DNA from: an uncultured Thermoplasmata archaeon
GTDB lineage: Archaea; Thermoplasmatota; Thermoplasmata; Lutacidiplasmatales; UBA184
Length of the DNA: 64,000 nt
Reading direction: 5' to 3'
Assembly: GCA_963696985.1 (NCBI GenBank)
Contig: CAVOMG010000001.1
Location: forward strand, 455,807 to 519,806
Part shown: in pieces, positions 1-64,000 of the stretch
Position numbering within the stretch: the first letter of the stretch is position 1
Layout: every line of letters begins with the position of its first letter
Notes under the pieces: model-generated
Seen by the model: the letters and a program-made list of their open reading frames with translations, nothing else
What the model was told of the DNA's origin: nothing
Databases searched by the model: none
Program-made: the position numbers and the translations under genes

Positions 1-151
1 GGCGGGTCTTGATCATCAGGGCGGGCCCGAACAGGGTCAGCGGCCGATCCGGGCCGATCTGTCCGCGGCGGTAGAGCCCGTAGACGACGACGCCATAGAC
101 CGCGACGGCGGCGAGCGCGATGAGGTAGCCGTCGAAGGTGGTGAGCGCCAC
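1..151 (-). CDS. 5' part of a membrane protein, probably a site-2 protease (M50) family N-terminus; runs off the window start
   Basis: Manual translation from GTG at 151: VALTTFDGYLIALAAVAVYGVVVYGLYRRGQIGPDRPLTLFGPALMIKTR. A TM helix plus a 'GPxLMIKT' stretch resembles archaeal S2P N-termini; the HExxH motif is outside the window. Confidence 0.45.
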   Translation of the reverse strand, partial: MALTTFDGYLIALAAVAVYGVVVYGLYRRGQIGPDRPLTLFGPALMIKTR

Positions 152-268
152 GATGCCGACCTCGCGAGCCGGCCCGAGATAATACCTCGCTGCCCTCCGG
201 ATCTGCGACGGAATGCGCCTTCGGACCTCTACAAATACCGTCGCCGCTCTGTACCGTCGGAGTCCTGG

Positions 269-3200
269 ATGCGCCCGTTCGACCTACCGACCCTCAACCC
301 TTGGGCGGCCGCACTTGGGATCGCGATCGTCCTTGCTCTATTGCTGAGTGGCCTCCCTTCGATCGCTCCCGCAAGCGCCATCGTGCTTCCCGGGCGTTCC
401 GATCCGGGAAGCCTCCCGGGTTCCGTCATCGTCGCGCCCGCGTTCGTGCCGATCGGAGGCATCGAGATCGCCGGTCCGATGCCGGTCGGCGCGTCGATCG
501 CGGTGGCGGTCGGCCTCGGCTCCCCCGAGCTCGGATCGCTGCCGAGCGAGATCGCCCTCCAGTACACCCCGGGAAGCCCGGACTATCACCACTACCTGAC
601 GCCGAGCGAGATCGCGGACCGGTACGGCGCCCCGGTCGGCGAGTACCGCTCGGCCGCCGCGTACTTCGAGTCGTTCGGACTCCAGGTGACCACGAGCCCG
701 GACCGGATGCTCCTCTTCGTCCACGGCGCGCCCGGCCCGCTCGGCGAGGCGTTCGGGACGAGCTTCCTCGAGTACCGCGACGGCCCGACCCTCTTCTACA
801 GCCATCCGACCCCGGCCCGTCTACCGGGAGGTCTTCCGTGGTCCGGAGTGGTCGGCCTCGGGAACGAAACGAAGATCCAGCCGGACATCTCGCCGGCGAG
901 TGCACCCACGATCCCGCTTTCGGTGTCGCCCGCCGCTTCGGGCTGCCCCTCGAGCTCCTGGGCCACCCCGTGCCTTGCGCATGCCGCCTACAACCTCACG
1001 AGCCTCCTCACCTCCGGGGACAACGGGACCGGGGAGCGGGTGGGGATCGTCGACGTCTACGATGGCGGAGAGCCGCAGAACCAGCTCGCGAGCGACTTCG
1101 CATCGTTCACCCAGACGTTCACCCTGCCCGGGGGGAGTGTCGCGTTCGTCTACCCGATCCCGAGCGGGGGCAACATGAACTCGACGTTCACGGGCTGGGC
1201 CGCCGAGGAGGCGCTCGACATCGAATGGACGCGAGCGATGGCGCCCGGCGCCGTGATCGACATGACGTTCGCCCCGAACACGAACACGGGCCTCTACCAG
1301 GCCGTCGACTGGCTGGTGTCGCATGACGCGGTCAACGTGATCACCATGAGCTGGGGGGAGAACGACGTGGGAGTGTACAATGCGTTCTCGGGGGTCTGCC
1401 GGATCCAATGCAACGCGAGCTCCGACGGCTCCTACGAGACGCTCCACCCCGTGCTCGAGGCGGCAGCCGCCGAGGGGATCACGCTCTTCTCGGCGTCCGG
1501 AGACTGCGGAACCGCCGACGGGACGAACGGCGTATCCACGAACTATCCCGCTTCCGATCCGTACGTCACGGGCGTCGGGGCGACCGACCTCACCTTCGGC
1601 ACGGGCGGCGCGTACGGGGGCGAGACCGCCTGGGCGGGGAACAGCTCCGGATCGAGCTCGCCCGGCTGCCAGAACCAGGGCGGCTCGGGCGGCGGATACG
1701 CCCCGTTCTCCCGACCCTATTGGCAGAACGCGACGGGGGTCCCGAGTTCACCGGACCTTCGGGGGGTCCCGGATGTCTCCATCCTCGGCGGCAGCCCCGG
1801 CGCGGAGATCGTGATCCAGAGCTCGGTCACCGTGGAGGGCGGCTCGAGCCTCTCCTCCCCGATGTGGGCCGGGATCGCGGCGGACGCGGACACCTACGGG
1901 GGCCAGCAACTCGGGTTCCTCAATCCGTCGCTCTACGACATCGCGCGATCCCCGTCGGGCTCCACCGCATTCCACGATGTGACGAAGGGGTGGAACGGCT
2001 ACAACGCGACCAAGGGGTGGGACCCGGTGACCGGGCTCGGCAGCCCGAACGCCCTCGTTCTCCTCCCCCGGCTCTCGGGCACCCCCGTCCCCAGCCCGAA
2101 CGGGAACGTCTCGCTCCTCGCGGGCCCTCGATTCGGGAACGCCCCCCTCGCCGTCCGGTTCCATGCGAACGCCTCCGGCGGCCCGGGTTCGACGAGCTTC
2201 TACGACATCGCCTTCGGGGACGGCAACGCGACGACCACCCAGAGCGGCAACGCGTCCTACACATTCACGGCTCCCGGGGTATACGCCGCCACCGCCACGG
2301 CGTTCGACCGCCTAGGAAACTCGTCGACCTCTCAGGCCCTAACTATCGTGGTCGGGGGCGGGGGGCCGCTCACGGTCGCGCTCAACATCTCGAACGCCCA
2401 TCCGGGTCTGGGATCGGCGGTGACGCTCTCGACGAACGTCACCGGCGGGACCGGGCCGTACAACTTTAGCTACGAGTTCGGGGACGGGACGTACCTCGAC
2501 GGCTCGAATCAGAGCCGGGTCACCCATGCCTACCGGGCCCCGGGGGGTACTGCCCGCTCGTCGTGGTCGCCGACGCGCTCGCCCCACCGGACGGCGGGGA
2601 GTCGCCGCCGGTCGCCGTCTCGGTCGGCGCGACGGGGAACGTCTCCTGCGCCTCCTCCTCGGCCCTCTCGACGAACCTCTCGGTGGCCACCCCCGCGCTC
2701 GACCTTCCGGGGGGGTTCAACTTCGTGAGCCGGACCACCGGCGGGATCCCTCCCTACTCCGTCACGTACACTTCGAACGACCCGTACTCCGTCGAGTGCC
2801 ACTGCCCGATCTTCTCCGTGGCGGGGAACCACACGGTGCGGGCGCTCGTGTCCGATAGCCTCGACGCGGCCGCGACTGCCTCCACGAACGTGACGCTCTA
2901 TCCGGTGCTCTCCGGTTCGTTCCACGCGTCGGTCGAGTCGGGGGCCGCTCCGCTCATCGTCAACTTCACGGCGGCGCTCTCGGGGGGCCACCTCCCGAAC
3001 GCCTCGCGGACCCACTGGGAGTTCGGCGACGGGGCGAACGGCACAGGATCCCTCGTCAACCACACCTTCCTCAATCCCGGGTTGTATGTCGTCACCGCCC
3101 TCGCCTCCGACGGCTTCGGAGGCCATGCCTCGGCCGCTTTCCTCATCGACGCCACGCCGGCCTCGACCCCCCCCTCGACCGTCCTGACCGCGGAGATCAC

Positions 3201-4498
3201 CCCGGCGCTCGACGTGCCGGTCGGGGCCGCGGTCGACTATTTCGCGAACGCCACCGGCCCGGACGGCCCGTACCTGCTCCACTGGACCCTCGGTCCGAAC
3301 GGGTCGGCGTTCGGCTCGCGGACCTCCTCGACGTACCCCTACCTCGTTTGCGCGAGCCCGCCCTCCTGCTCGCTCTCGATCGGGCTCGGCGCCGAGGACG
3401 GGAACCACCGTTGGCTCAATGTGACGTTCCCGCTCGATCCGGCCCAGCTCGGGAACGCGACCGCGCTCGGTCTATCGGTGCGCGCCTCGACGACCCGCGG
3501 GGCGACCCCGTTCGTCTTCCGGGGGATCGCCGACACCGTCGGGATGGGCTCGGTCTCGGTCGCTTGGACGTTCGGCGACGGCAGCACGGGCCCGGGCGAA
3601 TACGGGAACCACACCTACCTGACGCCGGGGAACTACACGGTGACGGCCGTCGCCACGGACCCGTACGGGGACCGCCTCATCCAGGATCTCGCGCTCGTCG
3701 TGACCGGAGTGCAGCGGTACTCGCCGACCGTGGCCGCCAGCTCGAACGTGACGAACGGGCTCGCTCCGCTCTCGGTGGGTTTCCAAGCGGCCGCCTCGGG
3801 TGGGGCGGGCGGACCGTTTGAGTTCACCTGGTCGTTCGGGGACGGGAAGATCGCCGCGGGGGCCTCGGTCTCGCACACCTACGGGAGCGCCGGCGAATTC
3901 ATCGCGAGCGCTACCGCGACCGACCGGCTGGGTGACCCCGCGAGCTTCGCCCTCGCGATCGACGTGTACGGCTCCACCTCGCTGGGACTCTCGGTCGCCG
4001 GCCTCCCGGAGTCGGTCGCCCCGGGAGCTTCGCTTCCGCTCTCGGTCCACGAGTCCGCGGCGTGCGGCGCCCAATCGGTCCCGAACTGCACGAGCGCCCG
4101 GATCCCGTTCCGGACCCTGGTCGAGGCGGCGGGGGTCCCACCGCCCTCGAACGGGTCGATCGCCGGTTCGGGCCATCCGATGGGCGCCTCGGGGTATTCG
4201 AACTTCACCCTGATCGCGCCCAACTCCGCCGGGAAGTACGTCCTCTACCTGTGGGCGAACGGATCCGGTTTCGTGGGGAGCGCCCGCACCCCGTTCACCG
4301 TCCTCAACGGCACCTCGCCGGTCGAGACCCAGCACACGCCCGGGGTCCCGTACCAGGTACTACGCGGGGATCGCGGGCGCCGCGGCGGTCGCGGCCGTCG
4401 GGATCCTGCTCGTCGTGCGGAGGCGGCGCCGGGGGCCGAAGGCCCCCGCTATCCCTTCACGACGCCGAGCGGGCGAAGGCGGGCGACGCGCCGGGTGA
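269..4498 (+). CDS. Secreted, C-terminally anchored S53 (sedolisin/kumamolisin) peptidase with a stalk of PKD/Ig-like domains; two frameshifts (~2545, ~4357)
   Basis: Signal peptide and prodomain; catalytic EEALD, SGDCG and GGSSLSSP; Ca site GWDPVTGLGSP; five (I/Y/W)xFGDG PKD motifs across ORFs 269..2728 and 2563..4545. A shifted frame from 4358 gives YYAGIAGAAAVAAVGILLVVRRRRRG, a TM helix with a basic tail, and stops at 4496-4498. Confidence 0.85.
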
Positions 4499-5906
4499 GC
4501 CCGGCGCCCTCGGCGACCCGGACCACCTCCTCGACGTCCTTGTAGGCGCCGGGGGCTTCCTCGGTGACCCCCTCGCGCGAGGCGGCGCGGACCACGATCC
4601 CCTGCTCCGAGAGCCGTCGGGTGACCTCCTCGTAGCGGAACTTGCGGACCGCGGCGTGGCGGGAGAGAAGTCGACCGGCCCCGTGGCACGAGGAGCCGAA
4701 CGAGCGCTCGAGCGAGGTGGGGAGTCCGACGAGCACGTAGCTCGCCGTGCCCATGTCACCGGGAATGAGGACGGGTTGACCGAAGCGCCGATACCGCTCG
4801 GGGACCTCCTCGCGCCCCGCGGGGAACGCCCGGGTCGCGCCCTTACGGTGGACGAGCACGCGCCGAGGCGCGCCGTCGACGCGGTGCTCTTCGAGCTTCG
4901 CGATGTTGTGGGCGATGTCGTAGATGACCTCGATCCCGGCCGGGTCTGGGTCGAGGACCGAGGTGAACGCTCGCCGGACCCCTTCGGTGATCAGCTGGCG
5001 GTTCGCCCAGGCGAAGTTCGCTCCCGCGGCCATGGCGGCGAGGTAGCGCTTCCCCCGCTCCGAGGCGATCGGCGCGCAGGAGAGCTGCCGATCCACGAGC
5101 GCGACCCCGTCGGCGAGGAGCGCCTGGTCCATCTCGTGGATGAAATCGGTCGCGATCTGGTGGCCGAGGCCGCGCGAACCGGTGTGGAGCATCACGACGA
5201 CGTGGCCTTGCTCTAGGCCGAGCGCCCCGGCGATGGTCGGTTCGAGCAGGGTGTCGACCGATTGGATCTCGAGGAAGTGGTTCCCCGAGCCGAGCGTGCC
5301 GAGCTGTCGGTGGCCGCGCTTCTTCGCGACCTCACTGACCGCGGCCGGATCCGCCCCCGCGAGGGCGCCCTGCTCCTCTTGGAACTCGAGGTCCTCGCGC
5401 CGACCGTGTCCGCGCTCCACGGCCCAGCGGGCGCCGCCGGCGAGCACCTCCTCGATCTCGGAGGGGTTGAGATTGAGCCCACCCTTCGAGCCGACCCCCG
5501 TCGGGACCTCCCGATAGAGCGCGTCGACGAGGGCCCGGAGCTTCCCCACGATCTGTTCCTTGCGGAACGGCGTGCGGAGCAGGCGGACCCCGCAGTTGAT
5601 GTCGTAGCCGATCCCGCCCGGCGAGACGACCCCCTCGTCGAGGTCGAAGGCGGCGACGCCGCCGACCGGGAAGCCGTAGCCGAAGTGGATGTCGGGCATC
5701 GCGTAGGCGCGCTCGCAGATCCCCGGGAGGGTCGCGACGTTCTTCAACTGCTGGAGCGACGGGTCCCCCTGGGCGGCCTCGAGGAGCGGAGCGCTCGTGT
5801 AGAGCCGGCCGGGGACGCGCATCCCCTCCGATTCGGAGCGGGGGATCTCGTAGGTGAACTCGTCGATGCGGACGAGGGTGGGCCCTTCCGGCACGCCGCG
5901 CGCCAT
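4449..5906 (-). CDS. rtcB: RNA-splicing ligase RtcB
   Basis: MPDIHFGYGFPVGG, GYDINCGVRL, LGTLGSGNHFLE, HRKGATRAF and HGAGR motifs; 485 aa. Confidence 0.97.
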   Translation of the reverse strand: MARGVPEGPTLVRIDEFTYEIPRSESEGMRVPGRLYTSAPLLEAAQGDPSLQQLKNVATLPGICERAYAMPDIHFGYGFPVGGVAAFDLDEGVVSPGGIGYDINCGVRLLRTPFRKEQIVGKLRALVDALYREVPTGVGSKGGLNLNPSEIEEVLAGGARWAVERGHGRREDLEFQEEQGALAGADPAAVSEVAKKRGHRQLGTLGSGNHFLEIQSVDTLLEPTIAGALGLEQGHVVVMLHTGSRGLGHQIATDFIHEMDQALLADGVALVDRQLSCAPIASERGKRYLAAMAAGANFAWANRQLITEGVRRAFTSVLDPDPAGIEVIYDIAHNIAKLEEHRVDGAPRRVLVHRKGATRAFPAGREEVPERYRRFGQPVLIPGDMGTASYVLVGLPTSLERSFGSSCHGAGRLLSRHAAVRKFRYEEVTRRLSEQGIVVRAASREGVTEEAPGAYKDVEEVVRVAEGAGLTRRVARLRPLGVVKG

Positions 5907-5914
5907 CCGGCCCC

Positions 5915-5960
5915 CGTATTAGAGGGTGGGGCGGCGTCGAGAACGGGCGGCTCTAATACG
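5915..5960. repeat. Perfect 10-bp inverted repeat (CGTATTAGAG-N26-CTCTAATACG) in the divergent intergenic region upstream of rtcB
   Basis: Arms at 5915-5924 and 5951-5960; AT-rich within a very GC-rich context. Confidence 0.8.
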
Positions 5961-5988
5961 CCCGGCGGCTCGACGCGCCCCGAGAGCC

Positions 5989-6330
5989 ATGATCGTCCGG
6001 ACCGCCCTGCTCGTCGTCTACGCGGTCGTCCTCGCGGTCGCCCTGCTCGTCCAGTTCCTCTACCCGGCGCTCGGTGGCCTTGTCTTCTACGGGCTCCTCT
6101 TCTGGCTCGTGGCGAGCTTCTTCCTCTTCCGGTTGCCCGGGATGGGAAGGCCGGTCCCGGGGAGCGGCTCCTCGAAGACTCCGTCGCCGCCGCCCCCATC
6201 ATCGGGCGGGTCGGCCCCCCTTCCTTCCGGACCTCCGGTGCAGCTCGAGTTCTGTGCCTACTGCGGGACCCAGCTCGCGGCCGGGGCTTCCCAGTGCCCG
6301 GCGTGTGGCCACCCGGTCCGCGCGTTCTAG
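5989..6330 (+). CDS. Small membrane protein: 2 TM helices, Pro-rich linker, C-terminal double-CxxC zinc ribbon
   Basis: ATG at 5989; MIVRTALLVVYAVVLAVALLVQF...CAYCGTQLAAGASQCPACG. Confidence 0.75.
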   Translation: MIVRTALLVVYAVVLAVALLVQFLYPALGGLVFYGLLFWLVASFFLFRLPGMGRPVPGSGSSKTPSPPPPSSGGSAPLPSGPPVQLEFCAYCGTQLAAGASQCPACGHPVRAF

Positions 6331-6893
6331 CGACCGGGGCCGCCCGCGGGGTCGTCCGCGACGACGCGCAGCATGATCTCGCGGCCTTTGACGTTGCTCC
6401 CGGGAGAGACGTGGAGGTCCCGCACGACGCCCGCCCGGGGGCTCACGATCTCATTGCGCATCTTCATCGCCTCCAGGACGAGCAAGAGGGCCCCGGCCGC
6501 CACGCGCTCGCCTTCGCGCACCCGGACCTCGATGACCCGACCGGGCATCGGCGGGACGATGGCGTCCTCACGGACGGATCCCGTGGAGGTTGGGACCGCC
6601 GGCACCGTCGGGGCGGTCCGTTCCGGCAACCCGATCGCGCCCGATCCCGCCTCGACGCGGACCGAGAGGCGGAACCGTTCCCCTTCGACCGTCACGGGGT
6701 GAGTGGGGTTCGCCTCATCCGACGGCCACCCGGCGACCTTCACTCGCTCGCCGGCGATCTCGAGCTCGACCGAGTCCCGGTCCCGGGCGACGACCTTCAC
6801 GGGGTAGGTCGAGCCCCCGACGGTCACGATGCCGAGCGCGAGGTCGACCTCGACCTCTCGATGTTCACCGTCGATTTCGAGCGTGACCTTCAC
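6327..6893 (-). CDS. Biotin carboxyl carrier protein (1.3S-like) with an N-terminal BT-like domain
   Basis: GTG at 6893: VKVTLEIDGEHREVEVDL; biotinylation motif EAMKM and PMPGRV. Confidence 0.9.
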   Translation of the reverse strand: MKVTLEIDGEHREVEVDLALGIVTVGGSTYPVKVVARDRDSVELEIAGERVKVAGWPSDEANPTHPVTVEGERFRLSVRVEAGSGAIGLPERTAPTVPAVPTSTGSVREDAIVPPMPGRVIEVRVREGERVAAGALLLVLEAMKMRNEIVSPRAGVVRDLHVSPGSNVKGREIMLRVVADDPAGGPGR

Positions 6894-8396
6894 GAACGAT
6901 ACCTCCCTGGTGGTGCAGGCGGCTTCGTCCCTCGAGCGACCAGGCGAGCCGATCCGGGGGGGCGGCCCGAGCGACCGGGGTGGAAGGGGACGGGCCGATC
7001 GGGATCGAACGAAGCGCGCCGACGACCCCGAGCCCCGCGGAGGTGAGCGTGTCCCAGCCGAGCCCGCGCGCCCGGGCCTTCTGGTACGACTCGAACACCA
7101 TGGGGAAGAGGGCGTAGGAGAGCGCCTCGGCCCGGTCCGCCGACGGCACGAGCGCCCGGACGGCATCGATCGCCTTCGTGAGCTCGGGGGGAGACGATCG
7201 GACGGTCGGCCCGTGACCGCCGGGTCGACCGAGAGGACCCGCTTCGCGAGCTCCGGGTCGATCGGTCCCGGGGCCGCTCCATAGACCCCGCGGACATAGT
7301 CGCGGACCTCGCGGGTGATCTCCCGGTACCGGGTTCCGGTGAGCACGTTGAGGACCGCCTGGATCCCGACGATCTGGCTCGTCGGGGTGACGAGCGGGGG
7401 GTAGCCGAGATCGGCGCGGACCCGCGGGATCTCGGCGAGGACCTCGGCGAGGCGCCCGATCGCGTCCTGCTCCTGGAGCTGGCTCAGGAGGTTCGAGAGC
7501 ATCCCGCCCGGGACCTGGTGGACGAGGATCCCGGGGTCGGTCATCAACGACCGCGGATTGAGGAGGGGCCGGTAGTGCTCGAGGACCCCCGAAAAGTACT
7601 CAGCGATCTCGGCGAGGGCACCGAGGTCGAGCTTCGGGTCGAGCGCCGTCGATCGCATCGCGCCGACGAGGGTCTCGGTGGGCGGCTGGCTGGCCCCGCC
7701 CGAGAACGGGGAGATCGCCGCGTCGACCGCGGTCGCGCCGGCATCGGCGGCGGCGAGGCAGCTCAGCGTGGCCATGCCGCTCGCGGAGTGGGTGTGGAGT
7801 ACGACGGGCAGGCCGACCTCCCGCACGAGCGCTCGGGTGAGAGAGGACGCGTCGCCCGGCGGGAGGAATCCGGCCATGTCCTTGATGCAGAGCTCGTCGG
7901 CCCCGAGCTCCGCGAGGCGCCGCCCGAGGGCGACGAACGCCTCGAGGGTGTGGACCGGCGAGTGGGTGTAGCAGATCGTTCCCTGGGCGGTGGCGCCGGC
8001 GCGCTTCACGGCGCGCAGGGCGCTCTCCATGTTCGCGGGGTCGTTCAAGGCGTCGAAGACCCGGAAGATGTCGACCCCGGTACGAGCGGCCTGCTCGACG
8101 AACGCCTCGACGAGGTCGTCGGCGTACGGCCGGTACCCGACGAGGTTCTGCCCGCGCAGGAGCATCTGGAGCGGGGTCCTCGGCATCGCCTTCTTGAGCA
8201 GGCGCAGCCGCTCCCATGGGTCCTCCTTGAGGTAACGTAGGCAAACGTCGAACGTCGCCCCGCCCCAGACCTCGAGGGATCGGTAGCCGATCGCGTCGAG
8301 CCGCTCGGCGATCGGGAGCATGTGGCGGGTGCGCATCCGGGTCGCGATCAGCGATTGGTGGGCGTCCCGGAGGACCGTCTCGGTGATGCCGACCAT
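6865..8396 (-). CDS. Pyruvate/oxaloacetate carboxyltransferase (transcarboxylase 5S / PycB / OadA-type catalytic domain) with no fused biotin domain; frameshift ~7188
   Basis: RDAHQSL, WGGATFD, RGQNLVGY, CIKDMAG, HTH and PLVTPTSQIVG motifs. One missing base in a G6 run joins it to ORF 6865..7149 (EALSYALFP...AWSLEGRSRLH). Confidence 0.9.
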
Positions 8397-8415
8397 CGCT
8401 CGCCTGGGCCCCTCG

Positions 8416-9965
8416 TCAGAGCGGGAGGTTCCCGTGCTTGCGCGCCGGCCGGTCCTCGCGCTTCGGCTTGAGGGTGGCGAGCCCCGCGAGGAGCCGCGCC
8501 CGGGTCTCGGCCGGGTCGATCACGGCATCGACGTAGCCGCGCTCGGCCGCGAGGTAGGGGTTGAGGAACTCGGCCCGGTACTCGTCGACGAGGCGCTGAC
8601 GCACCGCCTCCCGGTCCGGACCCTCCGACTTCGCGAGCTCGCGACGGAAAAGAACGTTCACCGCCCCTTCGGCCCCCATGACGGCGATCTCCGCGGTCGG
8701 CCAAGCGTAGTTGAGGTCCCCGCCGAGGTGCTTCGAGCACATCACCACGTACGCCCCGCCGTACGCCTTGCGGAGGATCACGGTGAGCTTCGGCACGGTC
8801 GCCTCGGCGAAGGCGTAGAGGAGCTTCGCCCCGTGCCGGATGATCCCGCCATGCTCCTCCTGGGTCCCCGGGAGGAACCCCGGCACGTCGACGAACGTCA
8901 GGATCGGGAAGTTGAAGGCATCGAGGAACCGCACGAACCTCGCCCCCTTCGTCGAGGCCGAGATGTCGAGGCATCCGGCGAGGTGGTTCGGCTGGTTCGC
9001 CACGACCCCGACGGCCTCCCCGTCGAGGCGGGCGAACTCCGTGACGAGGTTCGGCGCGAACGACGGCTGGATCTCGAGCGTGCTCCTCGGGTCGACGATC
9101 CGCTCGATCACGTCGTGGACATCGTAGGGCGCGTTCGCCTCCGCCGGGACGACCGCGGTGAGGCCGGACGCGGCGTCCTTCGCGGGCGGCACACCGGCGA
9201 TCGCCGGGGGGTCCTCGAGGTTGTTGAGCGGGAGGTAGCCCAAGAGCCGGCGCGCGAGGGCAATCGCCGACTCGTCGGAGTCGGCGGTCAGGTGGGAGAC
9301 CCCGCTCTTCGTGGCGTGCGCGTCGGCGCCCCCGAGCGCTTCGGCGCTGACCTCCTCCCCGGTGACCGCCCGGATGACGTCGGGCCCGGTGATGTACATC
9401 TCTCCGGTCCCCCGCCGCATGATCACGAAGTCGGTGATCGCCGGGGAGTAGACCGCCCCGCCGGCGCAGGCGCCAAGGATCAGGGAGATCTGGGGGACGA
9501 CCCCGGAAAGGGTGACGTTGCGGAAGAAGACCTCGCCGTACCCCGCGAGGCTCATCACGCCCTCCTGGATGCGGGCCCCCCGGAGTCGTTCAATCCGACG
9601 ATCGGGATCCCCGACCGGTGCGCGAGCGCCATGGCGCGGACGATCTTCTCGGCGTGCGCTTCACCGAGCGCCCCTCCGAAGACGGTGCTGTCCTGGGCGA
9701 ACGCGGCCACGCGCCGCCCCTCGACCTCCCCGAACCCGACGACCACCCCATCGCCGGCGATCCTCCGTTCGGAGAGCCCGAAGGCCGTCGCCCGGTGGGT
9801 CACGAGCTCACCGAGCTCGCAGAACGTCCCGGGATCGAAGAGCGCCTCGAGCCGGGCCCGGACCCCGAGCTTGCCGGCGTCGGACTGCCGCTTCGTCCGC
9901 TCCGCCCCGCCGCCCTCGCGGGCCCCGGCGAGGCGGGCTCGCCATACCTCGTACGGGTCGGTCAA
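8416..9965 (-). CDS. Acyl-CoA carboxyltransferase (PccB / transcarboxylase 12S-like); frameshift ~9578
   Basis: GDGVVVG, DSGG(A)RIQEG after repairing a C6 run, GACAGGAVYSPA, FVDVPGFLPG, RKAYGGAY and HGNLPL. Confidence 0.92.
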
Positions 9966-10711
9966 GCGATCCCCTCGACCTCGATCTCGCCGGAACGGAT
10001 GCTCTCGATCCCCGATTCGCCCTCGACGAGCAGCGCCCCGTCCTCGGCGAGGTCGCGGAGGACCCCGGCGGTCCGCCCGTCGACCCGAACCCTCCGCCCC
10101 ACCCCGTAGAGCGCTCCCCGCGCCATCGACCAGACCTCCGACCGACCCGCGACGGTGCCGAGGCGATCTACGGTGGTTCGAATCACTTCCGTGACCAACG
10201 GCTCCAGTTCATCGGGCGACACGGCTCGCCCCGCGAGCTCCTGGAGGATGGCGACCCGCGGGGCGAGCTCCTCGGGGAGGTCGGAGCGCGCGGTCGAGAC
10301 GTTCACGCCGACGCCGACGACGAGCGCGACCCCCAGGGCGGGGGAGAGGACCCGGTCGACGAGCACCCCGGCGAGCTTTCCGAACGAACCGTCGCCGTTC
10401 CGTGCAAAGAGGTCGTTCGGCCACTTGACGGCCGTCTCGAGAGCGTAGCGCCCGGCGAGCATGCCGGCGAGCCCCGCGCCGACGCCGACCGGAACGAGGC
10501 CCGGCTCGAGGCGGGGTTCGGGGGTCACCACAGAGAGGTAGAGGCCACCCTCGGGCGAGGCCCAGGAATGGTCGAGGCGCCCGCGGCCCCGGTGCTGCCG
10601 CCGGGCGACCACCACGAGGCCGGCCGGGGCTCCATCGCGCGCCCGCCGGACCGCCTCATCTTGCGTCGAGGGAAGGAGGTCGAAGCAGAGGCGCTCGGCC
10701 ATGGGGAGCAT
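9962..10711 (-). CDS. birA: Biotin-protein ligase (no HTH domain)
   Basis: STQDEA, QHRGRGRLDHSWASPEGG, VKWPND, KLAGVL and GVGVNV. Confidence 0.92.
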   Translation of the reverse strand: MLPMAERLCFDLLPSTQDEAVRRARDGAPAGLVVVARRQHRGRGRLDHSWASPEGGLYLSVVTPEPRLEPGLVPVGVGAGLAGMLAGRYALETAVKWPNDLFARNGDGSFGKLAGVLVDRVLSPALGVALVVGVGVNVSTARSDLPEELAPRVAILQELAGRAVSPDELEPLVTEVIRTTVDRLGTVAGRSEVWSMARGALYGVGRRVRVDGRTAGVLRDLAEDGALLVEGESGIESIRSGEIEVEGIA

Positions 10712-10794
10712 CCGGCGAGGAGGAGGGGTTGTCGCATAAGAGGTACCCGAGGAGAGGACCGCCTCGTCGCCGTCGGACGGGGGCGGTCGACCGG

Positions 10795-11794
10795 TCAGGG
10801 ACGCCAAGGCGGGTAGGTCGGCACCGCGGTCGCCGGGAACCCGCCGGGGCGGGGCGGCGCGGCGAGCCAGGTGGTGTAGGCGCTCCGTAACTGCCAGAAC
10901 CCGTAGAGGAGCACCAACGGCGACACGAGCCCGAGCAGGCTCCCGAACGGGACGAAGAAGCCCGTGACGCTGAGGACGGAGAGGACGGCCCCGACGAGGA
11001 TGAACGATCGGGCGGAGGTCGCCACGGCCTTCACGGGTTCGGGGGCGATGGGGAGAAGGCCCCCGACCAAGCCGGAGGTTGCGAACCAGTAGGTCAGCAG
11101 GTTGAACACGACCGAGGCGAAGGCGACCGCCACGGCCAGGCCGACGACCGAATTGGCGACCGACTTGGCGATGGCGGTGGTATTGTTGCCCGTGCCGGCT
11201 CCCAGTCCTCCGGCGATCGCCGACAAGATGAAGGCGAAGACGATCACCACGGTCGCGATGATCCCGAAGATGAAGATCAGCGTAGTGTAGAGCCAGTCCC
11301 TTGAAGCGCGCTCGGCGGCTTGCGCGGCGGCGGGGCCGTACCTCCCCGGCCGACTCTGCGAGCCGTTTGGAGCCGGTCCGCCACGTCACCCACGAAAGGA
11401 TCAGGAGGATGAACGCCACGAGCGCGAGGAGCCCGCTGGCCGCCAAGACCGCCAGGGCGGCACCCCCGCCGAGCCCGAGGCCCCCCGCACCGCCGGCGCC
11501 CAACGATCCGGAGAGCGGTCCCGCCGAAGAGATGCTGACCGCTCCGAGGACGGCGGCGCTGATGAGAGCGCCCACGAGCGTGAGGATCAGGTAGACGACG
11601 TACCAATTGATCGCCCGTTGGAGCTCGCTCACGGCCTGCCGGGTCCTTTCGCCCGGGGGCGAGGCGGGGAACCCGCCGTACCATCCCGCCCAGCCGGGCG
11701 GCGGCGGGCCGTACCCGATGGGCGGTGGGGGCGGCGCCGGGGCATAGACGACCCCGGAAGGAAGCGGGGAGGGAGCCGTTGGGGGAGCGTCCAT
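10795..11794 (-). CDS. Multi-pass membrane protein with Pro-rich termini; frameshift ~11341
   Basis: N-terminus PAPPPPPIGYGPPPP followed by several hydrophobic helices. Removing one G joins it to ORF 10795..11250. Confidence 0.65.
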
Positions 11795-11850
11795 CGCCGA
11801 CGTTCGGGACGTTCAGAAACCCTTAACCCCTTCTGGGCGAGGCCCGGACG

Positions 11851-12231
11851 TTGCCGTCCCGCGCCGCACCGGTGAACCGATCGATCGTTCCGGCCCTCAA
11901 GGCGCTCGCGCCGGAGCTCGAGGCGCGCTTGTCTGGATCGCTCGATGGATTCACCGGGATGATCATCCGGGCGCACCTTCCCCAGCGCTGGGTCTTCGTC
12001 ACCGAGCCTTCGACCGCGAGCCTCGTCGTCTCCGCCCAGGGGAAAGTCGCGGTCGAGGAGGGCGCCGTGGCGTCGCCGGACGTCACGATCCGCACGTCGT
12101 TCGAGCGCCTGGAGGCGGCGTTACGGACCCGCGATCCCGCGAAGGTCCCGCCGGGCCCGCTAAACGTCGACGCCCACACGGAGAAGGGGCGCCGGGCGTT
12201 CGAGTTCCTGCGGCGCCGCCTCGGTCTCTAA
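11851..12231 (+). CDS. Small hypothetical protein, possibly SCP2/sterol-carrier-like fold
   Basis: G.V.VEEG....PDVTIRTSFERLEAAL resembles SCP2-like domains. TATA-like CCTTAA at 11821; start is TTG 11851 or GTG 11872. Confidence 0.5.
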   Translation: MPSRAAPVNRSIVPALKALAPELEARLSGSLDGFTGMIIRAHLPQRWVFVTEPSTASLVVSAQGKVAVEEGAVASPDVTIRTSFERLEAALRTRDPAKVPPGPLNVDAHTEKGRRAFEFLRRRLGL

Positions 12232-12238
12232 AAGCCCG

Positions 12239-12681
12239 CTAAGCGCGCGCGAGCGCGCGCATCCGGCCGACCATCTTCACGACGGCCCGAACGGCGTTCG
12301 CCGCGTTCTCGATACGGTCCTGGGCCTGGAGGCGCGTCTCGCCGGGCCGGAGATCCCGAGGCCGACCGGCTTATGGTACTGGACCATGAGATCGGCGAGC
12401 TTGCGCGCGGCCTGGCCCATCACGACCTCGTCGTGGTCGGTCTCCCCCTCGATGACCGCGCCGAGCGTCACCACGGCGTCGATCCCCGGGCGCGCGAGGA
12501 GCGCATCGACGGCGAGCGGCATGTCGAAGACGCCGGGGGTCTTCACGAGGGGACCCGCCTGCGCCCCGAGGAACTCGAGCTCCTCGCGGGCCCGCTCGAC
12601 CATCAAGTAGGTCACGTCGTAGTTGAACTCGCTCGCCACCAGGGCCACCGTCATCCCTTCGCCTTCCCGCTTCTTCGCCAT
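12239..12681 (-). CDS. ribH: 6,7-dimethyl-8-ribityllumazine synthase; frameshift ~12345
   Basis: VASEFNYDVT, PGVFDMP and LGAVIEGETDHDEVV. The repaired C-terminus GPGETRLQAQDRIENAANAVRAVVKMV stops at 12239. Confidence 0.93.
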
Positions 12682-12740
12682 CGTGTTCCTTCCCTATCGA
12701 ACTCTTGCGCTCGTGATCTGATCCTCGGCGACCTTCCCGC

Positions 12741-13635
<895 letters not shown>

Positions 13636-13648
<13 letters not shown>

Positions 13649-14364
13649 CGTTCAAATGCCTCGAGGATGTGGGCCCCTTCGACGAACGGCCAGCCGTGAT
13701 CGCTCGAGTACCTTCGGGCCGCGTCGACGGATCGCGCGCCTCCGGAGTCCCCGAGCATCTCGCAAACGGTCGCCGACTCGGGGAGGGAACCCATCCGGGC
13801 GAGCGAGATGGCGAGCTCCGTATGGCCTTTTCGTTCTTCGAGGAGCTTCGGCGCCGCGTAGAGGAGCGGGACATGGCCCGGGGAGCGGAACTCCTCGCGG
13901 AAGCGCGCCTGGAGCTCGGCCGGCGGGCGAGTCCGGGCGTCGAGCGCGAGCTCCCCGATCGCCCGAATCGTCGTCGCGCGGTCGCGGTCGGGGATCCCGG
14001 TGTAGTTCGTCCGATGGTTCACCGTGATCCCGAAGGCGCTCCTACGGTCGTAGCGGGGCGGCGGGGCGCCGATCGCCCCTAGCACGGGGTAGCGGGCGGC
14101 GCCGAGCGCGAGAAGCTCAGAGAAGAACGGGAGCCCGAGCTTCTCCTTGAGCTCGGAGGAGATCGCCGTGCAGATGAGGCCACCCGCGTCGGTGCGCAAG
14201 AGCCGGACGAGCTCCGGGGTGGCGAGGTGGGAGAGGATGACGAGGTCGGTCTCCCCCTCGCGGTCGGCCGCATCGAAGATGAGGACCGGTTCGCCGTGGG
14301 CGAGCGCCGAGAGCGCCTGGTCGACCTCGCGCGACCGCCCCGATGTCGACGGGACCCGCATCAT
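13636..14364 (-). CDS. ribB: 3,4-dihydroxy-2-butanone-4-phosphate synthase (archaeal type)
   Basis: DAADREGETDL, DAGGLIC, SAFGITVNHR, TGIPDRDRA, FRSPGHV, RKGHTEL and CEML. Confidence 0.95.
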
Positions 14365-14431
14365 CGCCTCGGCGAGCGGCCCCCGGGGGATAATATGTTT
14401 GGTAGCTACTCAAGAATGGGTTGATAGCCCG

Positions 14432-14450
14432 GTGGGAAGAAGAGAGTGAG
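14432..14450 (-). other. 3' arm of the 16S pre-rRNA processing stem
   Basis: GTGGG(14432-14436) and AGAGAGTGAG(14441-14450) are complementary to CTCACTCTCT-CCCAC at 16077-16091, giving 10-bp and 5-bp helices separated by a bulge. Confidence 0.65.
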
Positions 14451-14496
14451 GGCGAGGTGGGCCTCGACCCCCGACGCCCCTTGGCAGGGGCGTTCT

Positions 14497-15965
<1,469 letters not shown>

Positions 15966-16076
15966 TGTTACACACGATCCTGAATGGGTTTGTCTATACG
16001 GGTCGTGACCGATCCTCGCTGACTGGCGGAACTTTCGTGCTCTTGCATTTTGGACATGAGCTCATTTCGCGTCTAT

Positions 16077-16091
16077 CTCACTCTCTCCCAC
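16077..16091 (-). other. 5' arm of the 16S pre-rRNA processing stem
   Basis: Complementary to 14432-14450. Confidence 0.65.
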
Positions 16092-16276
16092 GTCAGTCCC
16101 GAGAGGTCACTCCCCGTCTCCGGGGAGGGGATCTCGGGGCTCCACGCCCCATCGGGCCATCTGTGGCGCTGCCCTGGAATGAACCGGTTCACGCATCCCC
16201 GGCTCGCCGTGGCGGCGCCCCGTTCCGTCGGGCCCGGATGGGTCCGGCGGGCGGTGCGGGTTTGGAGCTGGGAGTT

Positions 16277-16993
16277 CTATTTAAGTCGAGCGCCCTCGAG
16301 CTTCGCCATCCATCGCGGTAGCTCGGTGAGCGAGGTGATCTCGGGCGGGTCCGTCCCGAAACCGGTCCCGTCGCGGTGGAGCCAGACCGAGCCGAGCCCG
16401 GCGCGCTCGGCCGCCTTCGCGTCCGTGTAGGCCAAGTCGCCGACGTAGAACGCCTCGCCGACGCCGACCCCGAGGCGCGTGACGGCCCTTCGGAAGATCT
16501 CGGGGTCCGGTTTCGCGACCCCCTCGGACCCGGAGGCGACGATCGCCTGGAAGTAGCCGAGGATCCGGACCGGCTCGAGGAGCTCGCGGAGCGCCGAATC
16601 CGACCGGGCGTTCGAGAGGATGCCGAGCCGTCGGCCCTCCTTGCGGAGCCGCTCGAGGGTCCGCCGCACATCGGAGAAGAGATGGGCGACCCGCGGGAGC
16701 CGCTCGAGTCGCTCCACGAACTTGCGGCCGACGGAGATTGGGAGCTCCTGGCCCGAGGCCCGGCCCAGGACCGCCCGCCAGTATTCGTCGGTCGATCCCC
16801 GCTCGGCCCGGGCATCGAGGGCCTCGTCGGCCCATCGGACCGCCTCGGCGATCGCCTCCGGATGGGTCGGGATCGCGAGGTGCTCGGCGATCGCGGCGTA
16901 CTCCCCGAAGTCCCGGTCCTCGACGAGGGTGCCCCCGACATCGAACAGCACCGCCCGGAACTTCGGCGGGCTGCGAGCGCGCACCCAGGGCAT
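16277..16993 (-). CDS. HAD-superfamily hydrolase
   Basis: FDVGGTL (motif I), ILSN, KPDPEIF and YVGDLAYTDAKAA. Confidence 0.9.
   Translation of the reverse strand: MPWVRARSPPKFRAVLFDVGGTLVEDRDFGEYAAIAEHLAIPTHPEAIAEAVRWADEALDARAERGSTDEYWRAVLGRASGQELPISVGRKFVERLERLPRVAHLFSDVRRTLERLRKEGRRLGILSNARSDSALRELLEPVRILGYFQAIVASGSEGVAKPDPEIFRRAVTRLGVGVGEAFYVGDLAYTDAKAAERAGLGSVWLHRDGTGFGTDPPEITSLTELPRWMAKLEGARLK
16278..16285 (-). promoter_or_regulatory. Candidate TATA box of the 16S rRNA promoter (CTTAAATA)
   Basis: AT-rich archaeal TATA consensus about 310 nt upstream of the mature 16S; overlaps the HAD gene stop codon. Confidence 0.6.
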
Positions 16994-17048
16994 GGCGCGC
17001 TCGAGGCGCCGCGTCCCTATATCCCTCCGGTCCAGCGGAACGGACGGA

Positions 17049-17474
17049 TCAGGCGACGCTCACCGAGTCGATCGTGGTGTGGCGGAGCAGGATCGCCCGC
17101 GCGATCTTGAGGTTCTTCCCGGCCTTGCCGATCGCCCGGGCCCTCCAGGCCGGATCGACGGTCACGGTGGCGTGCCGGCCCTTCCCCTTCGGGGCGATCT
17201 CGACGGTGCGAGGGCTGAACGCGAAGAAGATGTTGCGGACGAGGGCCTCCTCCGAATCGGAGAACTCGATCACCTGGATCTCCTTCTTGAGCATCCCCTT
17301 GAACCGGTCGACGACGACCCCGCCCGGTCCGACGGCCTTGTGGATCTCGCCGGGCTGGACGAGGTAGATGAGCTTGTCCTCGGCCTCGAAGCAGTCCTTG
17401 ACCCGGGCCCCGGTCCGCTCCTCGAAGAGGCGGATGTAGCCGAGGGTCTCCGTATCGAAGGTGAGTTCCGCCAC
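17049..17474 (-). CDS. nusA: Archaeal NusA (KH domains)
   Basis: AIGKAGKNLKIA KH motif; conserved position after rpl30e. Confidence 0.93.
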   Translation of the reverse strand: MAELTFDTETLGYIRLFEERTGARVKDCFEAEDKLIYLVQPGEIHKAVGPGGVVVDRFKGMLKKEIQVIEFSDSEEALVRNIFFAFSPRTVEIAPKGKGRHATVTVDPAWRARAIGKAGKNLKIARAILLRHTTIDSVSVA

Positions 17475-17508
17475 GGCCGTGCTCGGGCGCGCTCGACGGA
17501 CCCGCCGG

Positions 17509-17802
17509 CTAGCCGCCGGTCTCGAGCGAAAGGATCGCCGAGGCGCCGGGGTCGAGGATCGCGAGCGCGCTGATCGGGTAGGGCCGGCCGCACGCCGCGC
17601 CGAGCTCGACGGCGGTCCCGTCGTAGTGGTAGAGCGGGATCTTGCCGATCTTGGTCCCCTTCTTGAGGGCCTCGGCGGGGCAGGTGTTCGAGACGATCAC
17701 GATGCGGGCCTTGCCCGCGTTCGCGCTCTCGAGGGTCTCGTTGACCCCGATCTTGACCTTGCCGGTCTGCAGGGCGACCTTGAGGGCGTGCGCGAGGTCC
17801 AT
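17509..17802 (-). CDS. rpl30e: 50S ribosomal protein L30e
   Basis: TGKVKIG, VSNTCP, ELGAACGRPY and ILDPGAS. Confidence 0.95.
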   Translation of the reverse strand: MDLAHALKVALQTGKVKIGVNETLESANAGKARIVIVSNTCPAEALKKGTKIGKIPLYHYDGTAVELGAACGRPYPISALAILDPGASAILSLETGG

Positions 17803-17804
17803 CC

Positions 17805-19097
17805 TCAGGCCTCCGTGGGCTTCGCTTCGGCGGGCGCCTCGGCGGGCGCGACGGGGAGGGCTGCGACCGAGGGGCGGTAGATGAGGTTCACGGCGCCGGT
17901 GCCGAGGGTGATCGGCTGGCCGACAATGATGTTCTCGGCGACGCCCTTCAGCTCGTCGACCTCGCCCGTGATCGCCGCGCGCAAGAGGTGGGCGGCGGTG
18001 ATCTCGAACGCCGCCCGCGCGAGCACGCTCGACTTCTTCCCGGAGATCCCGTGGCGGCCGATCGCGCGGATGTCCCCTTCGTTCGTCATGACATCGGCGA
18101 CGAGCATCAGGTGGCGGATGTCGACGCCGAGCCCTTGCTCGCTCAACGTCCGCGACGCCTCGAGGACGAGGGCCGCCCGGGCCGCCTCGATCCCGTAGAC
18201 CTTGTAGATCTCGAAGACGGAGTTCGTGGTCGTTCGGGTGGCGTCGACGCCGGGGATGTCGAGGACCCCTTCGAGGTTCGATCCCTCGGTGTAGACGACG
18301 TACTCCTCCTTCTCCTTCTTGATGAGGGCGCGCTTGATGCCGGGGGTCCCCTTGATCCGGATCGCCTTCGCCTCCTCGCTCGCCTCGAGGAGCCGCTTGA
18401 ACGGTCGCTCCTCGGCCTCCTCGGTCTTCTTCGACGCGGGGGCCTCGGCGATGTGGAGCTCGAACGGTCGGCTCTCCCCGGAGCCCGAAGCGTCCTTCAA
18501 GAGGAACTGCTTCGGGTCGATGTTCTCGGTGAGGGCCCGTTCGAGGTCCGCCCGCTTGACGCCCCGGGCCTGCATGAGGTCGGTCTGGGGCGTGACGATG
18601 ACCTTGAGCTCCTCGACGACCGTCCCGATCGAGGCGATGTCCGGAACGTTCGTGACCTCGATCTGGAGCGCGATCTTCTCGACGGCGTCGCGATCGGCCC
18701 GCACCTTCTTCTCGACGTAGACCGTCATCATCGGGGTCGAGGGGATCCGGCGGGCGTCGACGAGCTCGATCAGGCGCGGGAGACCGAGCGTGACGTTCAT
18801 CTCGGCGACCCCGGCGTAGTGGAACGTCCGCAAGGTCATCTGGGTCCCGGGTTCGCCGATCGACTGGGCCGCGATGATCCCGACCGACTCGTGGGCGTCG
18901 ACCTCGGCCCGCCGGTAGCGCTTCGAGACCTCCCGGACGACCTTCGTCGTCTCGGCCGGGCCGAGCTTGAGGGTCTTCACCTTGCGGGCGAGCTCTTGGA
19001 CGAGAGAGGGCGGCAGGTTGGCGCCCTGCTCGCGGGAGATCTCGCGGATGCGGCCCGGGATGTCGTCCTTGGCGTGCTTGTCCGTCGGCATCTTCAC
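17805..19097 (-). CDS. rpoA2: DNA-directed RNA polymerase subunit A'' (Rpo1C)
   Basis: [38 protein letters not shown] and ENIIVGQP. The GTG start overlaps the rpoA1 stop; an alternative ATG is at 19091. Confidence 0.97.
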
Positions 19098-21873
19098 TCC
19101 CCTCCGAGATCGGGGCCCTCTTCGGAGGCGCCGAACTCCTCGGTCTCCTCTTCCTCGCCCTCTTCCTCGAGCTGGGCCTCGGCGAGGAGGTCCATCTCCT
19201 CTTCCCCGACCGGCGGGGCCCCGGCGATCGGCTCCCCGCGGGAGTCGACGGTCGGCTTCACGCGTCGACCGAGCACCGAGGAGAGGACCTCGTCGAGCGG
19301 GACGGCCTGGCCCTGGAAGGAGCGGGCGGGGTCGATCCCATCCTCGCCGTAGCGGTACTCGATGATCGTCCCGGCGGTGTTGCGCACCGTCTCGTCCTCG
19401 GCGACGTTCAAGTCCTCGAGGGCGTTGATGAGCCGGCGCTGCATGTAGCCGGACCGGCTCGTCCGCACCGCCGTGTCGACGAGACCTTCCCGCCCACCCA
19501 TGGAGTGGAAGAAGGTACTCGGTGGCGCTCAGGCCCTGCTTGTAGCTCGAGGAGACGAACCCGCGGGCGTCGGCCCCGAGGTCGCCCCGCTCGAAGTGCG
19601 GGAGGGTGCGGCTATAGTAGCCGCGCAAGAGGCGCTCGCCCCGGACGCTCTGCTGGCCGACGGCCCCGGCCATCTGCGTCAGGTTGAGCATCGAGCCGCG
19701 CGCCCCGGATTTCGCGAGGATCACGGCGGGGTTCTCGAGCCCCAGGTAGCGGCCCGCGATGTCCCCCGCGGTGTCGCGCGCCTGGCCGAGCTCCCGGCGG
19801 ACCTGGACCTCGAGGGTCTCCTCAAGCGAGCGGCCGGGCATCTGCTCGAGCTTCCCCTTGCGGTACTGCTCGACCAGGTCGTTGACCTTGAGCCGGGCCT
19901 CGCTCAGCGCCTTGCCGATCTCCTTGCGGGCGTTCTCGGGGACGTCCTCGTCGTCGATCCCCGTCGAGAGGCCGTTCAGTCCGATGGCGGTGATCGCGAG
20001 CCGGCTCATCTCGTCGAGGAACTGACGGGCGCGCGCGGGCCCGTTGTTCCGGGCGATCGCGTCGAGGATCGCGCCCTTCCCGAAGGCGATCGCCTTCGCG
20101 TCGATCGTGCCGGCCTTGAGGACCCCCTGCTCGATGACGACGAACGCGTCGTGGGTGCAGCTCATCGGCGAGCAGTCGCACCGGTTCCAGATGTTCGAGC
20201 GGAACTCGATCGTGAGGTCCTTCGGCAGCACGAGGGAGAAGAGTCTGTTTCCCCAGCCAGTACTCCTGGCCGTCCCGGTCGGTGCCGGCGGGCGGCGGGA
20301 TCGGGAGCCTGAGCTTCGAGAGGAGGTAGGTGACCTGGGCGCGCCGGAACGACGGGTTCTGGTAGGTCAGAAGGAACGCCGCGGTGATGTGGTCGTGCAG
20401 CATCCCGATGATCGGGCCGCCGTAGCGGGGGGAGAGGATGTGCTCCTCCACCTTCATGAGGACCTTCGCCTCGGCGCGGGCCTCCTGGCTCTGGAGGACG
20501 TGCAGGTTCATCTCGTCCCCATCGAAGTCGGCGTTGTAGGGGGGGCAGTCGCACAGGTTGAACCGGAACGTCTTGTGGGGGAGGATGCGGACGAAGTGGG
20601 CCATCATGCTCATCCGGTGGAGCGACGGCTGCCGGTTGAACAGCACGATGTCCCCGTCGAGGAGCTGGCGCTCGACGACGCAGCCGGGCTGGACAAGCTC
20701 GGCGCACGCCTCGGCGTTCTTCTCCATGACCTTGATCCGCTGGCCGTCCTCGCGGACGAGGTAGTTGACCCCGCAGACGTACCCCGGCGCGTTCGGTGGC
20801 GTGGGGCCGCGCCGGACGAACTCCTTCGCGACCTCCTGGTTGTGGGGGGTCACGTCGAGGGGGACCGTGAGCGCCCGGGCGACCTCGACCGGGATCCCGA
20901 CCTCGTTGATCGACAGGAGCGGGTCCGGCGAGATCACCGTGCGGGCCGAGAAGTTCACCCGCTTCCCCGAAAGGTTCGAACGGAACCGCCCGTCCTTCCC
21001 TTTGAGGCGCTGGGAGAGCGTCTTCAATGGGCGGCCGGAGCGGTGGCGGGCCGGCGGGATGCCGCTCGTCTGGTTGTCGAAGTAGGTCGTGACGTGGTAC
21101 TGGAGGAGCTCCCAGAGGTCCTCGACCACGAGTTGGGGGGCCCCCATGTCGCGGTTCTCGCGGAGGCGCTGGTTGATCCGGAGCACGTCGACGAGCTTGT
21201 GGGTGAGGTCGTCCTCGCTCCGCTCCCCGGACTCGAGGGTGATCGACGGGCGGACCTGGACGGGCGGGACCGGCAGGACCGTGAGGACCATCCACTCCGG
21301 CCGTCCGAACTTCGGGTTCAATCCCATCGCCCGGACGTCGTCGTCGGGGATCCGTTCGAGCCGGGCGCGGACCTCCTTCGGGGTGATCTTGTGGCCGTTC
21401 TCCCGGAACGTCGTCGGCTTGTCGAGGATGATCTTCTGCTGGACCTCGTGGCAGTGGGGGCAGACGCGCTCCTCCTTGGGCTCCCGGGTCCGCACGGTCG
21501 AGTCGTCCGAGTCGGCGGTGGCCTCGGCCCGGCTCGACGGCGCGTCGGGAAGGATCCGCCCGCACGCTCGGCACGTCCCCTGGAGGAGTCGCTTGATCTC
21601 CTTCGCGTAGCCGACGTGGATCACGGGCATCGCGAGCTCGATGATCCCGAAGTGGCCCGGGCACTCGTTGACCCGGCCCCCGCACGTCCGGCACCTCAGG
21701 TTCGGCTCGATGACGCCGAGGTGCAAGTCCATGAGCCCCATCTCGATCGGGTAGCCGTCGTCGTCGTACGTGTCGGCCGTGATGATCTTCACGCCGCTCA
21801 TCCGCCGGACCTCGTCCGGTGAGAGGAAGGCGAACTGGAGGCTCTTGATCTTCTTCGAAAGTCCCTGCGTCAT
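19094..21873 (-). CDS. rpoA1: DNA-directed RNA polymerase subunit A' (Rpo1N); frameshifts ~20245 and ~19514
   Basis: CRTC...[33 protein letters not shown] (catalytic) and [13 protein letters not shown]. The three ORF pieces join with two single-base corrections. Confidence 0.97.
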
Positions 21874-21883
21874 CGAAGACCTC

Positions 21884-24800
21884 CTAGCGCATCTCCTCGA
21901 GCTGGAGCCGCATGATCACGCCGAGGCTGATCAGCTCCTCGAGGAGGAGCTTGAACGAGTAGCTCATCTCGACCGGGTAGATCGAGGAGGTGTTCCCGCA
22001 CGAGGGGCATCGGAGCGACCCCGCCCGGGTGTCGGGGATGGCGATGTGCCCACACTCTGGGTTCCCGCAGACGTACTGGACCGTGCCGTCCGACTCGTCG
22101 AGAAGACGGTCCTTGATCACCATGGCGACGCCGTGGCCGATCAGGGTGTCCCGCTCCATCTCCCCGAACCTCAGGCCGCCCTGCCGGGAGCGCCCCTCGG
22201 TCGGTTGCCGCGTGAGGATCTGGACGGGCCCGCGCGAGCGCATGTGCATCTTACCCGCGACCATGTGGTGGAGCTTCTGGTAGTAGATCACGCCGATGAA
22301 GATCTCCGCCTCGAGACGGCGACCGGTCATCCCATCGTAGAGCGTCTCGCGCCCGGAGGGGTGGAAGCCGAGCGCCTTCAGGGACTCCCGGAGCGCCTCC
22401 TCGCGCTCCCCGGAGAACGCCGTGCCGTCGATGGTCCGGCCCTCGAGCGAACCGACCTTGCCTCCGAGCATCTCGAGCACGTGGGCGACGGTCATCCGCG
22501 ACGGGATCGCGTGCGGGTTGATCAGAAGGTCCGGCGTGACGCCGTCCCGCGTGAACGGGAGGTTCTCCTGGGGGACGATGAGCCCGATGACCCCCTTCTG
22601 GCCGTGACGGGAGGCGAACTTGTCGCCGAGCTCGGGGACCCGCTGGTTGCGGACCTTGACCTTGACGAGCTTCGAGATGTTCTCCCCCTCGGTCAGGATC
22701 ACGCCGTCGACCCAGCCGGACTCCCCAAAGCGGACGGTGACCGACGTCTCCCGGCGCTTCTGCGGCGTGAGGAGGTCGGTCTTCTCCTCGAGGAACCTCG
22801 GTGGGCTCGTCTTGCCGATGAGCACGTCCCCCTCGCCGACCTCGAGCTCGGGGAAGATCAGGCCGTCCTCCCCCAAGTTCCGGTAGGAGGTGTCGACGCG
22901 CGCGCCGGCGACGTCGGGCCGGGGGATCTCGAACTTGTCCTCCTGGCCGCCCGGGTACTTCCGCTCCTCGCCCCGGTACGTCCGGAAGAACGAGGACCGG
23001 CCGAGGCCGCGGTCGATGGCGGCCTTGGAGAAGACGAGGGCGTCCTGCATGTTGTACCCCTCGTAGGAGAGGACGGCCACGATGAAGTTCTGGCCGGCCG
23101 GCCGCTCGGTGAAGTGGACGTAGCGCATCGTCTGCGTGCGCAAGAGCGGGGCCTGCGGGTAGTGGAGGAGGTGGCTGCGGGTGTCCGGCCGTCGCCGGTA
23201 GTTCACCGACTCCACGCCGAGCGCCTGCTTCGCCATCCCGGAGCCCATCGTGTTCCGGGGGGTCGAGTTGTGCTCGGGGTAGGGGATGAGGCCCGTGCAG
23301 ACGCCGAGCATCAGGTTCGCGTCGATCTCGAGGTGGGTGTGCTTCGGCTCGAGCCGAAGCTTCGTCGGGAACTCCTCCCCGCATCGGCCGCAGCGCAGCT
23401 GGGCGACGTCGCGCTTCTCACCGGCCGAGATCCATCGGACGTCGCCGCGCGAGAGCGCCCGCTCGCACTTCGGGCAGCGCTCGGGTTGGTCGAACGCGTC
23501 GACGGCGATGAGGGTGTCCTCCTCCTCTTCGGCGTCGAGCCACTCGACCTTGCCGGCGTGGATGAGGTCGGAGAACGAGAGGGTCCCCTGAGTGAGGTCG
23601 TCGAGGTCGGCCCGGGTGACCCGGGAGGCGCCGTCCTTGACCACGATGAGCGGGCGGCGGAGGCGGCCCGGGTCGCAGTGGACGATCACCTCGTTCATCT
23701 CGCCGTCGTAGCGGACGTTGATCTCGTAGGTCCGCTCGCCGAGCGAAGGGGACAGCGTCCCGGATCGCCGACGGTCGCGGATCTCCCGCACAAGCTCGAC
23801 CGGGGCGGAGTGGAGCCCGATCAGGTTCCCGTTGACGTAGACCCGGGCGGCCCGCTTACCCCTCGGCTGGTTCCCTTCCTGGAAGACCTCGGGCCCGATC
23901 TCGCGGGTGTTGAGGTCGCGGAGGATGAGCGTGACCTCCTCCTCGTCGGCGCCTTCGGAGACGTCGACGCACAGGGCGTAGTTCTTCACGAGCCCGCAGT
24001 TCTGCCCCTCGGGGGTCTCGTTCGGGCAGAGGCGGCCCCACTGGGTGGGGTGCAGGTCGCGCGCCTCGAAGTGGGGCTGGCTGCGCGTGAGCGGGCTCGT
24101 CACGCGTCGGAGGTGGGAGATCGCCGACATGTGGCTCGTGCGGTCGAGCACCTGGCTCACGCCGGCCCGCCCGCCGACCCAGTTCCCGGTGGCGAGGGCG
24201 TGCACGAGCCGCTGCGTGAGAAGGTCCGGGCGGATCGCGCTCGCGATGCGCAGGTCCTTCTTCCGCGCGAAGGAGCGCTCGAGCTGGTACTTGAGGTCCT
24301 TGAGCAATAGCGTGAACGCGACCCGGAAGAGGTCCTCCATGAGGTCGCCGGCGAGCTTGAGCCGCTTGTTCGCGTAGTGGTCCTTGTCGTCCTCGCCCCG
24401 GACCTTGAGGTGGAGCTCGAGGACCGTCCTCGCCATCCGCGCGAGGTAGAGGGCCTTCTTCAGGCGGTCGCCCTTCGTGTCGCCGAGGTGGGGGAGGAGC
24501 GAGCGGTCGAGGATGCCGTCGACCTTGCGCTGCCGGTACTCCTTCGCCTGGCCCGTGGCGAACTTCTTCTCGAGGTAGAGGAGGGCGTCCTCCGTGGTGA
24601 GGACCCCCTCGGGCGGATAGAGCTTCTTCGAGACGCACTCCTCGAGGTTGACGTTCAAGAGGTGCTTCATCGTCTGGACGAACGGCTCGTCCAGGGGCAG
24701 GAGCTCGCCGAGGACCGCCTGGAAGATCTCCTCGTCGTTCTTCATCCCGAGCGCCTTCATCAGGATCGCGAGCGGGATCTGGCCGGAGGCGGTCGGGACC

Positions 24801-25558
24801 GAGACCTGGAGGATCCCGTCCTTCTTCTTCTCGACGACGGTGAGCGACCGGTAGCCGCCCCGCTGGCTGAAGACCTTCGCGCTCTCGACCGGCGTCCCGT
24901 AGCGCTCGTTGAACTCGGCGAAGATCCGGTTCGGCGCGAGGTCCTCGAGGCTCATCATCACGCGCTCGGTCCCTCCGATGATCGCGTAGCCGCCCGGGTC
25001 GAGGGGGTCCTCGAGGTACTCGACGAGCTTCGCGCGGTACTCCTCGGGCGAGAGCGGGACGCCGCTGTCGCGCTCGATGTTCGCCTGGGCGAGGTTACAC
25101 TGCCGGCTCTTGACCATGATCGGGAGGTCGCCGATGTGGACCTCCTCGGGCGCGCGCTCGACGCCGTTCTCGACGACGGTGACGCGCAGGTAGATCGGGG
25201 CTTGGTAGGTGAGGTTGCGGAGGCGGGCCTCCATCGGGGTGAGCGTCGGCTTCGAACCGACCGGCTCCTTGACGAACGGCTGGCCGACGAAGATCGTCGG
25301 CTCCGCGGTCGATGAGACCTGCCCGGTCCGAGGGTCCCGCCGTCGGCCGACCCGCACGAAGATCGAGCTCTTGGTCTTCTGGACGTCGAGGCGGATGATC
25401 CCGCGCTCGCTCGAGTCCTCGCTGACCCGGGACTCGTCGACGATGCGTTGCATCCGGGAGTTCGGGTTGTCGTTCGTCGGCAGGAAGTCGTTGAAGCTCG
25501 CCAGATGATGGTTGACGATGGACCGCTCCCGGAAGAAGGCGTCGACGATCTCTCGCAT
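21884..25558 (-). CDS. rpoB: DNA-directed RNA polymerase subunit B (unsplit Rpo2)
   Basis: [48 protein letters not shown] and C-terminal Zn ribbon; 1224 aa. Confidence 0.98.
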
Positions 25559-25564
25559 GGAATA

Positions 25565-25900
25565 TCAGTCCCCGAAGCTCGAGACGAGCACTCGGTAGGC
25601 GACCGCCTCCCCGGCCGTAGCGCTCGGGCGCCGAATCCGGACGAGCCGCCCGACGATCGGCTCCTTGGCCTCGCGGGCCGCGAGGTACTTCGAATCGGTC
25701 TTGAGACCGGGGTCGCCCATCACGATCTTCGGGAGGCGCTCGATCGTCACGCCGAGCTTCTGGAGTGTTTCGAGCGTCTCGGCCTCGGAAAGGAGTTCGT
25801 GGGGGGGCACGAGCAAGTGGGCGATGAACGGGCGGGCGGCGCGGGCCGCGGCGGCCGCCTCGGCCTTCGCCTTCTTGGTGGGGACCTTGCGGGGACTCAT
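25565..25900 (-). CDS. rpoH: DNA-directed RNA polymerase subunit H (Rpo5)
   Basis: HLLVPPHELL, LPKI..GDP and VRIRRPSATAGEAVAYRVLV. ATG at 25900 is preceded by an AGGTG SD-like sequence. Confidence 0.93.
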   Translation of the reverse strand: MSPRKVPTKKAKAEAAAAARAARPFIAHLLVPPHELLSEAETLETLQKLGVTIERLPKIVMGDPGLKTDSKYLAAREAKEPIVGRLVRIRRPSATAGEAVAYRVLVSSFGD

Positions 25901-25935
25901 CGGAGCACCTGGGAAACCGAACGGGCCCGGGGGGA

Positions 25936-25970
25936 TGTCCGGGGAGCGCGCCCGGTCTGAGCGCCTCCCG
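25936..25970 (-). other. 35-nt tRNA intron at 59/60 (strict hBHBh')
   Basis: GGGGG-TTCG-AA^C-GGGAG...CTCCC-CGGA-CA^T-CCCCC: a 4-bp central helix with two 3-nt bulges. Confidence 0.92.
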
Positions 25971-26009
25971 TTCGAACCCCCGACCACCTGGTTAAAAGCC
26001 AGATGCTCT

Positions 26010-26040
26010 TTGTAGGGCCGACGGCGGAACCGATCGGCCG
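26010..26040 (-). other. 31-nt tRNA intron at 20/21 (relaxed BHB/BHL)
   Basis: GTAG-GT^C-GGCCGA...TCGGCC-CTAC-AA^A. The central helix is GTAG/CTAC; the outer side is an internal loop (AG opposite AAA) closed by the D-stem. Confidence 0.88.
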
Positions 26041-26120
26041 ACCTACCTGAGCTACGGGCCCGCCCCAGTTCCCGGGCGCTCCGACGAGTGCGCCGTATTT
26101 CAGGTTTCGCACGGAACGGC

Positions 26121-26429
26121 TCACTGGAGGCTCTCCAAGCGCGAGATGAGCGACCAGATCGCGGTCCGGCCGTGGGTCGGGAGGTTGGGATCGTTCGCGA
26201 GCTCGTCGAGGGCGTACACGGCGCTCGCGATGCGCACGTCCGCCGCTCGACCGCGCCGCTCGAGCTCCGCCTTCGCCGCGAGGGCCCCGCGGCGCACATT
26301 CTTCGGGACGCTCAGGTCCTCGGCGAGCTCCCCGAGGGAGGCCAGCATCGGCTCGAGGTCCTGGGCCGGCCCGCGCGCCGGCGGCGCGGCGCCGACCGGG
26401 GCCGAAGCGAGGGGGAGCTCTCCGCTCAT
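26121..26429 (-). CDS. UPF0147 family protein
   Basis: EDLSVPKNVRR, LDELANDPNLPTHGRTAIWSLISRLES. Confidence 0.9.
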   Translation of the reverse strand: MSGELPLASAPVGAAPPARGPAQDLEPMLASLGELAEDLSVPKNVRRGALAAKAELERRGRAADVRIASAVYALDELANDPNLPTHGRTAIWSLISRLESLQ

Positions 26430-26768
26430 GCCCGATGGGCCTCCCCGCCTTCCTTGTAGGCGGTCACGACGAGCAGGGTCTTCGATTCCCGGATCCCGCG
26501 CACGCCGGGGAGCCTTCGCAGGACGAACTCCTTGAGCTCGTCGGTACTGCGGGAACCGGACCTTGAGGAAGATGTCGGTGTCGCCCGTGACGAGGAAGAC
26601 GTCCTGGACCTCCGGGAAGCGGCTCACCTCGGAGGCCACGGTGTCGGCCTCGGAGGTCTCGACCTTGAGCGCGATCAGCGCGGTCACGGCGTCCTCGCCG
26701 TAGACCTTCGTGAACGCGCTCTCGACCGTCCGACTCACCGGCCCTTCCCCCGAATCCCCGTGGTCCAT
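26426..26768 (-). CDS. Lrp/AsnC ligand-binding (RAM) domain protein without HTH; frameshift ~26545
   Basis: VFLVTGDTDIFLKV; the repaired C-terminus is DELKEFVLRRLPGVRGIRESKTLLVV. Its stop overlaps the UPF0147 ATG. Confidence 0.85.
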
Positions 26769-26832
26769 CGACTAACTCCGACGACGTGCGTTCCCTCTGA
26801 CTGCCATAGCAATGCCCCTCGATCGAGCGGTT

Positions 26833-27006
26833 CTAGCTCGCGGGGGCCGACTCGAACTCCTCTTGGAGGTCGTTGATCACCTGGTCAATGACGATCGAGG
26901 AGGTGGTCCCCCGGTACTCCCGGACGCCGCCCGCCTCGCTAGATACGCGGGCGACGATCTCGGCGGTACCGCGGAGAAACTCCACGCTGCAAATGAGCTC
27001 TTCCAT
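26833..27006 (-). CDS. Small acidic hypothetical protein (57 aa), missed by the ORF track
   Basis: MEELICSVEFLRGTAEIVARVSSEAGGVREYRGTTSSIVIDQVINDLQEEFESAPAS*; fills the intergenic gap, with an AT-rich TATA-like element near 27050-27067. Confidence 0.7.
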   Translation of the reverse strand: MEELICSVEFLRGTAEIVARVSSEAGGVREYRGTTSSIVIDQVINDLQEEFESAPAS

Positions 27007-27169
27007 GATGGCTCGGCCCCCACCGCGCCGCGGGGTCCGAAAAAGGTCACCTATTTATGGTTTATTGAGCGATGGGCCCGCGCTCCACCTTTCGACCCAA
27101 GCTAGGGCGCTCGAGACCAGTCGCGGCCCCTCCCCACGCCAAATACACGAGGTCCTTCGGGCCGGCCCG

Positions 27170-28018
27170 ATGGTCCGGACCTCGGGTTTCGCTTCGGTGG
27201 AGGGCGTCCGGATCTACTACGAGCGGGAAGGCTCGGGGAACCCGATCGTCTGGCTCCACGGCGGATTCCTCGACGGCCGCATGTGGGAACCCCAGTTCAC
27301 GCGGTTCTCCCAACGCTATGACCTCCTGCGGTACGACCAGCGCGGCTTCGGCCGCTCCGACCCGCCGACCCAAGACTACACGGAATCCTTCGACCTGAGG
27401 CACGTCCTCGACGGGGTCGGCATCCAAAGCGCCTACCTCGTCGGACTCGCGATGGGAGCGAGGGTCGCCCTCGATTTCGCGGCGTCGATGCCCACCCGGG
27501 TCGACGGCCTGGTGGCGATCGCCCCGACCCTCGAGGGATACGTCCCCTCAACGCCCGAAGAGGAGGCGTGGTGGAACGAGCTCGACGAGCGGGAGGAGGC
27601 GATCGAGGCGCTCGCCCAGCGGGACGGACCCGAGCGGGCGATCGAGGCGAAGATCGACGCCTGGGCGCCGAACGCCGATCCGAAGACCCGGTCCGAACTG
27701 ATCGCGATCGCCCTCGAGAACCAGCCGCGGGCGCTCGGGGAGCGGAACGTCTTCCGGCAGAAGGTCGTGCCGAGCACGATCGAGCGGCTCGGGGCGATCC
27801 GGTGCCCGACGCTCCTGCTCACCGGCGAGCGGGACTTCCCGGGGTTCGAGTCGGTGGCCCGGTTGCTCCTGGACCGGCTCCCCCTCGCCCAACAGTCGGT
27901 GCTCGCGGGGGCGGACCACCTCGCCAACGTCACCCAACCGGAGGCGTTCAACGAGCTCCTCGAGGGGTTCTTCGCCCGGCTCGATTTCATCGCCATGCAG
28001 CGCGGCTCGACCTGGTAG
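27170..28018 (+). CDS. Alpha/beta fold hydrolase with Ala at the nucleophile position
   Basis: WLHGGF, RYDQRGFGRS, LVGLAMGA (elbow), LTGERD and ADHLAN. Confidence 0.85.
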   Translation: MVRTSGFASVEGVRIYYEREGSGNPIVWLHGGFLDGRMWEPQFTRFSQRYDLLRYDQRGFGRSDPPTQDYTESFDLRHVLDGVGIQSAYLVGLAMGARVALDFAASMPTRVDGLVAIAPTLEGYVPSTPEEEAWWNELDEREEAIEALAQRDGPERAIEAKIDAWAPNADPKTRSELIAIALENQPRALGERNVFRQKVVPSTIERLGAIRCPTLLLTGERDFPGFESVARLLLDRLPLAQQSVLAGADHLANVTQPEAFNELLEGFFARLDFIAMQRGSTW

Positions 28019-28130
28019 GTCGGTACTTCCGTCCACGGTTGGCCCCGGGCCCGACGGCGCGACGTGAACGCGCTCCCGCTCGGGCCACCGTTAATAACTC
28101 GACTCCGTTCGACGGCCCGAGCGAGGTTCT

Positions 28131-28397
28131 GTGGTCCCCCCGACCGGTTCCACCACCATCGAGGTCCGCGTCGAGCTCAAGCCCGGGGTCTTCGATGCCG
28201 AGGGGGACGGGGTGCTCAAGGCGCTCCGGCTCCTGGGGATCGACCATCTGAGCGAGGTCGGCACCGCCCGGATCTTCCGGCTCCAGTTCGACGGGATCGA
28301 GCCCGCCCAAGCCGAGCGGCTGGCGGCCCGGGCGGTCGACCGGCTGCTCGCGAATCCGGTCGTCCACCGGGTGCTCGTCAGCGCTCCCACGGCCTGA
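28131..28397 (+). CDS. purS: FGAM synthase subunit PurS
   Basis: VELKPGVFDAEG and LLANPVV. Confidence 0.93.
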   Translation: MVPPTGSTTIEVRVELKPGVFDAEGDGVLKALRLLGIDHLSEVGTARIFRLQFDGIEPAQAERLAARAVDRLLANPVVHRVLVSAPTA

Positions 28398-28401
28398 TCC
28401 C

Positions 28402-30735
28402 ATGCCGGGACGCGCGGGCGGCTCCGGCGAGCGGTGGGCTCCGCAGATCGGGACCGTGCCGATCCTGGGGACCCGCGACCTCTCGAAGCTCTCGGAGGAG
28501 CGTGGGCTCGGCTTTTCGCCGACCGAGCTAGCACGGCTGAGGGCCCACTTCCGCCGCGTCGGTCGGGACCCGACCGACGTCGAGCTCGCCGGCCTCTCCC
28601 AGAGTTGGAGCGAGCACTGCAGCTACAAGAGCTCGAAGCACTGGCTACGACGGGGATTCAAGGGACTCGCACCGCGGCCTCGGGTCCTCGGGACCGGCGA
28701 CGCCGGGGTGATGGCGTTCGAGCCGGGGTTCGCCTACGCGCTGCGGATCGAATCCCACAATCACCCCTCCGCCGTGGAACCGTATGGCGGGGCCGCCACC
28801 GGGATCGGGGGGATCCTCCGGGACATCCTGGCGGTGGGGGCGAAGCCGATCGCCCTCGCCGACCCCCTGTACTTCGGCCCGCTCTCCACGCCCATGGCCC
28901 GGCTTCCGAAAGGGGTCCACAGTCCCCGGTACCTGCTCGACCAGGTCGTGGCGGGGATCCGGGACTACGGGAACCGGGTCGGTGTTCCGACGGTGGCCGG
29001 CTCGATCGGCTTCGATCCCGCCTTCACGGTGAACCCGCTCGTCAACGTCGGATGCCTCGGTTTCCTGCCGACGGCCCGGCTCCGCCCGAACCGGGCCGAA
29101 CGGGCCGGGAACCGCGCCGTCCTCGTCGGCGGACTCACCGGTCGTGACGGGATCGGAGGGGTCGCGTTCGCCTCGCGCGAGCTCAGCGAGTCGAGCGCCC
29201 GGTCGGAGCGGAGCCACGTCCAGCTCGGCAACCCGATCATGAAGGAGCCGCTCATCCACGCGTGCCTCGAGGCCTACGACCGGGGCCTCGTCCGGGGGGT
29301 GAAGGACCTCGGGGGAGGGGGCCTCGCCACGGCCTTCGGCGAGCTCGCGCATGCCGGGCGTCTCGGACTGATCGCGCACCTCGACCGGGTCCCGCTCCGC
29401 GAGGCCGACCTGCGGCCGTGGGAGATCTGGATCTCCGAATCCCAGGAACGGATGCTCCTCGAGGTGCGGCCGAACGACCTTCGTCCGGTCCTCGAGATCT
29501 TCCGACGGTTCGATGTCCCCGCGACCGAGGTCGGCCAGTTCGTCCGGGGCGGAAGGGAGCGGCTCTTCTACGGGGGCCGGCCGGTGGGCGATCTCGAGCT
29601 CGCCTTCCGGGTCGATCCTCCGCTCCTCGTGCGCCGCCGCCGAAAGCGGTCGGCCCCGCGTGGCCGCGGGCCGCGGGTGCCGGACGACCACCTCGCCGAG
29701 CTCCTCGAGTCCCAGCTCCTCAACGATGACGGGCGCTCCCGGGAGTCGATCATCCGGGTCTACGACCACGAGGTCCAGGGCCGGACCGTGATCAAACCGC
29801 TCCAGGGCCGTCCGATCTCCCCGTCGCACGGTGATGCCGCGGTGCTCCGGCCCCGCCCGCAGAGTCCGAGGGCGATCGCGGTAGCGGTGGCGAGCCAACC
29901 GTGGGCGTGCCGCCTCGACCCCGGCGCCGGAGCCGTGTGGACGGTGGAGGAGGCCGCCCGTAACCTCTACGCGGTCGGCGCGCGGCCGGATGCCCTCACC
30001 GACTGCCTGAACTTCGGCAACCCCGAGGACCCGAAGGTGCTCGGCGATTTCGTCGAGTGTGTGGACGGACTGGCCCGGGCCGCCCGGATCCTCGGGTTCG
30101 CCGTGCCGAGCGGCAACGTGAGCTTCTACAACGGGGGCCAGGGCGAAGGGATTCCTCCGACGCCGATCCTGCTCGCCACCGGGATCCTGGCCGACTACCG
30201 CTCCGCGATCACCTCCGACCTCAAGGAGGCCGGGGACCCGATCTTCCTCGTCGGACCGAGCGCCCCCGAGCTGGGCGGCTCCCTCTACGAGCGATACGGG
30301 GGCCGACCGATGGGCCGGCTCCCCCCGACCGACCCTGCCGGTCTCCGCGACCGAGGGCAAGCGCTCGTGACGGCAGGCGAACTCGGCCATGTCCGCGCGG
30401 CGCACGATATCTCCGACGGCGGCCTCGGCGTCGCCCTCTTCGAGATGGCGGCCGGCGGGGGCCTTGGGTTCTCCGTCGATCTCGCCCGAACCGGGCTTGC
30501 GGGCCCGGGTTCCGCGCTCGTCGCTGAAGGTTCGTCCCGATGGCTCGTCGAGGTCCGCGCGGGCTCGGCGCGGGCCTTCGAGCGCGCGTTCCGGGGGCGA
30601 CCGATCGTCCGGCTCGGGGAGGTCCGCGAGGGTCGAGGTCGCTTCGGCTGGAAGGAGAAAGAGGTCGGCCGGATCGACCTCGAGGGACTTTACGATCGGT
30701 GGCGCTCGGGCCTCGACGGATCGGGCGCCCCATGA
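28402..30735 (+). CDS. purL: FGAM synthase subunit PurL
   Basis: SWSEHCSYKS, ESHNHPS, DLGGGG, SESQERM, LNFGNPE and SGNVSFYN. Confidence 0.97.
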   Translation: MPGRAGGSGERWAPQIGTVPILGTRDLSKLSEERGLGFSPTELARLRAHFRRVGRDPTDVELAGLSQSWSEHCSYKSSKHWLRRGFKGLAPRPRVLGTGDAGVMAFEPGFAYALRIESHNHPSAVEPYGGAATGIGGILRDILAVGAKPIALADPLYFGPLSTPMARLPKGVHSPRYLLDQVVAGIRDYGNRVGVPTVAGSIGFDPAFTVNPLVNVGCLGFLPTARLRPNRAERAGNRAVLVGGLTGRDGIGGVAFASRELSESSARSERSHVQLGNPIMKEPLIHACLEAYDRGLVRGVKDLGGGGLATAFGELAHAGRLGLIAHLDRVPLREADLRPWEIWISESQERMLLEVRPNDLRPVLEIFRRFDVPATEVGQFVRGGRERLFYGGRPVGDLELAFRVDPPLLVRRRRKRSAPRGRGPRVPDDHLAELLESQLLNDDGRSRESIIRVYDHEVQGRTVIKPLQGRPISPSHGDAAVLRPRPQSPRAIAVAVASQPWACRLDPGAGAVWTVEEAARNLYAVGARPDALTDCLNFGNPEDPKVLGDFVECVDGLARAARILGFAVPSGNVSFYNGGQGEGIPPTPILLATGILADYRSAITSDLKEAGDPIFLVGPSAPELGGSLYERYGGRPMGRLPPTDPAGLRDRGQALVTAGELGHVRAAHDISDGGLGVALFEMAAGGGLGFSVDLARTGLAGPGSALVAEGSSRWLVEVRAGSARAFERAFRGRPIVRLGEVREGRGRFGWKEKEVGRIDLEGLYDRWRSGLDGSGAP

Positions 30736-31424
30736 CGAGTGCCCTGGTTTCCGGCGGGAAGGATTCGATCTACTCGGCCTCGCTCGCGGACGCCCAGGGA
30801 TGGACCGTCGACGAGCTCGTGGTGCTCGTCCCGCAGGACGTCGACTCCTACCTCTACCATACCCCGAACCTTTCGCTCGTCGCCCTCCAGGCGGAGGCGT
30901 GGGGGAAGCCGCTTCGCACCGTCCCGATCTCGGGGACCGGCGAATCGACCGAGACGGAGGCGTTGGAATCGGCCCTTACGGCCGGGAGCGGGCCGGTCGT
31001 GGCCGGAGCGATCGCCTCCGCCTATCAATGGAGCCGACTCCACCGGGTCACGGCCCGTCTCGGGCGGCCGCTCTACACCCCGCTGTGGGGGAAGGACCCC
31101 GGCCGGGTGGTGCGCTCGGAGATGGAGGCCGGTCTCGACATCCGTCTCGTCCAAGTCGCGGCGGAGCCGCTCTCGGCGGAGCTCCTGGGACGCCGCCTGG
31201 ATCTAAAGCTCCTCGAAGAGATCGAGTCGACCGGCGCTCGCCGGTCGGTCCATCCAGCGGGAGAAGGGGGGGAGTACGAGAGCCTCGTCGTGGACGCCCC
31301 CTTCTGGGACCATCGGATCGTGATCGAAAAGCAACGGATCGTCCACCGCGGCCTCGCGGCTCGGCTCGACATCGGGGCCGCCCACCTAAGCCCCAAGGGA
31401 CCCCGACCATCGATCGGGGCGTGA
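30732..31424 (+). CDS. dph6: Diphthine-ammonia ligase-like PP-loop ATPase
   Basis: SGGKDS, VAGAIASAYQ, PLWG and PAGEGGEYESLVVDAP. Confidence 0.9.
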   Translation: MTSALVSGGKDSIYSASLADAQGWTVDELVVLVPQDVDSYLYHTPNLSLVALQAEAWGKPLRTVPISGTGESTETEALESALTAGSGPVVAGAIASAYQWSRLHRVTARLGRPLYTPLWGKDPGRVVRSEMEAGLDIRLVQVAAEPLSAELLGRRLDLKLLEEIESTGARRSVHPAGEGGEYESLVVDAPFWDHRIVIEKQRIVHRGLAARLDIGAAHLSPKGPRPSIGA

Positions 31425-31456
31425 ACAATAGATATCTCCCGGGCCTCTCGAGCGGC

Positions 31457-32320
31457 ATGGGCCCCCCCGAGCGTTCGCCCCCTTCGGTCGACGCTCTCCT
31501 GAAGGCGGTCGGCGACGATCGGGCCCGCCCGGATCTCGTCTGGGTGAGCCGACTCACGGGGTGCGAACCCGCCCAAGTGCAGGCGAAGGTGGAGGAGCTC
31601 GGGCGGCACCTCGACGACCTCTCGTCGATGCATGCCGCTCAGCTCGACGGGGGTCGGGAGTTCTATGCACAGATCTGCGCCCCGTTCGAGCTCTACGCCC
31701 TCACCCGGCTCCTCCGGCCCACCCACATCGTCGAGACCGGGGTCTCCTCCGGGGTCTCCTCGACCCACTTCCTGCTCGGCTTGCTCGACAACGGTTCGGG
31801 GACCCTCCACTCGATCGACCTGCCGACCGTCCAGGCCGGGCCGGTGTTGGCGCGGGGGGAGTCCCCTGTGAGCCTGCCGCCCGACCGCTCGACCGGATGG
31901 GCGGTGCCTCCCGAGCTTACGCTCGGCTGGGACCTGCGGATCGGGCCGAGCCAAGAGCTCCTCCCCAGCCTCGTCGAGTCGGTCCCGGCGATCGATCTCT
32001 TCCTCCACGACGACCTCCATACCCCGACGCACCTCACGTTCGAGCTCGAGTCGATCCGACCGAAGCTGCGACCCGGTTCGGTGGTCCTCGCGGACAACAC
32101 GAAGTGGACCGGCAAGGCGTTCGACCGATTCGCCCGCTCGATCGATGCCGAGGTCGTCCGACGTCGCGACACGGATCTCGTCGGCCTCCGGGTGCCGGAG
32201 TACGGGGCGATCCCATCTTCGAAACCCCACGCGCGCCGCCGGCCAGCCCCTCGGCGACCGCCCCCTCGGCGGGCGGCCCCGAAAGCAAAGCGGCCCGTTC
32301 GCCGCCCGAGGGACTTTTAA
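31457..32320 (+). CDS. Class I SAM-dependent methyltransferase (Methyltransf_24-like) with a basic C-terminal tail
   Basis: IVETGVSSGVSS, LHSIDLP, IDLFLHDDLH and VVLADN. Confidence 0.85.
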   Translation: MGPPERSPPSVDALLKAVGDDRARPDLVWVSRLTGCEPAQVQAKVEELGRHLDDLSSMHAAQLDGGREFYAQICAPFELYALTRLLRPTHIVETGVSSGVSSTHFLLGLLDNGSGTLHSIDLPTVQAGPVLARGESPVSLPPDRSTGWAVPPELTLGWDLRIGPSQELLPSLVESVPAIDLFLHDDLHTPTHLTFELESIRPKLRPGSVVLADNTKWTGKAFDRFARSIDAEVVRRRDTDLVGLRVPEYGAIPSSKPHARRRPAPRRPPPRRAAPKAKRPVRRPRDF

Positions 32321-32344
32321 CGGGGGGCACGTTCGGTACCGACG

Positions 32345-34060
32345 ATGTCGGCGAGCCGGACGCTCCCGGGCCGCAGCCCCTCGGAGCGCGCGCCCTCCCG
32401 GTCGCGCGAGGGCCCTGTCGAGGCGGCTCGGAAGCGCTGGGAAGCCGAGGTCGAGCGCCCCGCCCTTGTCCGCGCGCCCGAGCGGCGGAATCCGTTCGAA
32501 TCCCTCGGCGGGATCCCGATCGACCGGCTGTACACCCCGCGCCCGGGCGCACCGAGGGCGGAGGAGTACCCGGGTCAGTACCCGTACACGCGGGGGATCC
32601 ATCCGACGATGTACCGGGGGAGGGTGTGGTCGATGCGGATGTTCTCCGGGTTCGGGACCCCCGAGGACACCAACGCCCGGTTCCGCTACCTCCTCAAGCA
32701 CGGGGAGTCCGGACTCTCGATCGCGTTCGACGACCCGACGCTCTACGGGATCGACGCCGACGACCCGGAGGCGCTCGGCGAGGTCGGGAAGTGCGGGGTG
32801 AACGTCTCCGGTCTCCCGGACATGGAGCGGCTCCTTCGGGGGATCCCGCTCAAGGACGTCACCACGAGCATGACGATCAACGGCCCCGCGAACATCGTCT
32901 GGGGGATGTACCTCCTGACGGCGGAGGCGGGCGGGACGCCCTGGGCCGAGCTCGGCGGCACGACCCAGAACGACATCCTGAAGGAGTACATTGCCCAGAA
33001 GGAGTTCCTCTATCCACCGAAGGCGGCCCTGCGGCTCGTCACCGACACCATCGAGTTCGCGACCCGGTCCACCCCGCGATGGAACCCGGTCTCGATCTCG
33101 GGCTACCACATCCGGGAGGCGGGCTCGACGGCGGTCCAGGAGCTCGCCTTCACGCTCGCCGACGGGATGACGTACGTCGAGGAGGCGATCCGTCGGGGCG
33201 TGCCCGTGGACGCGTTCGCGCCGCGCCTCTCGTTCTTCTTCAACTCCCACAACGACTTCTTCGAGGAGATCGCGAAGTTCCGCGCCGCGCGACGGCTGTG
33301 GGCCGAGACGATGCGCGATCGCTTCCACGCGCGCAAGCCGCGTTCCTTGTGGATGCGCTTCCATACGCAGACCGCCGGGTGCTCCTGCACCGCGCAGCAG
33401 CCCGAGCTCAACATCGTGCGGACGACCGTCCAGGCGCTCGCCGGGGTGCTCGGCGGGACCCAGAGCTTGCACACGAACTCCTACGACGAGGCGATCCAGC
33501 TGCCGTCCGAGGACGCCGTCCGAATCGCCTTGCGGACCCAGCAGATCCTCGCCTGCGAGAGCGGCGTCGCCGAGACGGCGGACCCGTTCGGCGGGAGCTA
33601 CTTTGTCGAGTGGCTCACCGACAAGATGGAGGAGGAGGCCCGACGATACTTCGAGCGCATCGACGAGATGGGGGGCGTGGTCGCCGGGATCGAGCGTGGG
33701 TTCTTCCAACGCGAGATCCAGGAGGCCTCCTTCCGCTACCAACGGGCGGTCGAGGCCGGGACCCAGAAGGTCGTCGGCGTCAACGCCTACACCCTCGACG
33801 TTCCGATCGAGGTCCCCCGGCTCAAGATCTCCGAAGAGGCGCGCCGGCACCAGTCCCGCCGTCTGCGCGCCCTGCGGTCGCGCCGGTCGGCCCGCCGTCA
33901 CGCGGCGGCCCTGGAGGCGCTCGCGAAGGTCGCCCGAACGGAATCCGAGAACACGATGCCGGCCGTCCTCGACGCCCTCCGGGCCCGGGCCACGCTCGGG
34001 GAGATCGTGCACACGTTCCAGTCGGTCTTCGGTACCTATCGAGAGCGCTCGATGTACTGA
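32345..34060 (+). CDS. B12-dependent acyl-CoA mutase large subunit (stand-alone), isobutyryl-CoA-mutase-type active site
   Basis: PYTRGIHPTMY, RMFSGFG, QNDILKEYIAQKE, SGYHIREAG, LHTNSYDEA and DPFGGSY; no B12-binding DxHxxG domain. Confidence 0.93.
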   Translation: MSASRTLPGRSPSERAPSRSREGPVEAARKRWEAEVERPALVRAPERRNPFESLGGIPIDRLYTPRPGAPRAEEYPGQYPYTRGIHPTMYRGRVWSMRMFSGFGTPEDTNARFRYLLKHGESGLSIAFDDPTLYGIDADDPEALGEVGKCGVNVSGLPDMERLLRGIPLKDVTTSMTINGPANIVWGMYLLTAEAGGTPWAELGGTTQNDILKEYIAQKEFLYPPKAALRLVTDTIEFATRSTPRWNPVSISGYHIREAGSTAVQELAFTLADGMTYVEEAIRRGVPVDAFAPRLSFFFNSHNDFFEEIAKFRAARRLWAETMRDRFHARKPRSLWMRFHTQTAGCSCTAQQPELNIVRTTVQALAGVLGGTQSLHTNSYDEAIQLPSEDAVRIALRTQQILACESGVAETADPFGGSYFVEWLTDKMEEEARRYFERIDEMGGVVAGIERGFFQREIQEASFRYQRAVEAGTQKVVGVNAYTLDVPIEVPRLKISEEARRHQSRRLRALRSRRSARRHAAALEALAKVARTESENTMPAVLDALRARATLGEIVHTFQSVFGTYRERSMY

Positions 34061-34076
34061 CCGGTCGGACCTCCTT

Positions 34077-35522
34077 GTGAAGGCCCCCCGATCTTCTCCG
34101 GACGCCGCGGCCGAGCGGTATCGCCCCACCCTCGACGCCCTCTTCGCGCTCCGGCGCTTCGGGATGCGACCCGGGCTCGAAACGATCTCGGGGCTCCTCG
34201 AGGGACTCGGGCACCCGGAGCGGGCGTTCCCTTCGATCCACGTCGCCGGGAGCAAGGGGAAGGGGTCCGCGGCCTCGATGGCGGCCGCGATCCTGAGGTC
34301 GAGCGGTCGACGGGTGGGCCTCTTCACCTCCCCCCATCTCGTCAGCTACCGGGAGCGGATACGGGTCAACGGCCGTCCGATCCCCCGCCGGGCCGTCGTC
34401 GAGGGGGTCGAGCGGATCCTCGTGGTCGGTCTGCGTCTCGTCGACTCGGGTCGGCTCGAACGTCCGGCGACCTTCTTCGAGGTGACGACGGCGCTCGCGT
34501 TCGACTGGTTCCGAGCCCAGGAGGTCGACGACGCCGTGGTGGAGGTCGGCATCGGCGGACGCCTCGACGCGACGAACGTCCTCGACGCCCGGGTCGGGGT
34601 GATCACGACGATCGAGCTCGAGCACACCGAGCTCCTCGGAACGACGATCGCCGAGATCGCCCGGGAGAAGGCCGGCATCCTCCATCGGGGGATGCGCGCG
34701 GTGGTCGGCGAACTGCGGCCCGAGGCGCGCGCGGTCGTCGACCGGACCGCCGATCTCCTCGGGCTGCCGATCTGGCATCTCGGCGAGGAGGTGCGGGCCG
34801 GGGAGCGAATCCTCTCGGAGGAAGGCCAGCGGTTCGATGTGCAGGTCCCGGGAATGGCCTTCGAGGGGATTCATCTCCCGCTGTTCGGCCGATTCCAACC
34901 CGGGAACGCCGCGCTTGCGGTGGCGGCTGTCGAGCGCTACCTGGGGAGCCTCGGCGAGCGCCTTGACCCGGCCGCGGTCCGTCGGGGCCTCGCTTCGGTC
35001 CGATGGCGGGGCCGCCTGGAACCGATCGCCCGACGCCCGGCGACCTACCTCGACGTGGCCCACACCCCGGACAGTGCCCGGGCGGTCGCGGAGAGCCTCG
35101 CCGAGATCCACCCGTTCGTGGACCCTGCCGAAAGCGTGGTCGTCTTCGGCTGCCTCTCGGACAAGCGGGCCGAGCTCCTCTTCGAAGCGCTCGCCCCGAT
35201 CGCTCAGACCATCGTCGTCACCAAGGTCCGATCGGAGCGGTCCGCCGATCCGGCGGATCTCCGCCGGCAGGCGGCCGGCCGATTCCGCCGAGTCGTAGAG
35301 TCGCCCAACGCCGAGACCGCGTTCGCTCTCGCGAAGGCCTCGGTCGGCCCCGATGGGATCCTGCTCGTGGTCGGGTCCGACTACCTCGTCGGGGAGGTCC
35401 TCGAACAGCTCGAGGGGCGCCCGCCCGACGAACCGGACCTTTCCGATCCGGGGATCACCCGAGCGCCCGAGGATTCCGCGCGACCGGCGAACGCCGCCCG
35501 GGCCGGGAGAGCCGACGCTTGA
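34077..35522 (+). CDS. folC: Folylpolyglutamate/dihydrofolate synthase
   Basis: HVAGSKGKGS, FTSPHL, EVGIGGRLDATN, QPGNAALA, WRGRLE and LDVAHT. Confidence 0.92.
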   Translation: MKAPRSSPDAAAERYRPTLDALFALRRFGMRPGLETISGLLEGLGHPERAFPSIHVAGSKGKGSAASMAAAILRSSGRRVGLFTSPHLVSYRERIRVNGRPIPRRAVVEGVERILVVGLRLVDSGRLERPATFFEVTTALAFDWFRAQEVDDAVVEVGIGGRLDATNVLDARVGVITTIELEHTELLGTTIAEIAREKAGILHRGMRAVVGELRPEARAVVDRTADLLGLPIWHLGEEVRAGERILSEEGQRFDVQVPGMAFEGIHLPLFGRFQPGNAALAVAAVERYLGSLGERLDPAAVRRGLASVRWRGRLEPIARRPATYLDVAHTPDSARAVAESLAEIHPFVDPAESVVVFGCLSDKRAELLFEALAPIAQTIVVTKVRSERSADPADLRRQAAGRFRRVVESPNAETAFALAKASVGPDGILLVVGSDYLVGEVLEQLEGRPPDEPDLSDPGITRAPEDSARPANAARAGRADA

Positions 35523-36286
35523 ACCGGACCGGACCGTTCCCCTGGCCGAAGGTCCTCGACAAGCTCGGCCGAACCTACGGGCGCGGGGATTGGCGGGTGC
35601 CCTACCTCCGGGACCATGCCGAGGACCCTTTCCAGGTCCTGATCGGGACGATCCTCTCCCAGCGGACGCGCGATGAGGCGACCGACATCGCTTCGGCCCG
35701 CCTCTTCGCCCGGTACCCGGACGCCCAGCGACTCTCGGCAGCCCGACCTCAGGAGCTCCGCCCGCTGATCCGGAACGTCGGGTTCTACCGGACCAAGGCC
35801 CGGGTCCTGCCGGTGTGCGCCCGCGCGATCCTCGGCCGGTACGGAGGCGTCGTCCCTCGAACGGTCGAGGAGCTCGTCACGCTCCCGGGGGTCGGGCCGA
35901 AGACGGCGAACTGCGTCGTCGTATTCGGCTACGGACTCGAGGGGATGCCGGTCGACACGCACGTCCACCGGATCGCGAACCGGCTCGGGCTCGTCCGCAC
36001 CAAGACCCCGGAGGAGACCGAGGCCGCCCTCCGAAAGGTCGTCCCGCGACGATACTGGATCCCGCTCAACCCGGTGCTCGTCCAGCACGGCCAGAACATC
36101 TGTCGTCCGATCGGACCGAAGTGCGAGCTCTGCCCGATCGTCGACCTCTGCCCGACCGGGATCGCCCAGCTCGCCGGGGGCGCGACCCCACGCCCGGAGG
36201 ACCGGATCCGGCCGAAGCGCCCTCCCGCCCGGCCCGAGGCGGGGCGCGCCCGCCCCCGCCGGCCGCGGTCCCGGACCGCCGGGTAG
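35519..36286 (+). CDS. nth: Endonuclease III (HhH-GPD, 4Fe-4S)
   Basis: TILSQRT, LPGVGPKTA, VDTHVHR and CRPIGPKCELCPIVDLC; TTG start inferred. Confidence 0.93.
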   Translation: MNRTGPFPWPKVLDKLGRTYGRGDWRVPYLRDHAEDPFQVLIGTILSQRTRDEATDIASARLFARYPDAQRLSAARPQELRPLIRNVGFYRTKARVLPVCARAILGRYGGVVPRTVEELVTLPGVGPKTANCVVVFGYGLEGMPVDTHVHRIANRLGLVRTKTPEETEAALRKVVPRRYWIPLNPVLVQHGQNICRPIGPKCELCPIVDLCPTGIAQLAGGATPRPEDRIRPKRPPARPEAGRARPRRPRSRTAG

Positions 36287-36338
36287 CGGACCCAACTCAC
36301 CAAACCCTTTTCCTCCGCGGGCGCTCGGTTCGACGCCG

Positions 36339-38913
36339 ATGGACGAGCAGGAGTACCCGGCTCCAGTTCTTCGCGAGCGCCGGGATGCGGCGCCGGACCT
36401 GCGCCTCGTGCGGCCACGCGTTCTGGTCGCTCGGTGACCACGAGCGCTGCCAGGAGGCCCCGTGCACGCCGTACGCGTTCCTGGGCCACCCCGGTTTTGC
36501 CCGACCGATGGCCCCGCGGGAGATGCGGGAAAGCTTCCTCGGCTTCTTTGAACGCCGCGGTCACCCCCGGATCCGGCGGTACCCCGTGGTCGCCCGGTGG
36601 CGCAACGACGTCTTCTTCACCCAGGCTTCGATCTACGACTTCCAGCCCTGGGTCACGAGCGGGGAGCTCCCGCCACCTGCGAACCCCCTCGCGATCAGCC
36701 AGCCGTGCCTACGGTTCCTCGATCTCGACGAGGTCGGCCGGAGCGGCCGACACTTCACCCTTTTCGAGATGATGGCCCACCACGCGTTCAACCGCCCCGA
36801 CCACCTGGTCTACTTCAAGGACCGGACCGTCGAGCTCTGCCACGAGTTCCTGACGGGCGAGCTCGGGGCCCGCCCGGAGGCGATCACCTACAAGGAGGAG
36901 GAGTGGGAAGGGGGCGGCAACCTCGGCCCTTCGCTCTCCGTTGGGCTCTTGGGCCTCGAGGTAGCGACGCTCGTCTTCATGGAGTACTACCGGGAGGGCG
37001 ACGCGATTCGCCCGATGCCGCTCACGGTGGTCGACACCGGCTACGGGCTCGAGCGGCTCACGTGGCTCTCCCAGGGAACGAAGAACGCCTACGAGGCGGT
37101 CTTCGGCGGACCCTACGAGGAGCTCCGCTCGACGTTCGCGCCTCGGGAGTCCGCGATCCTCATCGACCACGCCCGCGCGCTCAATTTCCTCCTGACCGAC
37201 GGGGTGGTCCCGTCGAACGCCAAGGAAGGGTACTTCTCGCGGCTCCTCGTCCGCCGGATGCTCCGGCTGCTCGCGGGCGTGCCGGAGGCGCCGGCGATCG
37301 GCGCGATCCTCGATCGGGCCGCTCGGGAGATCGCGCGGGACTTCCCGGAGGTCGGCGAGCACCGCGACGACCTCCAGAAGGTCCTTGCGGCGGAGGTCGA
37401 CCGGTACGGGGAGGCCCTCGGTCGCGCGCGCGATCAGATCCGTCGGGTCGAGGCGCGCCGGAAGGAGGAGAACCGCCCGGTGACGGTCGACGACCTTCTG
37501 GTGTGGTACGATTCGCTCGGGGTCGCGCCGGAAGTCGCGATTGCCGAGCTCGGCCAGCCCCTCGAGATCCCCGAGGACTTCTACGCTCAGGTCGCCCGGC
37601 GGCACGAGGCCGAGGCGCGCGCGACCGACTACACGGAGACACCGACGGGACCGCTCGACGTCCCGCCGGATCTCGCGCCCACCGACGTGCGTTACTACCT
37701 CGATCCCTACACGCTCGACTTCGAGGCCCACGTGGTCCACGTGCATGGGCCGGACGTGGTCCTCGACCGCACGTACTTCTATCCGACGGGGGGCGGGCAG
37801 ATCACGGACATCGGCCACCTCGGGGAGGTCCCCGTCGTCGACGTGATCCGGCGCGGCCGCTGGGTCGTCCACCGGCTCGACCGAGCGAGCCCGTTCGCGA
37901 TCGGGGAGCGAGTCCGCGGACGCATCGACGCCCCACGCCGGACCCAGCTGATGCAGCACCACACCGCCACCCACCTGCTGAATGGCGCGCTCCGAGCTGT
38001 CCTGGGTCCCCATGTGTGGCAGGCCGGCGCCCACAAAGCCGTCGACTCGGCCCGCATCGACATCACGCACTTCCGGGCGCTCACCCCCCAGGAGATCCGC
38101 GAGATCGAGCGGCTTGTGAACCGTGTCGTCCGGGAGGATCGCCCGGTGAAGAGCTACTTCGAGCCGCGCACCGAGGCGGAGCGAAGGTTCGGATTCACCC
38201 TCTATCAGGGGGGCGCGGTGCCGGGGAAGGAACTGCGCATCGTCGAGATCGACGGATTCGATGTGGAAGCGTGCGGCGGGACCCACTGCACCCACACGAG
38301 CGAAGTGGGCCTCGTGACCCTCCTCGGCACCGAGCGGATCCAGGACGGCGTCGTCCGGCTCACCTACGCCGCTGGCGAGCGCGCCCTCGATGTCGTCGAC
38401 GGGCGGGCCCAACTCCTCGAAGGCGCCTCCCGGGCGCTCTCCGTCCCGCCGGAGCGGCTGCTCGAGGGGATCGAGCGGCTCCGCGCCGAGGTCGAAGCGG
38501 CCCGGAAGAGGGAGCGAGCGGGGGAGCGGAGAAGCCTTTCTGAAAGGGCGAGCACGCTCCTCGAGGGTCCGGAGACCCAGAAGACGCCACGTGGAACGAC
38601 GGTCACCACGGCCCGGGCCGAGCTCGACCGGGCGGGGCTCATGGAGCTCTCCCGGCTGCTGACGCAGGTCCCCGGACGCGTGGCGATCTTGACCTCCGAG
38701 CAGGGCGGGAAGGGCCTCCTCTTCATCGGATCGAGCGCCCCCGAGGTCCCCGCCGATCAGCTACTCGCGGCGGCCCGTTCGGCGTTCGACGGCCGTGGCG
38801 GTGGGAACCCATCCGCCGCGACGGCGGTGGGCGAGCCGGGCGAGCCCTTGACCCGAGCGGCGGCGGCGGCGCGCACCGCGGCGAGCGGCGGCCCGCCGGG
38901 CGCTTCCCCGTAA
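36339..38913 (+). CDS. alaS: Alanine--tRNA ligase; frameshift ~36356
   Basis: MDEQEY(R)LQFF after removing one C; N-terminal Zn site, FTQASIYDFQP, FEMMAHH, DTGYGLER, HHTATHL, CGGTH and GGRGGG. Confidence 0.96.
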
Positions 38914-39085
38914 CGAGCGGACCCGGCCTGCTCCCCCGCCGGTTCGGAAGCGGGGAATACGCGGCGCCCCCGGGGGCCCGCGCCTAGCAAAGCTTTACCT
39001 CCCTCGAAGTTGAACACCCCACGCAGGGGACCATTCGAATGCCATTGGATCGAGCGGGGTCAAGCCCGCCGGTGGGAGCGCTCTG

Positions 39086-40636
39086 ATGGCCGACGAAGCG
39101 CGCGAGGCGAGGTCGATGGCCGCGGGGGTCCCCGCCGAGGTCCTCTCCTTCCTCTCCGGGAAGGGGGGCCGTTCGCTGATCGTCAAGGGCGGGGCCGGCA
39201 CGGGCAAGACGACGTTCGGTCTCGAGCTCCTCGAGCGGGTCGGAAAGCCCGCCCATTCGTTCTACCTTTCCACGCGGGTCGGGGACGAAGCGCTCTACCG
39301 CCAGTTCCCCTGGCTCAAGTCGACGGAGATGCGGTCCCGCATCCTCGACGCGGGCAAGCTGTTCTTGGACGCCGTCAACGAATCGCCGAAGAACTCGGTC
39401 AAAGAGCTCCCGGAGTCGGAGAAGCGCAAGATCCGAGCCGCGAGGGCGATGATGCGCAGCATCTCAGAGGAACCGGGCTCGCCCACGCGGGTCGATCGGA
39501 CCCACTTGACCGGGCTCGCGAAGCGCAACCCGATGCCCGAGATCGAGAGCATCTACGACCGCATCGAGCGGGCGCTCCCGGAGAAGTCCCTCCTGGTCAT
39601 CGACTCCCTCGAGGGTGTGACCCACAAGTACGGTCTCGAGATGGAGGAGTTCGTCATGGCCCTCCAGAAGGACCTCGTCGAGGGCTCGAACACCGACGTG
39701 GTGATGATCCTCGAGAAGCCCGAGGCGGGCGGGATCGAGTACCTCGTGGATGGGCTCGTCTCCATCCAACGTGAGGAGCTCGACGAGCGCCGGGTCCGCC
39801 ATCTGCGCATCGAGAAGCTCCGGGCCACGAACATCGGCCGCCCCCGCTACGCCGTCACGCTGAGCGACGGTCGGTTCGCCGCCCTCGGCGTCCCGATCGC
39901 GAACGGCACCGCCTCGCCGACGATCTGGCGCCCCGAGGCCGACCCGGAGCGGTACTACTCGACGGGGATCCCCGACTTCGACCGGCTGCTCGACGGGGGA
40001 TTCCGCCGCGGGAGCTTCAACGCCTTCGAGATCGACGTCAACGTCGGCATCGACGACTACTACATGCTGTTCACGCCGACGTTCCTCAACTTCCTCTCCC
40101 AGTCCCGCGGGATCATCGCCGTGCTCGCGGCGGGCGAGTCCTACGAGAAGCTCCGCGACACGCTCGTCCGGCACACCCCGCCCAACGTCTTCGACCAGCG
40201 GGTGCGGATCGTCGACTACACCGCGAGCGAGACCGAGGAGACGTACATCGTCCCGATGGCCCACTACGGCCGGGACGAGGCGATGCAGGCGATGGTCGTC
40301 GCCGAGAAGGCGGCCCGCGGGCCCCAGCAGCGACCGTTCCTCGAGTACACGAGCTTCGACACGCTCGAGAGCCTGATGGGCGACCAGGTGGCGATCCGGA
40401 TGTACTTCCACGGGGTCCGGCGCACGAAGCTCGTGGGCAACCTCGGGATCGGCCTCCTCAAGCCGGGGCTCCTCGTCTCGAGTGAGATCCTCAACATGAT
40501 GGACACGTACTTCCGGATCATCAACATCGACAACGCTCCCTGCATCTACGGGATCCGGCCGAGGACGACCATCTACTCCATCTCGACCGACCCCGAGCTC
40601 GGCGCGCCCCACGCCCGGCTCACGCCGATCGTGTAG
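39086..40636 (+). CDS. GvpD-like / KaiC-like duplicated RecA-fold ATPase
   Basis: GGAGTGKT (Walker A), LLVIDS (Walker B) and IEKLRA. The second domain starts STGIPDFDRLLDGG but its P-loop is degenerate. Confidence 0.8.
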   Translation: MADEAREARSMAAGVPAEVLSFLSGKGGRSLIVKGGAGTGKTTFGLELLERVGKPAHSFYLSTRVGDEALYRQFPWLKSTEMRSRILDAGKLFLDAVNESPKNSVKELPESEKRKIRAARAMMRSISEEPGSPTRVDRTHLTGLAKRNPMPEIESIYDRIERALPEKSLLVIDSLEGVTHKYGLEMEEFVMALQKDLVEGSNTDVVMILEKPEAGGIEYLVDGLVSIQREELDERRVRHLRIEKLRATNIGRPRYAVTLSDGRFAALGVPIANGTASPTIWRPEADPERYYSTGIPDFDRLLDGGFRRGSFNAFEIDVNVGIDDYYMLFTPTFLNFLSQSRGIIAVLAAGESYEKLRDTLVRHTPPNVFDQRVRIVDYTASETEETYIVPMAHYGRDEAMQAMVVAEKAARGPQQRPFLEYTSFDTLESLMGDQVAIRMYFHGVRRTKLVGNLGIGLLKPGLLVSSEILNMMDTYFRIINIDNAPCIYGIRPRTTIYSISTDPELGAPHARLTPIV

Positions 40637-40645
40637 ACCGGCCGC

Positions 40646-41302
40646 TCAGCCACCTAAGCCCGTCAGCGCCGGCATGGCGAGGACGAGCACCGTCAGAACG
40701 GCGCCGGGCACGATCGTCATCGTGAGGTCGTCGTCGAGGTGGCGGGCCCGCAGGCTCTCGACGGCGATCGCGAGGGCCGAAGCGATCACGGCCGCTCCGG
40801 CGGCGAACCCCCAACTCCACCCTCCGATCGCCCGAAAGCACGCGAGCGCGAGGATCGCGTAAACGGCGATCGGGACCGACGGAACCCCCCGCCGGGCCCG
40901 CGCCGAAAGGCGCATCTCCCCGATGAGCGGGTCGACGAACGCCGTGCCGAGCACGACCGCGACGGCGATGGGCATGGGGAAGAGGAGCACGGCCGCCACG
41001 AGGGCGACCGCGAAGTATGCGAAGCTCGCCACGCGATCGCGCTCGAACGTCCGGATGGTGGGGAGGTCGATCCGACCGTAGCGCCGAAGGCCCTCGAGGA
41101 ACAGCACCACGCCGAGCGCGAGCAAGAGGACCGCCACGTTCGGCAGGACCACAAAGAAGCCGGCGGGCACGAGGAAGTAGACGAGGACGACCGCCCCGAG
41201 GCCGTGCAAGCAGCGCCTCCAGATCCGGTCCCCGAGCGCCTCGTCCCCCCCGAGGCTCCGCCCGAGCCACCCCCGGAGCCGGCCGCCGCGATGGAGCCTC
41301 AC
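40646..41302 (-). CDS. Membrane polyprenol/diacylglycerol kinase-like (dolichol-kinase/cytidylyltransferase family) protein
   Basis: RRCLH, multiple TM helices, D.L.GE and ES....LDDDLTM. Confidence 0.7.
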   Translation of the reverse strand: MRLHRGGRLRGWLGRSLGGDEALGDRIWRRCLHGLGAVVLVYFLVPAGFFVVLPNVAVLLLALGVVLFLEGLRRYGRIDLPTIRTFERDRVASFAYFAVALVAAVLLFPMPIAVAVVLGTAFVDPLIGEMRLSARARRGVPSVPIAVYAILALACFRAIGGWSWGFAAGAAVIASALAIAVESLRARHLDDDLTMTIVPGAVLTVLVLAMPALTGLGG

Positions 41303-41385
41303 GGCCCGGCCCGCCCCCGCTCGGACTAATCGGTTTCGCCGCCCGCGCGCAAGGGCTTTTCTCTCCCGGCCGCTCCCGACCCCCG

Positions 41386-41850
41386 ATGAAGGTCACCATC
41401 GTCGTCGGCAGCCGCTCCGACCTCGAGCACGCGGAGAAGGTCCGCGCCCGCCTGACCTCCCTGGGCATCCCCTCGGACGTCCACGTCGCCTCGGCCCACC
41501 GCACCCCCGAACGGGTCGACCGGCTGGCCGCCGACCCCGAGGTCGACGTCTTCGTCGCGATGGCCGGGCTTTCGGCGGCGCTCCCCGGCACGATCGCCGC
41601 CCGGACCCTGAAGCCGGTGATCGGCGTCCCGCTTCACCGAGGACTCGGACTCGACAGCCTCCTTTCGGTCGTCCAGATGCCGCCGGGCGTCCCGGTGGCC
41701 GCGGTGGGGCTCGATGCGTCGGAGAACGCGGCCCTGCTGGCGGCGTCGATCTTGGCGCTCAAGTATCCGGACCTCGAGAAAGCCCTCAGCGCCTATCGGG
41801 CGAAGTGGCGCGAAGAGCCGGCGACGCCCTCCCCGGCCCCTCCCCCATGA
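41386..41850 (+). CDS. purE: AIR carboxylase / N5-CAIR mutase PurE
   Basis: VGSRSD, VASAHRTP, AGLSAALPG, KPVIGVP and VQMPPGVPVA. Confidence 0.95.
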   Translation: MKVTIVVGSRSDLEHAEKVRARLTSLGIPSDVHVASAHRTPERVDRLAADPEVDVFVAMAGLSAALPGTIAARTLKPVIGVPLHRGLGLDSLLSVVQMPPGVPVAAVGLDASENAALLAASILALKYPDLEKALSAYRAKWREEPATPSPAPPP

Positions 41851-42795
41851 AGGACCCGGAGTCGTTCCGAACGGAGGCGATCGCCCGGCTGCGCGCTGAG
41901 GTCCCGGGGAAGGCGCTCGTCGCGGCGAGCGGCGGTATCGACAGCACCGCCGCCGCCGTCCTCGCCCGAGAGGCCCTCGGGGAGCGGGCCCGTGCGCTCT
42001 TCGTCGACACGGGGCTCCTCCGGGAAGGGGAGGTCGATCGGGTCCGGAAGATCTCGGACGCGCTCCAGATCGGGATCGAGGTTCTCCCGGCCGAGGCCCG
42101 CTTCCTCGGTGCGCTCGAAGGGGTCACCGACCCGGAAGAGAAGCGGCGCCGGGTCGGGGCCGTGTTCATCCGGCTCTTCGAGGAGGAGGCCGCCCGAACG
42201 GGGGCGGACCGCCTCGTCCAGGGAACGATCGCTCCGGACTGGATCGAGAGCGGCGGCCAGCTCCGGGACACGATCAAGACCCACCACAACGTGGGCGGCG
42301 TCCCCAAGGATTCGAAGCTCGTCCTCGTCGAGCCGCTCCGGGACCTCTACAAGGACGAGGTCCGGGCGCTCGCCGCCCACCTCGGGATCCCGGACCCCCA
42401 CCGGCAACCGTTCCCGGGACCCGGCCTCGCGGTGCGGGTGATCGGGCCGGTCACCGCTGCCCGGGTGCGCGTCGCCCGGCGGGCGAACGCGATCGTCGAA
42501 GAGGAGGTCGAGCGGGCCGTCGAGGCGGGGACGTTCGCGCGACCTTGGCAGTACTTCGCCGTGCTCCTACCGGTCCGGACTGTCGGGGTCCTCGGGGACA
42601 ATCGGGTCTGGGGCGAGGCGGTCAGCGTGCGCATCGTCGAGTCGATCGACGCCATGACCGCCACCGCCGCCGTCCCGCCGCGTGAGCCTCCTTCGCACGA
42701 TCGCCGAGCGGATCACCCGGGAGCTCTCCGGGACGGTCCCCCGGGTCCTCTACGATATCACGGACAAGCCGCCCGCCACGATCGAATGGGAGTAG
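41847..42795 (+). CDS. guaAB: GMP synthase ATP-pyrophosphatase subunit B; frameshift ~42680
   Basis: [28 protein letters not shown] and [10 protein letters not shown]. The repaired end is [17 protein letters not shown]. Confidence 0.95.
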
Positions 42796-42923
42796 CGCGG
42801 CGCCGCCCGCGCGAGGCCCTGAGCCGTTCACCAACGCGCCGACGCGTTCGCGCCCCCTCCGCCGCCGACCGGCCGTCAAGCCGCGAGCGAAGAGCCTATC
42901 AGGTGCGACGCCCCGTCCGGGCC

Positions 42924-43142
42924 ATGAGCGCCTCGCCGCCCACCGGCCGGACCTTGACGATCCCGGAAGAGGTCGCCGCCGACATCGAGCGGCGGATCCA
43001 GGGGACCGGCTTCGAGTCGGTCGACGCCTTCGTGAGCTTCGTGCTCGCCCGCCTGCTCGAGCGGCACTCCGAGGTCCCGTTCAGCGAAGAGGACGAGCAA
43101 CGGCTCCGCGAGCGGCTCCGCTCGCTCGGGTACATCGACTAA
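42924..43142 (+). CDS. Small CopG/ribbon-helix-helix-like protein
   Basis: TLTIPEEVAADIERRI...FESVDAFVSFVL...LRSLGYID; 72 aa. Confidence 0.8.
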   Translation: MSASPPTGRTLTIPEEVAADIERRIQGTGFESVDAFVSFVLARLLERHSEVPFSEEDEQRLRERLRSLGYID

Positions 43143-43154
43143 AGAAGGTCGAGC

Positions 43155-43433
43155 GTGCCGGATCTCCCCACGCTCCGATGCCCCTTCTGCGGATCGCCGC
43201 TCACGGACCGCCTCGATCTTGAGGGTCGGCGCTTCCTCGTGTTCCGCTGCATGTTCACGCCCGAGGTCGACCCGGCCCTCACGGAGGCCGAGCTCGCCGA
43301 GCGGCTCCCGGCCGAATTCGGGGGGAAAGGCGAGGTGTATTTCCGGGGGACGTGCGACCGGCTTCACGGCTACGTGACGAAGGGAGCCGGCGCCCGCGCC
43401 CTCACGGGGGCGGCGGCGGAACGCCCGTCGTGA
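43155..43433 (+). CDS. Small hypothetical Cys-containing (putative metal-binding) protein
   Basis: CPFC...C...CDRLH; 12 nt downstream of the CopG-like gene. Confidence 0.65.
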   Translation: MPDLPTLRCPFCGSPLTDRLDLEGRRFLVFRCMFTPEVDPALTEAELAERLPAEFGGKGEVYFRGTCDRLHGYVTKGAGARALTGAAAERPS

Positions 43434-44008
43434 GCGGACCCCCCGGGGCCGCGCGTTCCCGGGCGAGCTCGCGCTCGTAGGCGAGATAGACACCCACGCT
43501 GCGCCCCACCAGTATGCCCGGTGCTCAGGCCGAAGAGCGCGTCGACGATCCCGAGGAGCAGCGCCGCAAAGGGAGAGAGGGTCACGGCGGGCGCGAAGGA
43601 GAAGTCGATCGCGGACGGGCCGAGCACCCAGAGCGCGATCGCGATCCGCGCTACGAAGAGGACCATGTAGGAGACCGGGACCCACGGGTGGAGCCGGTAG
43701 TACCACTCCTGGTTCGGCGGCCTTCGCTCGAGATGGACGTGGCCCCGGATGTACTCCGTCGCGAGGATCGCCGCGACCACGAGGATCGAGGCGTCGAGGG
43801 CGTAGAAGTACCAGGGCGTGCCCACCGACGTCGCGGCGAGGGTGAGCGCGAAGAGGGCGACGTAGAACGCGGCGAAGACCGCGAGGCGGCCCGGGCGGAC
43901 GGGAGCCCCCCGGACCATCACGTAGGTCCGGCGGGCCATGATGAGGAGGAGCAGCGCGAGGACGAGGAGCGCCGGTTCGAGCGAGGAGGGCTCCGCTCCC
44001 GCGCTCAC
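43402..44008 (-). CDS. Membrane protein, DUF1453/CcdC-like; frameshift ~43515
   Basis: Five to six TM segments; RRTY..VRG.PV..GRL; the repaired end is GILVGRSVGVYLAY. Confidence 0.65.
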
Positions 44009-44026
44009 CGGATCACCGACCGACCC

Positions 44027-44914
44027 CTACGCCGGGATCGCGACGCCCCCGATCTTCCGCAGCGCGGCGTCGGTCGAGACGAGGTGGCGCGGGAGCCCGA
44101 GCTCCTCGGCGCTCGCCCCCAGGGCGAGGCCGACGAGCTGGGGGAGGTGAAAGACCGGCATGTCGAGGGCGTGGCCGACCTGGTGCTCGGCCTTGTTCTG
44201 GTAGGCATCGAGGGAGATGTGGCAGAGCGGGCAGGGGGTCGCCATCGCGTCGGCCCCATGGGCCTTCGCGTCCTCGATCTGCCGTCCGGCGATCCGGCTC
44301 GCCGTCGGCTCCTTCACGAAGAGGATCGGGAAGCCGCAGCACATGACCCGGCCTCGATACCAGACCGGCGTCGCTCCGAGCGCCGCGATCAGGTCCTCGA
44401 AGCTGTGGGGCTCCTCCGCGCTCTCGGTCCTCAGTCGATCCGCCGGCCGCAGCAGATGGCAGCCGTAGAACGCCCCCACCTTGAGGCCCGTGAGCGGCCG
44501 GACGACCTGCCGGCGGATCGCCTCCGCCCCGATCTCGTCGCTCAGGACCTGGAGGAGGTGCGTCACGTGGGTCTTCCCCTCGTAACGCATCCCGATCTGG
44601 GCGAGCGCCCCCTCGACCCTCTCCCGGATCTTCGGCTCGGTGTAGTGGTAGTTCGCGAGCGAGAGCATCCCCTGGCAGGTCGAGCAGACCGTCAGGATGT
44701 CGAGGCCGGCGCGCTCCGCGATCGCGAGATTGCGCGCGTTGAGGGCCGTGTTCAGCGTCGGGTTCGCCTCGTCGATGAAGCCGGAGCCGCAGCAGGAGAA
44801 GTTGGGGAACTCGACGAGCTCGATGCCGAGCTTCTTCGCGACCCATCGGGTCGAGAGGTCGAGCTCCTTCCCCGACTCCTGGGCGACACATCCCGGGTAG
44901 TAGGCGAGCTTCAC
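44027..44914 (-). CDS. CCG-domain (HdrB-like) anchor subunit of succinate dehydrogenase/fumarate reductase (SdhE type)
   Basis: YYPGC, SCCGSG, VCSTC, FYGCH, MCCG and TPCPLCH. Confidence 0.9.
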
Positions 44915-45879
44915 GAGCGATCCTCCGGGTCGAGGATCTCGTAGAGCTTCTCGACCTCTTCATGGTCCTTGATCGGCTTCGGGGTCTTCGCGATCTCGGG
45001 CTTCTTTCGGATGAGGTGGAGCCCTTGCGGCAGTTGGGCCATCACGCCACCGATTCCGGAAGTCTGGCGGACGAGTCGCATCTCGCTCAATACGCCCCGC
45101 TCCCGGATGTTCTCCTTGAAGCCGACCGCGTGTCGGGAACCGGGCTCCGTCGCCCCCTGCGAGGCGATGGCGAGCTCCTTCAGGTCCATGATCCGCTCCG
45201 AGGGTCGGACGTCCTTCGGGCACGCCTCGGTGCACAGATGGCATCGGAGGCAGAGCCAGAGGCCCCCGGGCTGGATCTTCGCGAGCCGCTCCCGCGTCGC
45301 GCCGTCGCGGGGATCGACGACGAACCGGTAGAGCTTCGCGAGCGCCATCGGTCCGGGGAACATCGGATCGGCCTCGACCGCCGGGCAGGCCGAGTAGCAG
45401 GAGGCGCAGGCGATGCACCTCGGGGTCCCCTCGAACCGGGCGACCTGCGCGGGGCTCATCGACGTCGGCCGGTCGGCCGGCATCGGTTTCGCCGGGTCGG
45501 CGATCAGGTGGGGCTCGATCCGTCGGTAGTTCGACCAGAACGGCCGCATCTCGGTCACGAGGTCGCGGAGCACCGGGAGGTTACGCATCGGGTCGACGAC
45601 GATCCGGCCGTGGCGGGCGATCTCGGGTCCGACCTGGGTCTGGCAGGCGAGACGGCTCTTCGAGTTGACGAGCATGGCGCAGGAGCCGCAGATCGCGCTC
45701 CGGCAGGAGTAGCGCAGCGTGAGCGACGGGTCGATCTCCGACCGGATCCGCAGGAGGGCGGTCAACACCGGCGTGTGCGAGGGGAGATCGAGCTCGTAGG
45801 ACTGGTAGCGGGGTTTCGCGTCCTTCGACGGATCGAACCGGTAGACCTCGAACGGGGCGTGGATCGTGGAGCTCGCCAT
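44911..45879 (-). CDS. sdhB: Succinate dehydrogenase/fumarate reductase Fe-S subunit
   Basis: [10 protein letters not shown] (2Fe-2S), CIACASC...CP and CLRCHLC...CP. Confidence 0.95.
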
Positions 45880-47551
45880 CAGTACACCCGTTCCTTCGGT
45901 TCCCAGCGCGTGTAGGCCACGGGGGCGTAGGAGAGCTTCGGCCCCCCGCGACTGTACGAAGCGAGCGTGTGGCGCATCCAGTTCGCGTCGTCGCGCTTCG
46001 GGTAATCGGTCCGGGCGTGGGCCCCGCGGCTCTCCGTCCGGGCGATCGCGCCGACGATGATCGTCTCCGCGAGATCGAGCATGTGCCCGGTCTCGAGGGC
46101 GTCCGTGAGGTTGAGGTTGAACGTCCGGGACTGGTCCGCGACGCGGACGTTCGCGTAGCGGGCCTGGATCGCACGGATCTTCTTCAGGGCGTCGGCCAGC
46201 ATGGCATAGTCGCGGTAGATCCCGACCTGCGCGTCCATGACCTTCTGCATCTCCGTCCGAAGCCCCTGGGGATCCTCGCCGTCGGTCCGGGAGGACATGG
46301 CGCGGATCCCGGCCACGTCGGCCTCGACGTCCCGGTCCGAGATCGCGGGGACCGGGGCCCCTTTGGCGTAGGAGGCCGCGGCGGTCCCGGCCTGCTTCCC
46401 GAAGACGAGGGTCTCGAGCAGGGAGTTCCCGCCCAAGCGGTTCGCCCCGTGGATCGAGACGCACGCGGCCTCGCCGGCGGCGAAAAGTCCGGGGAGGTTC
46501 GTCTCCCCCCGGATGTTCGTGCCCACCCCGCCCATCATGTAGTGCTGGGCCGGCATGACCGGGATCGGCTGGGTCACGGGGTCGACGCCGGCGAACTTCC
46601 GGGAGAAGTCGCAGATCTCCTCGAGGCGCGACTCGATCTTCTCCTTGCCGAGATGCATCAACTCGAGGTGAACGTAGCCGCCCGGGAAGCCCCGACCCTG
46701 TTGGACCTCCGTCCAGATCGCCCGGGAGACGACGTCGCGGGACGCCAGATCGAGGACGTGCGGGGCGTAGCGACTCATGAACCGCTCCCCGGAGGCGTTC
46801 TTCAGGATCCCGCCCTCGCCCCGGGCCCCTTCGGTGATCAGGATCGAGGATTCGAGGAGGGCCGTCGGATGGAACTGGACGAACTCCATGTCCTTCAAGA
46901 ACGCCCCGGCCCGATACGCCGCCGCCAGACCGTCGCCGGTGCAGGTGTGGGCGTTCGTCGTACGACCGTAGACCCGGCCGGCGGGCCCGTCGCGATCACG
47001 ACCGCCTTGGCGGCGATCGCCTCGAACGCGCCCGAGTTCCGGTTGAAGGCGACGACGCCCTGGCAGCGCCCGTCCCTGACGACGATCGAGGTGAGGTCCC
47101 ACTCCTCGTAAATGGTGAACGCCTCCGTCCCGATCCGCTCGTAAAGGGCCTGGAGGAGCGCGAGTCCAGTGCGGTCGGCCGCATAGATCGTCCGAGGGAA
47201 TCCCGCCCCGCCGAAGGCGCGGCGGGCGAGGCTCCCGTCGTCCCCGCGGCTGAAGATCGTGCCGAAGTGTTCCATCTCGACGACGGTCGGCCCGGCCTCC
47301 CGGCAGAAGAACTCGATCGCGTCCTGGTCGCCGAGGTAGTCCGAACCCTTCACCGTGTCGTAGATGTGGGTGTCGACGGAATCCTCGGCCCCGACCGCGG
47401 CATTGATCCCGCCCTGCGCAGCCCCGGAGTGCGACCGGAGCGGATGGAGCTTCGAGAGGATCGCGACGTCCGCGCCCGCCTCCATCGCGGCGAGGGCCGC
47501 GCGCTGGCCCGCGAGGCCCGCGCCGACCACCAAGACATCGTGACGTTCCAT
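45879..47551 (-). CDS. sdhA: Succinate dehydrogenase/fumarate reductase flavoprotein; frameshift ~46984
   Basis: [16 protein letters not shown] (FAD His), [42 protein letters not shown] and RTESRGAH. Confidence 0.95.
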
Positions 47552-47580
47552 CTTCCGGGCGCGTGCGAGGCCCGGCGAAG

Positions 47581-47586
47581 TTTAAG
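47581..47586 (-). promoter_or_regulatory. Candidate TATA box (CTTAAA) for a leaderless sdhABE transcript
   Basis: About 30 nt upstream of the sdhA ATG. Confidence 0.5.
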
Positions 47587-47699
47587 GCGTTCGGTCGCGT
47601 TCGGGACGGTCGGCGACTCCCGCCGTCCCTCCGGTGGCTCGGTTGGCGCTGCCCGAAGTGGAAAGCCGATGGCTCGTCGGTAAGTGGTCCGGACAGGTC

Positions 47700-47706
47700 T
47701 TATATA
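47700..47706 (+). promoter_or_regulatory. Candidate TATA box (TTATATA) for psmB-aCPSF1
   Basis: About 50 nt upstream of the psmB ATG. Confidence 0.55.
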
Positions 47707-47756
47707 GGCAGGCCAAATCGGGAGCCTCGGTTTTCCGAAGCCGGTCGGTGGCATCG

Positions 47757-48428
47757 ATGCAATCCAACCCCGCGTTCAGCGAAGAGAAGCTCCTGAAGGG
47801 CACGACGACGATCGGGCTCGTGATGAAAGACGGCGTCGTCCTCGCCACCGAGCGACGCGCCACCGCCGGGAACCTGATCGCCAACAAGTCCACTCAGAAG
47901 CTTTTCAAGATCGATCAGAACATCGGAATGACCGTCGCCGGGCTCGTCGGCGACGCGCAATTGCTCGCCCGCTACCTGCGGGCGGAGGTCTCGCTCTACC
48001 GGCTGCGCCGGAGCGCCCCGCTCTCGGCCGAAGGGGCGGCGACGCTGCTCGCGAACATCCTGAGCGGCAACCGCATGTTCCCCTACTACGCTTGGCTGAT
48101 CCTCGGCGGCGTCGACTCGGCCGGTGGCCACGTCTTCTCGGTCGATCCCGCCGGTGGCTCGATCGAGGACCGGTACGTGTCGGTCGGGAGCGGCTCGACG
48201 TTCGCCTACGGTCTGCTCGAGGAGGGCTACTCGCGGGACCTCACGGTCTCCGACGGCGTCGACCTCGCCCTGCGCGGACTGACGGTGGCGATGAAGCGCG
48301 ACAGCGCGAGCGGCGACGGCTACACGGTCCACACGATCACCTCCCGCGAATACCGGGAGTTCTCCGAGGACGAGATCAACAAGCGCCTGAAGGCCCTCAA
48401 GATCCCCCTTCCCCCCGCCCTCGCCTAA
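47757..48428 (+). CDS. psmB: Proteasome subunit beta
   Basis: Short propeptide then GTTTIG (Thr1); ATERRAT, TVAGLVGDAQ, GSGS and RDSASGDG. Confidence 0.96.
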   Translation: MQSNPAFSEEKLLKGTTTIGLVMKDGVVLATERRATAGNLIANKSTQKLFKIDQNIGMTVAGLVGDAQLLARYLRAEVSLYRLRRSAPLSAEGAATLLANILSGNRMFPYYAWLILGGVDSAGGHVFSVDPAGGSIEDRYVSVGSGSTFAYGLLEEGYSRDLTVSDGVDLALRGLTVAMKRDSASGDGYTVHTITSREYREFSEDEINKRLKALKIPLPPALA

Positions 48429-48488
48429 GGCCGCCCCCGCCTCGCCGGGCAACCCCTTCCCCCCCAACCCGTTCCAGACGAACCCAGA

Positions 48489-50393
48489 ATGAGTTTCGAT
48501 TCGCTGGTCGAACAGACAAAGCAAGCGCTGCGAGAGGTGCTGCCGGACACCGTGGAGGTGACCGACATCGAGCTCGAGGGCCCGCATGTGGTCCTCTACA
48601 CGAAGCAGCTCGACGCCTTCCTCTCCGGCGGGGACTACCTTCGCCAGATCGCCCAGCGGCTCCGTCGCCGGGTCCTGGTCCGCACCGATCCGGAGAGCCT
48701 CATCGACCCGAAGGAAGCCGAGGCGGCGATCCGGGAATTGATCCCGCGGGAGGCGGAGATCTCGGCGCTCTTTTTCGAACCCGAGACCGGCGAGGTGACG
48801 ATCGAGGCCGCCAACCCCGGCGCGGCGATCGGTCGGCAGGGAGCGGTCCTCAACGAGCTCAAACGACGGATCGGCTGGGTACCGACGGTCGTCCGGACGC
48901 CCCCGATCCCGTCGAAGACCGTTGAGGAGGTCCGGATCCACCTACGCAACGTCCACGACGATCGCCGGACCTTCCTCAAGAAGGTCGGTATCAAGATCGC
49001 GCGGGACCGACTGCCCGAGAAGATCTGGGCCCGGAACACGGCGCTCGGCGGCTACCGGGAGGTCGGGCGGAGCGCGCACCTGCTCGCCACCCAGAACTCG
49101 AAGGTCCTCATCGACTGCGGGATCGACCCCGGATCGGACCGCACTCCGTTCTTCAATGCCCCCGAGCTCCTCCCGCTCGACTCGCTCGACGCAGTGGTGG
49201 TGACCCATGCCCACCTCGACCACTGCGGGCTCATCCCGGTCCTGCTCAAGTACGGCTACACGGGCCCGATCTACGCGACGGCGCCGACCCGCGACCTGAT
49301 GGCGCTGATGCTCCTCGACGCGATCAAGGTCACGAACCAGGAGGCCCGCCGGGGCCTCTACGACTCCTCCCATGTCCGCAACCTCGTCGCCCGGACGATC
49401 CCGCTCCGATGGGGCGAGACCACCGACATCGCCCCGGACATGCGTCTCACGATGCACAACGCGGGCCACATCCTCGGCTCCTCGATCTGCCACTTCCACC
49501 TCGGCGACGGCGACTACAACCTCGCCTACTCCGGCGACATCAAGTTCGAGCGGAGCTGGCTGTTCAACCCGGCGGCGAACCGGTTCCCGAGGCTCGAGAC
49601 GCTCATCCTCGAATCGACGTACGGCGGCTACCGGGACCTGCAGCCGAGCCGCCAGCAGGCGACCGAGGAGTTCAGCCACCTCGCCTCCAAGGTCCTCGAA
49701 CGCCACGGGAAGCTGATCGTCCCGGTGTTCGCGGTCGGCCGATCCCAGGAGGTCATGCTCGTCCTCGAGGAGCGGATGCGCTCCGGCGCGATCCCGAAGG
49801 TCCCGGTCTACCTCGACGGGATGATCTTCGAGGCGACCGCGATCCACACGGCCTACCCGGAGTACCTCAACAGCCAGCTGAGGACCCAGATCTTCCAGCA
49901 GGGGGACAACCCGTTCCTCTCGGACATCTTCCACCGGGTCGACTCCGCCCAGATGCGCTACGGGATCCTCGACAGCAAGGATCCGTGCATCATCCTCGCC
50001 ACGTCGGGGATGATGAGCGGGGGGCCCGTCATGGAGTACTTCAAGGCGTGGGCCCCCGAGGAGAAGAACGGCATCCTCTTCGTCGGGTACCAGGCCGAGG
50101 GGACGTTCGGCCGGCGCCTCCAGCGCGGGCTGAGCGAGGCGACGTTCATGGACAACGGGCGCAACGGCTCCTTCCCCGTCCGGCTCGAGGTCGCGACGAT
50201 CGAGGGGTTCTCCGGCCACTCCGACCGGGTCCAGCTGATGAACTACATCGCCACCCTGGATCCCCGGCCCCAGCGCGTCATCTTGAACCACGGCGAGGAG
50301 TCGAAGGCCCTCGACCTCGCCACCGGGCTCCACAAGAGGTTCAACGTGGAGTCCCGGGTCCCGTACAACCTCGAAGCCATCCGGCTCATATGA
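48489..50393 (+). CDS. fttA: Beta-CASP ribonuclease aCPSF1 (FttA) with N-terminal KH domains
   Basis: AIGRQG KH motif, LGGYREVGRS, THAHLDHCG, NAGHILGS, ESTYGG, GYQAEGT and FSGHSD. Confidence 0.96.
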   Translation: MSFDSLVEQTKQALREVLPDTVEVTDIELEGPHVVLYTKQLDAFLSGGDYLRQIAQRLRRRVLVRTDPESLIDPKEAEAAIRELIPREAEISALFFEPETGEVTIEAANPGAAIGRQGAVLNELKRRIGWVPTVVRTPPIPSKTVEEVRIHLRNVHDDRRTFLKKVGIKIARDRLPEKIWARNTALGGYREVGRSAHLLATQNSKVLIDCGIDPGSDRTPFFNAPELLPLDSLDAVVVTHAHLDHCGLIPVLLKYGYTGPIYATAPTRDLMALMLLDAIKVTNQEARRGLYDSSHVRNLVARTIPLRWGETTDIAPDMRLTMHNAGHILGSSICHFHLGDGDYNLAYSGDIKFERSWLFNPAANRFPRLETLILESTYGGYRDLQPSRQQATEEFSHLASKVLERHGKLIVPVFAVGRSQEVMLVLEERMRSGAIPKVPVYLDGMIFEATAIHTAYPEYLNSQLRTQIFQQGDNPFLSDIFHRVDSAQMRYGILDSKDPCIILATSGMMSGGPVMEYFKAWAPEEKNGILFVGYQAEGTFGRRLQRGLSEATFMDNGRNGSFPVRLEVATIEGFSGHSDRVQLMNYIATLDPRPQRVILNHGEESKALDLATGLHKRFNVESRVPYNLEAIRLI

Positions 50394-50520
50394 TCCTGCG
50401 GGGGGCGGTCGGCCGCTACCGAATGCCCCACGGAGGTTCTATCGGCGGCGGGGGGCTGGACAGTACGATTTATAGGAGCCGCCGGGTCAAAACCCCGACG
50501 GGGTAGGGGAGATCGCATCG

Positions 50521-52053
50521 ATGGCCATCCCCGCTCGTCGCGTCCTCGTGCTCGGCCTCGATGGGGGCACGTTCGACCTCCTTGACCCGTGGTTCCGGGC
50601 CGGTGAGCTGCCGTTCCTGCGCGGCCTCGCCGAGCGGGGGTTCCGATCGAAACTCCTCTCGGTCTATCCGGCGAAGACGATCCCCGCGTGGTACTGCGCC
50701 GCGACCGGCCAGGACCCGGGCGCCCTCGGCGTCTTCGGCTTCACCGAGCCGAACGGCGGCCCCGGGAAGAGCCGCGTCGTGCAGACGTTCCGTCCGGCCG
50801 AGGCGGTCTGGGACCGGCTCTCGCGCCGTGGGGTGACGGTCGGCGTCCTCAACTTCCCGCTCCGATCGGGGTACGCCATCAACGGCTTCGTCGTGCCGGG
50901 GATGCTCTCCGAATCCTCGGACACCTACCCCACGCGGTTGCGCGCCGAACTCGAGGCCCGCACCCACACCCCCCACGTCCCCGAGCTCCCCCCATACCGG
51001 GAGTCCGAGCGGGCGAAGTGGCTCGACCTCGCCACCCGGGCCGTCGACCAGTACGGCCGCTATGCCGAGATCCTCTGCGAAGAGTACCGCCCCGCGTTCC
51101 TCTTCACGCTCCTCAGGGAGACCGACCGCGTCGAGCACCAGCATTGGGCCGAGCTGACCCGACCGTTCGCGGAGATCGGCGAGGACCTGAAGCGGTTCTG
51201 GCGGATGGTGGACGGGACCTGCGCCCGGATCGACGCCTCGTTCCGAGCCGTGGGCGGGCCGCAGCGGACGTTCGTCATCTCCGACCACGGGCACGGGGCC
51301 GCCCGCTCGGACTTCTTCACGAACCGCTGGCTGGCACGCGAGGGCTACCTCGTCTTCCGAAAGCCGGCGACCGGATGGCACCGGCGGCTCGCCGCCCGCG
51401 TGCTCCTCGCTTCGGAGCGGTACCGGGCGACGCGGTGGCTCGTGCGGGGCCTCGCCGACCGGCTGCGCGGCGGCCGGGGGCGCAACTTCGTCGGGAAGAT
51501 GCTCGCGGGCGAGGGAAGCTTTGAGGCGATGGCGCCGAACATCGACTGGGAACGGACCGTCGCCTTCTCCTACCCGGTGCCTGAGGGGATCTACCTCAAC
51601 CGGTACCGCACCGCGATGACCCCGGAGGAGGCCGACCGCACGGTCGCCGAGATCCGCCACAAGCTCGAGACGTGCCCGGACGCCCACATCGAGGTCTTCG
51701 AACCCCGCGAGCTCTACCGGGGCCGCAACCTCTCGAACGCCCCGGCGCTCCTCCTGCGGATCGACGGGCTCGCGACCGAGACCCGCATGGACTTCAGCTA
51801 CCCTGAGCCGATGCTCCGGGACCGGCCCGGCTTCTTCTACGGGAGCGGGGTCCACCGGATGGAAGGGATCCTGCTCGTCGCGGGCGACGGGGTCGCCCCG
51901 GGCCGGCAGGGCGGACCGTTCTCGCTTCTCGACGTGGCCCCGACGGTCCTCGAGACGATGGGCGTGCCGCCCGACGCGGGGATGGCCGGCCGATCGTTCG
52001 GGTCGGCGCTGGGGGGACCCGGGGCCGACGCGGGCCCGGCGCCTCCCCTGTAG
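50521..52053 (+). CDS. Alkaline-phosphatase superfamily nucleotide pyrophosphatase/phosphodiesterase
   Basis: VLGLDGG, YPAKTIPAW (Thr nucleophile), TDRVEH, ISDHGHG, GVHRMEG and DVAPTV. Confidence 0.88.
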   Translation: MAIPARRVLVLGLDGGTFDLLDPWFRAGELPFLRGLAERGFRSKLLSVYPAKTIPAWYCAATGQDPGALGVFGFTEPNGGPGKSRVVQTFRPAEAVWDRLSRRGVTVGVLNFPLRSGYAINGFVVPGMLSESSDTYPTRLRAELEARTHTPHVPELPPYRESERAKWLDLATRAVDQYGRYAEILCEEYRPAFLFTLLRETDRVEHQHWAELTRPFAEIGEDLKRFWRMVDGTCARIDASFRAVGGPQRTFVISDHGHGAARSDFFTNRWLAREGYLVFRKPATGWHRRLAARVLLASERYRATRWLVRGLADRLRGGRGRNFVGKMLAGEGSFEAMAPNIDWERTVAFSYPVPEGIYLNRYRTAMTPEEADRTVAEIRHKLETCPDAHIEVFEPRELYRGRNLSNAPALLLRIDGLATETRMDFSYPEPMLRDRPGFFYGSGVHRMEGILLVAGDGVAPGRQGGPFSLLDVAPTVLETMGVPPDAGMAGRSFGSALGGPGADAGPAPPL

Positions 52054-52089
52054 ACGAAACCCTTTGTACGGCCTCCCGTAGTTCGCTCG

Positions 52090-53235
52090 ATGGGCTGGCG
52101 GATCGATTTCCTGGCCGCGGCTCCGCCTCAGGACGCCACCTCCGGACCGAGCCGGTCGCTCTGGGAGCTCGGCGCCGCCCTCGTGGCCCGGGGGCACGCC
52201 GTTCGGGTCCTCTTCCCCTCGGTGAACCCGCACGCCCGCCCCGATGTGAAGGGGGTGACGTCGATCCCGGTACCCGACCCCGGGCCGGGACGCCGGCCGT
52301 TCGCCCGAGACATCGCGCTCGGCCGCAACGCCTCCGACCTCCTCGACCCGGAGGTCGACCTGATCGTCGGGTCGGACGAGAAGGCCGGCGCCCTCGAGTG
52401 GGTCCACCGACCCAACGGCCGCCCGGCCTTCGCCATGATCGTCCACGAGGTCGCCTGGCACGTCTACGAATCCGGCCAGCCGGCGCTCACCCCGCGGGGG
52501 TTCCGAGAGCGGATCGGACGGTGGTCGGAGCGCCGCACCTTGAAGCGCCTCGAGGGGACGGCCCTCGCCCGGGCCCGCCTCGTCTTTGTGCCGTCGGAAG
52601 TGAACGGGGCGCTCCTACGCCGGATCTACGGCCTCACCGACCAGACCCTGCGGCTCCTCCCCCACGGCGTCGCCGATCCGATCGACGCCGGCTCCCGGGA
52701 GGAGGCCCGCATGGCGCTCAAGGTCCCGGCCGACGTACCGCTCGTCTCGTTCGTCGGCCGCCACCCCGACCGCCAGGGCCTCCCCATCGCGCTCTCGGCG
52801 TTCCATCGGGTGCGAGCGTTCTTTCCCGGCGCTCGCTTCCTCGTCGTAGGCGCGGACGCTCCGTCGGAGCCCGGGGTGACCTCCCTCGGGGTCGTCGACG
52901 AGCTCTCGAAGGCCCGAGTCCTGCGGGCGAGCGACGTCTTCCTGTTCCCCGCCCGCCACGAGGGGTTCGGCCTCGCCCCGCGCGAGGCGATGCGCTACGG
53001 GGTCGCGACCGTCGTGAGCCGGAACGTCCCCCTCGAGGGGACCGGCGCGAAGGCGGTCGCCCGGATCGTCTCCACCGACGACCCCGGGGACTACGCGAGC
53101 GAGCTCGCGGAGCTCCTCGCCGACCCGAAGCTCCGTCGGACGCTCGGCGAGTCCGGGCGGGCGTACGCCGACCAGTTCAGCTACGCCCGGATGGCCGATC
53201 ACTTCGAGCGGACGATCGCCCCGTTGCTCCCGTAG
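52090..53235 (+). CDS. Glycosyltransferase family 4 (GT-B)
   Basis: FVGR...QG, SDVFLFPARHEGFGLAPREAM and LGESGR. Confidence 0.88.
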   Translation: MGWRIDFLAAAPPQDATSGPSRSLWELGAALVARGHAVRVLFPSVNPHARPDVKGVTSIPVPDPGPGRRPFARDIALGRNASDLLDPEVDLIVGSDEKAGALEWVHRPNGRPAFAMIVHEVAWHVYESGQPALTPRGFRERIGRWSERRTLKRLEGTALARARLVFVPSEVNGALLRRIYGLTDQTLRLLPHGVADPIDAGSREEARMALKVPADVPLVSFVGRHPDRQGLPIALSAFHRVRAFFPGARFLVVGADAPSEPGVTSLGVVDELSKARVLRASDVFLFPARHEGFGLAPREAMRYGVATVVSRNVPLEGTGAKAVARIVSTDDPGDYASELAELLADPKLRRTLGESGRAYADQFSYARMADHFERTIAPLLP

Positions 53236-53797
53236 GCGGTTCGGGGCGGTCGGCGGCTTCGCTGAACTCCTCAAGCCTCCAGTCCCGGGTGCTGCGTCGG
53301 CCGGGGAGCTCCCGCCGCGAGGCCGGCAGGAGGTTCCACGCCACGCCGAGCGGCAGGGCCCCGGACTCAAGGAGGTCGAGCCGCTCGTGGAGCTGGCTCT
53401 TGAGCCCGGGGAACGGGTCAACTTCCCCGGGGCCGACGATCGGCCGGGCCGGTCGGAGGATCTGCACGCGGTCGGGCTCGACCCACCAGACTCCGACCCG
53501 ATGGCCCCGCTCGGCCACCGGCCGCTCCGCGATGCGCCGGGCGAGCCGCTCGTCCGGAACGGCGACGGCCACCCAGTCGGCCCATCCGCGACGCCGCAAG
53601 GCTTGCCTTAGGACGGTCCTTCCATCGTCGAGCTTCAGCTCGACGAGCCCGATCGTGGGACCGCGGCGAGCGATGATGTCGAAGTAGTCGGTCCCGTCCG
53701 GGTCGACCCACACCCGGTACCCCTCCGATTCGAGGTGGGTCGAGACCGGCGGGGCGAGCTCGCGCTCCCAGCGAGGCCGGGGACGTACCTGCCTCAC
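53177..53797 (-). CDS. PD-(D/E)XK nuclease-fold protein, third gene of the mutS-mutL operon
   Basis: The GTG start overlaps the mutL stop (GTGA); ERELAPPV..HL..EGY.V...DIIA...VELK...RQA......ADWVAVAVP. Confidence 0.75.
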   Translation of the reverse strand: MRQVRPRPRWERELAPPVSTHLESEGYRVWVDPDGTDYFDIIARRGPTIGLVELKLDDGRTVLRQALRRRGWADWVAVAVPDERLARRIAERPVAERGHRVGVWWVEPDRVQILRPARPIVGPGEVDPFPGLKSQLHERLDLLESGALPLGVAWNLLPASRRELPGRRSTRDWRLEEFSEAADRPEPPTGATGRSSARSDRPSGRS

Positions 53798-55578
53798 GGA
53801 GTGCTCCTCAGGAACCACTGGTCGAGGCGGCGACGGTCGAGCCGGACCAGGATCGGCCGTCCGTGGGGGCACGCATACGCGGCGTCGGGCAACCGGTAGA
53901 GAGCGTCGAGGATCCGTCCCATCTCCTCGGCCCGGATCTCATCACCCCCCCGGACCGCGGCGTGGCAGGCGATCGAGGCCGCCCGACGATCGACCCAATC
54001 CGTCGGCGCAGAACCCCGCCCTCCGTCGGCGATCTCGTCGAGGAGGCCCGGAAGGGCTTCGGCCCGGGCGAGGTGGCCGCGATAGACCGGGGTGCTCGCG
54101 ACCCGATAGGCCGAGCCGCCGAACGGCTCCACCTCGAACCCACCGGCCTCGATCTCCGAACGGTTCGCCTTCCATGCGGCCGCCTGCCGGGCCGTCAGCG
54201 AGACGGTCGTCGGCTGCACCAAGGTCTGGCGGGCGAGCCGCCCATCCGAGCGCAGCGCCTCGTAGACGACCCGTTCGCTGGCGGCGTGCTGGTCGACGAG
54301 GACCAGCGCGTCGTCGGATTCGGCGACCCAGTAGAGGCGGAAGAGCGAGCCCAGGAGCTTCAAGCGGGGGTGCCCGAGGGCCGGAGGTACGCTGCGGGGG
54401 CCCTCGAGTTCCCCGAGCCGGGTGATCGCGGTCCGACGCGCCGGCGTCGTCGCCCCGGCGGCGTGGCCGGCGAGGGTCGACGCGACCGGCGCGGTCGACG
54501 GGGCTGACGGGACGGTGGGTGGGTAGAACGGTCGGATCGGACGCGGACCGATCTCGGCGGCCCCCGCGCCCGCTTGCAGGGTGGCCCGGACCGCCCGACG
54601 GAGCCCCTCGGCGACCTCCCGCTCCCGGGCGATCCTCACCTCCCGCTTCGTCGGGTGGACGTTGACATCGACCCGGGCCGGGTCGACCTCGAGGTGGACG
54701 GCCCCCACCGGGTACCGGCCCTTCGGAAGGTAATCGTCGTAGGCGAGCCGGATCGAAGCCTGGAGCGGTCGAGACTGGACGATCCGTCCGTTGACGGAGA
54801 GATAGAGCGCCCCGAAGCTCGAACGCGAGAGGGTGGGGCGCCCGAGGACGAACGACGCCAAGAGGCCGGCCGGACCGAGGGGGACCGACCGGCCCTCGAG
54901 CGGCTGGTCGAAGAGCTCCTCGCCGATCACCCGGACCGCCGCGTCGGCGAGGGCCCCGGTCCGAGGGTATCGGGCGAGCTCCTCGTCCTCCGCGGCGAGC
55001 GTCAGGGCCACGCCGGGGCGAGCCAGGTAGAGGGCGCCCACGAGGCGGGCGATCTCGACCTGTTCGGCCGGAGCGCCGCGCAGGAACTTTCGACGCGCCG
55101 GGGTGTTGAAGAAGAGGTCGCGGACCTCGACGGTCGTCCCCGGGGGGCGCCCTTCGACGAACTCCTCGACCCGCGCGTCGCCGCCGAGGCGGACCCCGTG
55201 GGCGGCGTCGGACCCGGGGAGGCGGGAAAGAATCGTGAGGTGGCTCACCGAAGCGATCGAGGCGAGCGCTTCGCCGCGGAACCCCAGGGTCCGGATCTCC
55301 TCGAGCTCGTTCGCCTCGACGAGCTTGCTCGTCGCGTGGCGCTCCACCGCGAGCGGGAGCTCGGCGGGAGGGATCCCGACGCCGTCGTCGGAGACCCGGA
55401 TCCGGTCGATCCCGCCCCCCCATACCTCGATCCGCACCTCGGAGGCGCCCGCATCGTAAGCGTTCTCGACGAGCTCCTTCACCACCGAAGCCGGGCCTTC
55501 GACGACCTCCCCCGCGGCGATCCGGGCGACCGTCGCCGGTTCGAGCCTTCGGATCGCCCTCCGAGCCGTCCCGCTCAT
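53794..55578 (-). CDS. mutL: DNA mismatch repair protein MutL (endonuclease type)
   Basis: IAAGEVVE, KELVENAYDAGA, GFRGEAL, VDVNVHPTK, DQHAASERVVYE, ACH and CPHGRP. Confidence 0.96.
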   Translation of the reverse strand: MSGTARRAIRRLEPATVARIAAGEVVEGPASVVKELVENAYDAGASEVRIEVWGGGIDRIRVSDDGVGIPPAELPLAVERHATSKLVEANELEEIRTLGFRGEALASIASVSHLTILSRLPGSDAAHGVRLGGDARVEEFVEGRPPGTTVEVRDLFFNTPARRKFLRGAPAEQVEIARLVGALYLARPGVALTLAAEDEELARYPRTGALADAAVRVIGEELFDQPLEGRSVPLGPAGLLASFVLGRPTLSRSSFGALYLSVNGRIVQSRPLQASIRLAYDDYLPKGRYPVGAVHLEVDPARVDVNVHPTKREVRIAREREVAEGLRRAVRATLQAGAGAAEIGPRPIRPFYPPTVPSAPSTAPVASTLAGHAAGATTPARRTAITRLGELEGPRSVPPALGHPRLKLLGSLFRLYWVAESDDALVLVDQHAASERVVYEALRSDGRLARQTLVQPTTVSLTARQAAAWKANRSEIEAGGFEVEPFGGSAYRVASTPVYRGHLARAEALPGLLDEIADGGRGSAPTDWVDRRAASIACHAAVRGGDEIRAEEMGRILDALYRLPDAAYACPHGRPILVRLDRRRLDQWFLRSTP

Positions 55579-58203
55579 TCTGTACCCTCCGGGGGCGGGG
55601 GCGATCCGAGGCGGCGGCGCGCGTCGGCGAGCCAGCGGAGCGCGTCCTCCGGAGAGAGCCGATCGAGGTCGAGCGCCCGCAGCTCGCCTTCGATCGGATG
55701 GGGCGCGTTCTCGCCCCCCGGGAGGAGGATCGCCTGAGTGTACCGGGGGGCGCCGCTCTTCCGTCGCGCGGGTCCCGTAAGGTTCGGGCCGCCCTCCTCG
55801 AGTCGCTTGAGGGTGGCCTCCGCCTCATCGAGCAGGGGACCCGGGAGGCCGGCGAGCCGGGCGACATGGATGCCGTAGCTTCGGTCCGTGCTCCCCGGCA
55901 CGACGCGGTGGAGGAACACCACCTCGCCGCCGGTCTCCTGGACCGCGAGGTGAGCATTGCGGGCGCCGGCGAGCCCGCCGACGAGCTCGGTGAGCTGGTG
56001 GTAGTGCGTCGCGAGCATCGTCCGGCAGCGGACCGTATCGTGCAGGTACCGGAGCGTGGCCCACGCGAGCGCGAGCCCGTCGAACGTGCTCGTGCCGCGG
56101 CCGACTTCGTCGAGCAGGACGAGCGACCGGTCGTCGGCCCCACCGAGGATCTCGGCGACCTCGCTCATCTCGACCATGAAGCTCGACTTGCCGCGCCCAA
56201 TCTCGTCCGTGAACCCCATGCGGGTGAAGAGGCCCGAGACGACGCCGAGGCGGGCGTACTTCGCCGGAACGAACGCCCCGGCCTGGGCGAGCACCACGAT
56301 CAGCCCCACCTCCCGCATGTACGTGGATTTCCCGGACATGTTGGGGCCGGTGAGTACCAGCAGCCGCGCCCCGGCGGCGTCGAGTTCCACGTCGTTCGGG
56401 ACGAACTGCCCCGAGAGGGTGCGGTCGAGGACCGCATGGCGGCCGTCCCGCACCACGAGGACCCGAGAGTCGTCCACGACCGGGCGGACGTGGCCCCGCT
56501 CGATCGCGACCCAGGCGAGCGCCACGAGGGTATCGAGCTCGCCGACCGCCCGGGCGAGCCGGTAGACCGCCGGGACATGGACCTCGACCTCGCCGAGGAA
56601 TCGCTCCCACGCCTCGGATTCGACGCGGCGGGTCTCCTCCCGGGCCCGAAGGATCCGGCCTTCGAGCTCCTCGAGCCGGTCGGAGGTGAACCGCTCTCCG
56701 CCCGAGAGCGTCTGCTTGCGCCTGAGGTGGCCCGGGACCTTCGCGAGGTTCGGCCGGGAGACCTCGAAGTAGTAGCCGAAGACCTGGTTGTATCCGATCT
56801 TCATCGTGCGGATTCCGCTCGCCTCCTGTTCGGACCGTTCGAGGCCCTCGAGCTCCGTGAGGCCGCCGCGCTCTTCCTCGCGGAGAGCATCGAACTCCCT
56901 CGAGTAGCCCGGGCGGAACCGCTCGGAGATCTCCGGTTCCGCGCCGGTCGATTCGGGCAGGGCCGATCGGAGGAGCTCGAGGAGGCCGGGCGGAGGGACG
57001 AGCCGCCTCCGGAGATCCTCGAGGCGCCCGGGGGTGAGCGGGGCCGGAGCCCAACGGTCCGCGAGGCGGCCGACCGCTTCGAGGCTCTCCCGGAGCGCGC
57101 TGAGCTCGCTCGGTCGGAGGCGTCGGCTCGCGAGGCGGGCCGAGATCCGGGCGACGTCCGAGATGTTCCCGAGCTCCCGTCGCCAGGCGAGCAGCTCCGC
57201 CCCCCGGCTCGCGAGCCATTCGACCGCGTCCTGGCGTTCGCGGATCGCCTCGACCTCAGCGAGCGGGTGCTTGAGCCAGAGCGCGATCGTGCGATGACCC
57301 GGGGCCGTGACGGTCGCATCCCACGTCCCGATCAGGGTCGGACCGTTCGGGTCGTCGGGGTTCATCGGACGCGCGATTTCGAGGTGCCGGAGTGTCTTCG
57401 CATCGAGTAGGAGGCGGGCCGGGGCCCGGCCCGGCTCCACCGGCTCGAGATAGGGAAGGAGGCGGGGTTGGGTCGATTGGACGTAGCGCGCCAGCCGGAG
57501 GTCGGCCTCGAGCTCTCCCTCCGACCCCTCGAGCGCTAGGCCCTTCGGCAGATCGGATCGCGTGAGCGGCGCTGGGGCCGGCTCGATCCGGATCCTCGGG
57601 AACTCACGGCGGAGCGCACGGACCACCACGTCCGAGACTCCCGACGGGCCCTCGACGGAGAGCAGCGTCTCCCGGGGCGAGTACGGCGCGAGCGCGGCGG
57701 TCGCGCCTTCGGGGCCGCCCAGGCGAGCCGACCCCCGGTACCACTCGCCGGTGGTCACATCCACCGCCGCGAACCGGACTGGAGCGCCGGAGCGCAGGAC
57801 CAAGCTCGCGAGGAAGTTGCTCTCGGGCCCGGGGAGGATCCGGTCCTCGACCACGGTTCCCGGGGTGACGACCCGAGTGACCTCCCGCCGGACGAGGCCC
57901 TTCGCGAATCGGGCGTCCTCGACCTGGTCGCAGAGCGCGACCTTGTACCCTTTCTCGACGAGGCGGCCGAGATAGACATCGACGGCATGGTGAGGGACCC
58001 CGGCCATCGGTGTCCGCACCCCGCGGGCGTCCGGAGATCGGGCGGTCAGGACGACGTCGAGCTCCTTGGCGACGAGCCTCGCGTCATCGCCGAACGTCTC
58101 GAAGAAATCGCCGACCCGGAACAGCACGAGGTGGCCCGGGTAGCGCGCCTTGACCCCCTCGGTACTGTTCCATCAGCGGGGTCGAAGCGGCGGCGTCCGT
58201 CAT
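55575..58203 (-). CDS. mutS: DNA mismatch repair protein MutS (MutS1); frameshift ~58157
   Basis: Repaired start [35 protein letters not shown] (Phe-X-Glu); TGPNMSGKST, LDEVGRGTST, ATHYHQL and SYGIHVA. Confidence 0.96.
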
Positions 58204-58313
58204 CGGGAGGAGGACGAGCGAGCCCCGGATAATAAGCCGGGGGAACGCGCGCCCAGCAAAGCCACCTCCGGACCGGCGAATCCCAACATCGGGCCGGCGG
58301 CGCCGGAGGAAGG

Positions 58314-58400
58314 TGGCGCTGAGGGGGAGATTTGAACTCCCGGGGCGTTGCCGCCACCAGCTTTCAAGGCTGGCGCCTTTCCGGGCTAGGCTACCTCAGC
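58314..58400 (-). tRNA. tRNA-Ser(UGA), intronless, CCA encoded
   Basis: GCTGAGG/CCTCAGC acceptor stem; CCAGC CTTGAAA GCTGG anticodon arm; long variable arm; T-loop TTCAAAT. Confidence 0.96.
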
Positions 58401-58455
58401 ACCGGGGTCCCGAGGGCGGGCCGCCCTGAAAAATTCGTCGGTCCCGGAGGGGGGA

Positions 58456-58556
58456 TGCAGGCGCCGGGAGTTCCGCCCGCAGGTCAGCCCTGCCGGGGTT
58501 TCGAACCCGGGTGGTCAGCTTGGAAGGCTGACATCCTACCGCTAGATTACACCTGC
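58456..58556 (-). tRNA. tRNA-Gly(UCC) with a 30-nt intron at 59/60
   Basis: Removing 58470-58499 gives 71 nt: GCAGGTG TA ATCT AGCGGTA GGAT G TCAGC CTTCCAA GCTGA CCAC CCGGG TTCGAAT CCCGG CGCCTGC A. Confidence 0.95.
58470..58499 (-). other. 30-nt tRNA intron at 59/60 (strict hBHBh')
   Basis: CCGGG-TTCG-AA^A-CCC..GCAGG GCTGA CCTGC GGG-CGGA-AC^T-CCCGG. Confidence 0.92.
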
Positions 58557-58597
58557 ACCCGTCGGTCTAGGGCGGACGGGGCCACGCGGCGGTGGGC

Positions 58598-59209
58598 CTA
58601 AGAAGCTTTGGCCCGAGGAGGGCGCGGCGGCCGGTCGGCGCCCTTCCCGGGCTCCGGGCGATCGGTCGCGTTGGGAGCGCTCAGCTCGAGCAGGGCGACC
58701 CGCTCGAGGACGAGCCCCTCCCACTGGGCTTCGGGAACGAGCGCGCGCTCGGACTCGGTGATCCCCAGGCGCTCGAGCAGGGCGACGTCCGCGGCCCTCG
58801 GGTAGACCTCGGGGGCCTCGACGAGTCCCCACGCCTCGAGGAGCTCCCCGGGCGCCCGAGCGCGTTCGCCCACCAGGACGAACGCCTCGGTGTCCGGTTG
58901 GACCCCGACCTTGGTGAGCGCCCTCGGGAGCTGGTCGTCCCCGGCGACGAAAAGGAGGAACTCCGCGCCCCGTTCTCGGAGCCGGAGCTGGCCGCGTTCC
59001 CGGGCGCGTCCGAGGTGCGCCCAGGCCGAGAGGAGGTGGCGCGGCCCGAGGACCCCCCGCGCATCGAGGAGGGCGACCAAGGCCTCGCTCGATCGGGACG
59101 ACTCCCGGACCTTCGTCACGAGCTCGGGCGCCGTCGGTCGCCCGGGGGTGCGACGGCGGGCGCCGACGGCCCAGATCGGGAGCCGGTCCTCCGGAGGCAA
59201 CGGAGCCAT
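58598..59209 (-). CDS. cgi121: KEOPS complex subunit Cgi121
   Basis: LLDARGVLGPRHLLSA, EFLLFVAGDDQLPRALTKVGV, LGIT and VLERVALL. Confidence 0.85.
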   Translation of the reverse strand: MAPLPPEDRLPIWAVGARRRTPGRPTAPELVTKVRESSRSSEALVALLDARGVLGPRHLLSAWAHLGRARERGQLRLRERGAEFLLFVAGDDQLPRALTKVGVQPDTEAFVLVGERARAPGELLEAWGLVEAPEVYPRAADVALLERLGITESERALVPEAQWEGLVLERVALLELSAPNATDRPEPGKGADRPPRPPRAKAS

Positions 59210-59213
59210 ACGT

Positions 59214-59825
59214 TCACTCCCGAAGGAACCGGATGAACTCCTCCCGCGTGCGCGGTCGGAGGACGTAGTTCTCGCGCTTCTCTCGGCCGATCGTCGAGGT
59301 GGGGGTCCGACCGTAGTTGTGGCCGGGGAGGACGACGAGCCCGTCGTCGAGGCGGACCACCCGACCGAAGAGACTATCGTACATCTTCGACGGGTCGCCC
59401 CCCGGCAGGTCCGTCCGACCGCACTCGCCGACGAAGAGCGTATCGCCCGTGGCGACGTTCCCCTCGAAGACGTAGAGGACCGAGTCCTCGGTGTGGCCCG
59501 GCGTGTAGGCGACCTCGACCTTGAGGCGGCCCGCGTCGATCGTCTCCCCGTCCGAGACCGAGCGGTCCTGGCCGAGCGGGGCGGTCCGGTAGGCGGCGAC
59601 CTTCGCCCCGGTCCGGTCGCGAACGTCGCGGTTCCCGGCGACGTGGTCGGGGTGACTGTGGGTGTTGAGGATCCAGCGGACCTTCACGTGGCGGTCGTCG
59701 ATCGCCCGGAGCACCGGTTCGACCCCAAACGATGGGTCGATCACCACTCCCTCGCCCCCCTCCGCATCGGCGACGAGGTAGGTGAAGTTCTGGTACGGGC
59801 CGATCTCGAACTGCTGCAGGAGCAT
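59214..59825 (-). CDS. MBL-fold metallo-hydrolase (glyoxalase II/ETHE1-like)
   Basis: THSHPDH, TPGHT, TGDTLF, GRTDLPGG and LPGHNYG. Confidence 0.9.
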   Translation of the reverse strand: MLLQQFEIGPYQNFTYLVADAEGGEGVVIDPSFGVEPVLRAIDDRHVKVRWILNTHSHPDHVAGNRDVRDRTGAKVAAYRTAPLGQDRSVSDGETIDAGRLKVEVAYTPGHTEDSVLYVFEGNVATGDTLFVGECGRTDLPGGDPSKMYDSLFGRVVRLDDGLVVLPGHNYGRTPTSTIGREKRENYVLRPRTREEFIRFLRE

Positions 59826-59864
59826 TCAGGCGCGCGAGGCGGGCGGTCTATTTGACGGGCCTCG

Positions 59865-60782
59865 TCAGGCGTCGGGCAGATCGCCCTCGCCGGGGAGTCG
59901 GCGGGCGCCGGTGACCGCGTCGAGCACGACCCGACCCTCCCGACCTTCCCCGTACCAGTACGGCACGTGGACGAGGGCGGGGGTCCCGATCCGAAGGTCC
60001 GCCGGGCCCGGCGCGACCCGGCGGCGCTCGATGATGATCGTCCCGCCGTGCTGCTCCGTGTGGTCGACGCTCACGGTGTGGCGGCGCCGGAGCGCCTCTT
60101 CAGCGGCCGAGATCGCCATCGGCTCGGTGAGGACGGGGGCGAGCTTTGCGGACGGATCGAGCGGATCGGTCGAGATCTCCCGCTCGTCGGCCTCCCACAC
60201 CTCGACACGACCGGAGAGCGCATTGACCGCGACGAAATGCTCGGTCGGGAGCCCGGGACTCCCTTGGGCGGTCGCGATCCGGACCCGGTAGGGCGCGACG
60301 TAGAACGGCACGAGCCTAAGCGTGTATCGGAGGCCGTCGACCCCCGAGATCGCCTCCGCATCGGTCCGTCCGAGCCGGGAGCGGACGGAGAGGTCTCCGC
60401 CCGGAAGGACTTGGGTCGGAGGCTCGAGGGGATGGCTCGGGGGCTCGATCTCGACGGTTTGGGCCGGACCCGGCCCCGGTAGGAGGAGCTCTCCGAGTGC
60501 CGGGCCGAGCGAGGAGGCGTCTAGGATCTCGATCCCCCGGTTCGAGGCGAGCTCCCGGGCGATCGTCCCGGGATCCTCGCTGTAGACGAGGCTCTTGTGG
60601 ACCATGTCGGGGGGGAGTTCCGATTCGACCTCGGAGGGCGAGCGGAGCCCGTCGACCAAGAAGACGACTCGGCGATCCCCACCTCGCACCGCAAGCAAGC
60701 CCGATCGGCGCTCCTCGAGCCGGTAGCCGGCGGCGTCGAGCAACCTCCGAAGGATCGGCGTGTCGGAGGCTACGGGGGCCAT
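59865..60782 (-). CDS. Hypothetical protein (305 aa)
   Basis: Fills the gap between the MBL gene and the cdc48 promoter; normal globular composition; no motif recognised with confidence. Confidence 0.7.
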   Translation of the reverse strand: MAPVASDTPILRRLLDAAGYRLEERRSGLLAVRGGDRRVVFLVDGLRSPSEVESELPPDMVHKSLVYSEDPGTIARELASNRGIEILDASSLGPALGELLLPGPGPAQTVEIEPPSHPLEPPTQVLPGGDLSVRSRLGRTDAEAISGVDGLRYTLRLVPFYVAPYRVRIATAQGSPGLPTEHFVAVNALSGRVEVWEADEREISTDPLDPSAKLAPVLTEPMAISAAEEALRRRHTVSVDHTEQHGGTIIIERRRVAPGPADLRIGTPALVHVPYWYGEGREGRVVLDAVTGARRLPGEGDLPDA

Positions 60783-60900
60783 CGTCGGGCGACGAAGCGG
60801 GTCGGGGTTATCTGGCTATCGTCGGCCCGACGGCCGTCAGGGCGGGTAGGGCGCGAGGGGTCCCGGTTTGCCCCCCGGGTTGGCGAGGCTCGGCCAACGC

Positions 60901-60907
60901 CTTTATC
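60901..60907 (+). promoter_or_regulatory. Candidate TATA box (CTTTATC) for a leaderless cdc48 transcript
   Basis: About 30 nt upstream of the ATG at 60935. Confidence 0.55.
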
Positions 60908-60934
60908 CCGGCCCGCGGTGGTCGCGGCCGATAG

Positions 60935-63158
60935 ATGGGGGAAGCGATCACCCTCCGGGTCGCCGAGGCGTTCCAGCAGGACATCGGCCTCGGGACGGCC
61001 CGCCTCGACGTCGGGACCCGACAGCGCCTGAAGGTCGGGGTCGGCGACATCGTCGAGATCAAGGGCCGAAAGGTGACCGCGGCGGTCGTCAACCGGGCCC
61101 AGCAAGAGGACGAGGGGAAGAGCCTCGTCCGGGTCGAGGCGGTCGTCCGGAGGAACGCCGGGGTCAGCATCGGCGACCGGGTCATCGTCCAGCGGATCGA
61201 CTGCCCGATCGCCGAGGCGATCACCATCGCGCCGATCTACTCGGGCTCCGCGAAGATGGACCTCGGTCCCGGGCTCGAGGCGTTCGTCTCGAAGGCGCTC
61301 TCCCGTCGTCCCTTCGTACGGGGGGACGTCTTCGTCATCCCGGGGGTCTTCCTGATGGGCGGCTCGCTGCCGTTCATGGTCGTCTCCTCGAACCCGAAGG
61401 GGACCGTCCAGGTCGGCCCGACCACCCTGATCACGATCAAGGACGAGACGGTCACCGAGACCGAGGTCACCGCGCCGCGGGTCTCCTACGAGGACATCGG
61501 GGGGCTCAAGGAGAAGCTCGGCCGGGTCCGGGAGATGATCGAGCTCCCCCTCAAGCACCCGGAACTCTTCGATCGGCTGGCGATCTCGCCCCCGAAGGGG
61601 GTCCTCCTCTACGGGCCGCCCGGGACCGGGAAGACCCTCATCGCCAAGGCCGTCGCCAACGAGGCCGGCGCCCACTTCATCGGGATCCAGGGCCCCGAGA
61701 TCATCTCGAAGTACTACGGGGAGAGCGAGAAGGAGCTCCGGGAGAAGTTCGAGGAAGCGGAGAAGAACGCCCCGTCGGTGATCTTCATCGACGAGCTCGA
61801 CTCGATCGCCCCCCGGCGGGACGAGGTGGTCGGCGAGGTCGAGCGGCGGGTCGTCGCCCAGCTCCTCACGCTCATGGACGGGCTCTCGGGACGCGGGAAC
61901 GTCATCGTCATCGCCGCGACGAACCGGGAGGAGGCGATCGACCCGGCGCTGCGCCGACCGGGCCGCTTTGACCGGGAGATCGAGATCGGGGTCCCGACCC
62001 TCGCGGGCCGCCTCGAGATCCTCCAGATCCACACCCGTGGGATGCCGATCGACGGCTCGGACAAGGAGCGGGAACGGATCCTCAAGGAGCTCGCCTCCTT
62101 GAGCCATGGCTTCGTCGGCGCCGACCTCTCCGCCCTCGCCCGGGAGGCCGCGATGCGCGCGCTCCGGCGCTATCTACCCGAGATCGACTTCGACAAGCCG
62201 ATCCCGTTGAGCCTCCTCGAGCGGATGAAGGTCACCGACCGCGACTTCCGCGAGGCGTTGAAGCAGATCGAACCCTCGAGCTTGCGCGACGTCGCCATCG
62301 AGATCCCCTCCACCCGTTGGGAGGAGGTCGGCGGCCTCGAGTCGGTCAAGCAGGCGCTCCGCGAGGCGGTCGAGCTCCCGTTCCGCAATCCTGCCGTCTA
62401 CCGAAACATGGGGATCGAACCCCCCCGAGGGATCCTCTTCTACGGGCCGCCGGGGGTCGGCAAGACCCTCCTCGCGAAGGCCGCGGCGACCGAGAGTCAG
62501 GCGAACTTCATCTCGATCAAGGGCCCCGAGATCATGAGCAAGTGGGTCGGGGACTCCGAGAAGGCGATCCGGATGATCTTCAAGAAGGCCCGTCAGGCCT
62601 CCCCGGCGATCGTCTTCATCGACGAGATCGACTCGATCGCTCCGAAGCGCGGGCTACAGACCTCGAGCGGGGTCACCGAGCGGATCGTCAACCAGCTGCT
62701 CACGTCGATCGACGGGCTCGAGGCCCTGGAGCGGGTCGTGGTGCTCGCCGCCACGAACCGGCCCGACATCCTCGACGAGGCGCTCCTGCGGACCGGTCGG
62801 TTCGACCGGCTCGATCTACGTGACCCCTCCGAACGCGAGCGGGCGGCTCGAGATCCTCAAGGTCCACACGCGCAAGATGCCCCTCGAAGACGTCCGGCTC
62901 GACGACATCGCGGTCCGGACCGAGGGGTACGTCGGGAGCGACCTCGCGGCGCTCTGCCGCGAGGCCGGCCTCGTCGCCATCCGGGAGAACGTCAAGGCTC
63001 AGAAGGTCACGATGGCCCATTTCGACGAGGCGCTCCGCCTGACCCACCCCTCGACCGACGCGGAGTCGCTCAAGTTCTACGAGGATTTCGCCCGACTCAT
63101 GCTCCGGGAGCGGCTCGGTCGACGACGGGAAGAGGCCGCCCAGGTCATCTATCGGTAG
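60935..63158 (+). CDS. cdc48: CDC48/VAT AAA+ ATPase; frameshift ~62814
   Basis: N-domain; two AAA modules [14 protein letters not shown] and [14 protein letters not shown]; RPGRFD and RTGRFD; joins ORF 62820..63158. Confidence 0.96.
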
Positions 63159-63253
63159 GGCGGATTCGATTCCGGCAAGCATTAAGTACCTGAGGCCAAG
63201 TTCGCCGCCGAGCTTCCTCAGAGGGGAGCCGCGCACGGGAGTCGTGAACAAGA

Positions 63254-64000
63254 ATGGGCAAGTGGGTACCACGGGCCGCTCTGCTGGCCATGGTCGTCCT
63301 GCTGCTGGCGGGGTCGCTAGCGGGGATCGGCCAGGCGCAGGCAGGCTCGACGCCGACCTATACCCTACTGGGGTACGTGGAAGGGACGGGCGGGGTCAGC
63401 GCGCCGCCGGTCCCCGCGGGCGTCACCGTGGTCCTCACCTCCTCGGCCACCGGCCAGAACTACTCGACCCAGACCTCCCTGTCGAGCGGGCAGTTCACCT
63501 TCTCCTCCACCGGGAACGCCCCCGGCCTGCAGCCGGGCTGGTGGGGACTGTCGGTGCCGCCCCAGACGCACGCGACGCTGGAGGGGACGAGCGGCCAGGC
63601 GCTGCCCGGGACGTACGCCGTCCTTCCGCAGAACCTGACGGCCCAGTTCAGCTACCTGACCTCCGCGAACCTCACGAACTCCGTCCCCGTGACCATCCAC
63701 GACGTCAGCGTCGCCCAGGAGAACGTCACCGTCAACGGGACGGTCTCCTTCCAGGGGCACCCGTATGCCGGGGCCCTCGTGCAGGCGATCGCGCCGGGGT
63801 ACGGGAACTTCGTTCTCGCGAGCAACACCACGACGAACATCAACAACAAGACCCAGAACCTCCACACCGGATACTTTTCCTTGCTCGTCCCGTGGGGGAA
63901 CTGGGTCCTCGAGACCACGATCCCGGGCGCCCCGAACTACTACAACCAGACCGCGCTCGTGGTCGACCAGACCACCGCCCCGGCGACCGGGAACCTCACG
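63254..64000 (+). CDS. Secreted surface glycoprotein (S-layer-like candidate), 5' partial; not in the ORF track
   Basis: Open frame from ATG 63254 to the window end: MGKWVPRAALLAMVVLLLAGSLAGIGQAQA signal peptide, then beta-rich T/S/N/G sequence with 9 N-x-S/T sequons in 249 aa. TATA-like ATTAAGTA at 63181. Confidence 0.8.
   Translation, partial: MGKWVPRAALLAMVVLLLAGSLAGIGQAQAGSTPTYTLLGYVEGTGGVSAPPVPAGVTVVLTSSATGQNYSTQTSLSSGQFTFSSTGNAPGLQPGWWGLSVPPQTHATLEGTSGQALPGTYAVLPQNLTAQFSYLTSANLTNSVPVTIHDVSVAQENVTVNGTVSFQGHPYAGALVQAIAPGYGNFVLASNTTTNINNKTQNLHTGYFSLLVPWGNWVLETTIPGAPNYYNQTALVVDQTTAPATGNLT

Follow-up and report, generated by a model that had tools for sequence, protein, structure and literature searches.

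A conserved biotin operon of a soil Thermoplasmata archaeon encodes a probable ATP-independent transcarboxylase

The window analyzed here, a stretch of 64,000 nucleotides (GCA_963696985.1, CAVOMG010000001.1:455807-519806), belongs to the 2.13-Mb genome of a soil Thermoplasmata archaeon, which is assembled in 3 contigs with an estimated completeness of only 75.7%. At 6327-10711 on the minus strand, four closely spaced genes in the same orientation encode a biotin-protein ligase (BirA), two carboxyltransferases (12S and 5S) and a biotin carrier (BCCP), with the following features:

9962-10711, minus strand: BirA, class I biotin-protein ligase, 249 aa; its gene heads the operon (Pfam BPL_LplA_LipB and BPL_C)
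8416-9965, minus strand: 12S, acyl-CoA carboxyltransferase of the PccB/MmdA/12S family (Carboxyl_trans, in two pieces)
9576-9581, minus strand: G6 run at the 12S frame break, inside the conserved NDSGGARIQEG (sequence reading; alignment with three relatives)
6865-8396, minus strand: 5S, pyruvate/oxaloacetate carboxyltransferase, TIM barrel plus PYC_OADA (Pfam HMGL-like and PYC_OADA, in two frames)
7186-7191, minus strand: C6 run at the 5S frame break, just after RPSDRLPP (sequence reading; alignment with three relatives)
7009-7053, minus strand: small-hydrophobic helix in the C-terminal tail of 5S, DTLTSAGLGVVGALR (conserved in 25 relatives)
6925-6942, minus strand: W-x-x-EGR motif close to the C-terminal end of 5S (tails of 25 relatives aligned)
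6327-6893, minus strand: BCCP, separate biotin carrier of 188 aa (Pfam Biotin_lipoyl, EAMKM motif)
6654-6893, minus strand: N-terminal all-beta domain of BCCP, residues 1-80, BT-barrel-like (AF2, profile, Foldseek)
6462-6464, minus strand: AAG codon of the putative biotinyl-lysine K144 in the EAMKM motif (sequence reading; column invariant in 23 sequences)

The stop of BirA directly adjoins the start of 12S, 19 nt separate 12S from 5S, and 5S and BCCP share 29 nt. This spacing, together with the domain matches, bears out the four tightly packed genes described in the initial annotation, which had the gene set right and missed a one-nucleotide frameshift in each of 12S and 5S. The neighboring BirA, carboxyltransferases and carrier look co-transcribed. 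The 12S-5S-BCCP core is kept in all 30 related Thermoplasmata loci, one of which is labelled Lutacidiplasmatales. BirA is found in all 27 loci that reach upstream of 12S, and lies immediately upstream of it in 26 of the 30; the two genes are about 1.5 kb apart in L057, and the contig ends before BirA in L054, L060 and L062. The next-closest 5S homologues (at most 62% identity) adjoin a biotin carboxylase (PycA) or OadB, or stand alone in methanogens; in the class-level relatives G031 and G039, OadA adjoins OadB. Just upstream of BirA, the window holds a membrane protein gene with no Pfam match, which adjoins the operon in only 3 of about 37 related loci.

Both carboxyltransferase genes are interrupted in this assembly. 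12S is split across two frames into ORFs at 9555-9965 and 8416-9558, covering positions 2-104 and 114-493 of the Carboxyl_trans profile, and the PYC_OADA match of 5S stops in its frame at profile position 125 of 201 (positions 1-173 are covered in the intact relative L034). Seven relatives read through each gene in one frame, giving proteins of 516 aa (12S) and 509-512 aa (5S). Alignment with three relatives revealed one extra base in each at exactly the G6 and C6 columns, leaving single-column gaps here. Among related loci, breaks occur only in long-read "MFD ... contig_" assemblies (L039, L042, L044 and L064) and in none of the short-read ones. Given that the relatives are intact and other long-read assemblies are similarly broken, the breaks are probably one-base homopolymer deletion errors of long-read assembly and not signs of pseudogenization. 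It is quite unlikely that the operon is decaying in this genome through real frameshifts, with 12S and 5S as pseudogenes and a functional operon in the relatives. Two frame breaks do fall within a coding stretch of 3 kb that is conserved apart from them, but both are single-base gaps in G/C homopolymers, no further lesions were found in 12S and 5S, and at the amino-acid level the fragments remain 84-88% identical to the proteins of the nearest relative. Furthermore, many unrelated genes of the 3-contig assembly are split alike, including those of the upstream membrane protein, E2 and BioY, and the long-read relatives are broken at other positions of the same two genes, whereas short-read genomes are unbroken.

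Profile searches assigned each protein to its family. BirA exceeds the cut-off of TIGR00121 (107.5 against 83.1 bits), lacks an HTH domain and carries the biotin loop GRGRLDHSW. 12S, the sole Carboxyl_trans gene of the genome, reaches 746 bits against TIGR01117 (mmdA), under the cut-off; its PDB matches include 1VRG (665 bits), PccB of S. coelicolor (647-650 bits) and the transcarboxylase 12S 1ON3 (577 bits). 5S, which has no fused biotinyl domain, reaches 646 bits against NF006761 (PycB), over the cut-off, and 624 bits against TIGR01108 (oadA), under it. Its PDB matches are OadA (2NX9, 480 bits), PycB (5KS8, 474 bits) and the transcarboxylase 5S (1RQB, 394 bits); such similarity cannot separate the transcarboxylase, carboxylase and decarboxylase forms of either carboxyltransferase. 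Residue-level alignment revealed that the catalytic residues of the transcarboxylase 5S are kept, namely RDxHQ, KDM with the carbamyl-lysine, and HxH. In a quick tree with unresolved deep nodes, the 5S proteins of the lineage form a single clade (SH-aLRT 100, stem 0.54). The 5S phylogeny, one of those that the initial annotation had proposed as a check, recovers a distinct lineage, which does not group with the Propionibacterium 5S.

The carrier gene starts with GTG, 7 nt downstream of GGAGGT, and its first 29 nt lie in the +1 frame relative to the 5S end. The split and the overlap are common to six of the seven relatives examined, those with an intact BCCP; in L035, a long-read assembly, BCCP is broken. 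A Biotin_lipoyl profile search identified BCCP as the only biotinyl domain of the genome, and two other matches were rejected as lipoyl domains of E2 (TDKA) and GcvH. AF2 modelled the N-terminal domain with nine strands (pLDDT 88-92), confidently and without any helix, the barrel having no central helix of its own. A profile of 23 relatives aligned positions 18-171 to residues 556-719 of human PCC alpha, and positions 22-176 to residues 516-677 of 3N6R. The best Foldseek matches were BT+BCCP chains of PCC/MCC alpha (E 4e-10 to 1e-8), and the Pfam PCC_BT match was weak (E 0.034). We infer by analogy that the barrel serves as a tether, as in propionyl-CoA carboxylase.

Neither a biotin carboxylase nor OadB/MmdB is present in the window, in agreement with the initial annotation, or in the whole genome; according to that annotation, a biotin carboxylase, or a beta subunit of a decarboxylase, encoded at another site would contradict its reading, and the search for either was negative. 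Biotin_carb_C (PF02785) has no match in the host genome and matches in only one of 24 congeners. The strong ATP-grasp matches of PF02786 in the host belong to carB only, and a weak third match was rejected as the succinyl-CoA synthetase beta subunit (SucC). Searching the host genome by tblastn with a real biotin carboxylase also returned carB only, at 21-22% identity. As a detection control, biotin carboxylase was found in 13 of 14 control genomes. OAD_beta has no match in 31 genomes of the order (the host, its 24 congeners and 6 others). Eight congeners of 90-99% completeness (G001, G002, G004, G005, G007, G011, G017 and G022) all lack both proteins, and the biotin carboxylase-negative assemblies of the genus include ones of 2-7 contigs. 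The absence extends to the genus, 24 of whose 25 genomes are without Biotin_carb_C; 23 of the 24 congeners match the host in lacking biotin carboxylase and OadB/MmdB and in having a single carboxyltransferase gene and a single biotinyl domain. The exception, G016, is a 62%-complete MAG without 5S, in which a 5-kb contig carries a different operon, 12S-BC-BCCP. The operon at 6327-10711 is the only biotin enzyme of the lineage.

About 22 kb from the operon, the window encodes a pathway partner:

32345-34060, plus strand: methylmalonyl-CoA mutase large subunit, outside the operon (Pfam MM_CoA_mutase, 700 bits)

Every congener has two mutase copies. The second copy adjoins a methylmalonyl-CoA epimerase at G000:C3:423932-425769. 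Among the 25 genomes of the genus, 12S and the mutase occur in all and 5S in 22, and the epimerase is above or near the cut-off in 18 of the 19 genomes searched. Six genomes of two sister families contain no 12S, 5S or epimerase, and the mutase was found only in G028. The operon shares its phyletic pattern with the mutase and epimerase. Succinyl-CoA synthetase is also encoded in the host genome.

The lack of biotin carboxylase and OadB/MmdB, the single biotin enzyme, the conservation of the operon and the co-occurrence with mutase and epimerase together support the reading that the operon probably encodes a soluble ATP-independent biotin transcarboxylase, functionally a methylmalonyl-CoA:pyruvate carboxyltransferase (EC 2.1.3.1-like). 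The initial annotation had likewise proposed a transcarboxylase linking propionyl/methylmalonyl-CoA to pyruvate/oxaloacetate, a proposal that now draws genomic support from the negative search for biotin carboxylase and beta subunit, the single carrier and carboxyltransferase, and the mutase/epimerase pattern. In our putative model, BirA would attach biotin to the carrier at K144. At the TIM-barrel site of 5S, the swinging biotinyl domain would then accept a carboxyl group from oxaloacetate, yielding pyruvate, and pass it to propionyl-CoA at the 12S hexamer, yielding (S)-methylmalonyl-CoA; the reverse direction would also be possible. Afterwards, the epimerase and the B12 mutase would produce succinyl-CoA, and oxaloacetate would be regenerated via succinyl-CoA synthetase, SdhABE and the remaining TCA cycle. 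The net outcome would be the conversion of propionyl-CoA, from odd-chain or branched substrates, to pyruvate at no ATP cost. This oxidative route corresponds to the scheme of syntrophic propionate oxidizers, and we slightly favor it over propionate fermentation.

The acyl-CoA substrate of 12S is not certain, because the residue that aligns with position 422 of PccB is Val. The propionyl-specific enzyme carries Asp there, and enzymes accepting acetyl-CoA as well carry a hydrophobic residue; the aligned PDB chains 3IAV and 1XNW have Val and Ile, respectively, and we take both to be engineered D422 variants of relaxed specificity. The Val of 12S, and the long-stemmed separate 5S clade, would fit an ATP-independent carboxyl shuttle with other substrates, either acetyl-CoA/malonyl-CoA or butyryl-CoA at 12S, or another 2-oxoacid at 5S, such as 2-oxoglutarate in the manner of CfiB. 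Such a shift is unlikely, given that the phyletic pattern matches that of mutase and epimerase, both requiring methylmalonyl-CoA, that the pyruvate-site residues are kept relative to the transcarboxylase 5S and OadA, and that an obvious consumer of malonyl-CoA is not expected in an archaeon. A decarboxylase of oxaloacetate and/or methylmalonyl-CoA, either non-energy-conserving or with an unrecognized membrane partner, is highly improbable. The best family and PDB matches do include MmdA and OadA, and a membrane protein gene precedes BirA; but this gene is a rare neighbor of the operon without a Pfam match, OAD_beta is missing throughout the order, and a decarboxylase would have no use for two distinct carboxyltransferases on a shared carrier. 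To our knowledge, all biotin decarboxylases (the Oad/Mmd pumps) need the beta subunit to decarboxylate carboxybiotin.

The genes could also be parts of an ATP-dependent propionyl-CoA and/or pyruvate carboxylase, the biotin carboxylase of which is unassembled or too divergent to be recognized. The literature annotates the order in this way, the reconstruction by Sheridan et al. reading 12S as propionyl-CoA carboxylase. This possibility is in line with the 5S score, which exceeds the cut-off of the NCBIfam domain model "pyruvate carboxylase subunit B", with a carrier laid out as BT-BCCP like PCC alpha, and with the 12S-BC-BCCP operon of the congener G016. We nevertheless regard it as very unlikely, since biotin carboxylase was easily detected in the controls yet is missing in all genus genomes except G016, including 93-99% complete MAGs, tblastn returned carB only, and the slot that its gene occupies in the G016 and PycAB operons is filled here by 5S or 12S.

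The proposed transcarboxylase has the architecture of its counterpart in Propionibacterium freudenreichii subsp. shermanii (EC 2.1.3.1; 1ON3, 1RQB, 1DCZ), in which the same two carboxyltransferases (crotonase-fold acyl-CoA and TIM-barrel pyruvate) act with a separate carrier, likewise without biotin carboxylase or membrane subunit, with conserved 5S catalytic residues and tied to the methylmalonyl-CoA mutase/epimerase pathway. The likeness, drawn in the initial annotation, holds for architecture and fails for orthology, given the separate 5S clade and a carrier of a different kind. The archaeal 5S is closer in score to OadA and PycB than to the Propionibacterium 5S (480 and 474 against 394 bits), and the archaeal 12S is closer to PccB/MmdA-type chains. 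The Propionibacterium 1.3S has 123 aa and a short N-terminal assembly peptide, whereas the archaeal carrier has 188 aa and a BT-like beta-barrel. Moreover, the archaeal 5S carries a helix-linker-motif tail, the operon includes BirA, and its host is archaeal. Genome-based proposals of an archaeal transcarboxylase exist already: Imachi et al. inferred a transcarboxylase-type gene set in Asgard archaea, which belong to a different phylum than Thermoplasmata. Such gene sets have also been inferred in syntrophic propionate oxidizers. The literature searched contained no characterization of these archaeal enzymes.

Relative to propionyl-CoA carboxylase (PccA/PccB; 3N6R, 7YBU, 1XNY) and the archaeal AccC-AccB-PccB, 12S is a full-length PccB-type beta subunit, and profile and fold comparisons both match the carrier to the BT-barrel and BCCP part of PCC alpha; however, the archaeal genome has no BC domain or subunit, 5S occupies the neighboring slot, and the barrel lacks the central helix. 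The alpha-type subunits of the Na+-translocating OadABG and MmdABCDE are homologous, whereas the order has no OadB/MmdB and places both carboxyltransferase types around one carrier. In comparison with two-subunit pyruvate carboxylase (PycA/PycB; Methylobacillus flagellatus PC, 5KS8), 5S is 55-62% identical to PycB proteins, and 5S and the carrier together cover the PycB domain order CT - BT/PT-like - BCCP, with NF006761 matching both. PycB is one polypeptide and needs PycA; the version in this lineage, which is paired with 12S and has no PycA, consists of separate 5S and carrier proteins whose genes overlap by a conserved 29 nt.

The 5S C-terminal tail consists of the small-hydrophobic helix, a Pro/Ala linker and the W-x-x-EGR motif. 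In the AF2 model of 5S from a relative, the helix spans residues 448-463 (block pLDDT 70-81), and pLDDT falls below 50 from residue 474. The motif, upstream of the BCCP Shine-Dalgarno sequence and start, reads WSLEGR here and WAHEGR in most relatives, with W486, G490 and R491 invariant among the 25. In M. flagellatus PC, a hydrophobic helix of another subunit fills the BT-like barrel (PMC5059739). By analogy with this alpha-subunit helix, the 5S C-terminal helix may fill the carrier barrel in trans.

The four-gene cluster lies on the minus strand of the window, which has a GC content of 70% and corresponds to G000:C1:455807-519806 of the source genome (G000; 2.13 Mb in three contigs). The initial annotation described four tightly packed genes at 6327-10711, and this is borne out by the open reading frames (ORFs), which are co-oriented, and their family matches:

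9962-10711, minus strand: BirA, 249 aa, with BPL_LplA_LipB and BPL_C matches; TIGR00121 exceeds its cut-off
8416-9965, minus strand: 12S acyl-CoA carboxyltransferase, with a Carboxyl_trans match
6865-8396, minus strand: 5S pyruvate/oxaloacetate carboxyltransferase, with HMGL-like and PYC_OADA matches
6327-6893, minus strand: BCCP, the carrier, 188 aa, a separate gene with Biotin_lipoyl match and EAMKM motif
6462-6464, minus strand: codon of the biotinyl-lysine (K144) within the EAMKM motif of BCCP

Reading of the sequence revealed that the 12S start abuts the BirA stop, that the gap between 12S and 5S is 19 nt, and that BCCP starts with GTG 29 nt inside the 5S end, with GGAGGT 7 nt upstream. 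The two pieces of 12S cover profile positions 2-104 and 114-493 of PF01039, and 5S matches PF00682 and PF02436 with no fused biotin carboxylase (BC). In the alignment with the Propionibacterium 5S (PDB 1RQB), the RDxHQ, KDM, and HxH motifs of the metal/carbamyl-lysine site are conserved, and the EAMKM of the carrier is invariant in 23 sequences.

A feature not noted in the initial annotation is that, as assembled, both carboxyltransferase genes switch frame: 12S at a G6 run (9576-9581, minus strand) that falls within its conserved NDSGGARIQEG motif, and 5S at a C6 run (7186-7191, minus strand). Owing to the latter switch, the 689-aa ORF at 6327-8396 resembles an OadA-like 5S-BCCP fusion. We rejected this fusion, as the middle of the ORF is out-of-frame sequence and relatives have two genes. 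Seven congeneric loci carry single intact genes for 12S (516 aa) and 5S (509-512 aa), with a carrier of 179-192 aa in the six where its gene is intact. In DNA alignments with three of these loci, the window is one column short at precisely the two homopolymers. Among related loci, breaks in these genes are confined to long-read assemblies of the 'MFD ... contig_' type (L039, L042, L044, L064, and the two-contig genome G007), at positions that differ from the two sites in the window, and none was seen in short-read MAGs. The 12S and 5S breaks are thus read, with considerable confidence, as homopolymer deletion errors of the assembly. Viterbi segmentation of reading frames by GC3 picked up the frame changes of the operon; elsewhere, frameshifts and gene boundaries looked alike to it. 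Further genes of the source genome are also split by frame switches:

window 10795-11794, minus strand: membrane protein upstream of BirA
G000:C3:30683 onward: E2 lipoyl protein
G000:C1:169831-170305, outside the window: BioY, a biotin transporter present in only one of the 18 congeners searched

These split genes suggest pervasive indel errors in the three-contig assembly, which may also account for its low completeness estimate (75.7%); annotators of this genome need to know of its gene-splitting homopolymer indels. We also considered a programmed +1 frameshift that would join 5S and BCCP in one protein. The 29-nt overlap, with BCCP in the +1 frame, recurs in the six relatives with intact BCCP among the seven examined (L030-L036), and nothing beyond this conserved overlap speaks for such a frameshift. 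Since BCCP has its own Shine-Dalgarno sequence and start codon, separate, translationally coupled genes are the simpler reading. The last ~10 Arg-rich residues of 5S are probably shaped by the N-terminal codons of BCCP, and its QRRW by the Shine-Dalgarno sequence, both downstream of the WAHEGR motif of 5S.

The initial annotation had reported neither a BC nor a decarboxylase beta subunit (OadB/MmdB) in the window and had proposed a genome search for both as a check; profile searches and tblastn found neither, extending the absence to the whole source genome. There, the strong matches to CPSase_L_D2 (PF02786) are the two carB halves only, Biotin_carb_C (PF02785) has no match, and tblastn with a genuine archaeal BC returned only carB, at 21-22% identity. 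A weak third CPSase_L_D2 match (G000:C3:307268), considered as a hidden BC, proved to be the succinyl-CoA synthetase beta subunit adjoining the alpha subunit. OAD_beta (PF03977), the profile of the decarboxylase beta subunit, found no match in the source genome, 24 congeners, and six other genomes of the order (31 in total); the positive controls, T. maritima and B. thetaiotaomicron, performed as expected. Biotin_carb_C is absent from 23 of the 24 congeners, and the BC-negative genomes include MAGs that are 90-99% complete and assemblies of 2-10 contigs. The sole match is in G016, a 62%-complete MAG of 240 contigs without 5S, where BC sits on a short contig (5.1 kb) whose GC content is 65%, versus 69-75% for the genus. 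This locus (L007, G016:C76:400-3720) is a 12S-BC-BCCP acyl-CoA carboxylase operon instead of 12S-5S-BCCP, and its carrier also has an N-terminal extension. The contig is either mis-binned or a carboxylase variant produced by natural swap of the middle gene. As a separate operon in an incomplete, 5S-less MAG, it was rejected as the source of a BC partner for the operons of other genomes. The membrane protein upstream of BirA was likewise set aside as a pump or anchor, having no Pfam match and adjoining BirA only in L034, L036, and L043 among about 37 related loci.

In each congener, the sole Carboxyl_trans gene is 12S. The sole biotinyl domain of the source genome is that of the carrier, the other two Biotin_lipoyl matches being the E2 lipoyl protein (TDKA) and GcvH. 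Given this single biotinyl domain, BirA has one client, which can reach only two catalytic partners, both carboxyltransferases. We infer on this basis that the carrier is common to 12S and 5S. The closest 5S homologs (69-82% identity) all come from soil, peat, or sediment MAGs named 'Thermoplasmata archaeon', one of which carries the label Candidatus Lutacidiplasmatales. The 12S-5S-BCCP core is present in all 30 of these related loci. In 27 of them the sequence continues far enough upstream of 12S, and BirA is there every time: it abuts 12S in 26, and at L057 (G002:C6) the two genes are about 1.5 kb apart (4864-6427).

As far as genomics goes, the operon most likely encodes an ATP-independent biotin transcarboxylase. 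The 5S site (oxaloacetate/pyruvate) and the 12S site (propionyl-/methylmalonyl-CoA) would exchange a carboxyl group by way of the biotin on K144, with no need for ATP. The acyl-CoA substrate is probably, not certainly, propionyl-/methylmalonyl-CoA; in the alignment with S. coelicolor PccB, residue 422, the specificity determinant, is matched by Val in 12S. Methylmalonyl-CoA mutase is present in two copies in every congener, one of them in the window at 32345-34060, and the second adjoins a methylmalonyl-CoA epimerase that scores at or near the equivalog cut-off (G000:C3:423932-425769). Succinyl-CoA synthetase is also encoded in the source genome. Within the order, 12S, 5S, and the epimerase are confined to this genus and occur in none of six genomes from two sister families; the mutase is universal in the genus and found in one of those six (G028). 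Judged by gene content, the enzyme set is that of the methylmalonyl-CoA pathway, with a putative transcarboxylase replacing propionyl-CoA carboxylase. Sheridan et al. (2022, PMC9287336) describe the order as aerobic or facultative heterotrophs that break down amino acids as well as fatty acids. For such a host, the useful direction would be propionyl-CoA + oxaloacetate to methylmalonyl-CoA + pyruvate, with oxaloacetate regenerated via succinyl-CoA and the TCA cycle; the enzyme may instead run in the fermentative (Wood-Werkman) direction.

Against other classes of biotin enzyme, the operon matches each only in part. Propionyl-/acyl-CoA carboxylases share with it a PccB-type beta subunit and a BT-BCCP module (BT, the BC-CT interaction domain), but their ATP-grasp BC domain or subunit is missing here. 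Two-subunit pyruvate carboxylase (PycAB) has PycA and a single-chain PycB with fused BCCP; the operon has neither, and the examined relatives with intact genes encode 5S and BCCP separately. The Na+-pumping decarboxylases (Oad/Mmd/Gcd) have an integral-membrane beta subunit (PF03977), which is absent here. Transcarboxylase is the type that the gene set resembles: like that of Propionibacterium, it comprises, at the level of genes, 12S, 5S, and a separate (E/A)MKM carrier, with no BC or beta subunit. The carriers themselves differ, the 1.3S of Propionibacterium having a short N-terminus and the carrier here a BT-like domain. Among PDB chains, 12S scored highest with those of PccB/MmdA type, at 665 bits with 1VRG and 647-650 bits with PccB, versus 577 bits with the transcarboxylase 12S (1ON3). 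Correspondingly, 5S scored 480 bits with OadA and 474 bits with PycB, versus 394 bits with the transcarboxylase 5S. In NCBIfam, 5S is above the cut-off of the 'pyruvate carboxylase subunit B' domain model and 12S below that of mmdA.

A quick maximum-likelihood (ML) tree with SH-aLRT joins the 5S proteins of the lineage, all linked to 12S, in a single clade (SH-aLRT 100, stem 0.54), whose position among the deep branches it does not fix. This clade is separate from PycB/OadA of other Thermoplasmata and from the Propionibacterium 5S; the latter falls with bacterial PycB and Vibrio OadA. The likeness to the Propionibacterium enzyme drawn in the initial annotation thus stands for architecture and not for orthology, given the separate 5S clade, the lower score with 1RQB than with OadA/PycB, and the carrier type. 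The operon would then be a transcarboxylase in its architecture without descending from the bacterial enzyme; the missing orthology weakens the claim of the same family by descent and leaves the claim that it works alike unweakened. A class-level relative with a 3.7-Mb genome (L013/L121, G032:C37) has a 5S beside 12S and a BC on another contig. In the quick tree this 5S falls among OadB-linked sequences of bacteria, and the set may have been acquired separately.

The carrier consists of a conserved all-beta N-terminal domain (residues 1-80), a Pro/Ala linker, and the biotinyl domain. Residues 1-80 are predicted by AF2 to form nine strands with pLDDT of about 90, confidently as a lone barrel. 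A profile of 23 carriers aligns at positions 18-171 with residues 556-719 of human PCC alpha, and at positions 22-176 with residues 516-677 of 3N6R. Foldseek matched the carrier best to the BT+BCCP portions of PCC/MCC alpha (E 4e-10 to 1e-8, about 190 aligned columns), with low TM values because the two domains are oriented differently; the Pfam PCC_BT match is weak (E 0.034). Together, these profile, Foldseek, and Pfam results indicate that the N-terminal domain is the counterpart of the BT barrel, and in the predicted model this BT-like barrel lacks the central helix of BT. Beyond its catalytic domain, 5S has in order a small-hydrophobic helix, a disordered Pro/Ala linker, and the conserved WAHEGR motif. 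The helix is conserved (consensus DVLTAAALGVVGALRA) and spans residues 448-463 in the AF2 model. In the two-subunit pyruvate carboxylase of Methylobacillus flagellatus, a hydrophobic Ala-rich helix of the alpha subunit fills the BT-like barrel of the beta subunits, and its deletion abolishes the holoenzyme (PMC5059739). By analogy, we propose that the 5S helix may plug the carrier barrel, and infer that 5S and the carrier could represent a PycB-like CT-BT-BCCP chain split inside the BT domain.

Combining these features, we tentatively offer a joint reading, as a whole leaning somewhat against it. The transcarboxylase might have been built independently of bacteria, by joining a carboxyltransferase derived from PycB to a PccB-type core and to a carrier with the BT barrel only. 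The BT domain would be split over two genes, 5S contributing helix and 'hook' at its C-terminus and the carrier gene the barrel at its N-terminus. The helix-in-barrel tether would give a holoenzyme unlike the Propionibacterium 26S, and the complex, the sole biotin enzyme of these abundant archaea of acid soils, would replace propionyl-CoA carboxylase as the step by which propionyl-CoA enters central metabolism.

Transcarboxylase is a textbook enzyme, to our knowledge characterized only from propionibacteria, and we found no characterized archaeal one in the literature on transcarboxylase with Thermoplasmata or archaea. The description of the order mentions neither transcarboxylase nor biotin (Sheridan et al. 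2022, PMC9287336), and according to a study of biotin genes in archaea (PMC6138646), biotin-dependent carboxylases seem to be missing from Thermoplasmatales. In Asgard archaea, a transcarboxylase-associated biotin ligase and carrier were inferred (Imachi et al. 2020, PMC7015854). If our reading is true, the published 'propionyl-CoA carboxylase' step of Lutacidiplasmatales, which are widespread in acid soil and peat, becomes an ATP-free carboxyl shuttle, shifting the energy and CO2 balance assumed for growth substrates such as propionate, branched amino acids, and fatty acids of odd chain length when these archaea use them. The automatic label 'pyruvate carboxylase subunit B' would then be wrong for this 5S clade, so that anaplerosis in these organisms would work differently. 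The BT-barrel carrier and helix-tailed 5S would provide a natural experiment on module swaps around a common carboxyltransferase core, and the four genes a compact module of ATP-independent carboxyl transfer for engineering. What would interest a specialist is the split BT domain and the swap of modules; that an archaeon has an operon of transcarboxylase type is in itself unsurprising.

Elsewhere in the window, a complete archaeal 16S rRNA gene lies at 14498-15965 on the minus strand (Rfam RF01959, 1483 bits) and accounts for a drop in GC to 0.61 at 14-16 kb; no 23S gene was found in the 2.6-kb stretch searched. ORF translations also suggest a candidate riboflavin/FAD run at 12277-14364 on the minus strand, comprising lumazine synthase, archaeal riboflavin synthase, RibL-like FAD synthetase, and DHBP synthase, and a candidate RtcB at 4449-5906.

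What the first reader, a model, noticed from the sequence alone, without database searches (positions are those of the whole stretch)
25922..26061. tRNA-Lys(UUU) with two non-canonical introns (D-loop 20/21 and T-loop 59/60)
Seen: a 140-nt locus becomes a clean 74-nt cloverleaf when a 31-nt and a 35-nt insert are removed, and each cut falls after the second nucleotide of a 3-nt bulge flanking a 4-bp helix. The T-loop intron is a strict hBHBh'; the D-loop intron is relaxed (AG opposite AAA). Known: multiple non-37/38 introns are characteristic of Thermoproteales and ARMAN-type archaea, which have broad-specificity (alpha-beta)2 or epsilon2 endonucleases, whereas euryarchaeal alpha2 enzymes such as those of Thermoplasma and Archaeoglobus generally process canonical-position introns. 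Inference: this is unexpected in a Thermoplasmatota-type genome, and standard tRNA finders would probably miss or miscall the gene.
Basis: partly seen in the sequence, partly recalled or inferred. Interest (0 to 1): 0.88.

Follow-up and report, generated by a model that had tools for sequence, protein, structure and literature searches.

The report
Twice-interrupted lysine tRNA gene, widely conserved
This is a real lysine tRNA gene broken by two short introns in unusual places, and the same interruptions occur across most of the archaeal class Thermoplasmata, whose splicing enzyme is of a type thought to handle only standard introns.

Summary
On the minus strand, window 26061-25922 becomes a clean 74-nt tRNA-Lys(UUU) once a 31-nt insert (D-loop, 20/21) and a 35-nt insert (T-loop, 59/60) are removed. 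ARAGORN calls the spliced product. ARAGORN and the Rfam tRNA model both miss the gene as it stands.

- **Splice motifs.** The T-loop intron is a strict hBHBh' motif. The D-loop intron has a canonical 5' bulge, but its 3' site lies in a 2x3 internal loop (relaxed HBh').
- **Colinearity.** The spliced product is 68/74 and 66/74 identical, without gaps, to uninterrupted tRNA-Lys(UUU) genes of two other families of the class.
- **Conservation.** Both introns are present in 29 of the 36 congeneric genomes sampled (three more loci are cut by contig ends) and in most other families of the class, with compensatory changes in all four intron helices. Several families add a 37/38 intron, giving three introns.
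- **Copy number.** Each genome has one tRNA-Lys(UUU) gene, so it must be spliced.
- **Enzymes.** The genome encodes RtcB and a single two-unit alpha'2 EndA without the specificity-loop insertion.
- **Wider pattern.** Thirteen other tRNAs of this genome also carry a 59/60 intron.

The kind of intron is known. Its abundance in an alpha'2 lineage contradicts the accepted rule, and I found no paper describing it.

The parts
26095..26102 (-). Conserved TGAAATAC box, 34-41 nt upstream of the mature 5' end. It is a likely TATA-type promoter element of the tRNA gene.
   Evidence: The box sits at the same distance in all 30 congeneric loci, within otherwise variable GC-rich sequence: 24 read TGAAATAC and 6 differ by one base. 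The promoter function is inferred.
26041..26061 (-). Exon 1: tRNA positions 1-20 (acceptor 5' strand, U8 A9, D-stem 5' strand, and D-loop through U20).
   Evidence: It is colinear with uninterrupted orthologues.
26010..26040 (-). Intron 1, 31 nt, at D-loop 20/21, with a relaxed HBh' motif. The 4-bp central helix is GTAG/CTAC, the 5' bulge is GU|C, and the inner hairpin has 6-7 bp. The 3' site AA|A lies opposite A14 G15.
   Evidence: In one search, 3 of 4 central-helix pairs and 6 of 6 inner-helix pairs show changes on both sides. The intron is present in most of the 31 families sampled.
25971..26009 (-). Exon 2: positions 21-59 (A21, D-stem 3' strand, anticodon arm with UUU at 25996-25994, variable loop, T-stem 5' strand, and T-loop through A59).
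25936..25970 (-). Intron 2, 35 nt, at T-loop 59/60, with a strict hBHBh' motif. The T stem serves as the outer helix. The central helix is UUCG/CGGA, the bulges are AA|C and CA|U, and the inner helix has 5 bp.
   Evidence: In one search the central helix is 98% paired, with U-A/U-G switches only on the intron side, and 5 of 5 inner-helix pairs covary. One search gives the class-wide presence.
25922..25935 (-). Exon 3: positions 60-73 (U60, T-stem 3' strand, acceptor 3' strand, discriminator G73). CCA is not encoded.
4452..5750 (-). RtcB RNA ligase gene, the expected joining enzyme for the exon halves. It belongs to the pathway, not to the locus.
   Evidence: PF01139, 567.7 bits, at G000:C1:460258-461556. 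Its role in joining these exons is inferred.

Best explanation
This is the single functional gene for tRNA-Lys(UUU). It is transcribed from a TATA-like box about 40 nt upstream as a precursor of roughly 140 nt or more with two protein-spliced (bulge-helix-bulge) introns.

The genome's homodimeric alpha'2 splicing endonuclease (EndA) cuts after the second base of each 3-nt bulge, 4 bp apart. This leaves 2',3'-cyclic phosphate and 5'-OH ends. RtcB then joins the three exons into a 74-nt tRNA, and CCA is added afterwards.

The T-loop intron is a textbook strict substrate. The D-loop intron offers a perfect 5' bulge, but its 3' site sits in a 2x3 internal loop (3x4 in many relatives). That cut must therefore rely on the ruler-like placement of the second active site, perhaps helped by A14 and G15 being engaged elsewhere.

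Shown here: the gene anatomy, colinearity with uninterrupted orthologues, covariation, one copy per genome, and the presence and type of EndA and RtcB. Inferred: transcription, the actual cleavage and ligation, and how the relaxed 3' site is recognised.
For: - ARAGORN calls the spliced product as tRNA-Lys(ttt).
- The product is 68/74 and 66/74 identical, gap-free, to uninterrupted tRNA-Lys(UUU) genes of families f8 and f15.
- The geometry is exact: 4-bp helix and 3-nt bulges.
- On 39 distinct sequences from at least 8 families, 95.3% of cells are paired against 84.0% when shuffled (0 of 500 shuffles reach it). 19 pairs change on both sides. Sliding the partners drops pairing to 35-56%. All inner-helix pairs of both introns covary.
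- 29 of 36 congeners carry the full-length two-intron locus at 74-89% identity, and three more carry it cut by a contig end.
- The D-loop intron occurs in most of 31 families, and the T-loop intron in about 60 of 71 matched genomes.
- Each genome has exactly one match, whether interrupted or not. No second Lys(UUU) gene was found in this genome.
- AAA codons are in use: 7% of Lys codons.
- EndA has the catalytic Y/H/K motifs in its C-terminal unit, and RtcB is present.
- A conserved upstream TGAAATAC box is found in all congeners.
Against: - There is no direct evidence of transcription or splicing.
- The 3' site of the D-loop intron is not a proper bulge, and in 15 of 39 sequences the adjacent base pair is also missing.
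- Published assays show that the A. fulgidus alpha'2 enzyme removes a D-loop HBh' intron of Methanopyrus kandleri tRNA-Glu poorly (PMC5829648).
- This genome's EndA has no insertion at the specificity-loop site.
- The assembly is only 76% complete, so a second copy in this genome itself cannot be strictly excluded. Congeners at 92-100% completeness, however, show a single copy.
Confidence: 0.9

Rival explanations
1. The T-loop intron is cut by EndA, but the relaxed 3' site of the D-loop intron is cut by another activity or needs a helper. The helper could be another nuclease, a protein partner of EndA, or prior folding of the tRNA body. On this view the alpha'2 enzyme alone cannot finish the job.
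For: The 3' site is a 2x3 internal loop, and a 3x4 loop in 15 of 39 sequences. The EndA lacks the specificity-loop insertion. Published assays show A. fulgidus alpha'2 EndA is inefficient on a D-loop HBh' intron (PMC5829648).
Against: The 4-bp spacing and the two variable-plus-one-fixed bases at the 3' site are kept exactly across the class. That is the signature of the EndA ruler. No second endonuclease gene of this family exists in 58 relatives. No candidate helper was identified.
Confidence: 0.12
2. The D-loop insert is not removed. It stays in the mature tRNA as a hairpin protruding from the variable part of the D-loop, and only the T-loop intron is spliced.
For: Position 20/21 is the part of the D-loop that tolerates extra bases. 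The 3' site is a poor EndA substrate on paper.
Against: The central helix sequesters G18, which the mature tRNA needs for the elbow contact. A mere hairpin would not need to keep a 3-nt bulge exactly 4 bp from the 3' junction in over 20 families. Several families have lost the insert cleanly, leaving a standard D-loop.
Confidence: 0.03
3. The locus is a decaying pseudogene or an assembly artefact, and a normal tRNA-Lys(UUU) lies in the unassembled quarter of the genome.
For: The assembly is 75.7% complete.
Against: The same interrupted gene, and only that gene, is present in independent assemblies of 92-100% completeness. Exons are almost invariant, while intron helices change by compensatory substitutions. 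The upstream box is conserved.
Confidence: 0.02

Closest known systems
Methanopyrus kandleri pre-tRNA-Glu(UUC), with a D-loop HBh' intron before A21 plus a canonical intron (Kaneta et al. 2018, PMC5829648)
   Same: It has the same insertion site (before A21) and the same relaxed motif class: a good 5' bulge, a 4-bp helix and a disrupted 3' bulge. It is a euryarchaeon whose EndA lacks the specificity loop, and the tRNA carries more than one intron.
   Different: The M. kandleri enzyme is an (alpha-beta)2 heterotetramer, whereas here it is a two-unit alpha'2 homodimer. There it is one tRNA in one species. Here the intron is conserved across most families of a class, and it is combined with a T-loop intron.
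ARMAN-2 (Candidatus Micrarchaeum) pre-tRNA-Cys with a 59/60 intron and pre-tRNA-Pro with 53/54 + 59/60 introns (Fujishima et al. 2011, PMC3239211)
   Same: The intron is at T-loop 59/60. More than half of the tRNA genes are interrupted in an organism that the authors placed as branching deeply within Euryarchaeota. Standard finders miss the genes.
   Different: ARMAN-2 has a three-unit epsilon2 EndA with a specific loop that explains the broad specificity. This lineage has neither the third unit nor the loop.
Multi-intron tRNAs of Thermoproteales (Sugahara et al. 2008 and Fujishima et al. 2010, as summarised in PMC4090602)
   Same: They have up to three introns per tRNA at positions including 20/21 and 59/60, a high fraction of interrupted genes, and one insertion site reused in many tRNAs.
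   Different: Those organisms have (alpha-beta)2 EndA with the crenarchaeal loop. Their introns often share sequence, pointing to recent transposition. The 14 T-loop introns of this genome show no detectable interior similarity, and the Lys introns are old (class-wide).
Archaeoglobus fulgidus alpha'2 splicing endonuclease (PDB 1R0V/1RLV/2GJW)
   Same: It is the best structural relative of this genome's EndA, aligned over the whole length (E 3e-29). Both have two tandem units with the catalytic unit at the C terminus.
   Different: The A. fulgidus enzyme is described as restricted to strict motifs, and its host has few, canonical introns. The enzyme here must serve about 16 non-canonical introns, including relaxed ones.

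Membership tests
Archaeal protein-spliced (bulge-helix-bulge) tRNA intron | Removing the insert restores a standard cloverleaf colinear with uninterrupted orthologues. | tested here: met
   ARAGORN calls the 74-nt product tRNA-Lys(ttt). It is 68/74 and 66/74 identical, without gaps, to intron-free genes of two other families.
Archaeal protein-spliced (bulge-helix-bulge) tRNA intron | Both splice sites lie after the second base of a 3-nt bulge, and the bulges are separated by a 4-bp helix. | tested here: met
   The spacing and cut positions are met for both introns. For intron 1 the 3' 'bulge' faces two unpaired bases; see the strict-motif row.
Archaeal protein-spliced (bulge-helix-bulge) tRNA intron | Motif helices are maintained in evolution by compensatory change. 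| tested here: met
   D-loop central helix, 3 of 4 pairs change on both sides; both inner helices, 11 of 11 pairs do. The T-loop central helix varies only on the intron side (U-A/U-G). Shuffle control 0/500; slid controls 35-56% paired against 95%.
Archaeal protein-spliced (bulge-helix-bulge) tRNA intron | The genome encodes the splicing endonuclease and an RtcB-type ligase. | tested here: met
   EndA: PF01974 twice in one ORF, G000:C1:101146-102207 (-). RtcB: 567.7 bits.
Archaeal protein-spliced (bulge-helix-bulge) tRNA intron | The intron is excised and the exons ligated in vivo. | not testable with these tools
Strict hBHBh' motif | The outer helix directly abuts both bulges, with no unpaired bases opposite either bulge. 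| tested here: met
   This row is for the T-loop intron only. Its 5-bp T stem abuts the central helix and the 3' bulge, and the helix is 98-100% paired across 39 sequences.
Strict hBHBh' motif | The same requirement applied to the D-loop intron. | tested here: not met
   A14 and G15 lie opposite the 3' bulge (h=0). The outermost central-helix pair is also unpaired in 15 of 39 sequences. It is therefore a relaxed HBh' motif.
Lineages with broad-specificity EndA ((alpha-beta)2 or epsilon2 with specific loop) | Separate alpha and beta subunits, or a three-unit polypeptide. | tested here: not met
   There is one ORF with two units in this genome and in 58 of 61 relatives (no match was found in the other three, which are 59-71% complete). 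No extra subunit gene was found.
Lineages with broad-specificity EndA ((alpha-beta)2 or epsilon2 with specific loop) | A lysine-bearing loop is inserted in the N-terminal part of the catalytic unit (CSL/ASL). | tested here: not met
   The region aligns without insertion to the A. fulgidus and M. jannaschii enzymes. The loop-grafted A. fulgidus variant (3P1Y) aligns worse at that point. No indel tracks intron load in 21 class members. A structural comparison was not done.
alpha'2 (two-unit homodimeric) EndA | Tandem N-terminal structural unit and C-terminal catalytic unit with the Tyr/His/Lys triad in one polypeptide of about 300-360 aa. | tested here: met
   The ORF is 353 aa. PF01974 and PF02778 each match in two stretches. 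It aligns over its full length to 1R0V. The C-terminal unit keeps the Y, H and K motifs, and the N-terminal unit lacks Y and H. Dimer formation was not tested.
Self-splicing (group I / group II) intron or mobile insertion | A ribozyme core or element-encoded functions. | tested here: not met
   The inserts are 31 and 35 nt. No Rfam family matches them even at E<=10.

The most novel reading that the evidence does not exclude
The accepted coupling between endonuclease architecture and intron diversity fails for a whole class. On this reading, the ancestor of Thermoplasmata already had heavily interrupted tRNA genes. These included D-loop 20/21, 37/38 and T-loop 59/60 introns, with up to three in tRNA-Lys(UUU) and about a third of all tRNA genes interrupted in this order. 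They are served by a plain alpha'2 EndA without any specificity loop, which can nevertheless process relaxed HBh' sites. The few cultured, well-studied lineages (the family with the Aciduliprofundum-sized genome, f8, f20) lost the introns secondarily, and that is why the rule looked valid. Published 'missing' tRNAs, such as the absent tRNA-Lys of Methanomassiliicoccus luminyensis (PMC4153887), would then be detection failures of this kind.
Probability: 0.5. Interest if true: 0.72.

Novelty: new member of a known kind. Interest (0 to 1): 0.58.

Why it matters
1. **Annotation.** ARAGORN and the Rfam tRNA model miss or miscall about a third of the tRNA genes in this order. Genomes therefore look as if they lack tRNAs for Lys, Gly, His, Asn and others, and completeness or codon-capacity inferences go wrong.
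2. **Enzymology.** The field holds that only (alpha-beta)2 and epsilon2 endonucleases with an inserted loop can process non-canonical, relaxed introns. Here a plain alpha'2 enzyme is the only candidate in hundreds of genomes that depend on such introns. This makes the substrate rule directly testable with one recombinant protein and one transcript.
3. **Evolution.** The same two insertion sites are kept across a class, and a third is added in many families. This gives a dated, phylogenetically rich series for asking whether tRNA introns are ancient or gained, and why they persist.

Tried and rejected
- **Plus-strand reading.** Only weak sub-threshold Rfam hits appeared (Guanidine-III at E 0.06, mir-H1 at E 8.5). 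I rejected them as chance, since they overlap the tRNA and its promoter.
- **Other splice registers.** My scanner also produced other ARAGORN-acceptable products from this locus, such as tRNA-Pro(cgg) and a 76-nt Lys with a 29-nt intron. I rejected them because only the 31+35 solution is colinear with uninterrupted orthologues and is supported by covariation.
- **Strict motif for the D-loop intron.** I looked for an alternative pairing that would give one and found none. The two bases opposite the 3' site are the invariant A14 and R15.
- **Specificity loop or indel in EndA.** I looked for either one tracking intron load and found none.
- **Recent transposition of the T-loop introns.** I tested for shared interior sequence. 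The mean score barely exceeds the shuffled mean, and the best pairs sit at the edge of the null.
- **Genome contigs pattern scan.** It returned only 4 loci. These were useful for names but not for distribution. Distribution came from the genome search instead.
- **Literature.** Five searches found no description of these introns in Thermoplasmata.
- **Not available.** tRNAscan-SE 2.0 and SPLITS could not be run.

Full report
**The locus.** The gene is on the minus strand. From window 26061 down to 25922 it reads:
- exon 1: GGGCCCGTAGCTCAGGTAGGT
- intron 1 (31 nt): CGGCCGATCGGTTCCGCCGTCGGCCCTACAA
- exon 2: AGAGCATCTGGCTTTTAACCAGGTGGTCGGGGGTTCGAA
- intron 2 (35 nt): CGGGAGGCGCTCAGACCGGGCGCGCTCCCCGGACA
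- exon 3: TCCCCCCGGGCCCG

The joined exons are 74 nt, and ARAGORN draws them as a normal tRNA-Lys(ttt) cloverleaf.

The gene as it stands is invisible to standard tools. ARAGORN finds only tRNA-Ser in the window. Rfam's tRNA model finds nothing here at the gathering score, at E<=10 on a 600-nt stretch, or in a whole-genome search.

**Splice-site anatomy.**
- Intron 2 (T-loop 59/60) is strict. The 5-bp T stem is the outer helix. U54-G57 pair with CGGA near the intron's 3' end (one G-U pair). The bulges are AA|C and CA|U, and a 5-bp inner helix follows.
- Intron 1 (D-loop 20/21) has a 4-bp helix GUAG/CUAC, a proper 5' bulge GU|C and a 6-7-bp inner hairpin. Its 3' site AA|A faces A14 and G15, so it lies in a 2x3 internal loop. 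This is the relaxed HBh' form.
- The intron 2 junction can slide one base without changing the product. The motif rule places it at 59/60.

**Is it real?** Three lines of evidence say yes.

1. *Colinearity.* The spliced product is 68/74 and 66/74 identical, without a gap, to uninterrupted tRNA-Lys(UUU) genes in two other families of the class. No other register of intron 1 reproduces this.
2. *Conservation.* 29 of the 36 congeneric species genomes sampled carry the whole 140-nt-class locus at 74-89% identity, and three more carry it cut by a contig end. Exons are almost invariant while introns vary.
3. *Covariation.* I used 39 distinct sequences from this genus and at least seven other families, trimmed to the motif-forming ends. 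95.3% of cells pair, against 84.0% after shuffling (0 of 500 shuffles reach it) and 35-56% when partners are slid. 19 pairs change on both sides. In the D-loop central helix, 3 of 4 pairs covary (GUAG/CUAC, CUAG/CUAG, UUCG/CGGA, GCAG/CUGU, CUCG/CGAG). All 11 inner-helix pairs covary. The T-loop central helix varies only on the intron side (U-A to U-G), as expected when one strand is the fixed T-loop.

A TGAAATAC box sits 34-41 nt upstream in all 30 congeners: 24 read TGAAATAC and 6 differ by one base. It is a likely promoter element.

**One copy per genome.** A pattern that accepts both interrupted and uninterrupted forms matches once per genome in 201 genomes of the class, apart from two genomes with two matches. 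In this genome the only other lysine tRNA is Lys(CUU). AAA makes up about 7% of lysine codons in 412 long ORFs. Low-GC relatives, which use AAA heavily, keep the introns too. The gene must therefore be spliced.

**Distribution.**
- The D-loop intron is present in most of the 31 families sampled. It is absent from f8, f15, f20, f21 and parts of f4 and f17.
- Of the 71 genomes the T-loop pattern could match, only f8 (6), f15 (3) and one f19 genome lack the T-loop intron.
- Families f5, f9, f11, f16, f18, f22, f23, f24, f27 and f29 also have a 37/38 intron, giving three introns in one tRNA.

Named relatives are Thermoplasmata or Thermoplasmatota MAGs. Two genomes can be tentatively identified by size:
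- One intron-free genome is a single 1,486,778-bp contig, which is the size I recall for Aciduliprofundum boonei (own knowledge).
- One intron-bearing genome is a single contig of at least 1.927 Mb, fitting Candidatus Methanomassiliicoccus intestinalis (1,931,651 bp in PMC4153887).

That same paper reports that no tRNA-Lys could be detected in M. luminyensis with tRNAscan, TFAM, ARAGORN and BLASTN. This is what one would expect if its lysine tRNA genes are interrupted in this way (inference).

**The rest of this genome.** I wrote a scanner that anchors on the T arm and acceptor stem, removes motif-flanked inserts and submits the result to ARAGORN. It found T-loop 59/60 introns of 29-34 nt in 13 further tRNAs:
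- Glu-CUC, Asp-GUC, Gln-CUG, Leu-UAG, Gly-UCC, Arg-UCG, Arg-UCU
- Ser-GCU, Ser-CGA, Ser-GGA, His, Ala-GGC, Asn

It also found D-loop introns in Leu-UAG, Arg-GCG and probably Met-CAU, and canonical introns in Tyr and Trp. Where position 57 is A, the central helix has 3 pairs plus an A-G or A-C mismatch.

The interiors of these introns are not detectably alike, so they are not recent copies. In line with this, Rfam detects only 27-30 tRNAs in most congeners at or above 92% completeness (one has 21). It detects 23-31 in the sister families, against 38-42 in intron-poor families.

**The enzymes.**
- The genome has one EndA gene (G000:C1:101146-102207, minus strand, 353 aa).
- It has two endonuclease units.
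- It aligns over its whole length with the A. fulgidus alpha'2 enzyme.
- Tyr, His and Lys motifs are present only in the C-terminal unit.
- At the site where the crenarchaeal specificity loop was grafted into the A. fulgidus enzyme (3P1Y), the protein aligns without insertion to the A. fulgidus and M. jannaschii enzymes.
- 58 of 61 relatives have the same single two-unit gene and no extra subunit; the other three, at 59-71% completeness, gave no match.
- In an alignment of 21 class members, no indel follows intron load.
- RtcB lies in the window at 4452-5750.

**Comparison with what is known.** Positions 20/21 and 59/60 are listed non-canonical insertion sites (PMC4090602). A D-loop HBh' intron before A21 is known in M. 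kandleri tRNA-Glu, and the A. fulgidus alpha'2 enzyme cuts it poorly in vitro (PMC5829648). 59/60 introns are known in ARMAN-2, which has a three-unit enzyme with a specific loop (PMC3239211).

The same sources state two rules. Euryarchaea with alpha4 or alpha'2 enzymes have few introns, all canonical. Only loop-bearing (alpha-beta)2 and epsilon2 enzymes remove relaxed introns. The present lineage breaks that rule on the genomic evidence.

A strict motif at any position is an expected substrate for any archaeal EndA, so the T-loop introns are not mechanistically surprising. The conserved relaxed D-loop site is the real puzzle. Five literature searches found no account of these introns in Thermoplasmata. 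The library is incomplete, and tRNAscan-SE 2.0 may already report some of these genes.

**Verdict.** The locus is a new member of a known kind of intron. Its context gives moderate to high interest: a whole class depends on non-canonical and relaxed introns while having only a plain alpha'2 endonuclease. Splicing itself remains unshown.

Noticed in passing
window 58456-58556 (-): tRNA-Gly(UCC) has a 30-nt T-loop 59/60 intron with a strict motif (T stem, UUCG/CGGA, bulges AA|A and AC|U). Rfam gives only a partial tRNA hit (58491-58551, 40 bits), and ARAGORN misses it.
   Followed up: yes
G000 genome-wide (e.g. C1:124013-124115, 146055-146157, 432388-432494, 432528-432672, 893099-893205; C3:165514-165626, 183541-183660, 309938-310044, 347042-347147, 356161-356268, 411628-411744, 747679-747782): Twelve more tRNAs besides Lys and Gly-UCC carry a 29-34-nt intron at T-loop 59/60, and Leu-UAG also has a D-loop intron. 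For several of them (Glu-CUC, Asp, Gln-CUG, Arg-UCG, His, Arg-UCU), ARAGORN without intron mode returns a wrong 'uninterrupted' call that borrows intron sequence, and the Rfam scores are low (24-39 bits).
   Followed up: partly
G000:C1:270521-270627 (+) and C1:553870-553972 (+): tRNA-Arg(GCG) has a 32-nt intron after base 17 (D-loop, relaxed). tRNA-Met(CAU) has a 26-28-nt D-loop insert whose exact register I could not fix.
   Followed up: partly
L048 (G055), L050 (G050), L052 (G044): tRNA-Lys(UUU) has three introns (20/21, 37/38, 59/60) in three other families of the class. Class-wide patterns suggest at least ten families have this form.
   Followed up: partly
window 26095-26102 (-): A TGAAATAC box lies 34-41 nt upstream of the tRNA in all 30 congeners, six of them with a one-base variant, within otherwise variable sequence. 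It is a probable TATA-type promoter.
   Followed up: partly
window 4452-5750 (-): An RtcB RNA ligase gene (PF01139, 567.7 bits) lies about 20 kb from the interrupted tRNA.
   Followed up: partly
window 14498-15965 (-): A complete archaeal 16S rRNA gene is present, with no 23S or 5S match anywhere in the 64-kb window. This fits the unlinked rRNA genes reported for Thermoplasmata and relatives (PMC4153887).
   Followed up: no
L053 3382-3464: A contig labelled Candidatus Aenigmatarchaeota carries a two-intron tRNA-Lys gene nearly identical to those of Thermoplasmata family f17. The label or the bin may be wrong.
   Followed up: no
G000:C1:101146-102207 (-) and L057-L076: In the EndA catalytic unit, a basic turn (K/R-S/T-G-R/K, here RSARK) is kept in nearly all class members. 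It is deleted in the enzyme of family f15, whose tRNA-Lys is intron-free, and shortened in A. fulgidus. Its meaning is unknown.
   Followed up: no
G000:C3:460316-460432 (+): This tRNA gene gets conflicting calls. ARAGORN intron mode says Ser(uga) with a 33-nt 37/38 intron. My scanner says Leu(uaa) with a 26-nt insert in the variable arm. The conflict is unresolved.
   Followed up: no

Follow-up and report, generated by a model that had tools for sequence, protein, structure and literature searches.

T-loop and D-loop tRNA introns in an archaeon of the Thermoplasmatota and the single two-unit EndA encoded with them

According to reviews, Euryarchaeota with an alpha4 or alpha2 EndA carry introns in <10% of their tRNA genes, with one canonical intron each (PMC4090602), and non-canonical or relaxed introns are removed only by (alpha-beta)2, epsilon2, or loop-bearing enzymes (PMC5829648, PMC6379350). 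Non-canonical introns number 25 in 6970 genes of Euryarchaeota and 1 in 231 genes of Thermoplasmatales (Table S7, PMC8450103). The closest described counterparts of the introns reported here are the 59/60 introns of pre-tRNA-Cys(GCA) and pre-tRNA-Pro(GGG) of ARMAN-2 (Ca. Micrarchaeum) (Fujishima 2011, PMC3239211) and the HBh' D-loop intron, at 20b/21, of pre-tRNA-Glu(UUC) of Methanopyrus kandleri (Kaneta 2018, PMC5829648). The alpha'2 EndA of Archaeoglobus fulgidus is poor in vitro at removing a comparable HBh' D-loop intron (PMC5829648).

The genome studied here belongs to a soil archaeon, a relative of Ca. Lutacidiplasma (Thermoplasmatota). With 46% of its tRNA genes interrupted, 19 non-canonical introns, and a loop-less alpha'2 EndA, it breaks the stated rule linking EndA to introns, and its relatives do likewise. 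We conclude that the inserts are very probably genuine archaeal protein-spliced (BHB) tRNA introns, which form an ancient lineage-wide set and need no special system.

The interrupted tRNA genes of the window

The window is the whole stretch of DNA that was analysed, 64,000 nucleotides of contig CAVOMG010000001.1. Its tRNA genes and their introns are as follows.

25922-26061, minus strand: tRNA-Lys(UUU) gene, 140 nt; exons 26040-26061, 25971-26010, and 25922-25935
25936-25970, minus strand: T-loop (59/60) intron of tRNA-Lys, 35 nt, strict hBHBh'
26011-26039, minus strand: D-loop intron of tRNA-Lys, 29 nt, at about 20a/20b, relaxed HBh'
58456-58556, minus strand: tRNA-Gly(UCC) gene, 101 nt; exons 58500-58556 and 58456-58469
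58470-58499, minus strand: T-loop (59/60) intron of tRNA-Gly, 30 nt, strict hBHBh'
58317-58400, minus strand: tRNA-Ser(UGA) gene, intron-free, T-loop TTCAAAT, 55 nt downstream of tRNA-Gly

Re-reading of the sequence bore out the original prediction that the Lys and Gly genes are both interrupted at 59/60. Removal of the two inserts from tRNA-Lys leaves a 76-nt cloverleaf with a stem score of 20.5/21 and 11/11 conserved positions, and the spliced Lys and Gly products have cloverleaf scores of 29-30 (noise <=25.7). The Ser gene is intron-free and no fourth tRNA gene was found in the window, where two of three tRNA genes are interrupted, as had also been stated. The pairing of the Ser and Gly genes and the intron-free state of Ser are kept within the genus.

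The sequence anatomy of both T-loop introns could be demonstrated. In tRNA-Lys, it reads GGGGG-TTCG-AA^C...CGGA-CA^T-CCCCC, where h is the T-stem (5 bp), H is UUCG:CGGA, the bulges are AA^C and CA^U, and h' has at least 5 bp; the BHB is formed in the minimum-free-energy fold of the T-arm. In tRNA-Gly, it reads CCGGG-TTCG-AA^A...CGGA-AC^T-CCCGG, with H again UUCG:CGGA and bulges AA^A and AC^U. The two introns share the T-stem as outer helix, the 4-bp central helix TTCG:CGGA, and the 3-nt bulges, and their inner hairpins are unlike. The D-loop intron of tRNA-Lys pairs U17-A17a-G18-G19 with CCUA (UAGG:CCUA) as H and has a 6-bp h'. Its outer helix is absent (h = 0), and the 3' splice site lies within an internal loop that the D-stem closes. 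The exact junction of this intron is ambiguous in the sequence; the 29-nt register suits the BHB geometry best, with 31 nt at 20/21 as the less likely alternative.

Standard tools performed poorly on these genes. In the window, ARAGORN and Rfam returned only Ser and a truncated Gly, whose Rfam match covers model positions 6-65 only, and Lys was missed even at E values up to 10. ARAGORN -i on the whole genome produced many spurious giant "introns". For these archaea of soil and peat, ARAGORN and Rfam overlook as much as a third of the tRNA genes, which amounts to an annotation gap. A Guanidine-III match adjoining tRNA-Lys (20 bits, below the 36-bit threshold) was not accepted.

Introns across the genome and in relatives

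A genome-wide tRNA-anchored scan identified 46 tRNA genes covering all amino acids, of which 21 (46%) are interrupted and 25 have no intron; the set is complete only once the introns are spliced out. An anchored scan with a perfect 4-bp H overlooked nine A57 hosts, and the final scan accepts 3/4 pairs; BHB enumeration over the genome without a tRNA anchor gave 1.8 million candidates and was unusable. Of the 23 introns, 14 occupy 59/60 and 5 the D-loop, and the remaining 4 are canonical. The original prediction had turned in part on whether further non-canonical introns occur genome-wide, and 19 non-canonical introns were counted. The density is 0.5 per tRNA gene, with at most two introns per gene here and three in relatives, an unusually high load for the host's group. 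After intron removal, the 21 genes have cloverleaf scores of 27-31 with the invariant nucleotides restored (noise <=25.7; intact tRNAs of the genome, 27-32). Seventeen non-canonically interrupted isoacceptors, the initiator among them, are encoded by no other gene in the genome. An 8-nt anticodon loop of tRNA-Ile was tested as a lineage feature and discarded. At least one 1-nt indel within a tRNA is private to the assembly.

All 14 T-loop introns follow the hBHBh' motif strictly or nearly so, with the 5-bp T-stem as h and an h' of 2-6 bp or more. The central helix has 4 bp in five of them; in the other nine, it has 3 bp and an A57xG or A57xC mismatch beside the 5' bulge, and this imperfect helix counts against the BHB-intron explanation. 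The T-loop introns have the two 3-nt bulges of a BHB on opposite strands with a helix between them, which in Lys and Gly is the full 4 bp. When the 14 T-arms with their introns were compared, 89.6% of positions were paired in the BHB model, a value matched by 0/500 shuffles, while slid controls reached 36-63%. Paralogous introns are no more similar to one another than composition-matched shuffles, and orthologues in the genus, order, and class keep the same position with diverged sequence. The view that the introns are not recent copies is upheld by these comparisons. On the other hand, the supposed rule that hosts have the T-loop TTCGAAT and intact genes TTCAAAT fails because nine of the 14 T-loop hosts in the genome have TTCAAAT; it was a small-sample accident.

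Among the five D-loop introns, four have no outer helix and are of the relaxed HBh' type. These four reside in single-copy essential genes, namely initiator Met, Lys UUU, Arg GCG, and Pro UGG; the sole initiator tRNA of the genome therefore bears a relaxed intron, and tRNA-Lys(UUU) is the only UUU isoacceptor. Covariation was demonstrated for the Lys D-loop intron in 20 orthologues, where H is 100% paired, two exon-intron pairs have changed in a compensatory way (UA to CG and AU to CG), and h' also covaries. Contigs of four peat metatranscriptomes contained no spliced joints, which counts against the BHB-intron explanation; one exact 42-nt contig consists of exon 2 and 2 nt of the T-loop intron, at a depth of 263. 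Another contig, an intron-free tRNA-Lys of a different organism, was set aside.

Orthologues in at least 24 species maintain the intron structure via compensatory changes. Both introns accompany the Lys gene in the genus, in two more families belonging to its order, and elsewhere in the class in at least two families. The Gly intron, whose hairpins have diverged with compensating changes, is present in 24/24 of the remaining genus members and is absent from tRNA-Gly(UCC) of the four class-level relatives in other families from which the gene was recovered. Further T-loop introns were confirmed in 10/13 other families, and a sister family has 11-14-nt T-loop introns without an inner helix, which are BHL-like.

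The phyletic pattern was demonstrated with a single covariance model (R1), as MAFFT was not trusted for hairpins of 11-44 nt. R1 gave 14 matches in this genome, all of them true T-loop introns; members of the genus have 7-15, sister genera 5-12, and other genomes 0-6. Each of the 39/39 same-family genomes searched has 5-15 matches, and at least 117/251 class genomes have at least one; the class-wide counts are lower bounds because R1 responds poorly to introns that are AT-rich or short (0 matches in one family, f3, under strict filters vs 8-10 existing introns). Of the "lineage-level broad tRNA-splicing system" that had been proposed, the lineage level is supported, whereas a special system is not, the EndA looking ordinary. 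The Lys introns would be no younger than the ancestor that several families of the class share, the gain of the Gly intron probably fell inside the family or genus, and the host's family would have built up its 5-15 T-loop introns per genome. Old Lys and younger Gly introns at one site form a dated gain series, which offers material for studying the spread of archaeal tRNA introns.

EndA and RtcB

Two proteins are relevant to the removal of these introns.

G000:C1:101149-102207, minus strand: endA, 353 aa, the only endA in the genome
4449-5906, minus strand: RtcB (3'-phosphate/5'-OH RNA ligase), PF01139, E 2.9e-170, 567 bits, positions 1-426/426

RtcB had been placed at this locus before, and the PF01139 match is full-length. 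The search for endA and the call of its architecture, which the original prediction had suggested, gave one gene with two tandem units (PF02778 x2, PF01974 x2) and a collinear internal repeat alignment. PF01974 was found in a single ORF of the genome, and there is no separate beta gene. Only the C-terminal unit contains the catalytic Y291, H299, and K330; in the N-terminal unit, L107 replaces Tyr and the His is absent. From this demonstrated two-unit architecture, EndA is assigned to the alpha'2 type and would accordingly form a homodimer. No insertion was found at the CSL/ASL site, where the sequence is YGSRIGDRLEVSL and the length equals that of A. fulgidus; the CSL was checked by alignment beside the 3P1Y chimera, whose 10-residue CSL insert falls at that point. 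An L3 insertion or a third (epsilon) unit is also absent, and residues 185-348, the catalytic unit, align to residues 3-166 of 1A79, the narrow enzyme of M. jannaschii, with one 2-residue gap. The best match among solved structures is A. fulgidus alpha'2, over the full length (E 3e-29), while ARMAN-2 4FZ2 covers residues 219-340 only. The NF006795 profile (NCBIfam, 350 positions) fits with almost no length difference. The N-terminal structural unit is unshortened and has a basic loop (residues 108-119) of the form PRGGxxxKTPxxxW (PRGGSSTRPRRSTW here); every aligned relative from the class retains the loop together with its Lys.

In the comparison with 40 relatives, EndA identity tracks taxonomy, being 59-73% inside the genus and 35-43% to other families, and every searched relative where endA was found has one full-length copy. 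Judged from these sequences, EndA is vertically inherited. A homologue search with EndA returned close relatives only and so did not help a distant alpha'2 comparison.

Splicing model, alternatives, and known systems

In the proposed mechanism, the T-stem would serve as the outer helix, T54-U55-C56-R57 would form the central 4-bp helix with the 3' (C/G)GRR tail of the intron, and the private GC-rich hairpin of each intron would be the inner helix. With two 3-nt bulges, one cut would follow N59 and the other would precede U60. The expected enzymes are the single alpha'2 EndA, which should cleave each bulge behind its second nucleotide, and RtcB as the ligase of the exons. We infer cleavage and ligation themselves, as well as the mechanism of intron gain. 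Position 59/60 would recur because the invariant T-loop and the T-stem already provide half a BHB motif; a hairpin ending in YGRR-NN and placed after N59 would make a substrate of any tRNA, and the same logic may apply to the G18-G19 region of the D-loop. As strict or near-strict BHB motifs, the T-loop introns should be cleavable by a narrow enzyme, and the specificity question is raised by the D-loop introns only. This EndA would presumably also cut the relaxed D-loop introns; four of the five lack the outer helix and A. fulgidus EndA is poor in vitro on a comparable substrate, which counts against this step.

That the inserts are decayed pseudogenes or assembly artefacts might be suspected from the failure of standard finders and from the private indel, but the genes are the sole ones for 17 isoacceptors including the initiator, and the same positions with compensatory changes recur in dozens of independent assemblies. 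This conservation refutes the idea, and its probability is practically negligible. It is also very improbable that an atypical or acquired EndA of the lineage, whether a crenarchaeal CSL-bearing (alpha-beta)2 or an ARMAN epsilon2 enzyme with an ASL, permits the introns. Their number, the relaxed form of part of them, and the loop-bearing enzymes that accompany such loads in the literature (PMC5829648, PMC6379350) would favor this proposal of the original prediction. However, it is unsupported because EndA has no CSL, ASL, or L3 loop, and it is already largely refuted by the lone endA with two full units and not three, the missing beta gene, the single small gap to 1A79, the closer match to A. 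fulgidus than to 4FZ2, and an identity that falls with taxonomic distance. Selection for introns that split the att core of integrative elements (T-loop to 3' end), which the original prediction proposed and which Randau and Soll had already published (2008, cited in PMC4090602), is unlikely, although this genome offers one anecdote. A probable integrated element sits at tRNA-Lys(CUU), which has no intron: T54-G73 recurs as an exact 21-nt copy 21.5 kb away, the GC content of the element is 62.7% vs 68.3% for the genome, an integrase-like ORF adjoins it and an IS66 transposase is present, and a 59/60 intron would split this att core. Nevertheless, it is one case without statistics, 25 intron-free tRNAs are still open as targets, the introns last for class-level times regardless of local mobile elements, and the D-loop introns are left unexplained.

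A more serious alternative, which we consider only tentatively, is that the alpha'2 EndA of the clade was broadened by unrecognised determinants, one candidate being the intact N-terminal-unit loop missing in A. fulgidus EndA. The HBh' introns in essential single-copy genes, of which the Lys one is conserved class-wide, the BHL-like introns of the sister family, the conservation of the loop and its Lys in all aligned class relatives, and the poor performance of A. fulgidus EndA (PMC5829648) are consistent with it. Conversely, the fit to NF006795 suggests that the length and layout of EndA may be usual for alpha'2; proximity of the loop to RNA is conjectural; and M. kandleri, with one HBh' D-loop intron and a loop-less constrained enzyme, indicates that modest activity may suffice. 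It is conceivable, if somewhat doubtful, that a Thermoplasmata clade, most markedly the Lutacidiplasma family, has long kept relaxed (HBh', BHL-like) and multiple non-canonical introns in single-copy essential genes with only an alpha'2 EndA devoid of all known specificity loops. If so, alpha'2 enzymes would reach broad specificity via an undescribed determinant, possibly the basic loop of the structural unit, and the textbook tie of EndA architecture and loops to intron diversity would be broken. For the EndA-intron co-evolution model, the genome is a testable case that calls for a single recombinant enzyme and a few natural substrates.

The introns and the EndA can be compared with four known systems. 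As here, the ARMAN-2 introns are spliced at 59/60, take half of their BHB from the T-stem and T-loop, and occur in strict and relaxed forms; however, ARMAN-2 has few 59/60 introns and a three-unit epsilon2 EndA with a specificity loop, in contrast to 14 per genome and a two-unit loop-less alpha'2 here. The D-loop intron of M. kandleri likewise has a proper 5' bulge and its 3' site in a loop, and its EndA also lacks CSL, ASL, and L3, but it is a single intron with an (alpha-beta)2 enzyme, whereas this genome has five (four of them HBh'), one in the sole initiator, with an alpha'2. The multi-intron tRNAs of Thermoproteales and Thaumarchaeota represent a comparable load (0.84 per gene in Thermoproteales vs 0.5 here; tRNAscan-SE 2.0 Table S7, PMC8450103), yet they have a CSL-bearing (alpha-beta)2 EndA and many intron positions, unlike the two hot spots, 59/60 and the D-loop, found here. 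The alpha'2 EndA of A. fulgidus (PDB 1RLV, 2GJW) likewise consists of two tandem units and has its catalytic triad in the C-terminal one; its N-terminal unit is shortened and lacks the loop, and A. fulgidus has canonical introns only, whereas the N-terminal unit described here is unshortened and carries the basic loop 108-119.

Introns of the tRNA genes

Three tRNA genes were found in the window, for Lys(UUU), Gly(UCC) and Ser(UGA), together with the gene of RtcB.

Window 25922-26061, minus strand: tRNA-Lys(UUU), which reads as a tRNA gene after removing two inserts
Window 58456-58556, minus strand: tRNA-Gly(UCC), which reads as a tRNA gene after removing one insert
Window, 55 nt from tRNA-Gly: tRNA-Ser(UGA), intact
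Window 4449-5906: RtcB, confirmed

In the window, ARAGORN detected only the Ser gene and Rfam detected Ser and a truncated Gly; tRNA-Lys was recovered by neither, even at E values up to 10. The T-loop inserts of Lys and Gly are both located between N59 and U60. The 5-bp T-stem forms their outer helix (h), U54-U55-C56-G57 is paired to the intron tail CGGA, the 3-nt bulges read AA^C/CA^U (Lys) or AA^A/AC^U (Gly), and a private hairpin provides the inner helix (h'), resulting in the strict bulge-helix-bulge (BHB) motif, hBHBh'. The gene anatomy and the RtcB check therefore bear out the original prediction of two 59/60 introns, an intact tRNA-Ser and RtcB. The D-loop intron of Lys had been put at 31 nt; the BHB geometry with an adjacent 6-bp h' favours 29 nt (window 26011-26039). 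A sub-threshold Guanidine-III riboswitch match (window 26053-26125, plus strand; 20 bits versus a gathering score of 36 bits), which lies opposite tRNA-Lys and overlaps its 5' end, was taken as a chance match.

The window corresponds to C1:455807-519806 of an archaeal genome of 2.13 Mb (3 contigs, 68% GC). The whole genome was searched with a custom scanner, which starts from a T-loop anchor, enumerates BHB candidates, searches for the acceptor stem and scores the cloverleaf; real genes score at least 27 and noise at most 25.7. The scanner gave 45 tRNA genes, and tRNA-Ile(GAU) brings the number to 46, covering all amino acids. Twenty-one genes carry a total of 23 introns, by which the original observation is confirmed and greatly extended.

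Introns in the tRNA genes of the whole genome
T-loop, 59/60: 14 (Ala GGC, Arg UCG, Arg UCU, Asn, Asp, Gln CUG, Glu CUC, Gly UCC, His, Leu UAG, Lys UUU, Ser CGA, Ser GCU, Ser GGA)
D-loop: 5 (Arg GCG, Pro UGG, iMet, Lys UUU, Leu UAG)
Canonical, 37/38: 4 (Tyr, Trp, one CAU, Leu UAA)

The tRNAscan-SE 2.0 study reported 25 non-canonical introns per 6970 euryarchaeal tRNA genes, with 1/231 in Thermoplasmatales and 6/138 in Methanomassiliicoccales (PMC8450103, supplement 5). The sole tRNA-Ile(GAU), outside the window (G000:C3:21783-21858, minus strand), has an 8-nt anticodon loop, CTCGATAA. The extra C is private to this assembly because the loop reads CT-GATAA in all ten orthologues from relatives; it reflects an indel in the consensus or a mutation of the strain.

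The 14 T-loop introns are 29-35 nt long. When the paralogous T-arms and introns were aligned, 89.6% were paired in the BHB model, a value reached by none of 500 shuffles (slid controls, 36-63%), and both-sided changes occurred at 13 of the 18 pairs. The mean identity between paralogous introns is 0.625, compared with 0.618 in composition-matched shuffles, and the most similar pair has 0.82 (shuffle 95th percentile, 0.80). The introns are no more alike than the shuffles, and the claim that those of Lys and Gly are not recent copies holds. The proposed contrast between TTCGAAT hosts and intron-free TTCAAAT genes is refuted, since nine of the 14 hosts have A57. The five G57 hosts have a 4-bp central helix (H) and the tail CGGR, and the A57 hosts have the tail GGRR (8) or CGAG (1), so that A57 faces G in eight cases, C in one and never U. 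A UGAA tail is found in A57 hosts of AT-rich relatives, placing U opposite A57. The mismatch appears to be a side effect of GC pressure, one that is tolerated by the enzyme. An AxG mismatch is also present in two canonical introns (Met CAU and Leu UAA).

In the D-loop introns, H (3-4 bp) uses the G18-G19 region or bases immediately 5' to it, and h' has 4-6 bp. Four of the five have no outer helix, and their 3' splice site is inside an internal loop closed by the D-stem, which corresponds to the relaxed HBh' form. In the Lys D-arm of 20 orthologues, H is 100% paired, and two pairs, each formed by a D-loop base of the exon and a base of the intron, switch on both sides.

Age and spread of the introns

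The tRNA-Lys(UUU) gene has both introns at the same positions in 20 genomes of the same genus, in two more families of the order (f2 and f3) and in two families at the class level (f6 and f7); the intron sequences have diverged completely and range from GC-rich to AT-rich. In some other families, the gene has three introns or the T-loop intron alone. Three introns (D-loop, anticodon loop and T-loop) were observed in tRNA-Lys(UUU) of two relatives (L101 in G036 and L110 in G032) and in tRNA-Arg(CCG) (L125 in G032), which belong to other families of the class. In all 24 other members of the genus, tRNA-Gly(UCC) has its intron, whose hairpin shows compensating changes; the orthologues that were recovered from four other families lack it.

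The 14 paralogues were used to build a covariance model (R1), which matches this genome exactly 14 times. Genomes of the genus have 7-15 matches each, those of four sister genera in the family 5-12, those of family f27 1-6 and all others 0-2. At E ≤0.001, a match occurs in 117 of the 251 class genomes, a minimum count since AT-rich and short introns escape R1. From these patterns, the introns are old, were acquired at different times and are maintained by structure.

Short T-loop introns of 11-14 nt without an inner helix were observed in G026 and G028 (family f3), at loci L105, L106, L114, L115, L119, L120, L123, L124 and L126. Their 5' splice site is within a hairpin loop (BHL/hBH-like), and they often share a gene with a canonical 13-14-nt intron.

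The splicing endonuclease

PF01974 matches only one ORF in this genome, and a second EndA ORF was not found.

G000:C1:101149-102207, minus strand: EndA, 353 aa

Two N-terminal-domain and two catalytic-domain matches give EndA the alpha'2 layout (two tandem units in one gene), and the catalytic residues (Tyr291, His299 and Lys330) are in the C-terminal unit only. The closest solved structure is the alpha'2 enzyme of A. fulgidus (E 3e-29, full length); the match to ARMAN-2 epsilon2 is limited to a portion of the catalytic unit. Unlike in A. fulgidus, the structural N-terminal unit has not been shortened. A loop of the structural unit, PRGGxxxKTPxxxW, is conserved across the class and reads PRGGSSTRPRRSTW here; residues 108-119 are PRGGSSTRPRRS. 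The enzyme is not called atypical on these grounds because the NCBIfam subfamily profile NF006795 (350 positions) fits with almost no length difference.

Three specificity loops of EndA are known: L1/CSL, L2/ASL and L3 (PMC5829648). When the protein is aligned with the 3P1Y chimera, its CSL insertion site is plainly empty, and the catalytic unit aligns to the narrow M. jannaschii enzyme with a single 2-residue gap; therefore, none of the three loops is present. An EndA match was found in 39 of 40 relatives, nearly all with one full-length copy, and in a few fragmented assemblies it is split in two pieces. The protein is 62% identical to that of a Ca. Lutacidiplasma silvani MAG (same-genus range, 59-73%), and identity drops with taxonomic distance, so that EndA has been inherited vertically. 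The original interpretation is partly supported: it stands in its lineage-level part, with R1 matches in the genus, the sister genera and part of the wider class, and is not supported in its special or foreign EndA, the enzyme being a single loop-less alpha'2 protein whose identity tracks taxonomy.

Cleavage and possible role of the introns

It is established that archaeal EndAs cut strict BHB motifs whatever their position (PMC6379350); for this reason, the T-loop introns should need no special enzyme. What does call for explanation is the occurrence of relaxed D-loop introns in essential single-copy genes, along with the 11-14-nt T-loop introns of f3. A comparable 20b/21 HBh' intron was removed poorly in vitro by the A. 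fulgidus alpha'2 EndA and also by the loop-less M. kandleri enzyme (PMC5829648). Modest activity may be enough in vivo for relaxed introns, as in M. kandleri. We also hold it possible, if somewhat doubtful, that the alpha'2 EndA of this clade has broadened in specificity through an unrecognised determinant.

Peat and soil metatranscriptomes contain 16S rRNA of close relatives. The window has a complete archaeal 16S rRNA gene (14498-15965, minus strand; Rfam, 1483 bits), and a 0.6-0.7 share of its 31-mers is found in many of these metatranscriptomes. A 42-nt peat contig (depth 263) exactly matches the Lys locus (window 25969-26009) and spans exon 2 plus two bases at the 5' end of the T-loop intron, which is consistent with abundant unspliced pre-tRNA or with DNA from several strains. 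No spliced joints at the Lys locus were seen in the contigs from four peat metatranscriptomes.

The idea that the introns block integration is the published Randau-Soll hypothesis (PMC4090602). Outside the window, a candidate element adjoins the intron-free tRNA-Lys(CUU).

G000:C1:639902-661445: candidate integrated element, 21.5 kb
640018-641436: integrase-like ORF adjoining tRNA-Lys(CUU), weak integrase match
642999-644384: IS66 transposase, within the interval

The last 21 nt of this tRNA gene (T54-G73) have an exact direct repeat 21.5 kb downstream, and the interval has a GC content of 62.7% versus 68.3% for the genome; it is probably an integrated element. In this single case the att core is one that a 59/60 intron would interrupt, which shows that such cores are usable by elements of the lineage.

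Within the searchable literature, the scale of the introns in Thermoplasmatota and their pairing with a loop-less alpha'2 EndA are undescribed; the kind of element, protein-spliced tRNA introns, is already known.

Follow-up and report, generated by a model that had tools for sequence, protein, structure and literature searches.

The tRNA-Gly(UCC) gene of an uncultured Thermoplasmata archaeon raises the question of whether a short insert in its T-loop is an intron that the organism can remove, and, if so, how such an intron fits the splicing endonuclease encoded by the same genome. The gene lies in a stretch of 64,000 nt (the window, to which coordinates refer unless a genomic position is given) from an assembly of 2.13 Mb and 68% GC in three contigs (G000), which is about 76% complete and has a tRNA set that looks nearly full. 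With the insert included, the gene occupies 101 nt of the minus strand (58556..58456) and reads GCAGGTG-TA-ATCT-AGCGGTA-GGAT-G-TCAGC-CTTCCAA-GCTGA-CCAC-CCGGG-TTCGAA, then the insert ACCCCGGCAGGGCTGACCTGCGGGCGGAAC, then T-CCCGG-CGCCTGC-A. Exon 1 (58500..58556, minus strand; 57 nt, Sprinzl positions 1-59, assigned from the sequence and from ARAGORN on the spliced form) contains the 5' acceptor strand GCAGGTG, the D-arm, the anticodon arm with anticodon TCC at 58524..58522, and the 5' strand of the T-stem, CCGGG (58510..58506), and ends in TTCGAA (Sprinzl 54-59), that is, TTCG at 58505..58502 followed by A58 and A59 at 58501 and 58500. Exon 2 (58456..58469, minus strand) supplies T60 (58469), the T-stem 3' strand CCCGG (58468..58464), the acceptor 3' strand CGCCTGC (58463..58457), and the discriminator A73 (58456), and the 3' CCA is not encoded. 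The acceptor stem has 7 bp including one G.U pair, and no irregularity is seen in the D-arm, the anticodon arm, or the T-stem. The 7-nt T-loop TTCGAAT is broken after A59 by the 30-nt insert (58499..58470, minus strand), with boundaries at 58500/58499 and 58470/58469, which is exactly the TTCGAA^T interruption named in the original prediction. A blastn search and an anticodon-arm scan found a single copy of the gene in this roughly 76% complete genome, and it is expected to be functional because the assembly holds no second tRNA-Gly(UCC) gene.

Removal of the 30 nt in silico gives a canonical 71-nt tRNA-Gly(tcc) cloverleaf in ARAGORN, with GGGTTCGAA joined directly to TCCCGGCGCC at the exon junction (TTCGAA/TCCCGG). 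ARAGORN calls no tRNA in the unspliced 101-mer and in default mode reports only the neighboring tRNA-Ser(UGA) here, while the Rfam tRNA model gives a partial match to the unspliced gene (58491-58551), confined to positions 6-65 with a score of 40 bits. The predicted precursor structure is a strict bulge-helix-bulge (BHB). Its central helix pairs U54-U55-C56-G57 with the intron sequence CGGA at 58475..58472 (U-A, U.G, C-G, G-C). On the 3' strand, the bulge A-C-U60, whose first two bases are the intron bases AC at 58471 and 58470, separates this helix from the 5-bp T-stem CCGGG:CCCGG; on the 5' strand, the bulge A58-A59-A(i1), whose third base is the first intron base (58499), separates it from an intron helix CCC:GGG (58498..58496 with 58478..58476). 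A 2-nt bulge follows this helix and leads to an inner hairpin, GCAGG:CCUGC with the loop GCUGA. Two 3-nt bulges on opposite strands, a 4-bp spacer, and flanking helices of at least 2 bp place the motif in the hBHBh' class, and the perfect BHB originally described is thus borne out, with the caveat that in this Gly copy the helix distal to the 5' bulge has 3 bp (CCC:GGG) before the 2-nt bulge. An alternative register of the motif yields a 4-nt bulge. TTCGAAT is regained in the 59/60 register only, and shifting the boundaries by one base in either direction fails to restore it. The cloverleaf constrained to contain the BHB has a folding energy of -43.4 kcal/mol, 1.7 kcal/mol from the unconstrained minimum of -45.1 kcal/mol. 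A self-splicing group I or group II intron can be ruled out, as the insert is 30 nt long against a ribozyme core of hundreds of nucleotides, and neither the gathering threshold nor a cutoff of E<=5 brought up an Rfam match to either class anywhere in the window. We consider it very probable that the insert is a real BHB intron at position 59/60 of the only tRNA-Gly(UCC) gene, with splicing predicted from the sequence.

Comparison with related genomes gives this prediction an evolutionary setting. In a BLAST search the 101-nt gene was matched over its full length in each of the 24 other species of the genus, and in more distant members of the class the match covered the exons only. Alignment places an insert of 30-34 nt at the identical position in every genus member. 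Eight further intron-bearing orthologs were found in the four other genera of the family (f1), extending the family range to 28-38 nt and bringing the total to 33 genomes that represent all five genera; in a ninth genome tested from these other genera (G301), a tRNA-Gly(UCC) match was not found. Intronless tRNA-Gly(UCC) genes colinear with the spliced product (...GGGTTCGAATCCCGGCGCCTGCA) occur in families f2, f14, f16, f30, f7, f8, f11, and f12. The insert is thus missing from the sister family of the same order (f2, whose genes were missed by BLAST and recovered by a pattern search) and from three further families, and the alignment shows ...GGGTTCRAATCCCGGCRCCTGCA, again without an insert, in four other families. 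The T-loop intron of the original prediction is accordingly confirmed at the level of gene structure, both by the 71-nt cloverleaf and by this colinearity. Since all five genera carry the intron and the relatives show an empty site, the sequences indicate that it was gained at the base of the window's family.

The exons are nearly invariant across the 33 orthologs, and the T-stem, 100% paired, shows no variation at all. In the central helix 97% of cells are paired, with U.G and U-A alternating at two positions. In three orthologs TTCA replaces TTCG, and A57 then lies opposite C or G. Seven of the eight helix pairs of the intron hairpin have changed on both sides, and doubly changed cells number 57, compared with 23.4 +/- 3.5 after shuffling (0 of 500 shuffles as high). 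When the pairing partner is slid by 1-3 columns, pairing amounts to 30-60% of cells versus the 90% observed, and adding 13 paralogous introns leaves the covariation picture unchanged. This pattern indicates that the intron motif is held by selection on its structure while its sequence drifts.

The insert in tRNA-Gly is one of many. A genome-wide search for strict BHBs with in silico splicing, combined with T-loop scans and inspection of weak Infernal and ARAGORN matches, identified exactly 14 tRNA genes cut at 59/60, all with A58-A59 before an intron of 29-35 nt and T60 after it. Five of these have TTCGAA^T and a strict BHB (Gly-UCC, Lys-UUU, Gln-CUG, Asp-GUC, and Arg-UCG). The other nine have TTCAAA^T (Glu-CUC, Leu-UAG, His-GUG, Asn-GUU, Ala-GGC, Arg-UCU, Ser-GCU, Ser-CGA, and Ser-GGA) and carry a mismatch in the central helix, where A57 faces G (C in His). 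The first two T-loop scans were too permissive and returned mostly noise from coding sequence, and ARAGORN run with its intron option (-i) produced many implausible "intron" tRNAs at 68% GC and was excluded from the evidence; the filtered scans agree on 14 genes with a covariance model of the interrupted T-arm (R1: T-stem, TTCRAA, hairpin, CGRR-NN, T, T-stem). Applied to the 2.1-Mb genome, R1 scored the same 14 genes at 40.6-57.7 bits, with the next match at 21.9 bits. The inference that 59/60 introns recur in this genome is therefore upheld, and the count of intron positions that had been suggested as a check gives 14 of about 45 tRNA genes at 59/60, four with D-loop inserts, and four with canonical introns (Tyr, Trp, Leu-UAA, and a CAU tRNA). 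Twenty-five genes are uninterrupted, 12 have a T-loop intron alone, two combine T-loop and D-loop inserts (Lys-UUU and Leu-UAG), and two have a D-loop insert alone (initiator Met and Arg-GCG), for a total of 18 non-canonical introns.

The four D-loop inserts, of about 27-40 nt, lie in the initiator Met, Arg-GCG, Leu-UAG, and Lys-UUU genes, at G000:C1:553869-553973 (+), C1:270520-270628 (+), C1:432528-432671 (+), and window 25923-26061 (-). In a brute-force parse the Leu-UAG insert is a clean strict BHB of 27 nt with all four central-helix pairs and flanking helices of 3 and 7 bp, and the splice sites of the other three are ambiguous. The tRNA-Lys(UUU) gene within the window (25923..26061, minus strand; G000:C1:481729-481867) combines its D-loop insert with a strict 35-nt intron at 59/60, as found by the T-loop scans and R1; it is the other interrupted tRNA to which the original prediction refers when it calls tRNA-Gly the second. 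Splicing out pairs of strict BHBs across the genome did not recover the two-intron Lys and Leu-UAG genes because their D-loop inserts do not all fit the strict filter. The interiors of the 14 T-loop introns are marginally similar at most: the best pair scores 11 compared with 7.9 +/- 1.5 for shuffled sequences (p of about 0.05), and the mean is 0.59 compared with -0.25 +/- 0.46. We see no clear sign of recent transposition among the paralogous introns, and these scores are consistent with introns that are old and drifted, with no clear evidence for recent copying. A separate irregularity was noted at G000:C3:21782-21859 (-), where the tRNA called by ARAGORN has an anticodon of four bases, "cgat" (Infernal, 55.6 bits); its anticodon stem CCCGG/CCGGG encloses an 8-nt loop, CTCGATAA, and it resembles a tRNA-Ile(GAU) whose loop is longer by a single C.

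The tRNA-Gly gene is followed 55 nt downstream by tRNA-Ser(UGA) at 58314..58400 (minus strand; ARAGORN, Rfam 60 bits), which is intronless, as the original description of the locus had it. An AATTTTT run at 58429..58435 (minus strand) lies between the two genes, 20-26 nt past the end of tRNA-Gly and 29-35 nt ahead of tRNA-Ser, and its T-run (58433..58429) thus falls in the tRNA-Ser promoter region as well; judged from sequence and spacing alone, it is likely to act for Gly as an oligo-T terminator and for Ser as a TATA-like element. Inspection of positions -25 to -35 of tRNA-Gly found no AT-rich box, and the nearest TATA-like element is AAAGCTTCTTA, about 43-53 nt upstream of G1 (window about 58599-58609), which as a putative promoter would imply a leader of roughly 20 nt. 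A second close pair of tRNA genes on C1, tRNA-Gln(CUG) at 432388-432493 and tRNA-Leu(UAG) at 432528-432671 (+), 34 nt apart, resembles the Gly/Ser pair except that both members have 59/60 introns and Ser is intact. Other RNA features of the window are a complete archaeal 16S rRNA gene (14498-15965, minus strand; Rfam 1482.7 bits) and a weak match to the C/D-box sRNA family sR-tMet (60442-60506, plus strand; 26.4 bits against a gathering score of 50, E=1.5), which is probably due to chance.

A search with R1 of 301 genomes of the class, in which 18 candidates were scored per genome so that per-genome counts may be too low, shows that the recurrence extends beyond a single genome and is a trait of the whole family. 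At least 5-14 matches per genome were obtained in all 38 listed genomes of the window's family, and at least 0-4 per genome in other families of the Thermoplasmata, with any match at all in at least 121 of the 301 genomes. Outside the family the hosts of 59/60 introns are Leu-UAA, Lys-UUU, Arg-CCG, Ser-UGA, His, and Arg-UCU, some of which (e.g., Ser-UGA and Arg-CCG) are uninterrupted in the source genome. Because the hosts differ outside the family and some are uninterrupted here, the 59/60 site is best described, from these matches, as a class-wide hot spot with turnover that has been greatly expanded in one family. In other families of the class, tRNA-Lys(UUU) appears to carry three inserts (L103, L104, and L116; G130, G155, and G176), one in the D-loop, one directly following the anticodon loop sequence CTTTTAG/A, and one at 59/60; the gene in G130, G155, and G176 thus appears to be a triple-intron tRNA in an alpha'2 lineage. 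The R1 matches of the genome of Candidatus Lutacidiplasma silvani AcS3-62 share their contig coordinates with those of a genome from the window's genus, which places the source organism in that genus group of the Lutacidiplasmatales (once known as TMEG). This agrees with a published description (about 69% GC, about 2.1 Mb), in a paper that makes no mention of introns (PMC9287336).

The enzymes available to process these introns are of an ordinary kind. The genome contains one EndA locus (G000:C1:101146-102207, minus strand), a 353-aa ORF with two PF01974 (tRNA_int_endo) domains and an N-terminal PF02778 domain. Residues 23-335 align with 16-292 of the A. fulgidus alpha'2 EndA (1R0V, 2GJW), and the catalytic Tyr/His/Lys context is found in the C-terminal unit (FKYGADFRAY...HARFLV...VRKEF); the protein is thus predicted to be a two-unit alpha'2 enzyme. 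It is 62% identical to the EndA of Candidatus Lutacidiplasma silvani AcS3-62, as found by a protein search. No second EndA gene or separate beta subunit was found in the genome (about 76% complete), relatives that are 99-100% complete have a single two-unit EndA gene and no further PF01974 match, and intron-poor families likewise have a single EndA gene. No Lys-bearing insert corresponding to a specificity loop (CSL/L1 or ASL/L2) follows the YG motif of the catalytic unit: the site of the crenarchaeal loop reads YGSRIGDRLEVSL, equal in length to the native A. fulgidus YGSEKGDLVTLSL, and the chimera 3P1Y, in which the crenarchaeal loop was grafted into A. fulgidus EndA, carries an extra PLDVEKPRGADFEG. 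The enzyme also has the same length as that of intron-poor sister families, with no family-specific indel. Its N-terminal, structural unit keeps a segment, VRTSPPPVAFSVLPRGGSSTRPRRSTWVQVESE, that is shortened in A. fulgidus EndA and missing from a 289-aa Thermoplasmatales-like EndA (G043); this segment is common to the intron-poor sister families and is therefore unlinked to the intron expansion. The window itself encodes the RNA ligase RtcB (4452..5750, minus strand; G000:C1:460258-461556; PF01139, 1-426 of 426 positions, 568 bits), the enzyme expected to join the exons.

U54-U55-C56-G57 are universally conserved T-loop bases, and the mechanism we propose makes use of them. In the precursor the T-stem would be lengthened by the 4-bp helix of these bases with the 3' segment of the intron, CGGA; a 3-nt bulge would border this helix at each end, one on either strand, and the hairpin of the intron would cap it. 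In each bulge the alpha'2 EndA would cleave between the second and third bases (A59/A and C/U60), and ligation by RtcB would regenerate the 7-nt T-loop UUCGAAU, so that the T-loop/D-loop elbow could form only after exon joining. Cleavage and ligation in vivo, and the order in which pre-tRNA-Gly is processed, are here inferred from the sequence. At 59/60 the exon half of the BHB would be built from the T-stem and UUCR, bases that every tRNA shares, so that a short hairpin ending in CGRR-NN could work in any tRNA, which would explain why this site recurs. In geometry the motif is identical to a canonical 37/38 intron, with a stem formed between the exons, a 3' bulge in which the last two bases of the intron precede the first base of exon 2, a 4-bp helix between the loop and the intron's 3' end, a 5' bulge, an intron hairpin, and cuts after the second bulge base. 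It has been moved by one arm, however, to the T-arm instead of the anticodon arm, and therefore it blocks the T-loop/D-loop elbow and not the anticodon loop.

An intron of this kind is already known, and what is unusual here is its lineage and its density: about 45 genes contain 18 non-canonical introns, of which a single site accounts for 14, alongside a plain alpha'2 enzyme. In older crenarchaeal surveys, BHB introns at 59/60 were reportedly present, and the site is said to be a frequent one. BHB introns in D- and T-loops have been described (PMC3241643), and reviews hold that alpha4 and alpha'2 enzymes accept strict BHBs at the canonical position only (PMC3241643, PMC3239211, PMC5829648), with few introns, at 37/38 only, in the lineages that have them, and with non-canonical introns tied to (alpha-beta)2 and epsilon2 enzymes (PMC4090602, PMC4033280, PMC5829648). 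Across 6970 euryarchaeal tRNA genes, a survey with tRNAscan-SE 2.0 recorded 25 non-canonical introns, including six in three Methanomassiliicoccales genomes and one in five Thermoplasmatales genomes (PMC8450103, Suppl. Table S7). The cultured Thermoplasmata, of the same class and with the same alpha'2-type enzyme as the source organism, thus have 0.2-2 non-canonical introns per genome, as counts without positions, versus 18 here (PMC8450103). The nearest likeness in position is ARMAN-2, in which the same T-loop site is used, the Pro(GGG) intron is a strict hBHBh', and the 59/60 intron of Cys(GCA) was cut in vitro by the epsilon2 enzyme; ARMAN-2, however, has a three-unit epsilon2 EndA with a specificity loop in place of a plain alpha'2 enzyme, and the Cys intron there has 13 nt and a relaxed motif (hBH), compared with 30 nt and a strict motif in this member of the Thermoplasmata (PMC3239211). 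The Crenarchaeota and Thaumarchaeota, and especially the Thermoproteales, likewise have non-canonical BHB introns in many tRNAs per genome, sometimes several per gene (Marck & Grosjean 2003 and Sugahara et al. 2008, in PMC4090602 and PMC3241643; counts in PMC8450103, Table S7), with an (alpha-beta)2 EndA bearing the crenarchaeal loop, many positions, and relaxed motifs (PMC4090602, PMC3241643); the source genome, by contrast, has 14 of 18 non-canonical introns at the single site 59/60. Methanopyrus kandleri, of a lineage traditionally placed in the Euryarchaeota, also combines a non-canonical intron, in pre-tRNA-Glu(UUC), with an EndA that lacks a specificity loop (Kaneta et al. 2018, PMC5829648), but its EndA is an (alpha-beta)2 heterotetramer, its D-arm HBh' intron is relaxed and cut inefficiently, and its genome has only two non-canonical introns (PMC5829648).

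These data bear on three other accounts of the locus. That the standard finders miss the gene and the Rfam match is partial might suggest a dead tRNA gene hit by a 30-bp insertion, or an assembly artifact. Yet this is the only tRNA-Gly(UCC) gene in the assembly, and its insert forms an exact BHB. The 33 independent assemblies all have an insert at this site, a recurrence that excludes an artifact of assembly, and in them the exons are invariant and the insert shows compensatory changes, so that a pseudogene or artifact is barely conceivable. A functional tRNA could instead retain the insert and work with a 37-nt expanded T-loop and an extra hairpin. We regard this as highly unlikely, as the conserved features are those that EndA reads (3-nt bulges, 4-bp spacer, and CGRR with U54-R57), the sequestering of U54-G57 would abolish the T-loop/D-loop elbow, and the same module recurs in 14 different tRNAs while sister lineages have a plain 7-nt loop.

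An intron that is real may still be processed by more than alpha'2 EndA alone, with the help of a second, unrecognized subunit or a broad-specificity cofactor, as in the (alpha-beta)2 and epsilon2 enzymes. That the literature associates non-canonical introns with specificity-loop enzymes of the (alpha-beta)2 and epsilon2 types (PMC5829648, PMC3239211) points in this direction, as do the A57 mismatch in nine of the 14 T-loop introns, the presence of D-loop inserts, and a source genome only about 76% complete. The 99-100% complete relatives, however, encode a single two-unit EndA and no further PF01974 protein, and there is neither an insert at the crenarchaeal specificity-loop site nor an indel relative to the intron-poor sister families; the Gly BHB is also strict, a type that alpha'2 enzymes reportedly accept. 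Such an extra factor is, in our judgment, very improbable. For the Gly BHB processed by alpha'2 EndA there is no mechanistic conflict, since the motif is strict and alpha'2 enzymes are reported to need exactly a 3-4-3 motif (PMC3239211). The accepted rule is really tested by the nine A57-mismatched introns and the D-loop inserts. With a single enzyme of 353 aa and T-loop substrates that are either strict (Gly) or mismatched (His, Glu, and others), the source genome presents a system that is biochemically approachable. To our knowledge, there is no experimental demonstration of alpha'2 cleavage of a T-arm BHB in a full-length precursor.

In conclusion, a gene missed by the common tRNA finders is the sole decoder of GGA codons in this genome, and 13 others are missed with it, so that such genomes look short of essential tRNAs. 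The family also offers a natural test for the co-evolution model of endonuclease architecture and tRNA introns (PMC4090602, PMC5829648). We lean, by a little over even chances, toward the reading that one portable T-loop intron module has multiplied throughout the family containing Ca. Lutacidiplasma (soil Thermoplasmata, formerly TMEG), in at least 5-14 tRNAs per genome and in 14 of about 45 here, along with D-loop inserts, and that the family nevertheless has an ordinary, loop-less alpha'2 EndA; should that enzyme alone process all of these introns, including the nine A57-mismatched ones, the accepted rule linking them to loop-bearing enzymes would fail. If this is true, the spread of introns in these archaea would be limited by the strictness of the motif and not by its position.
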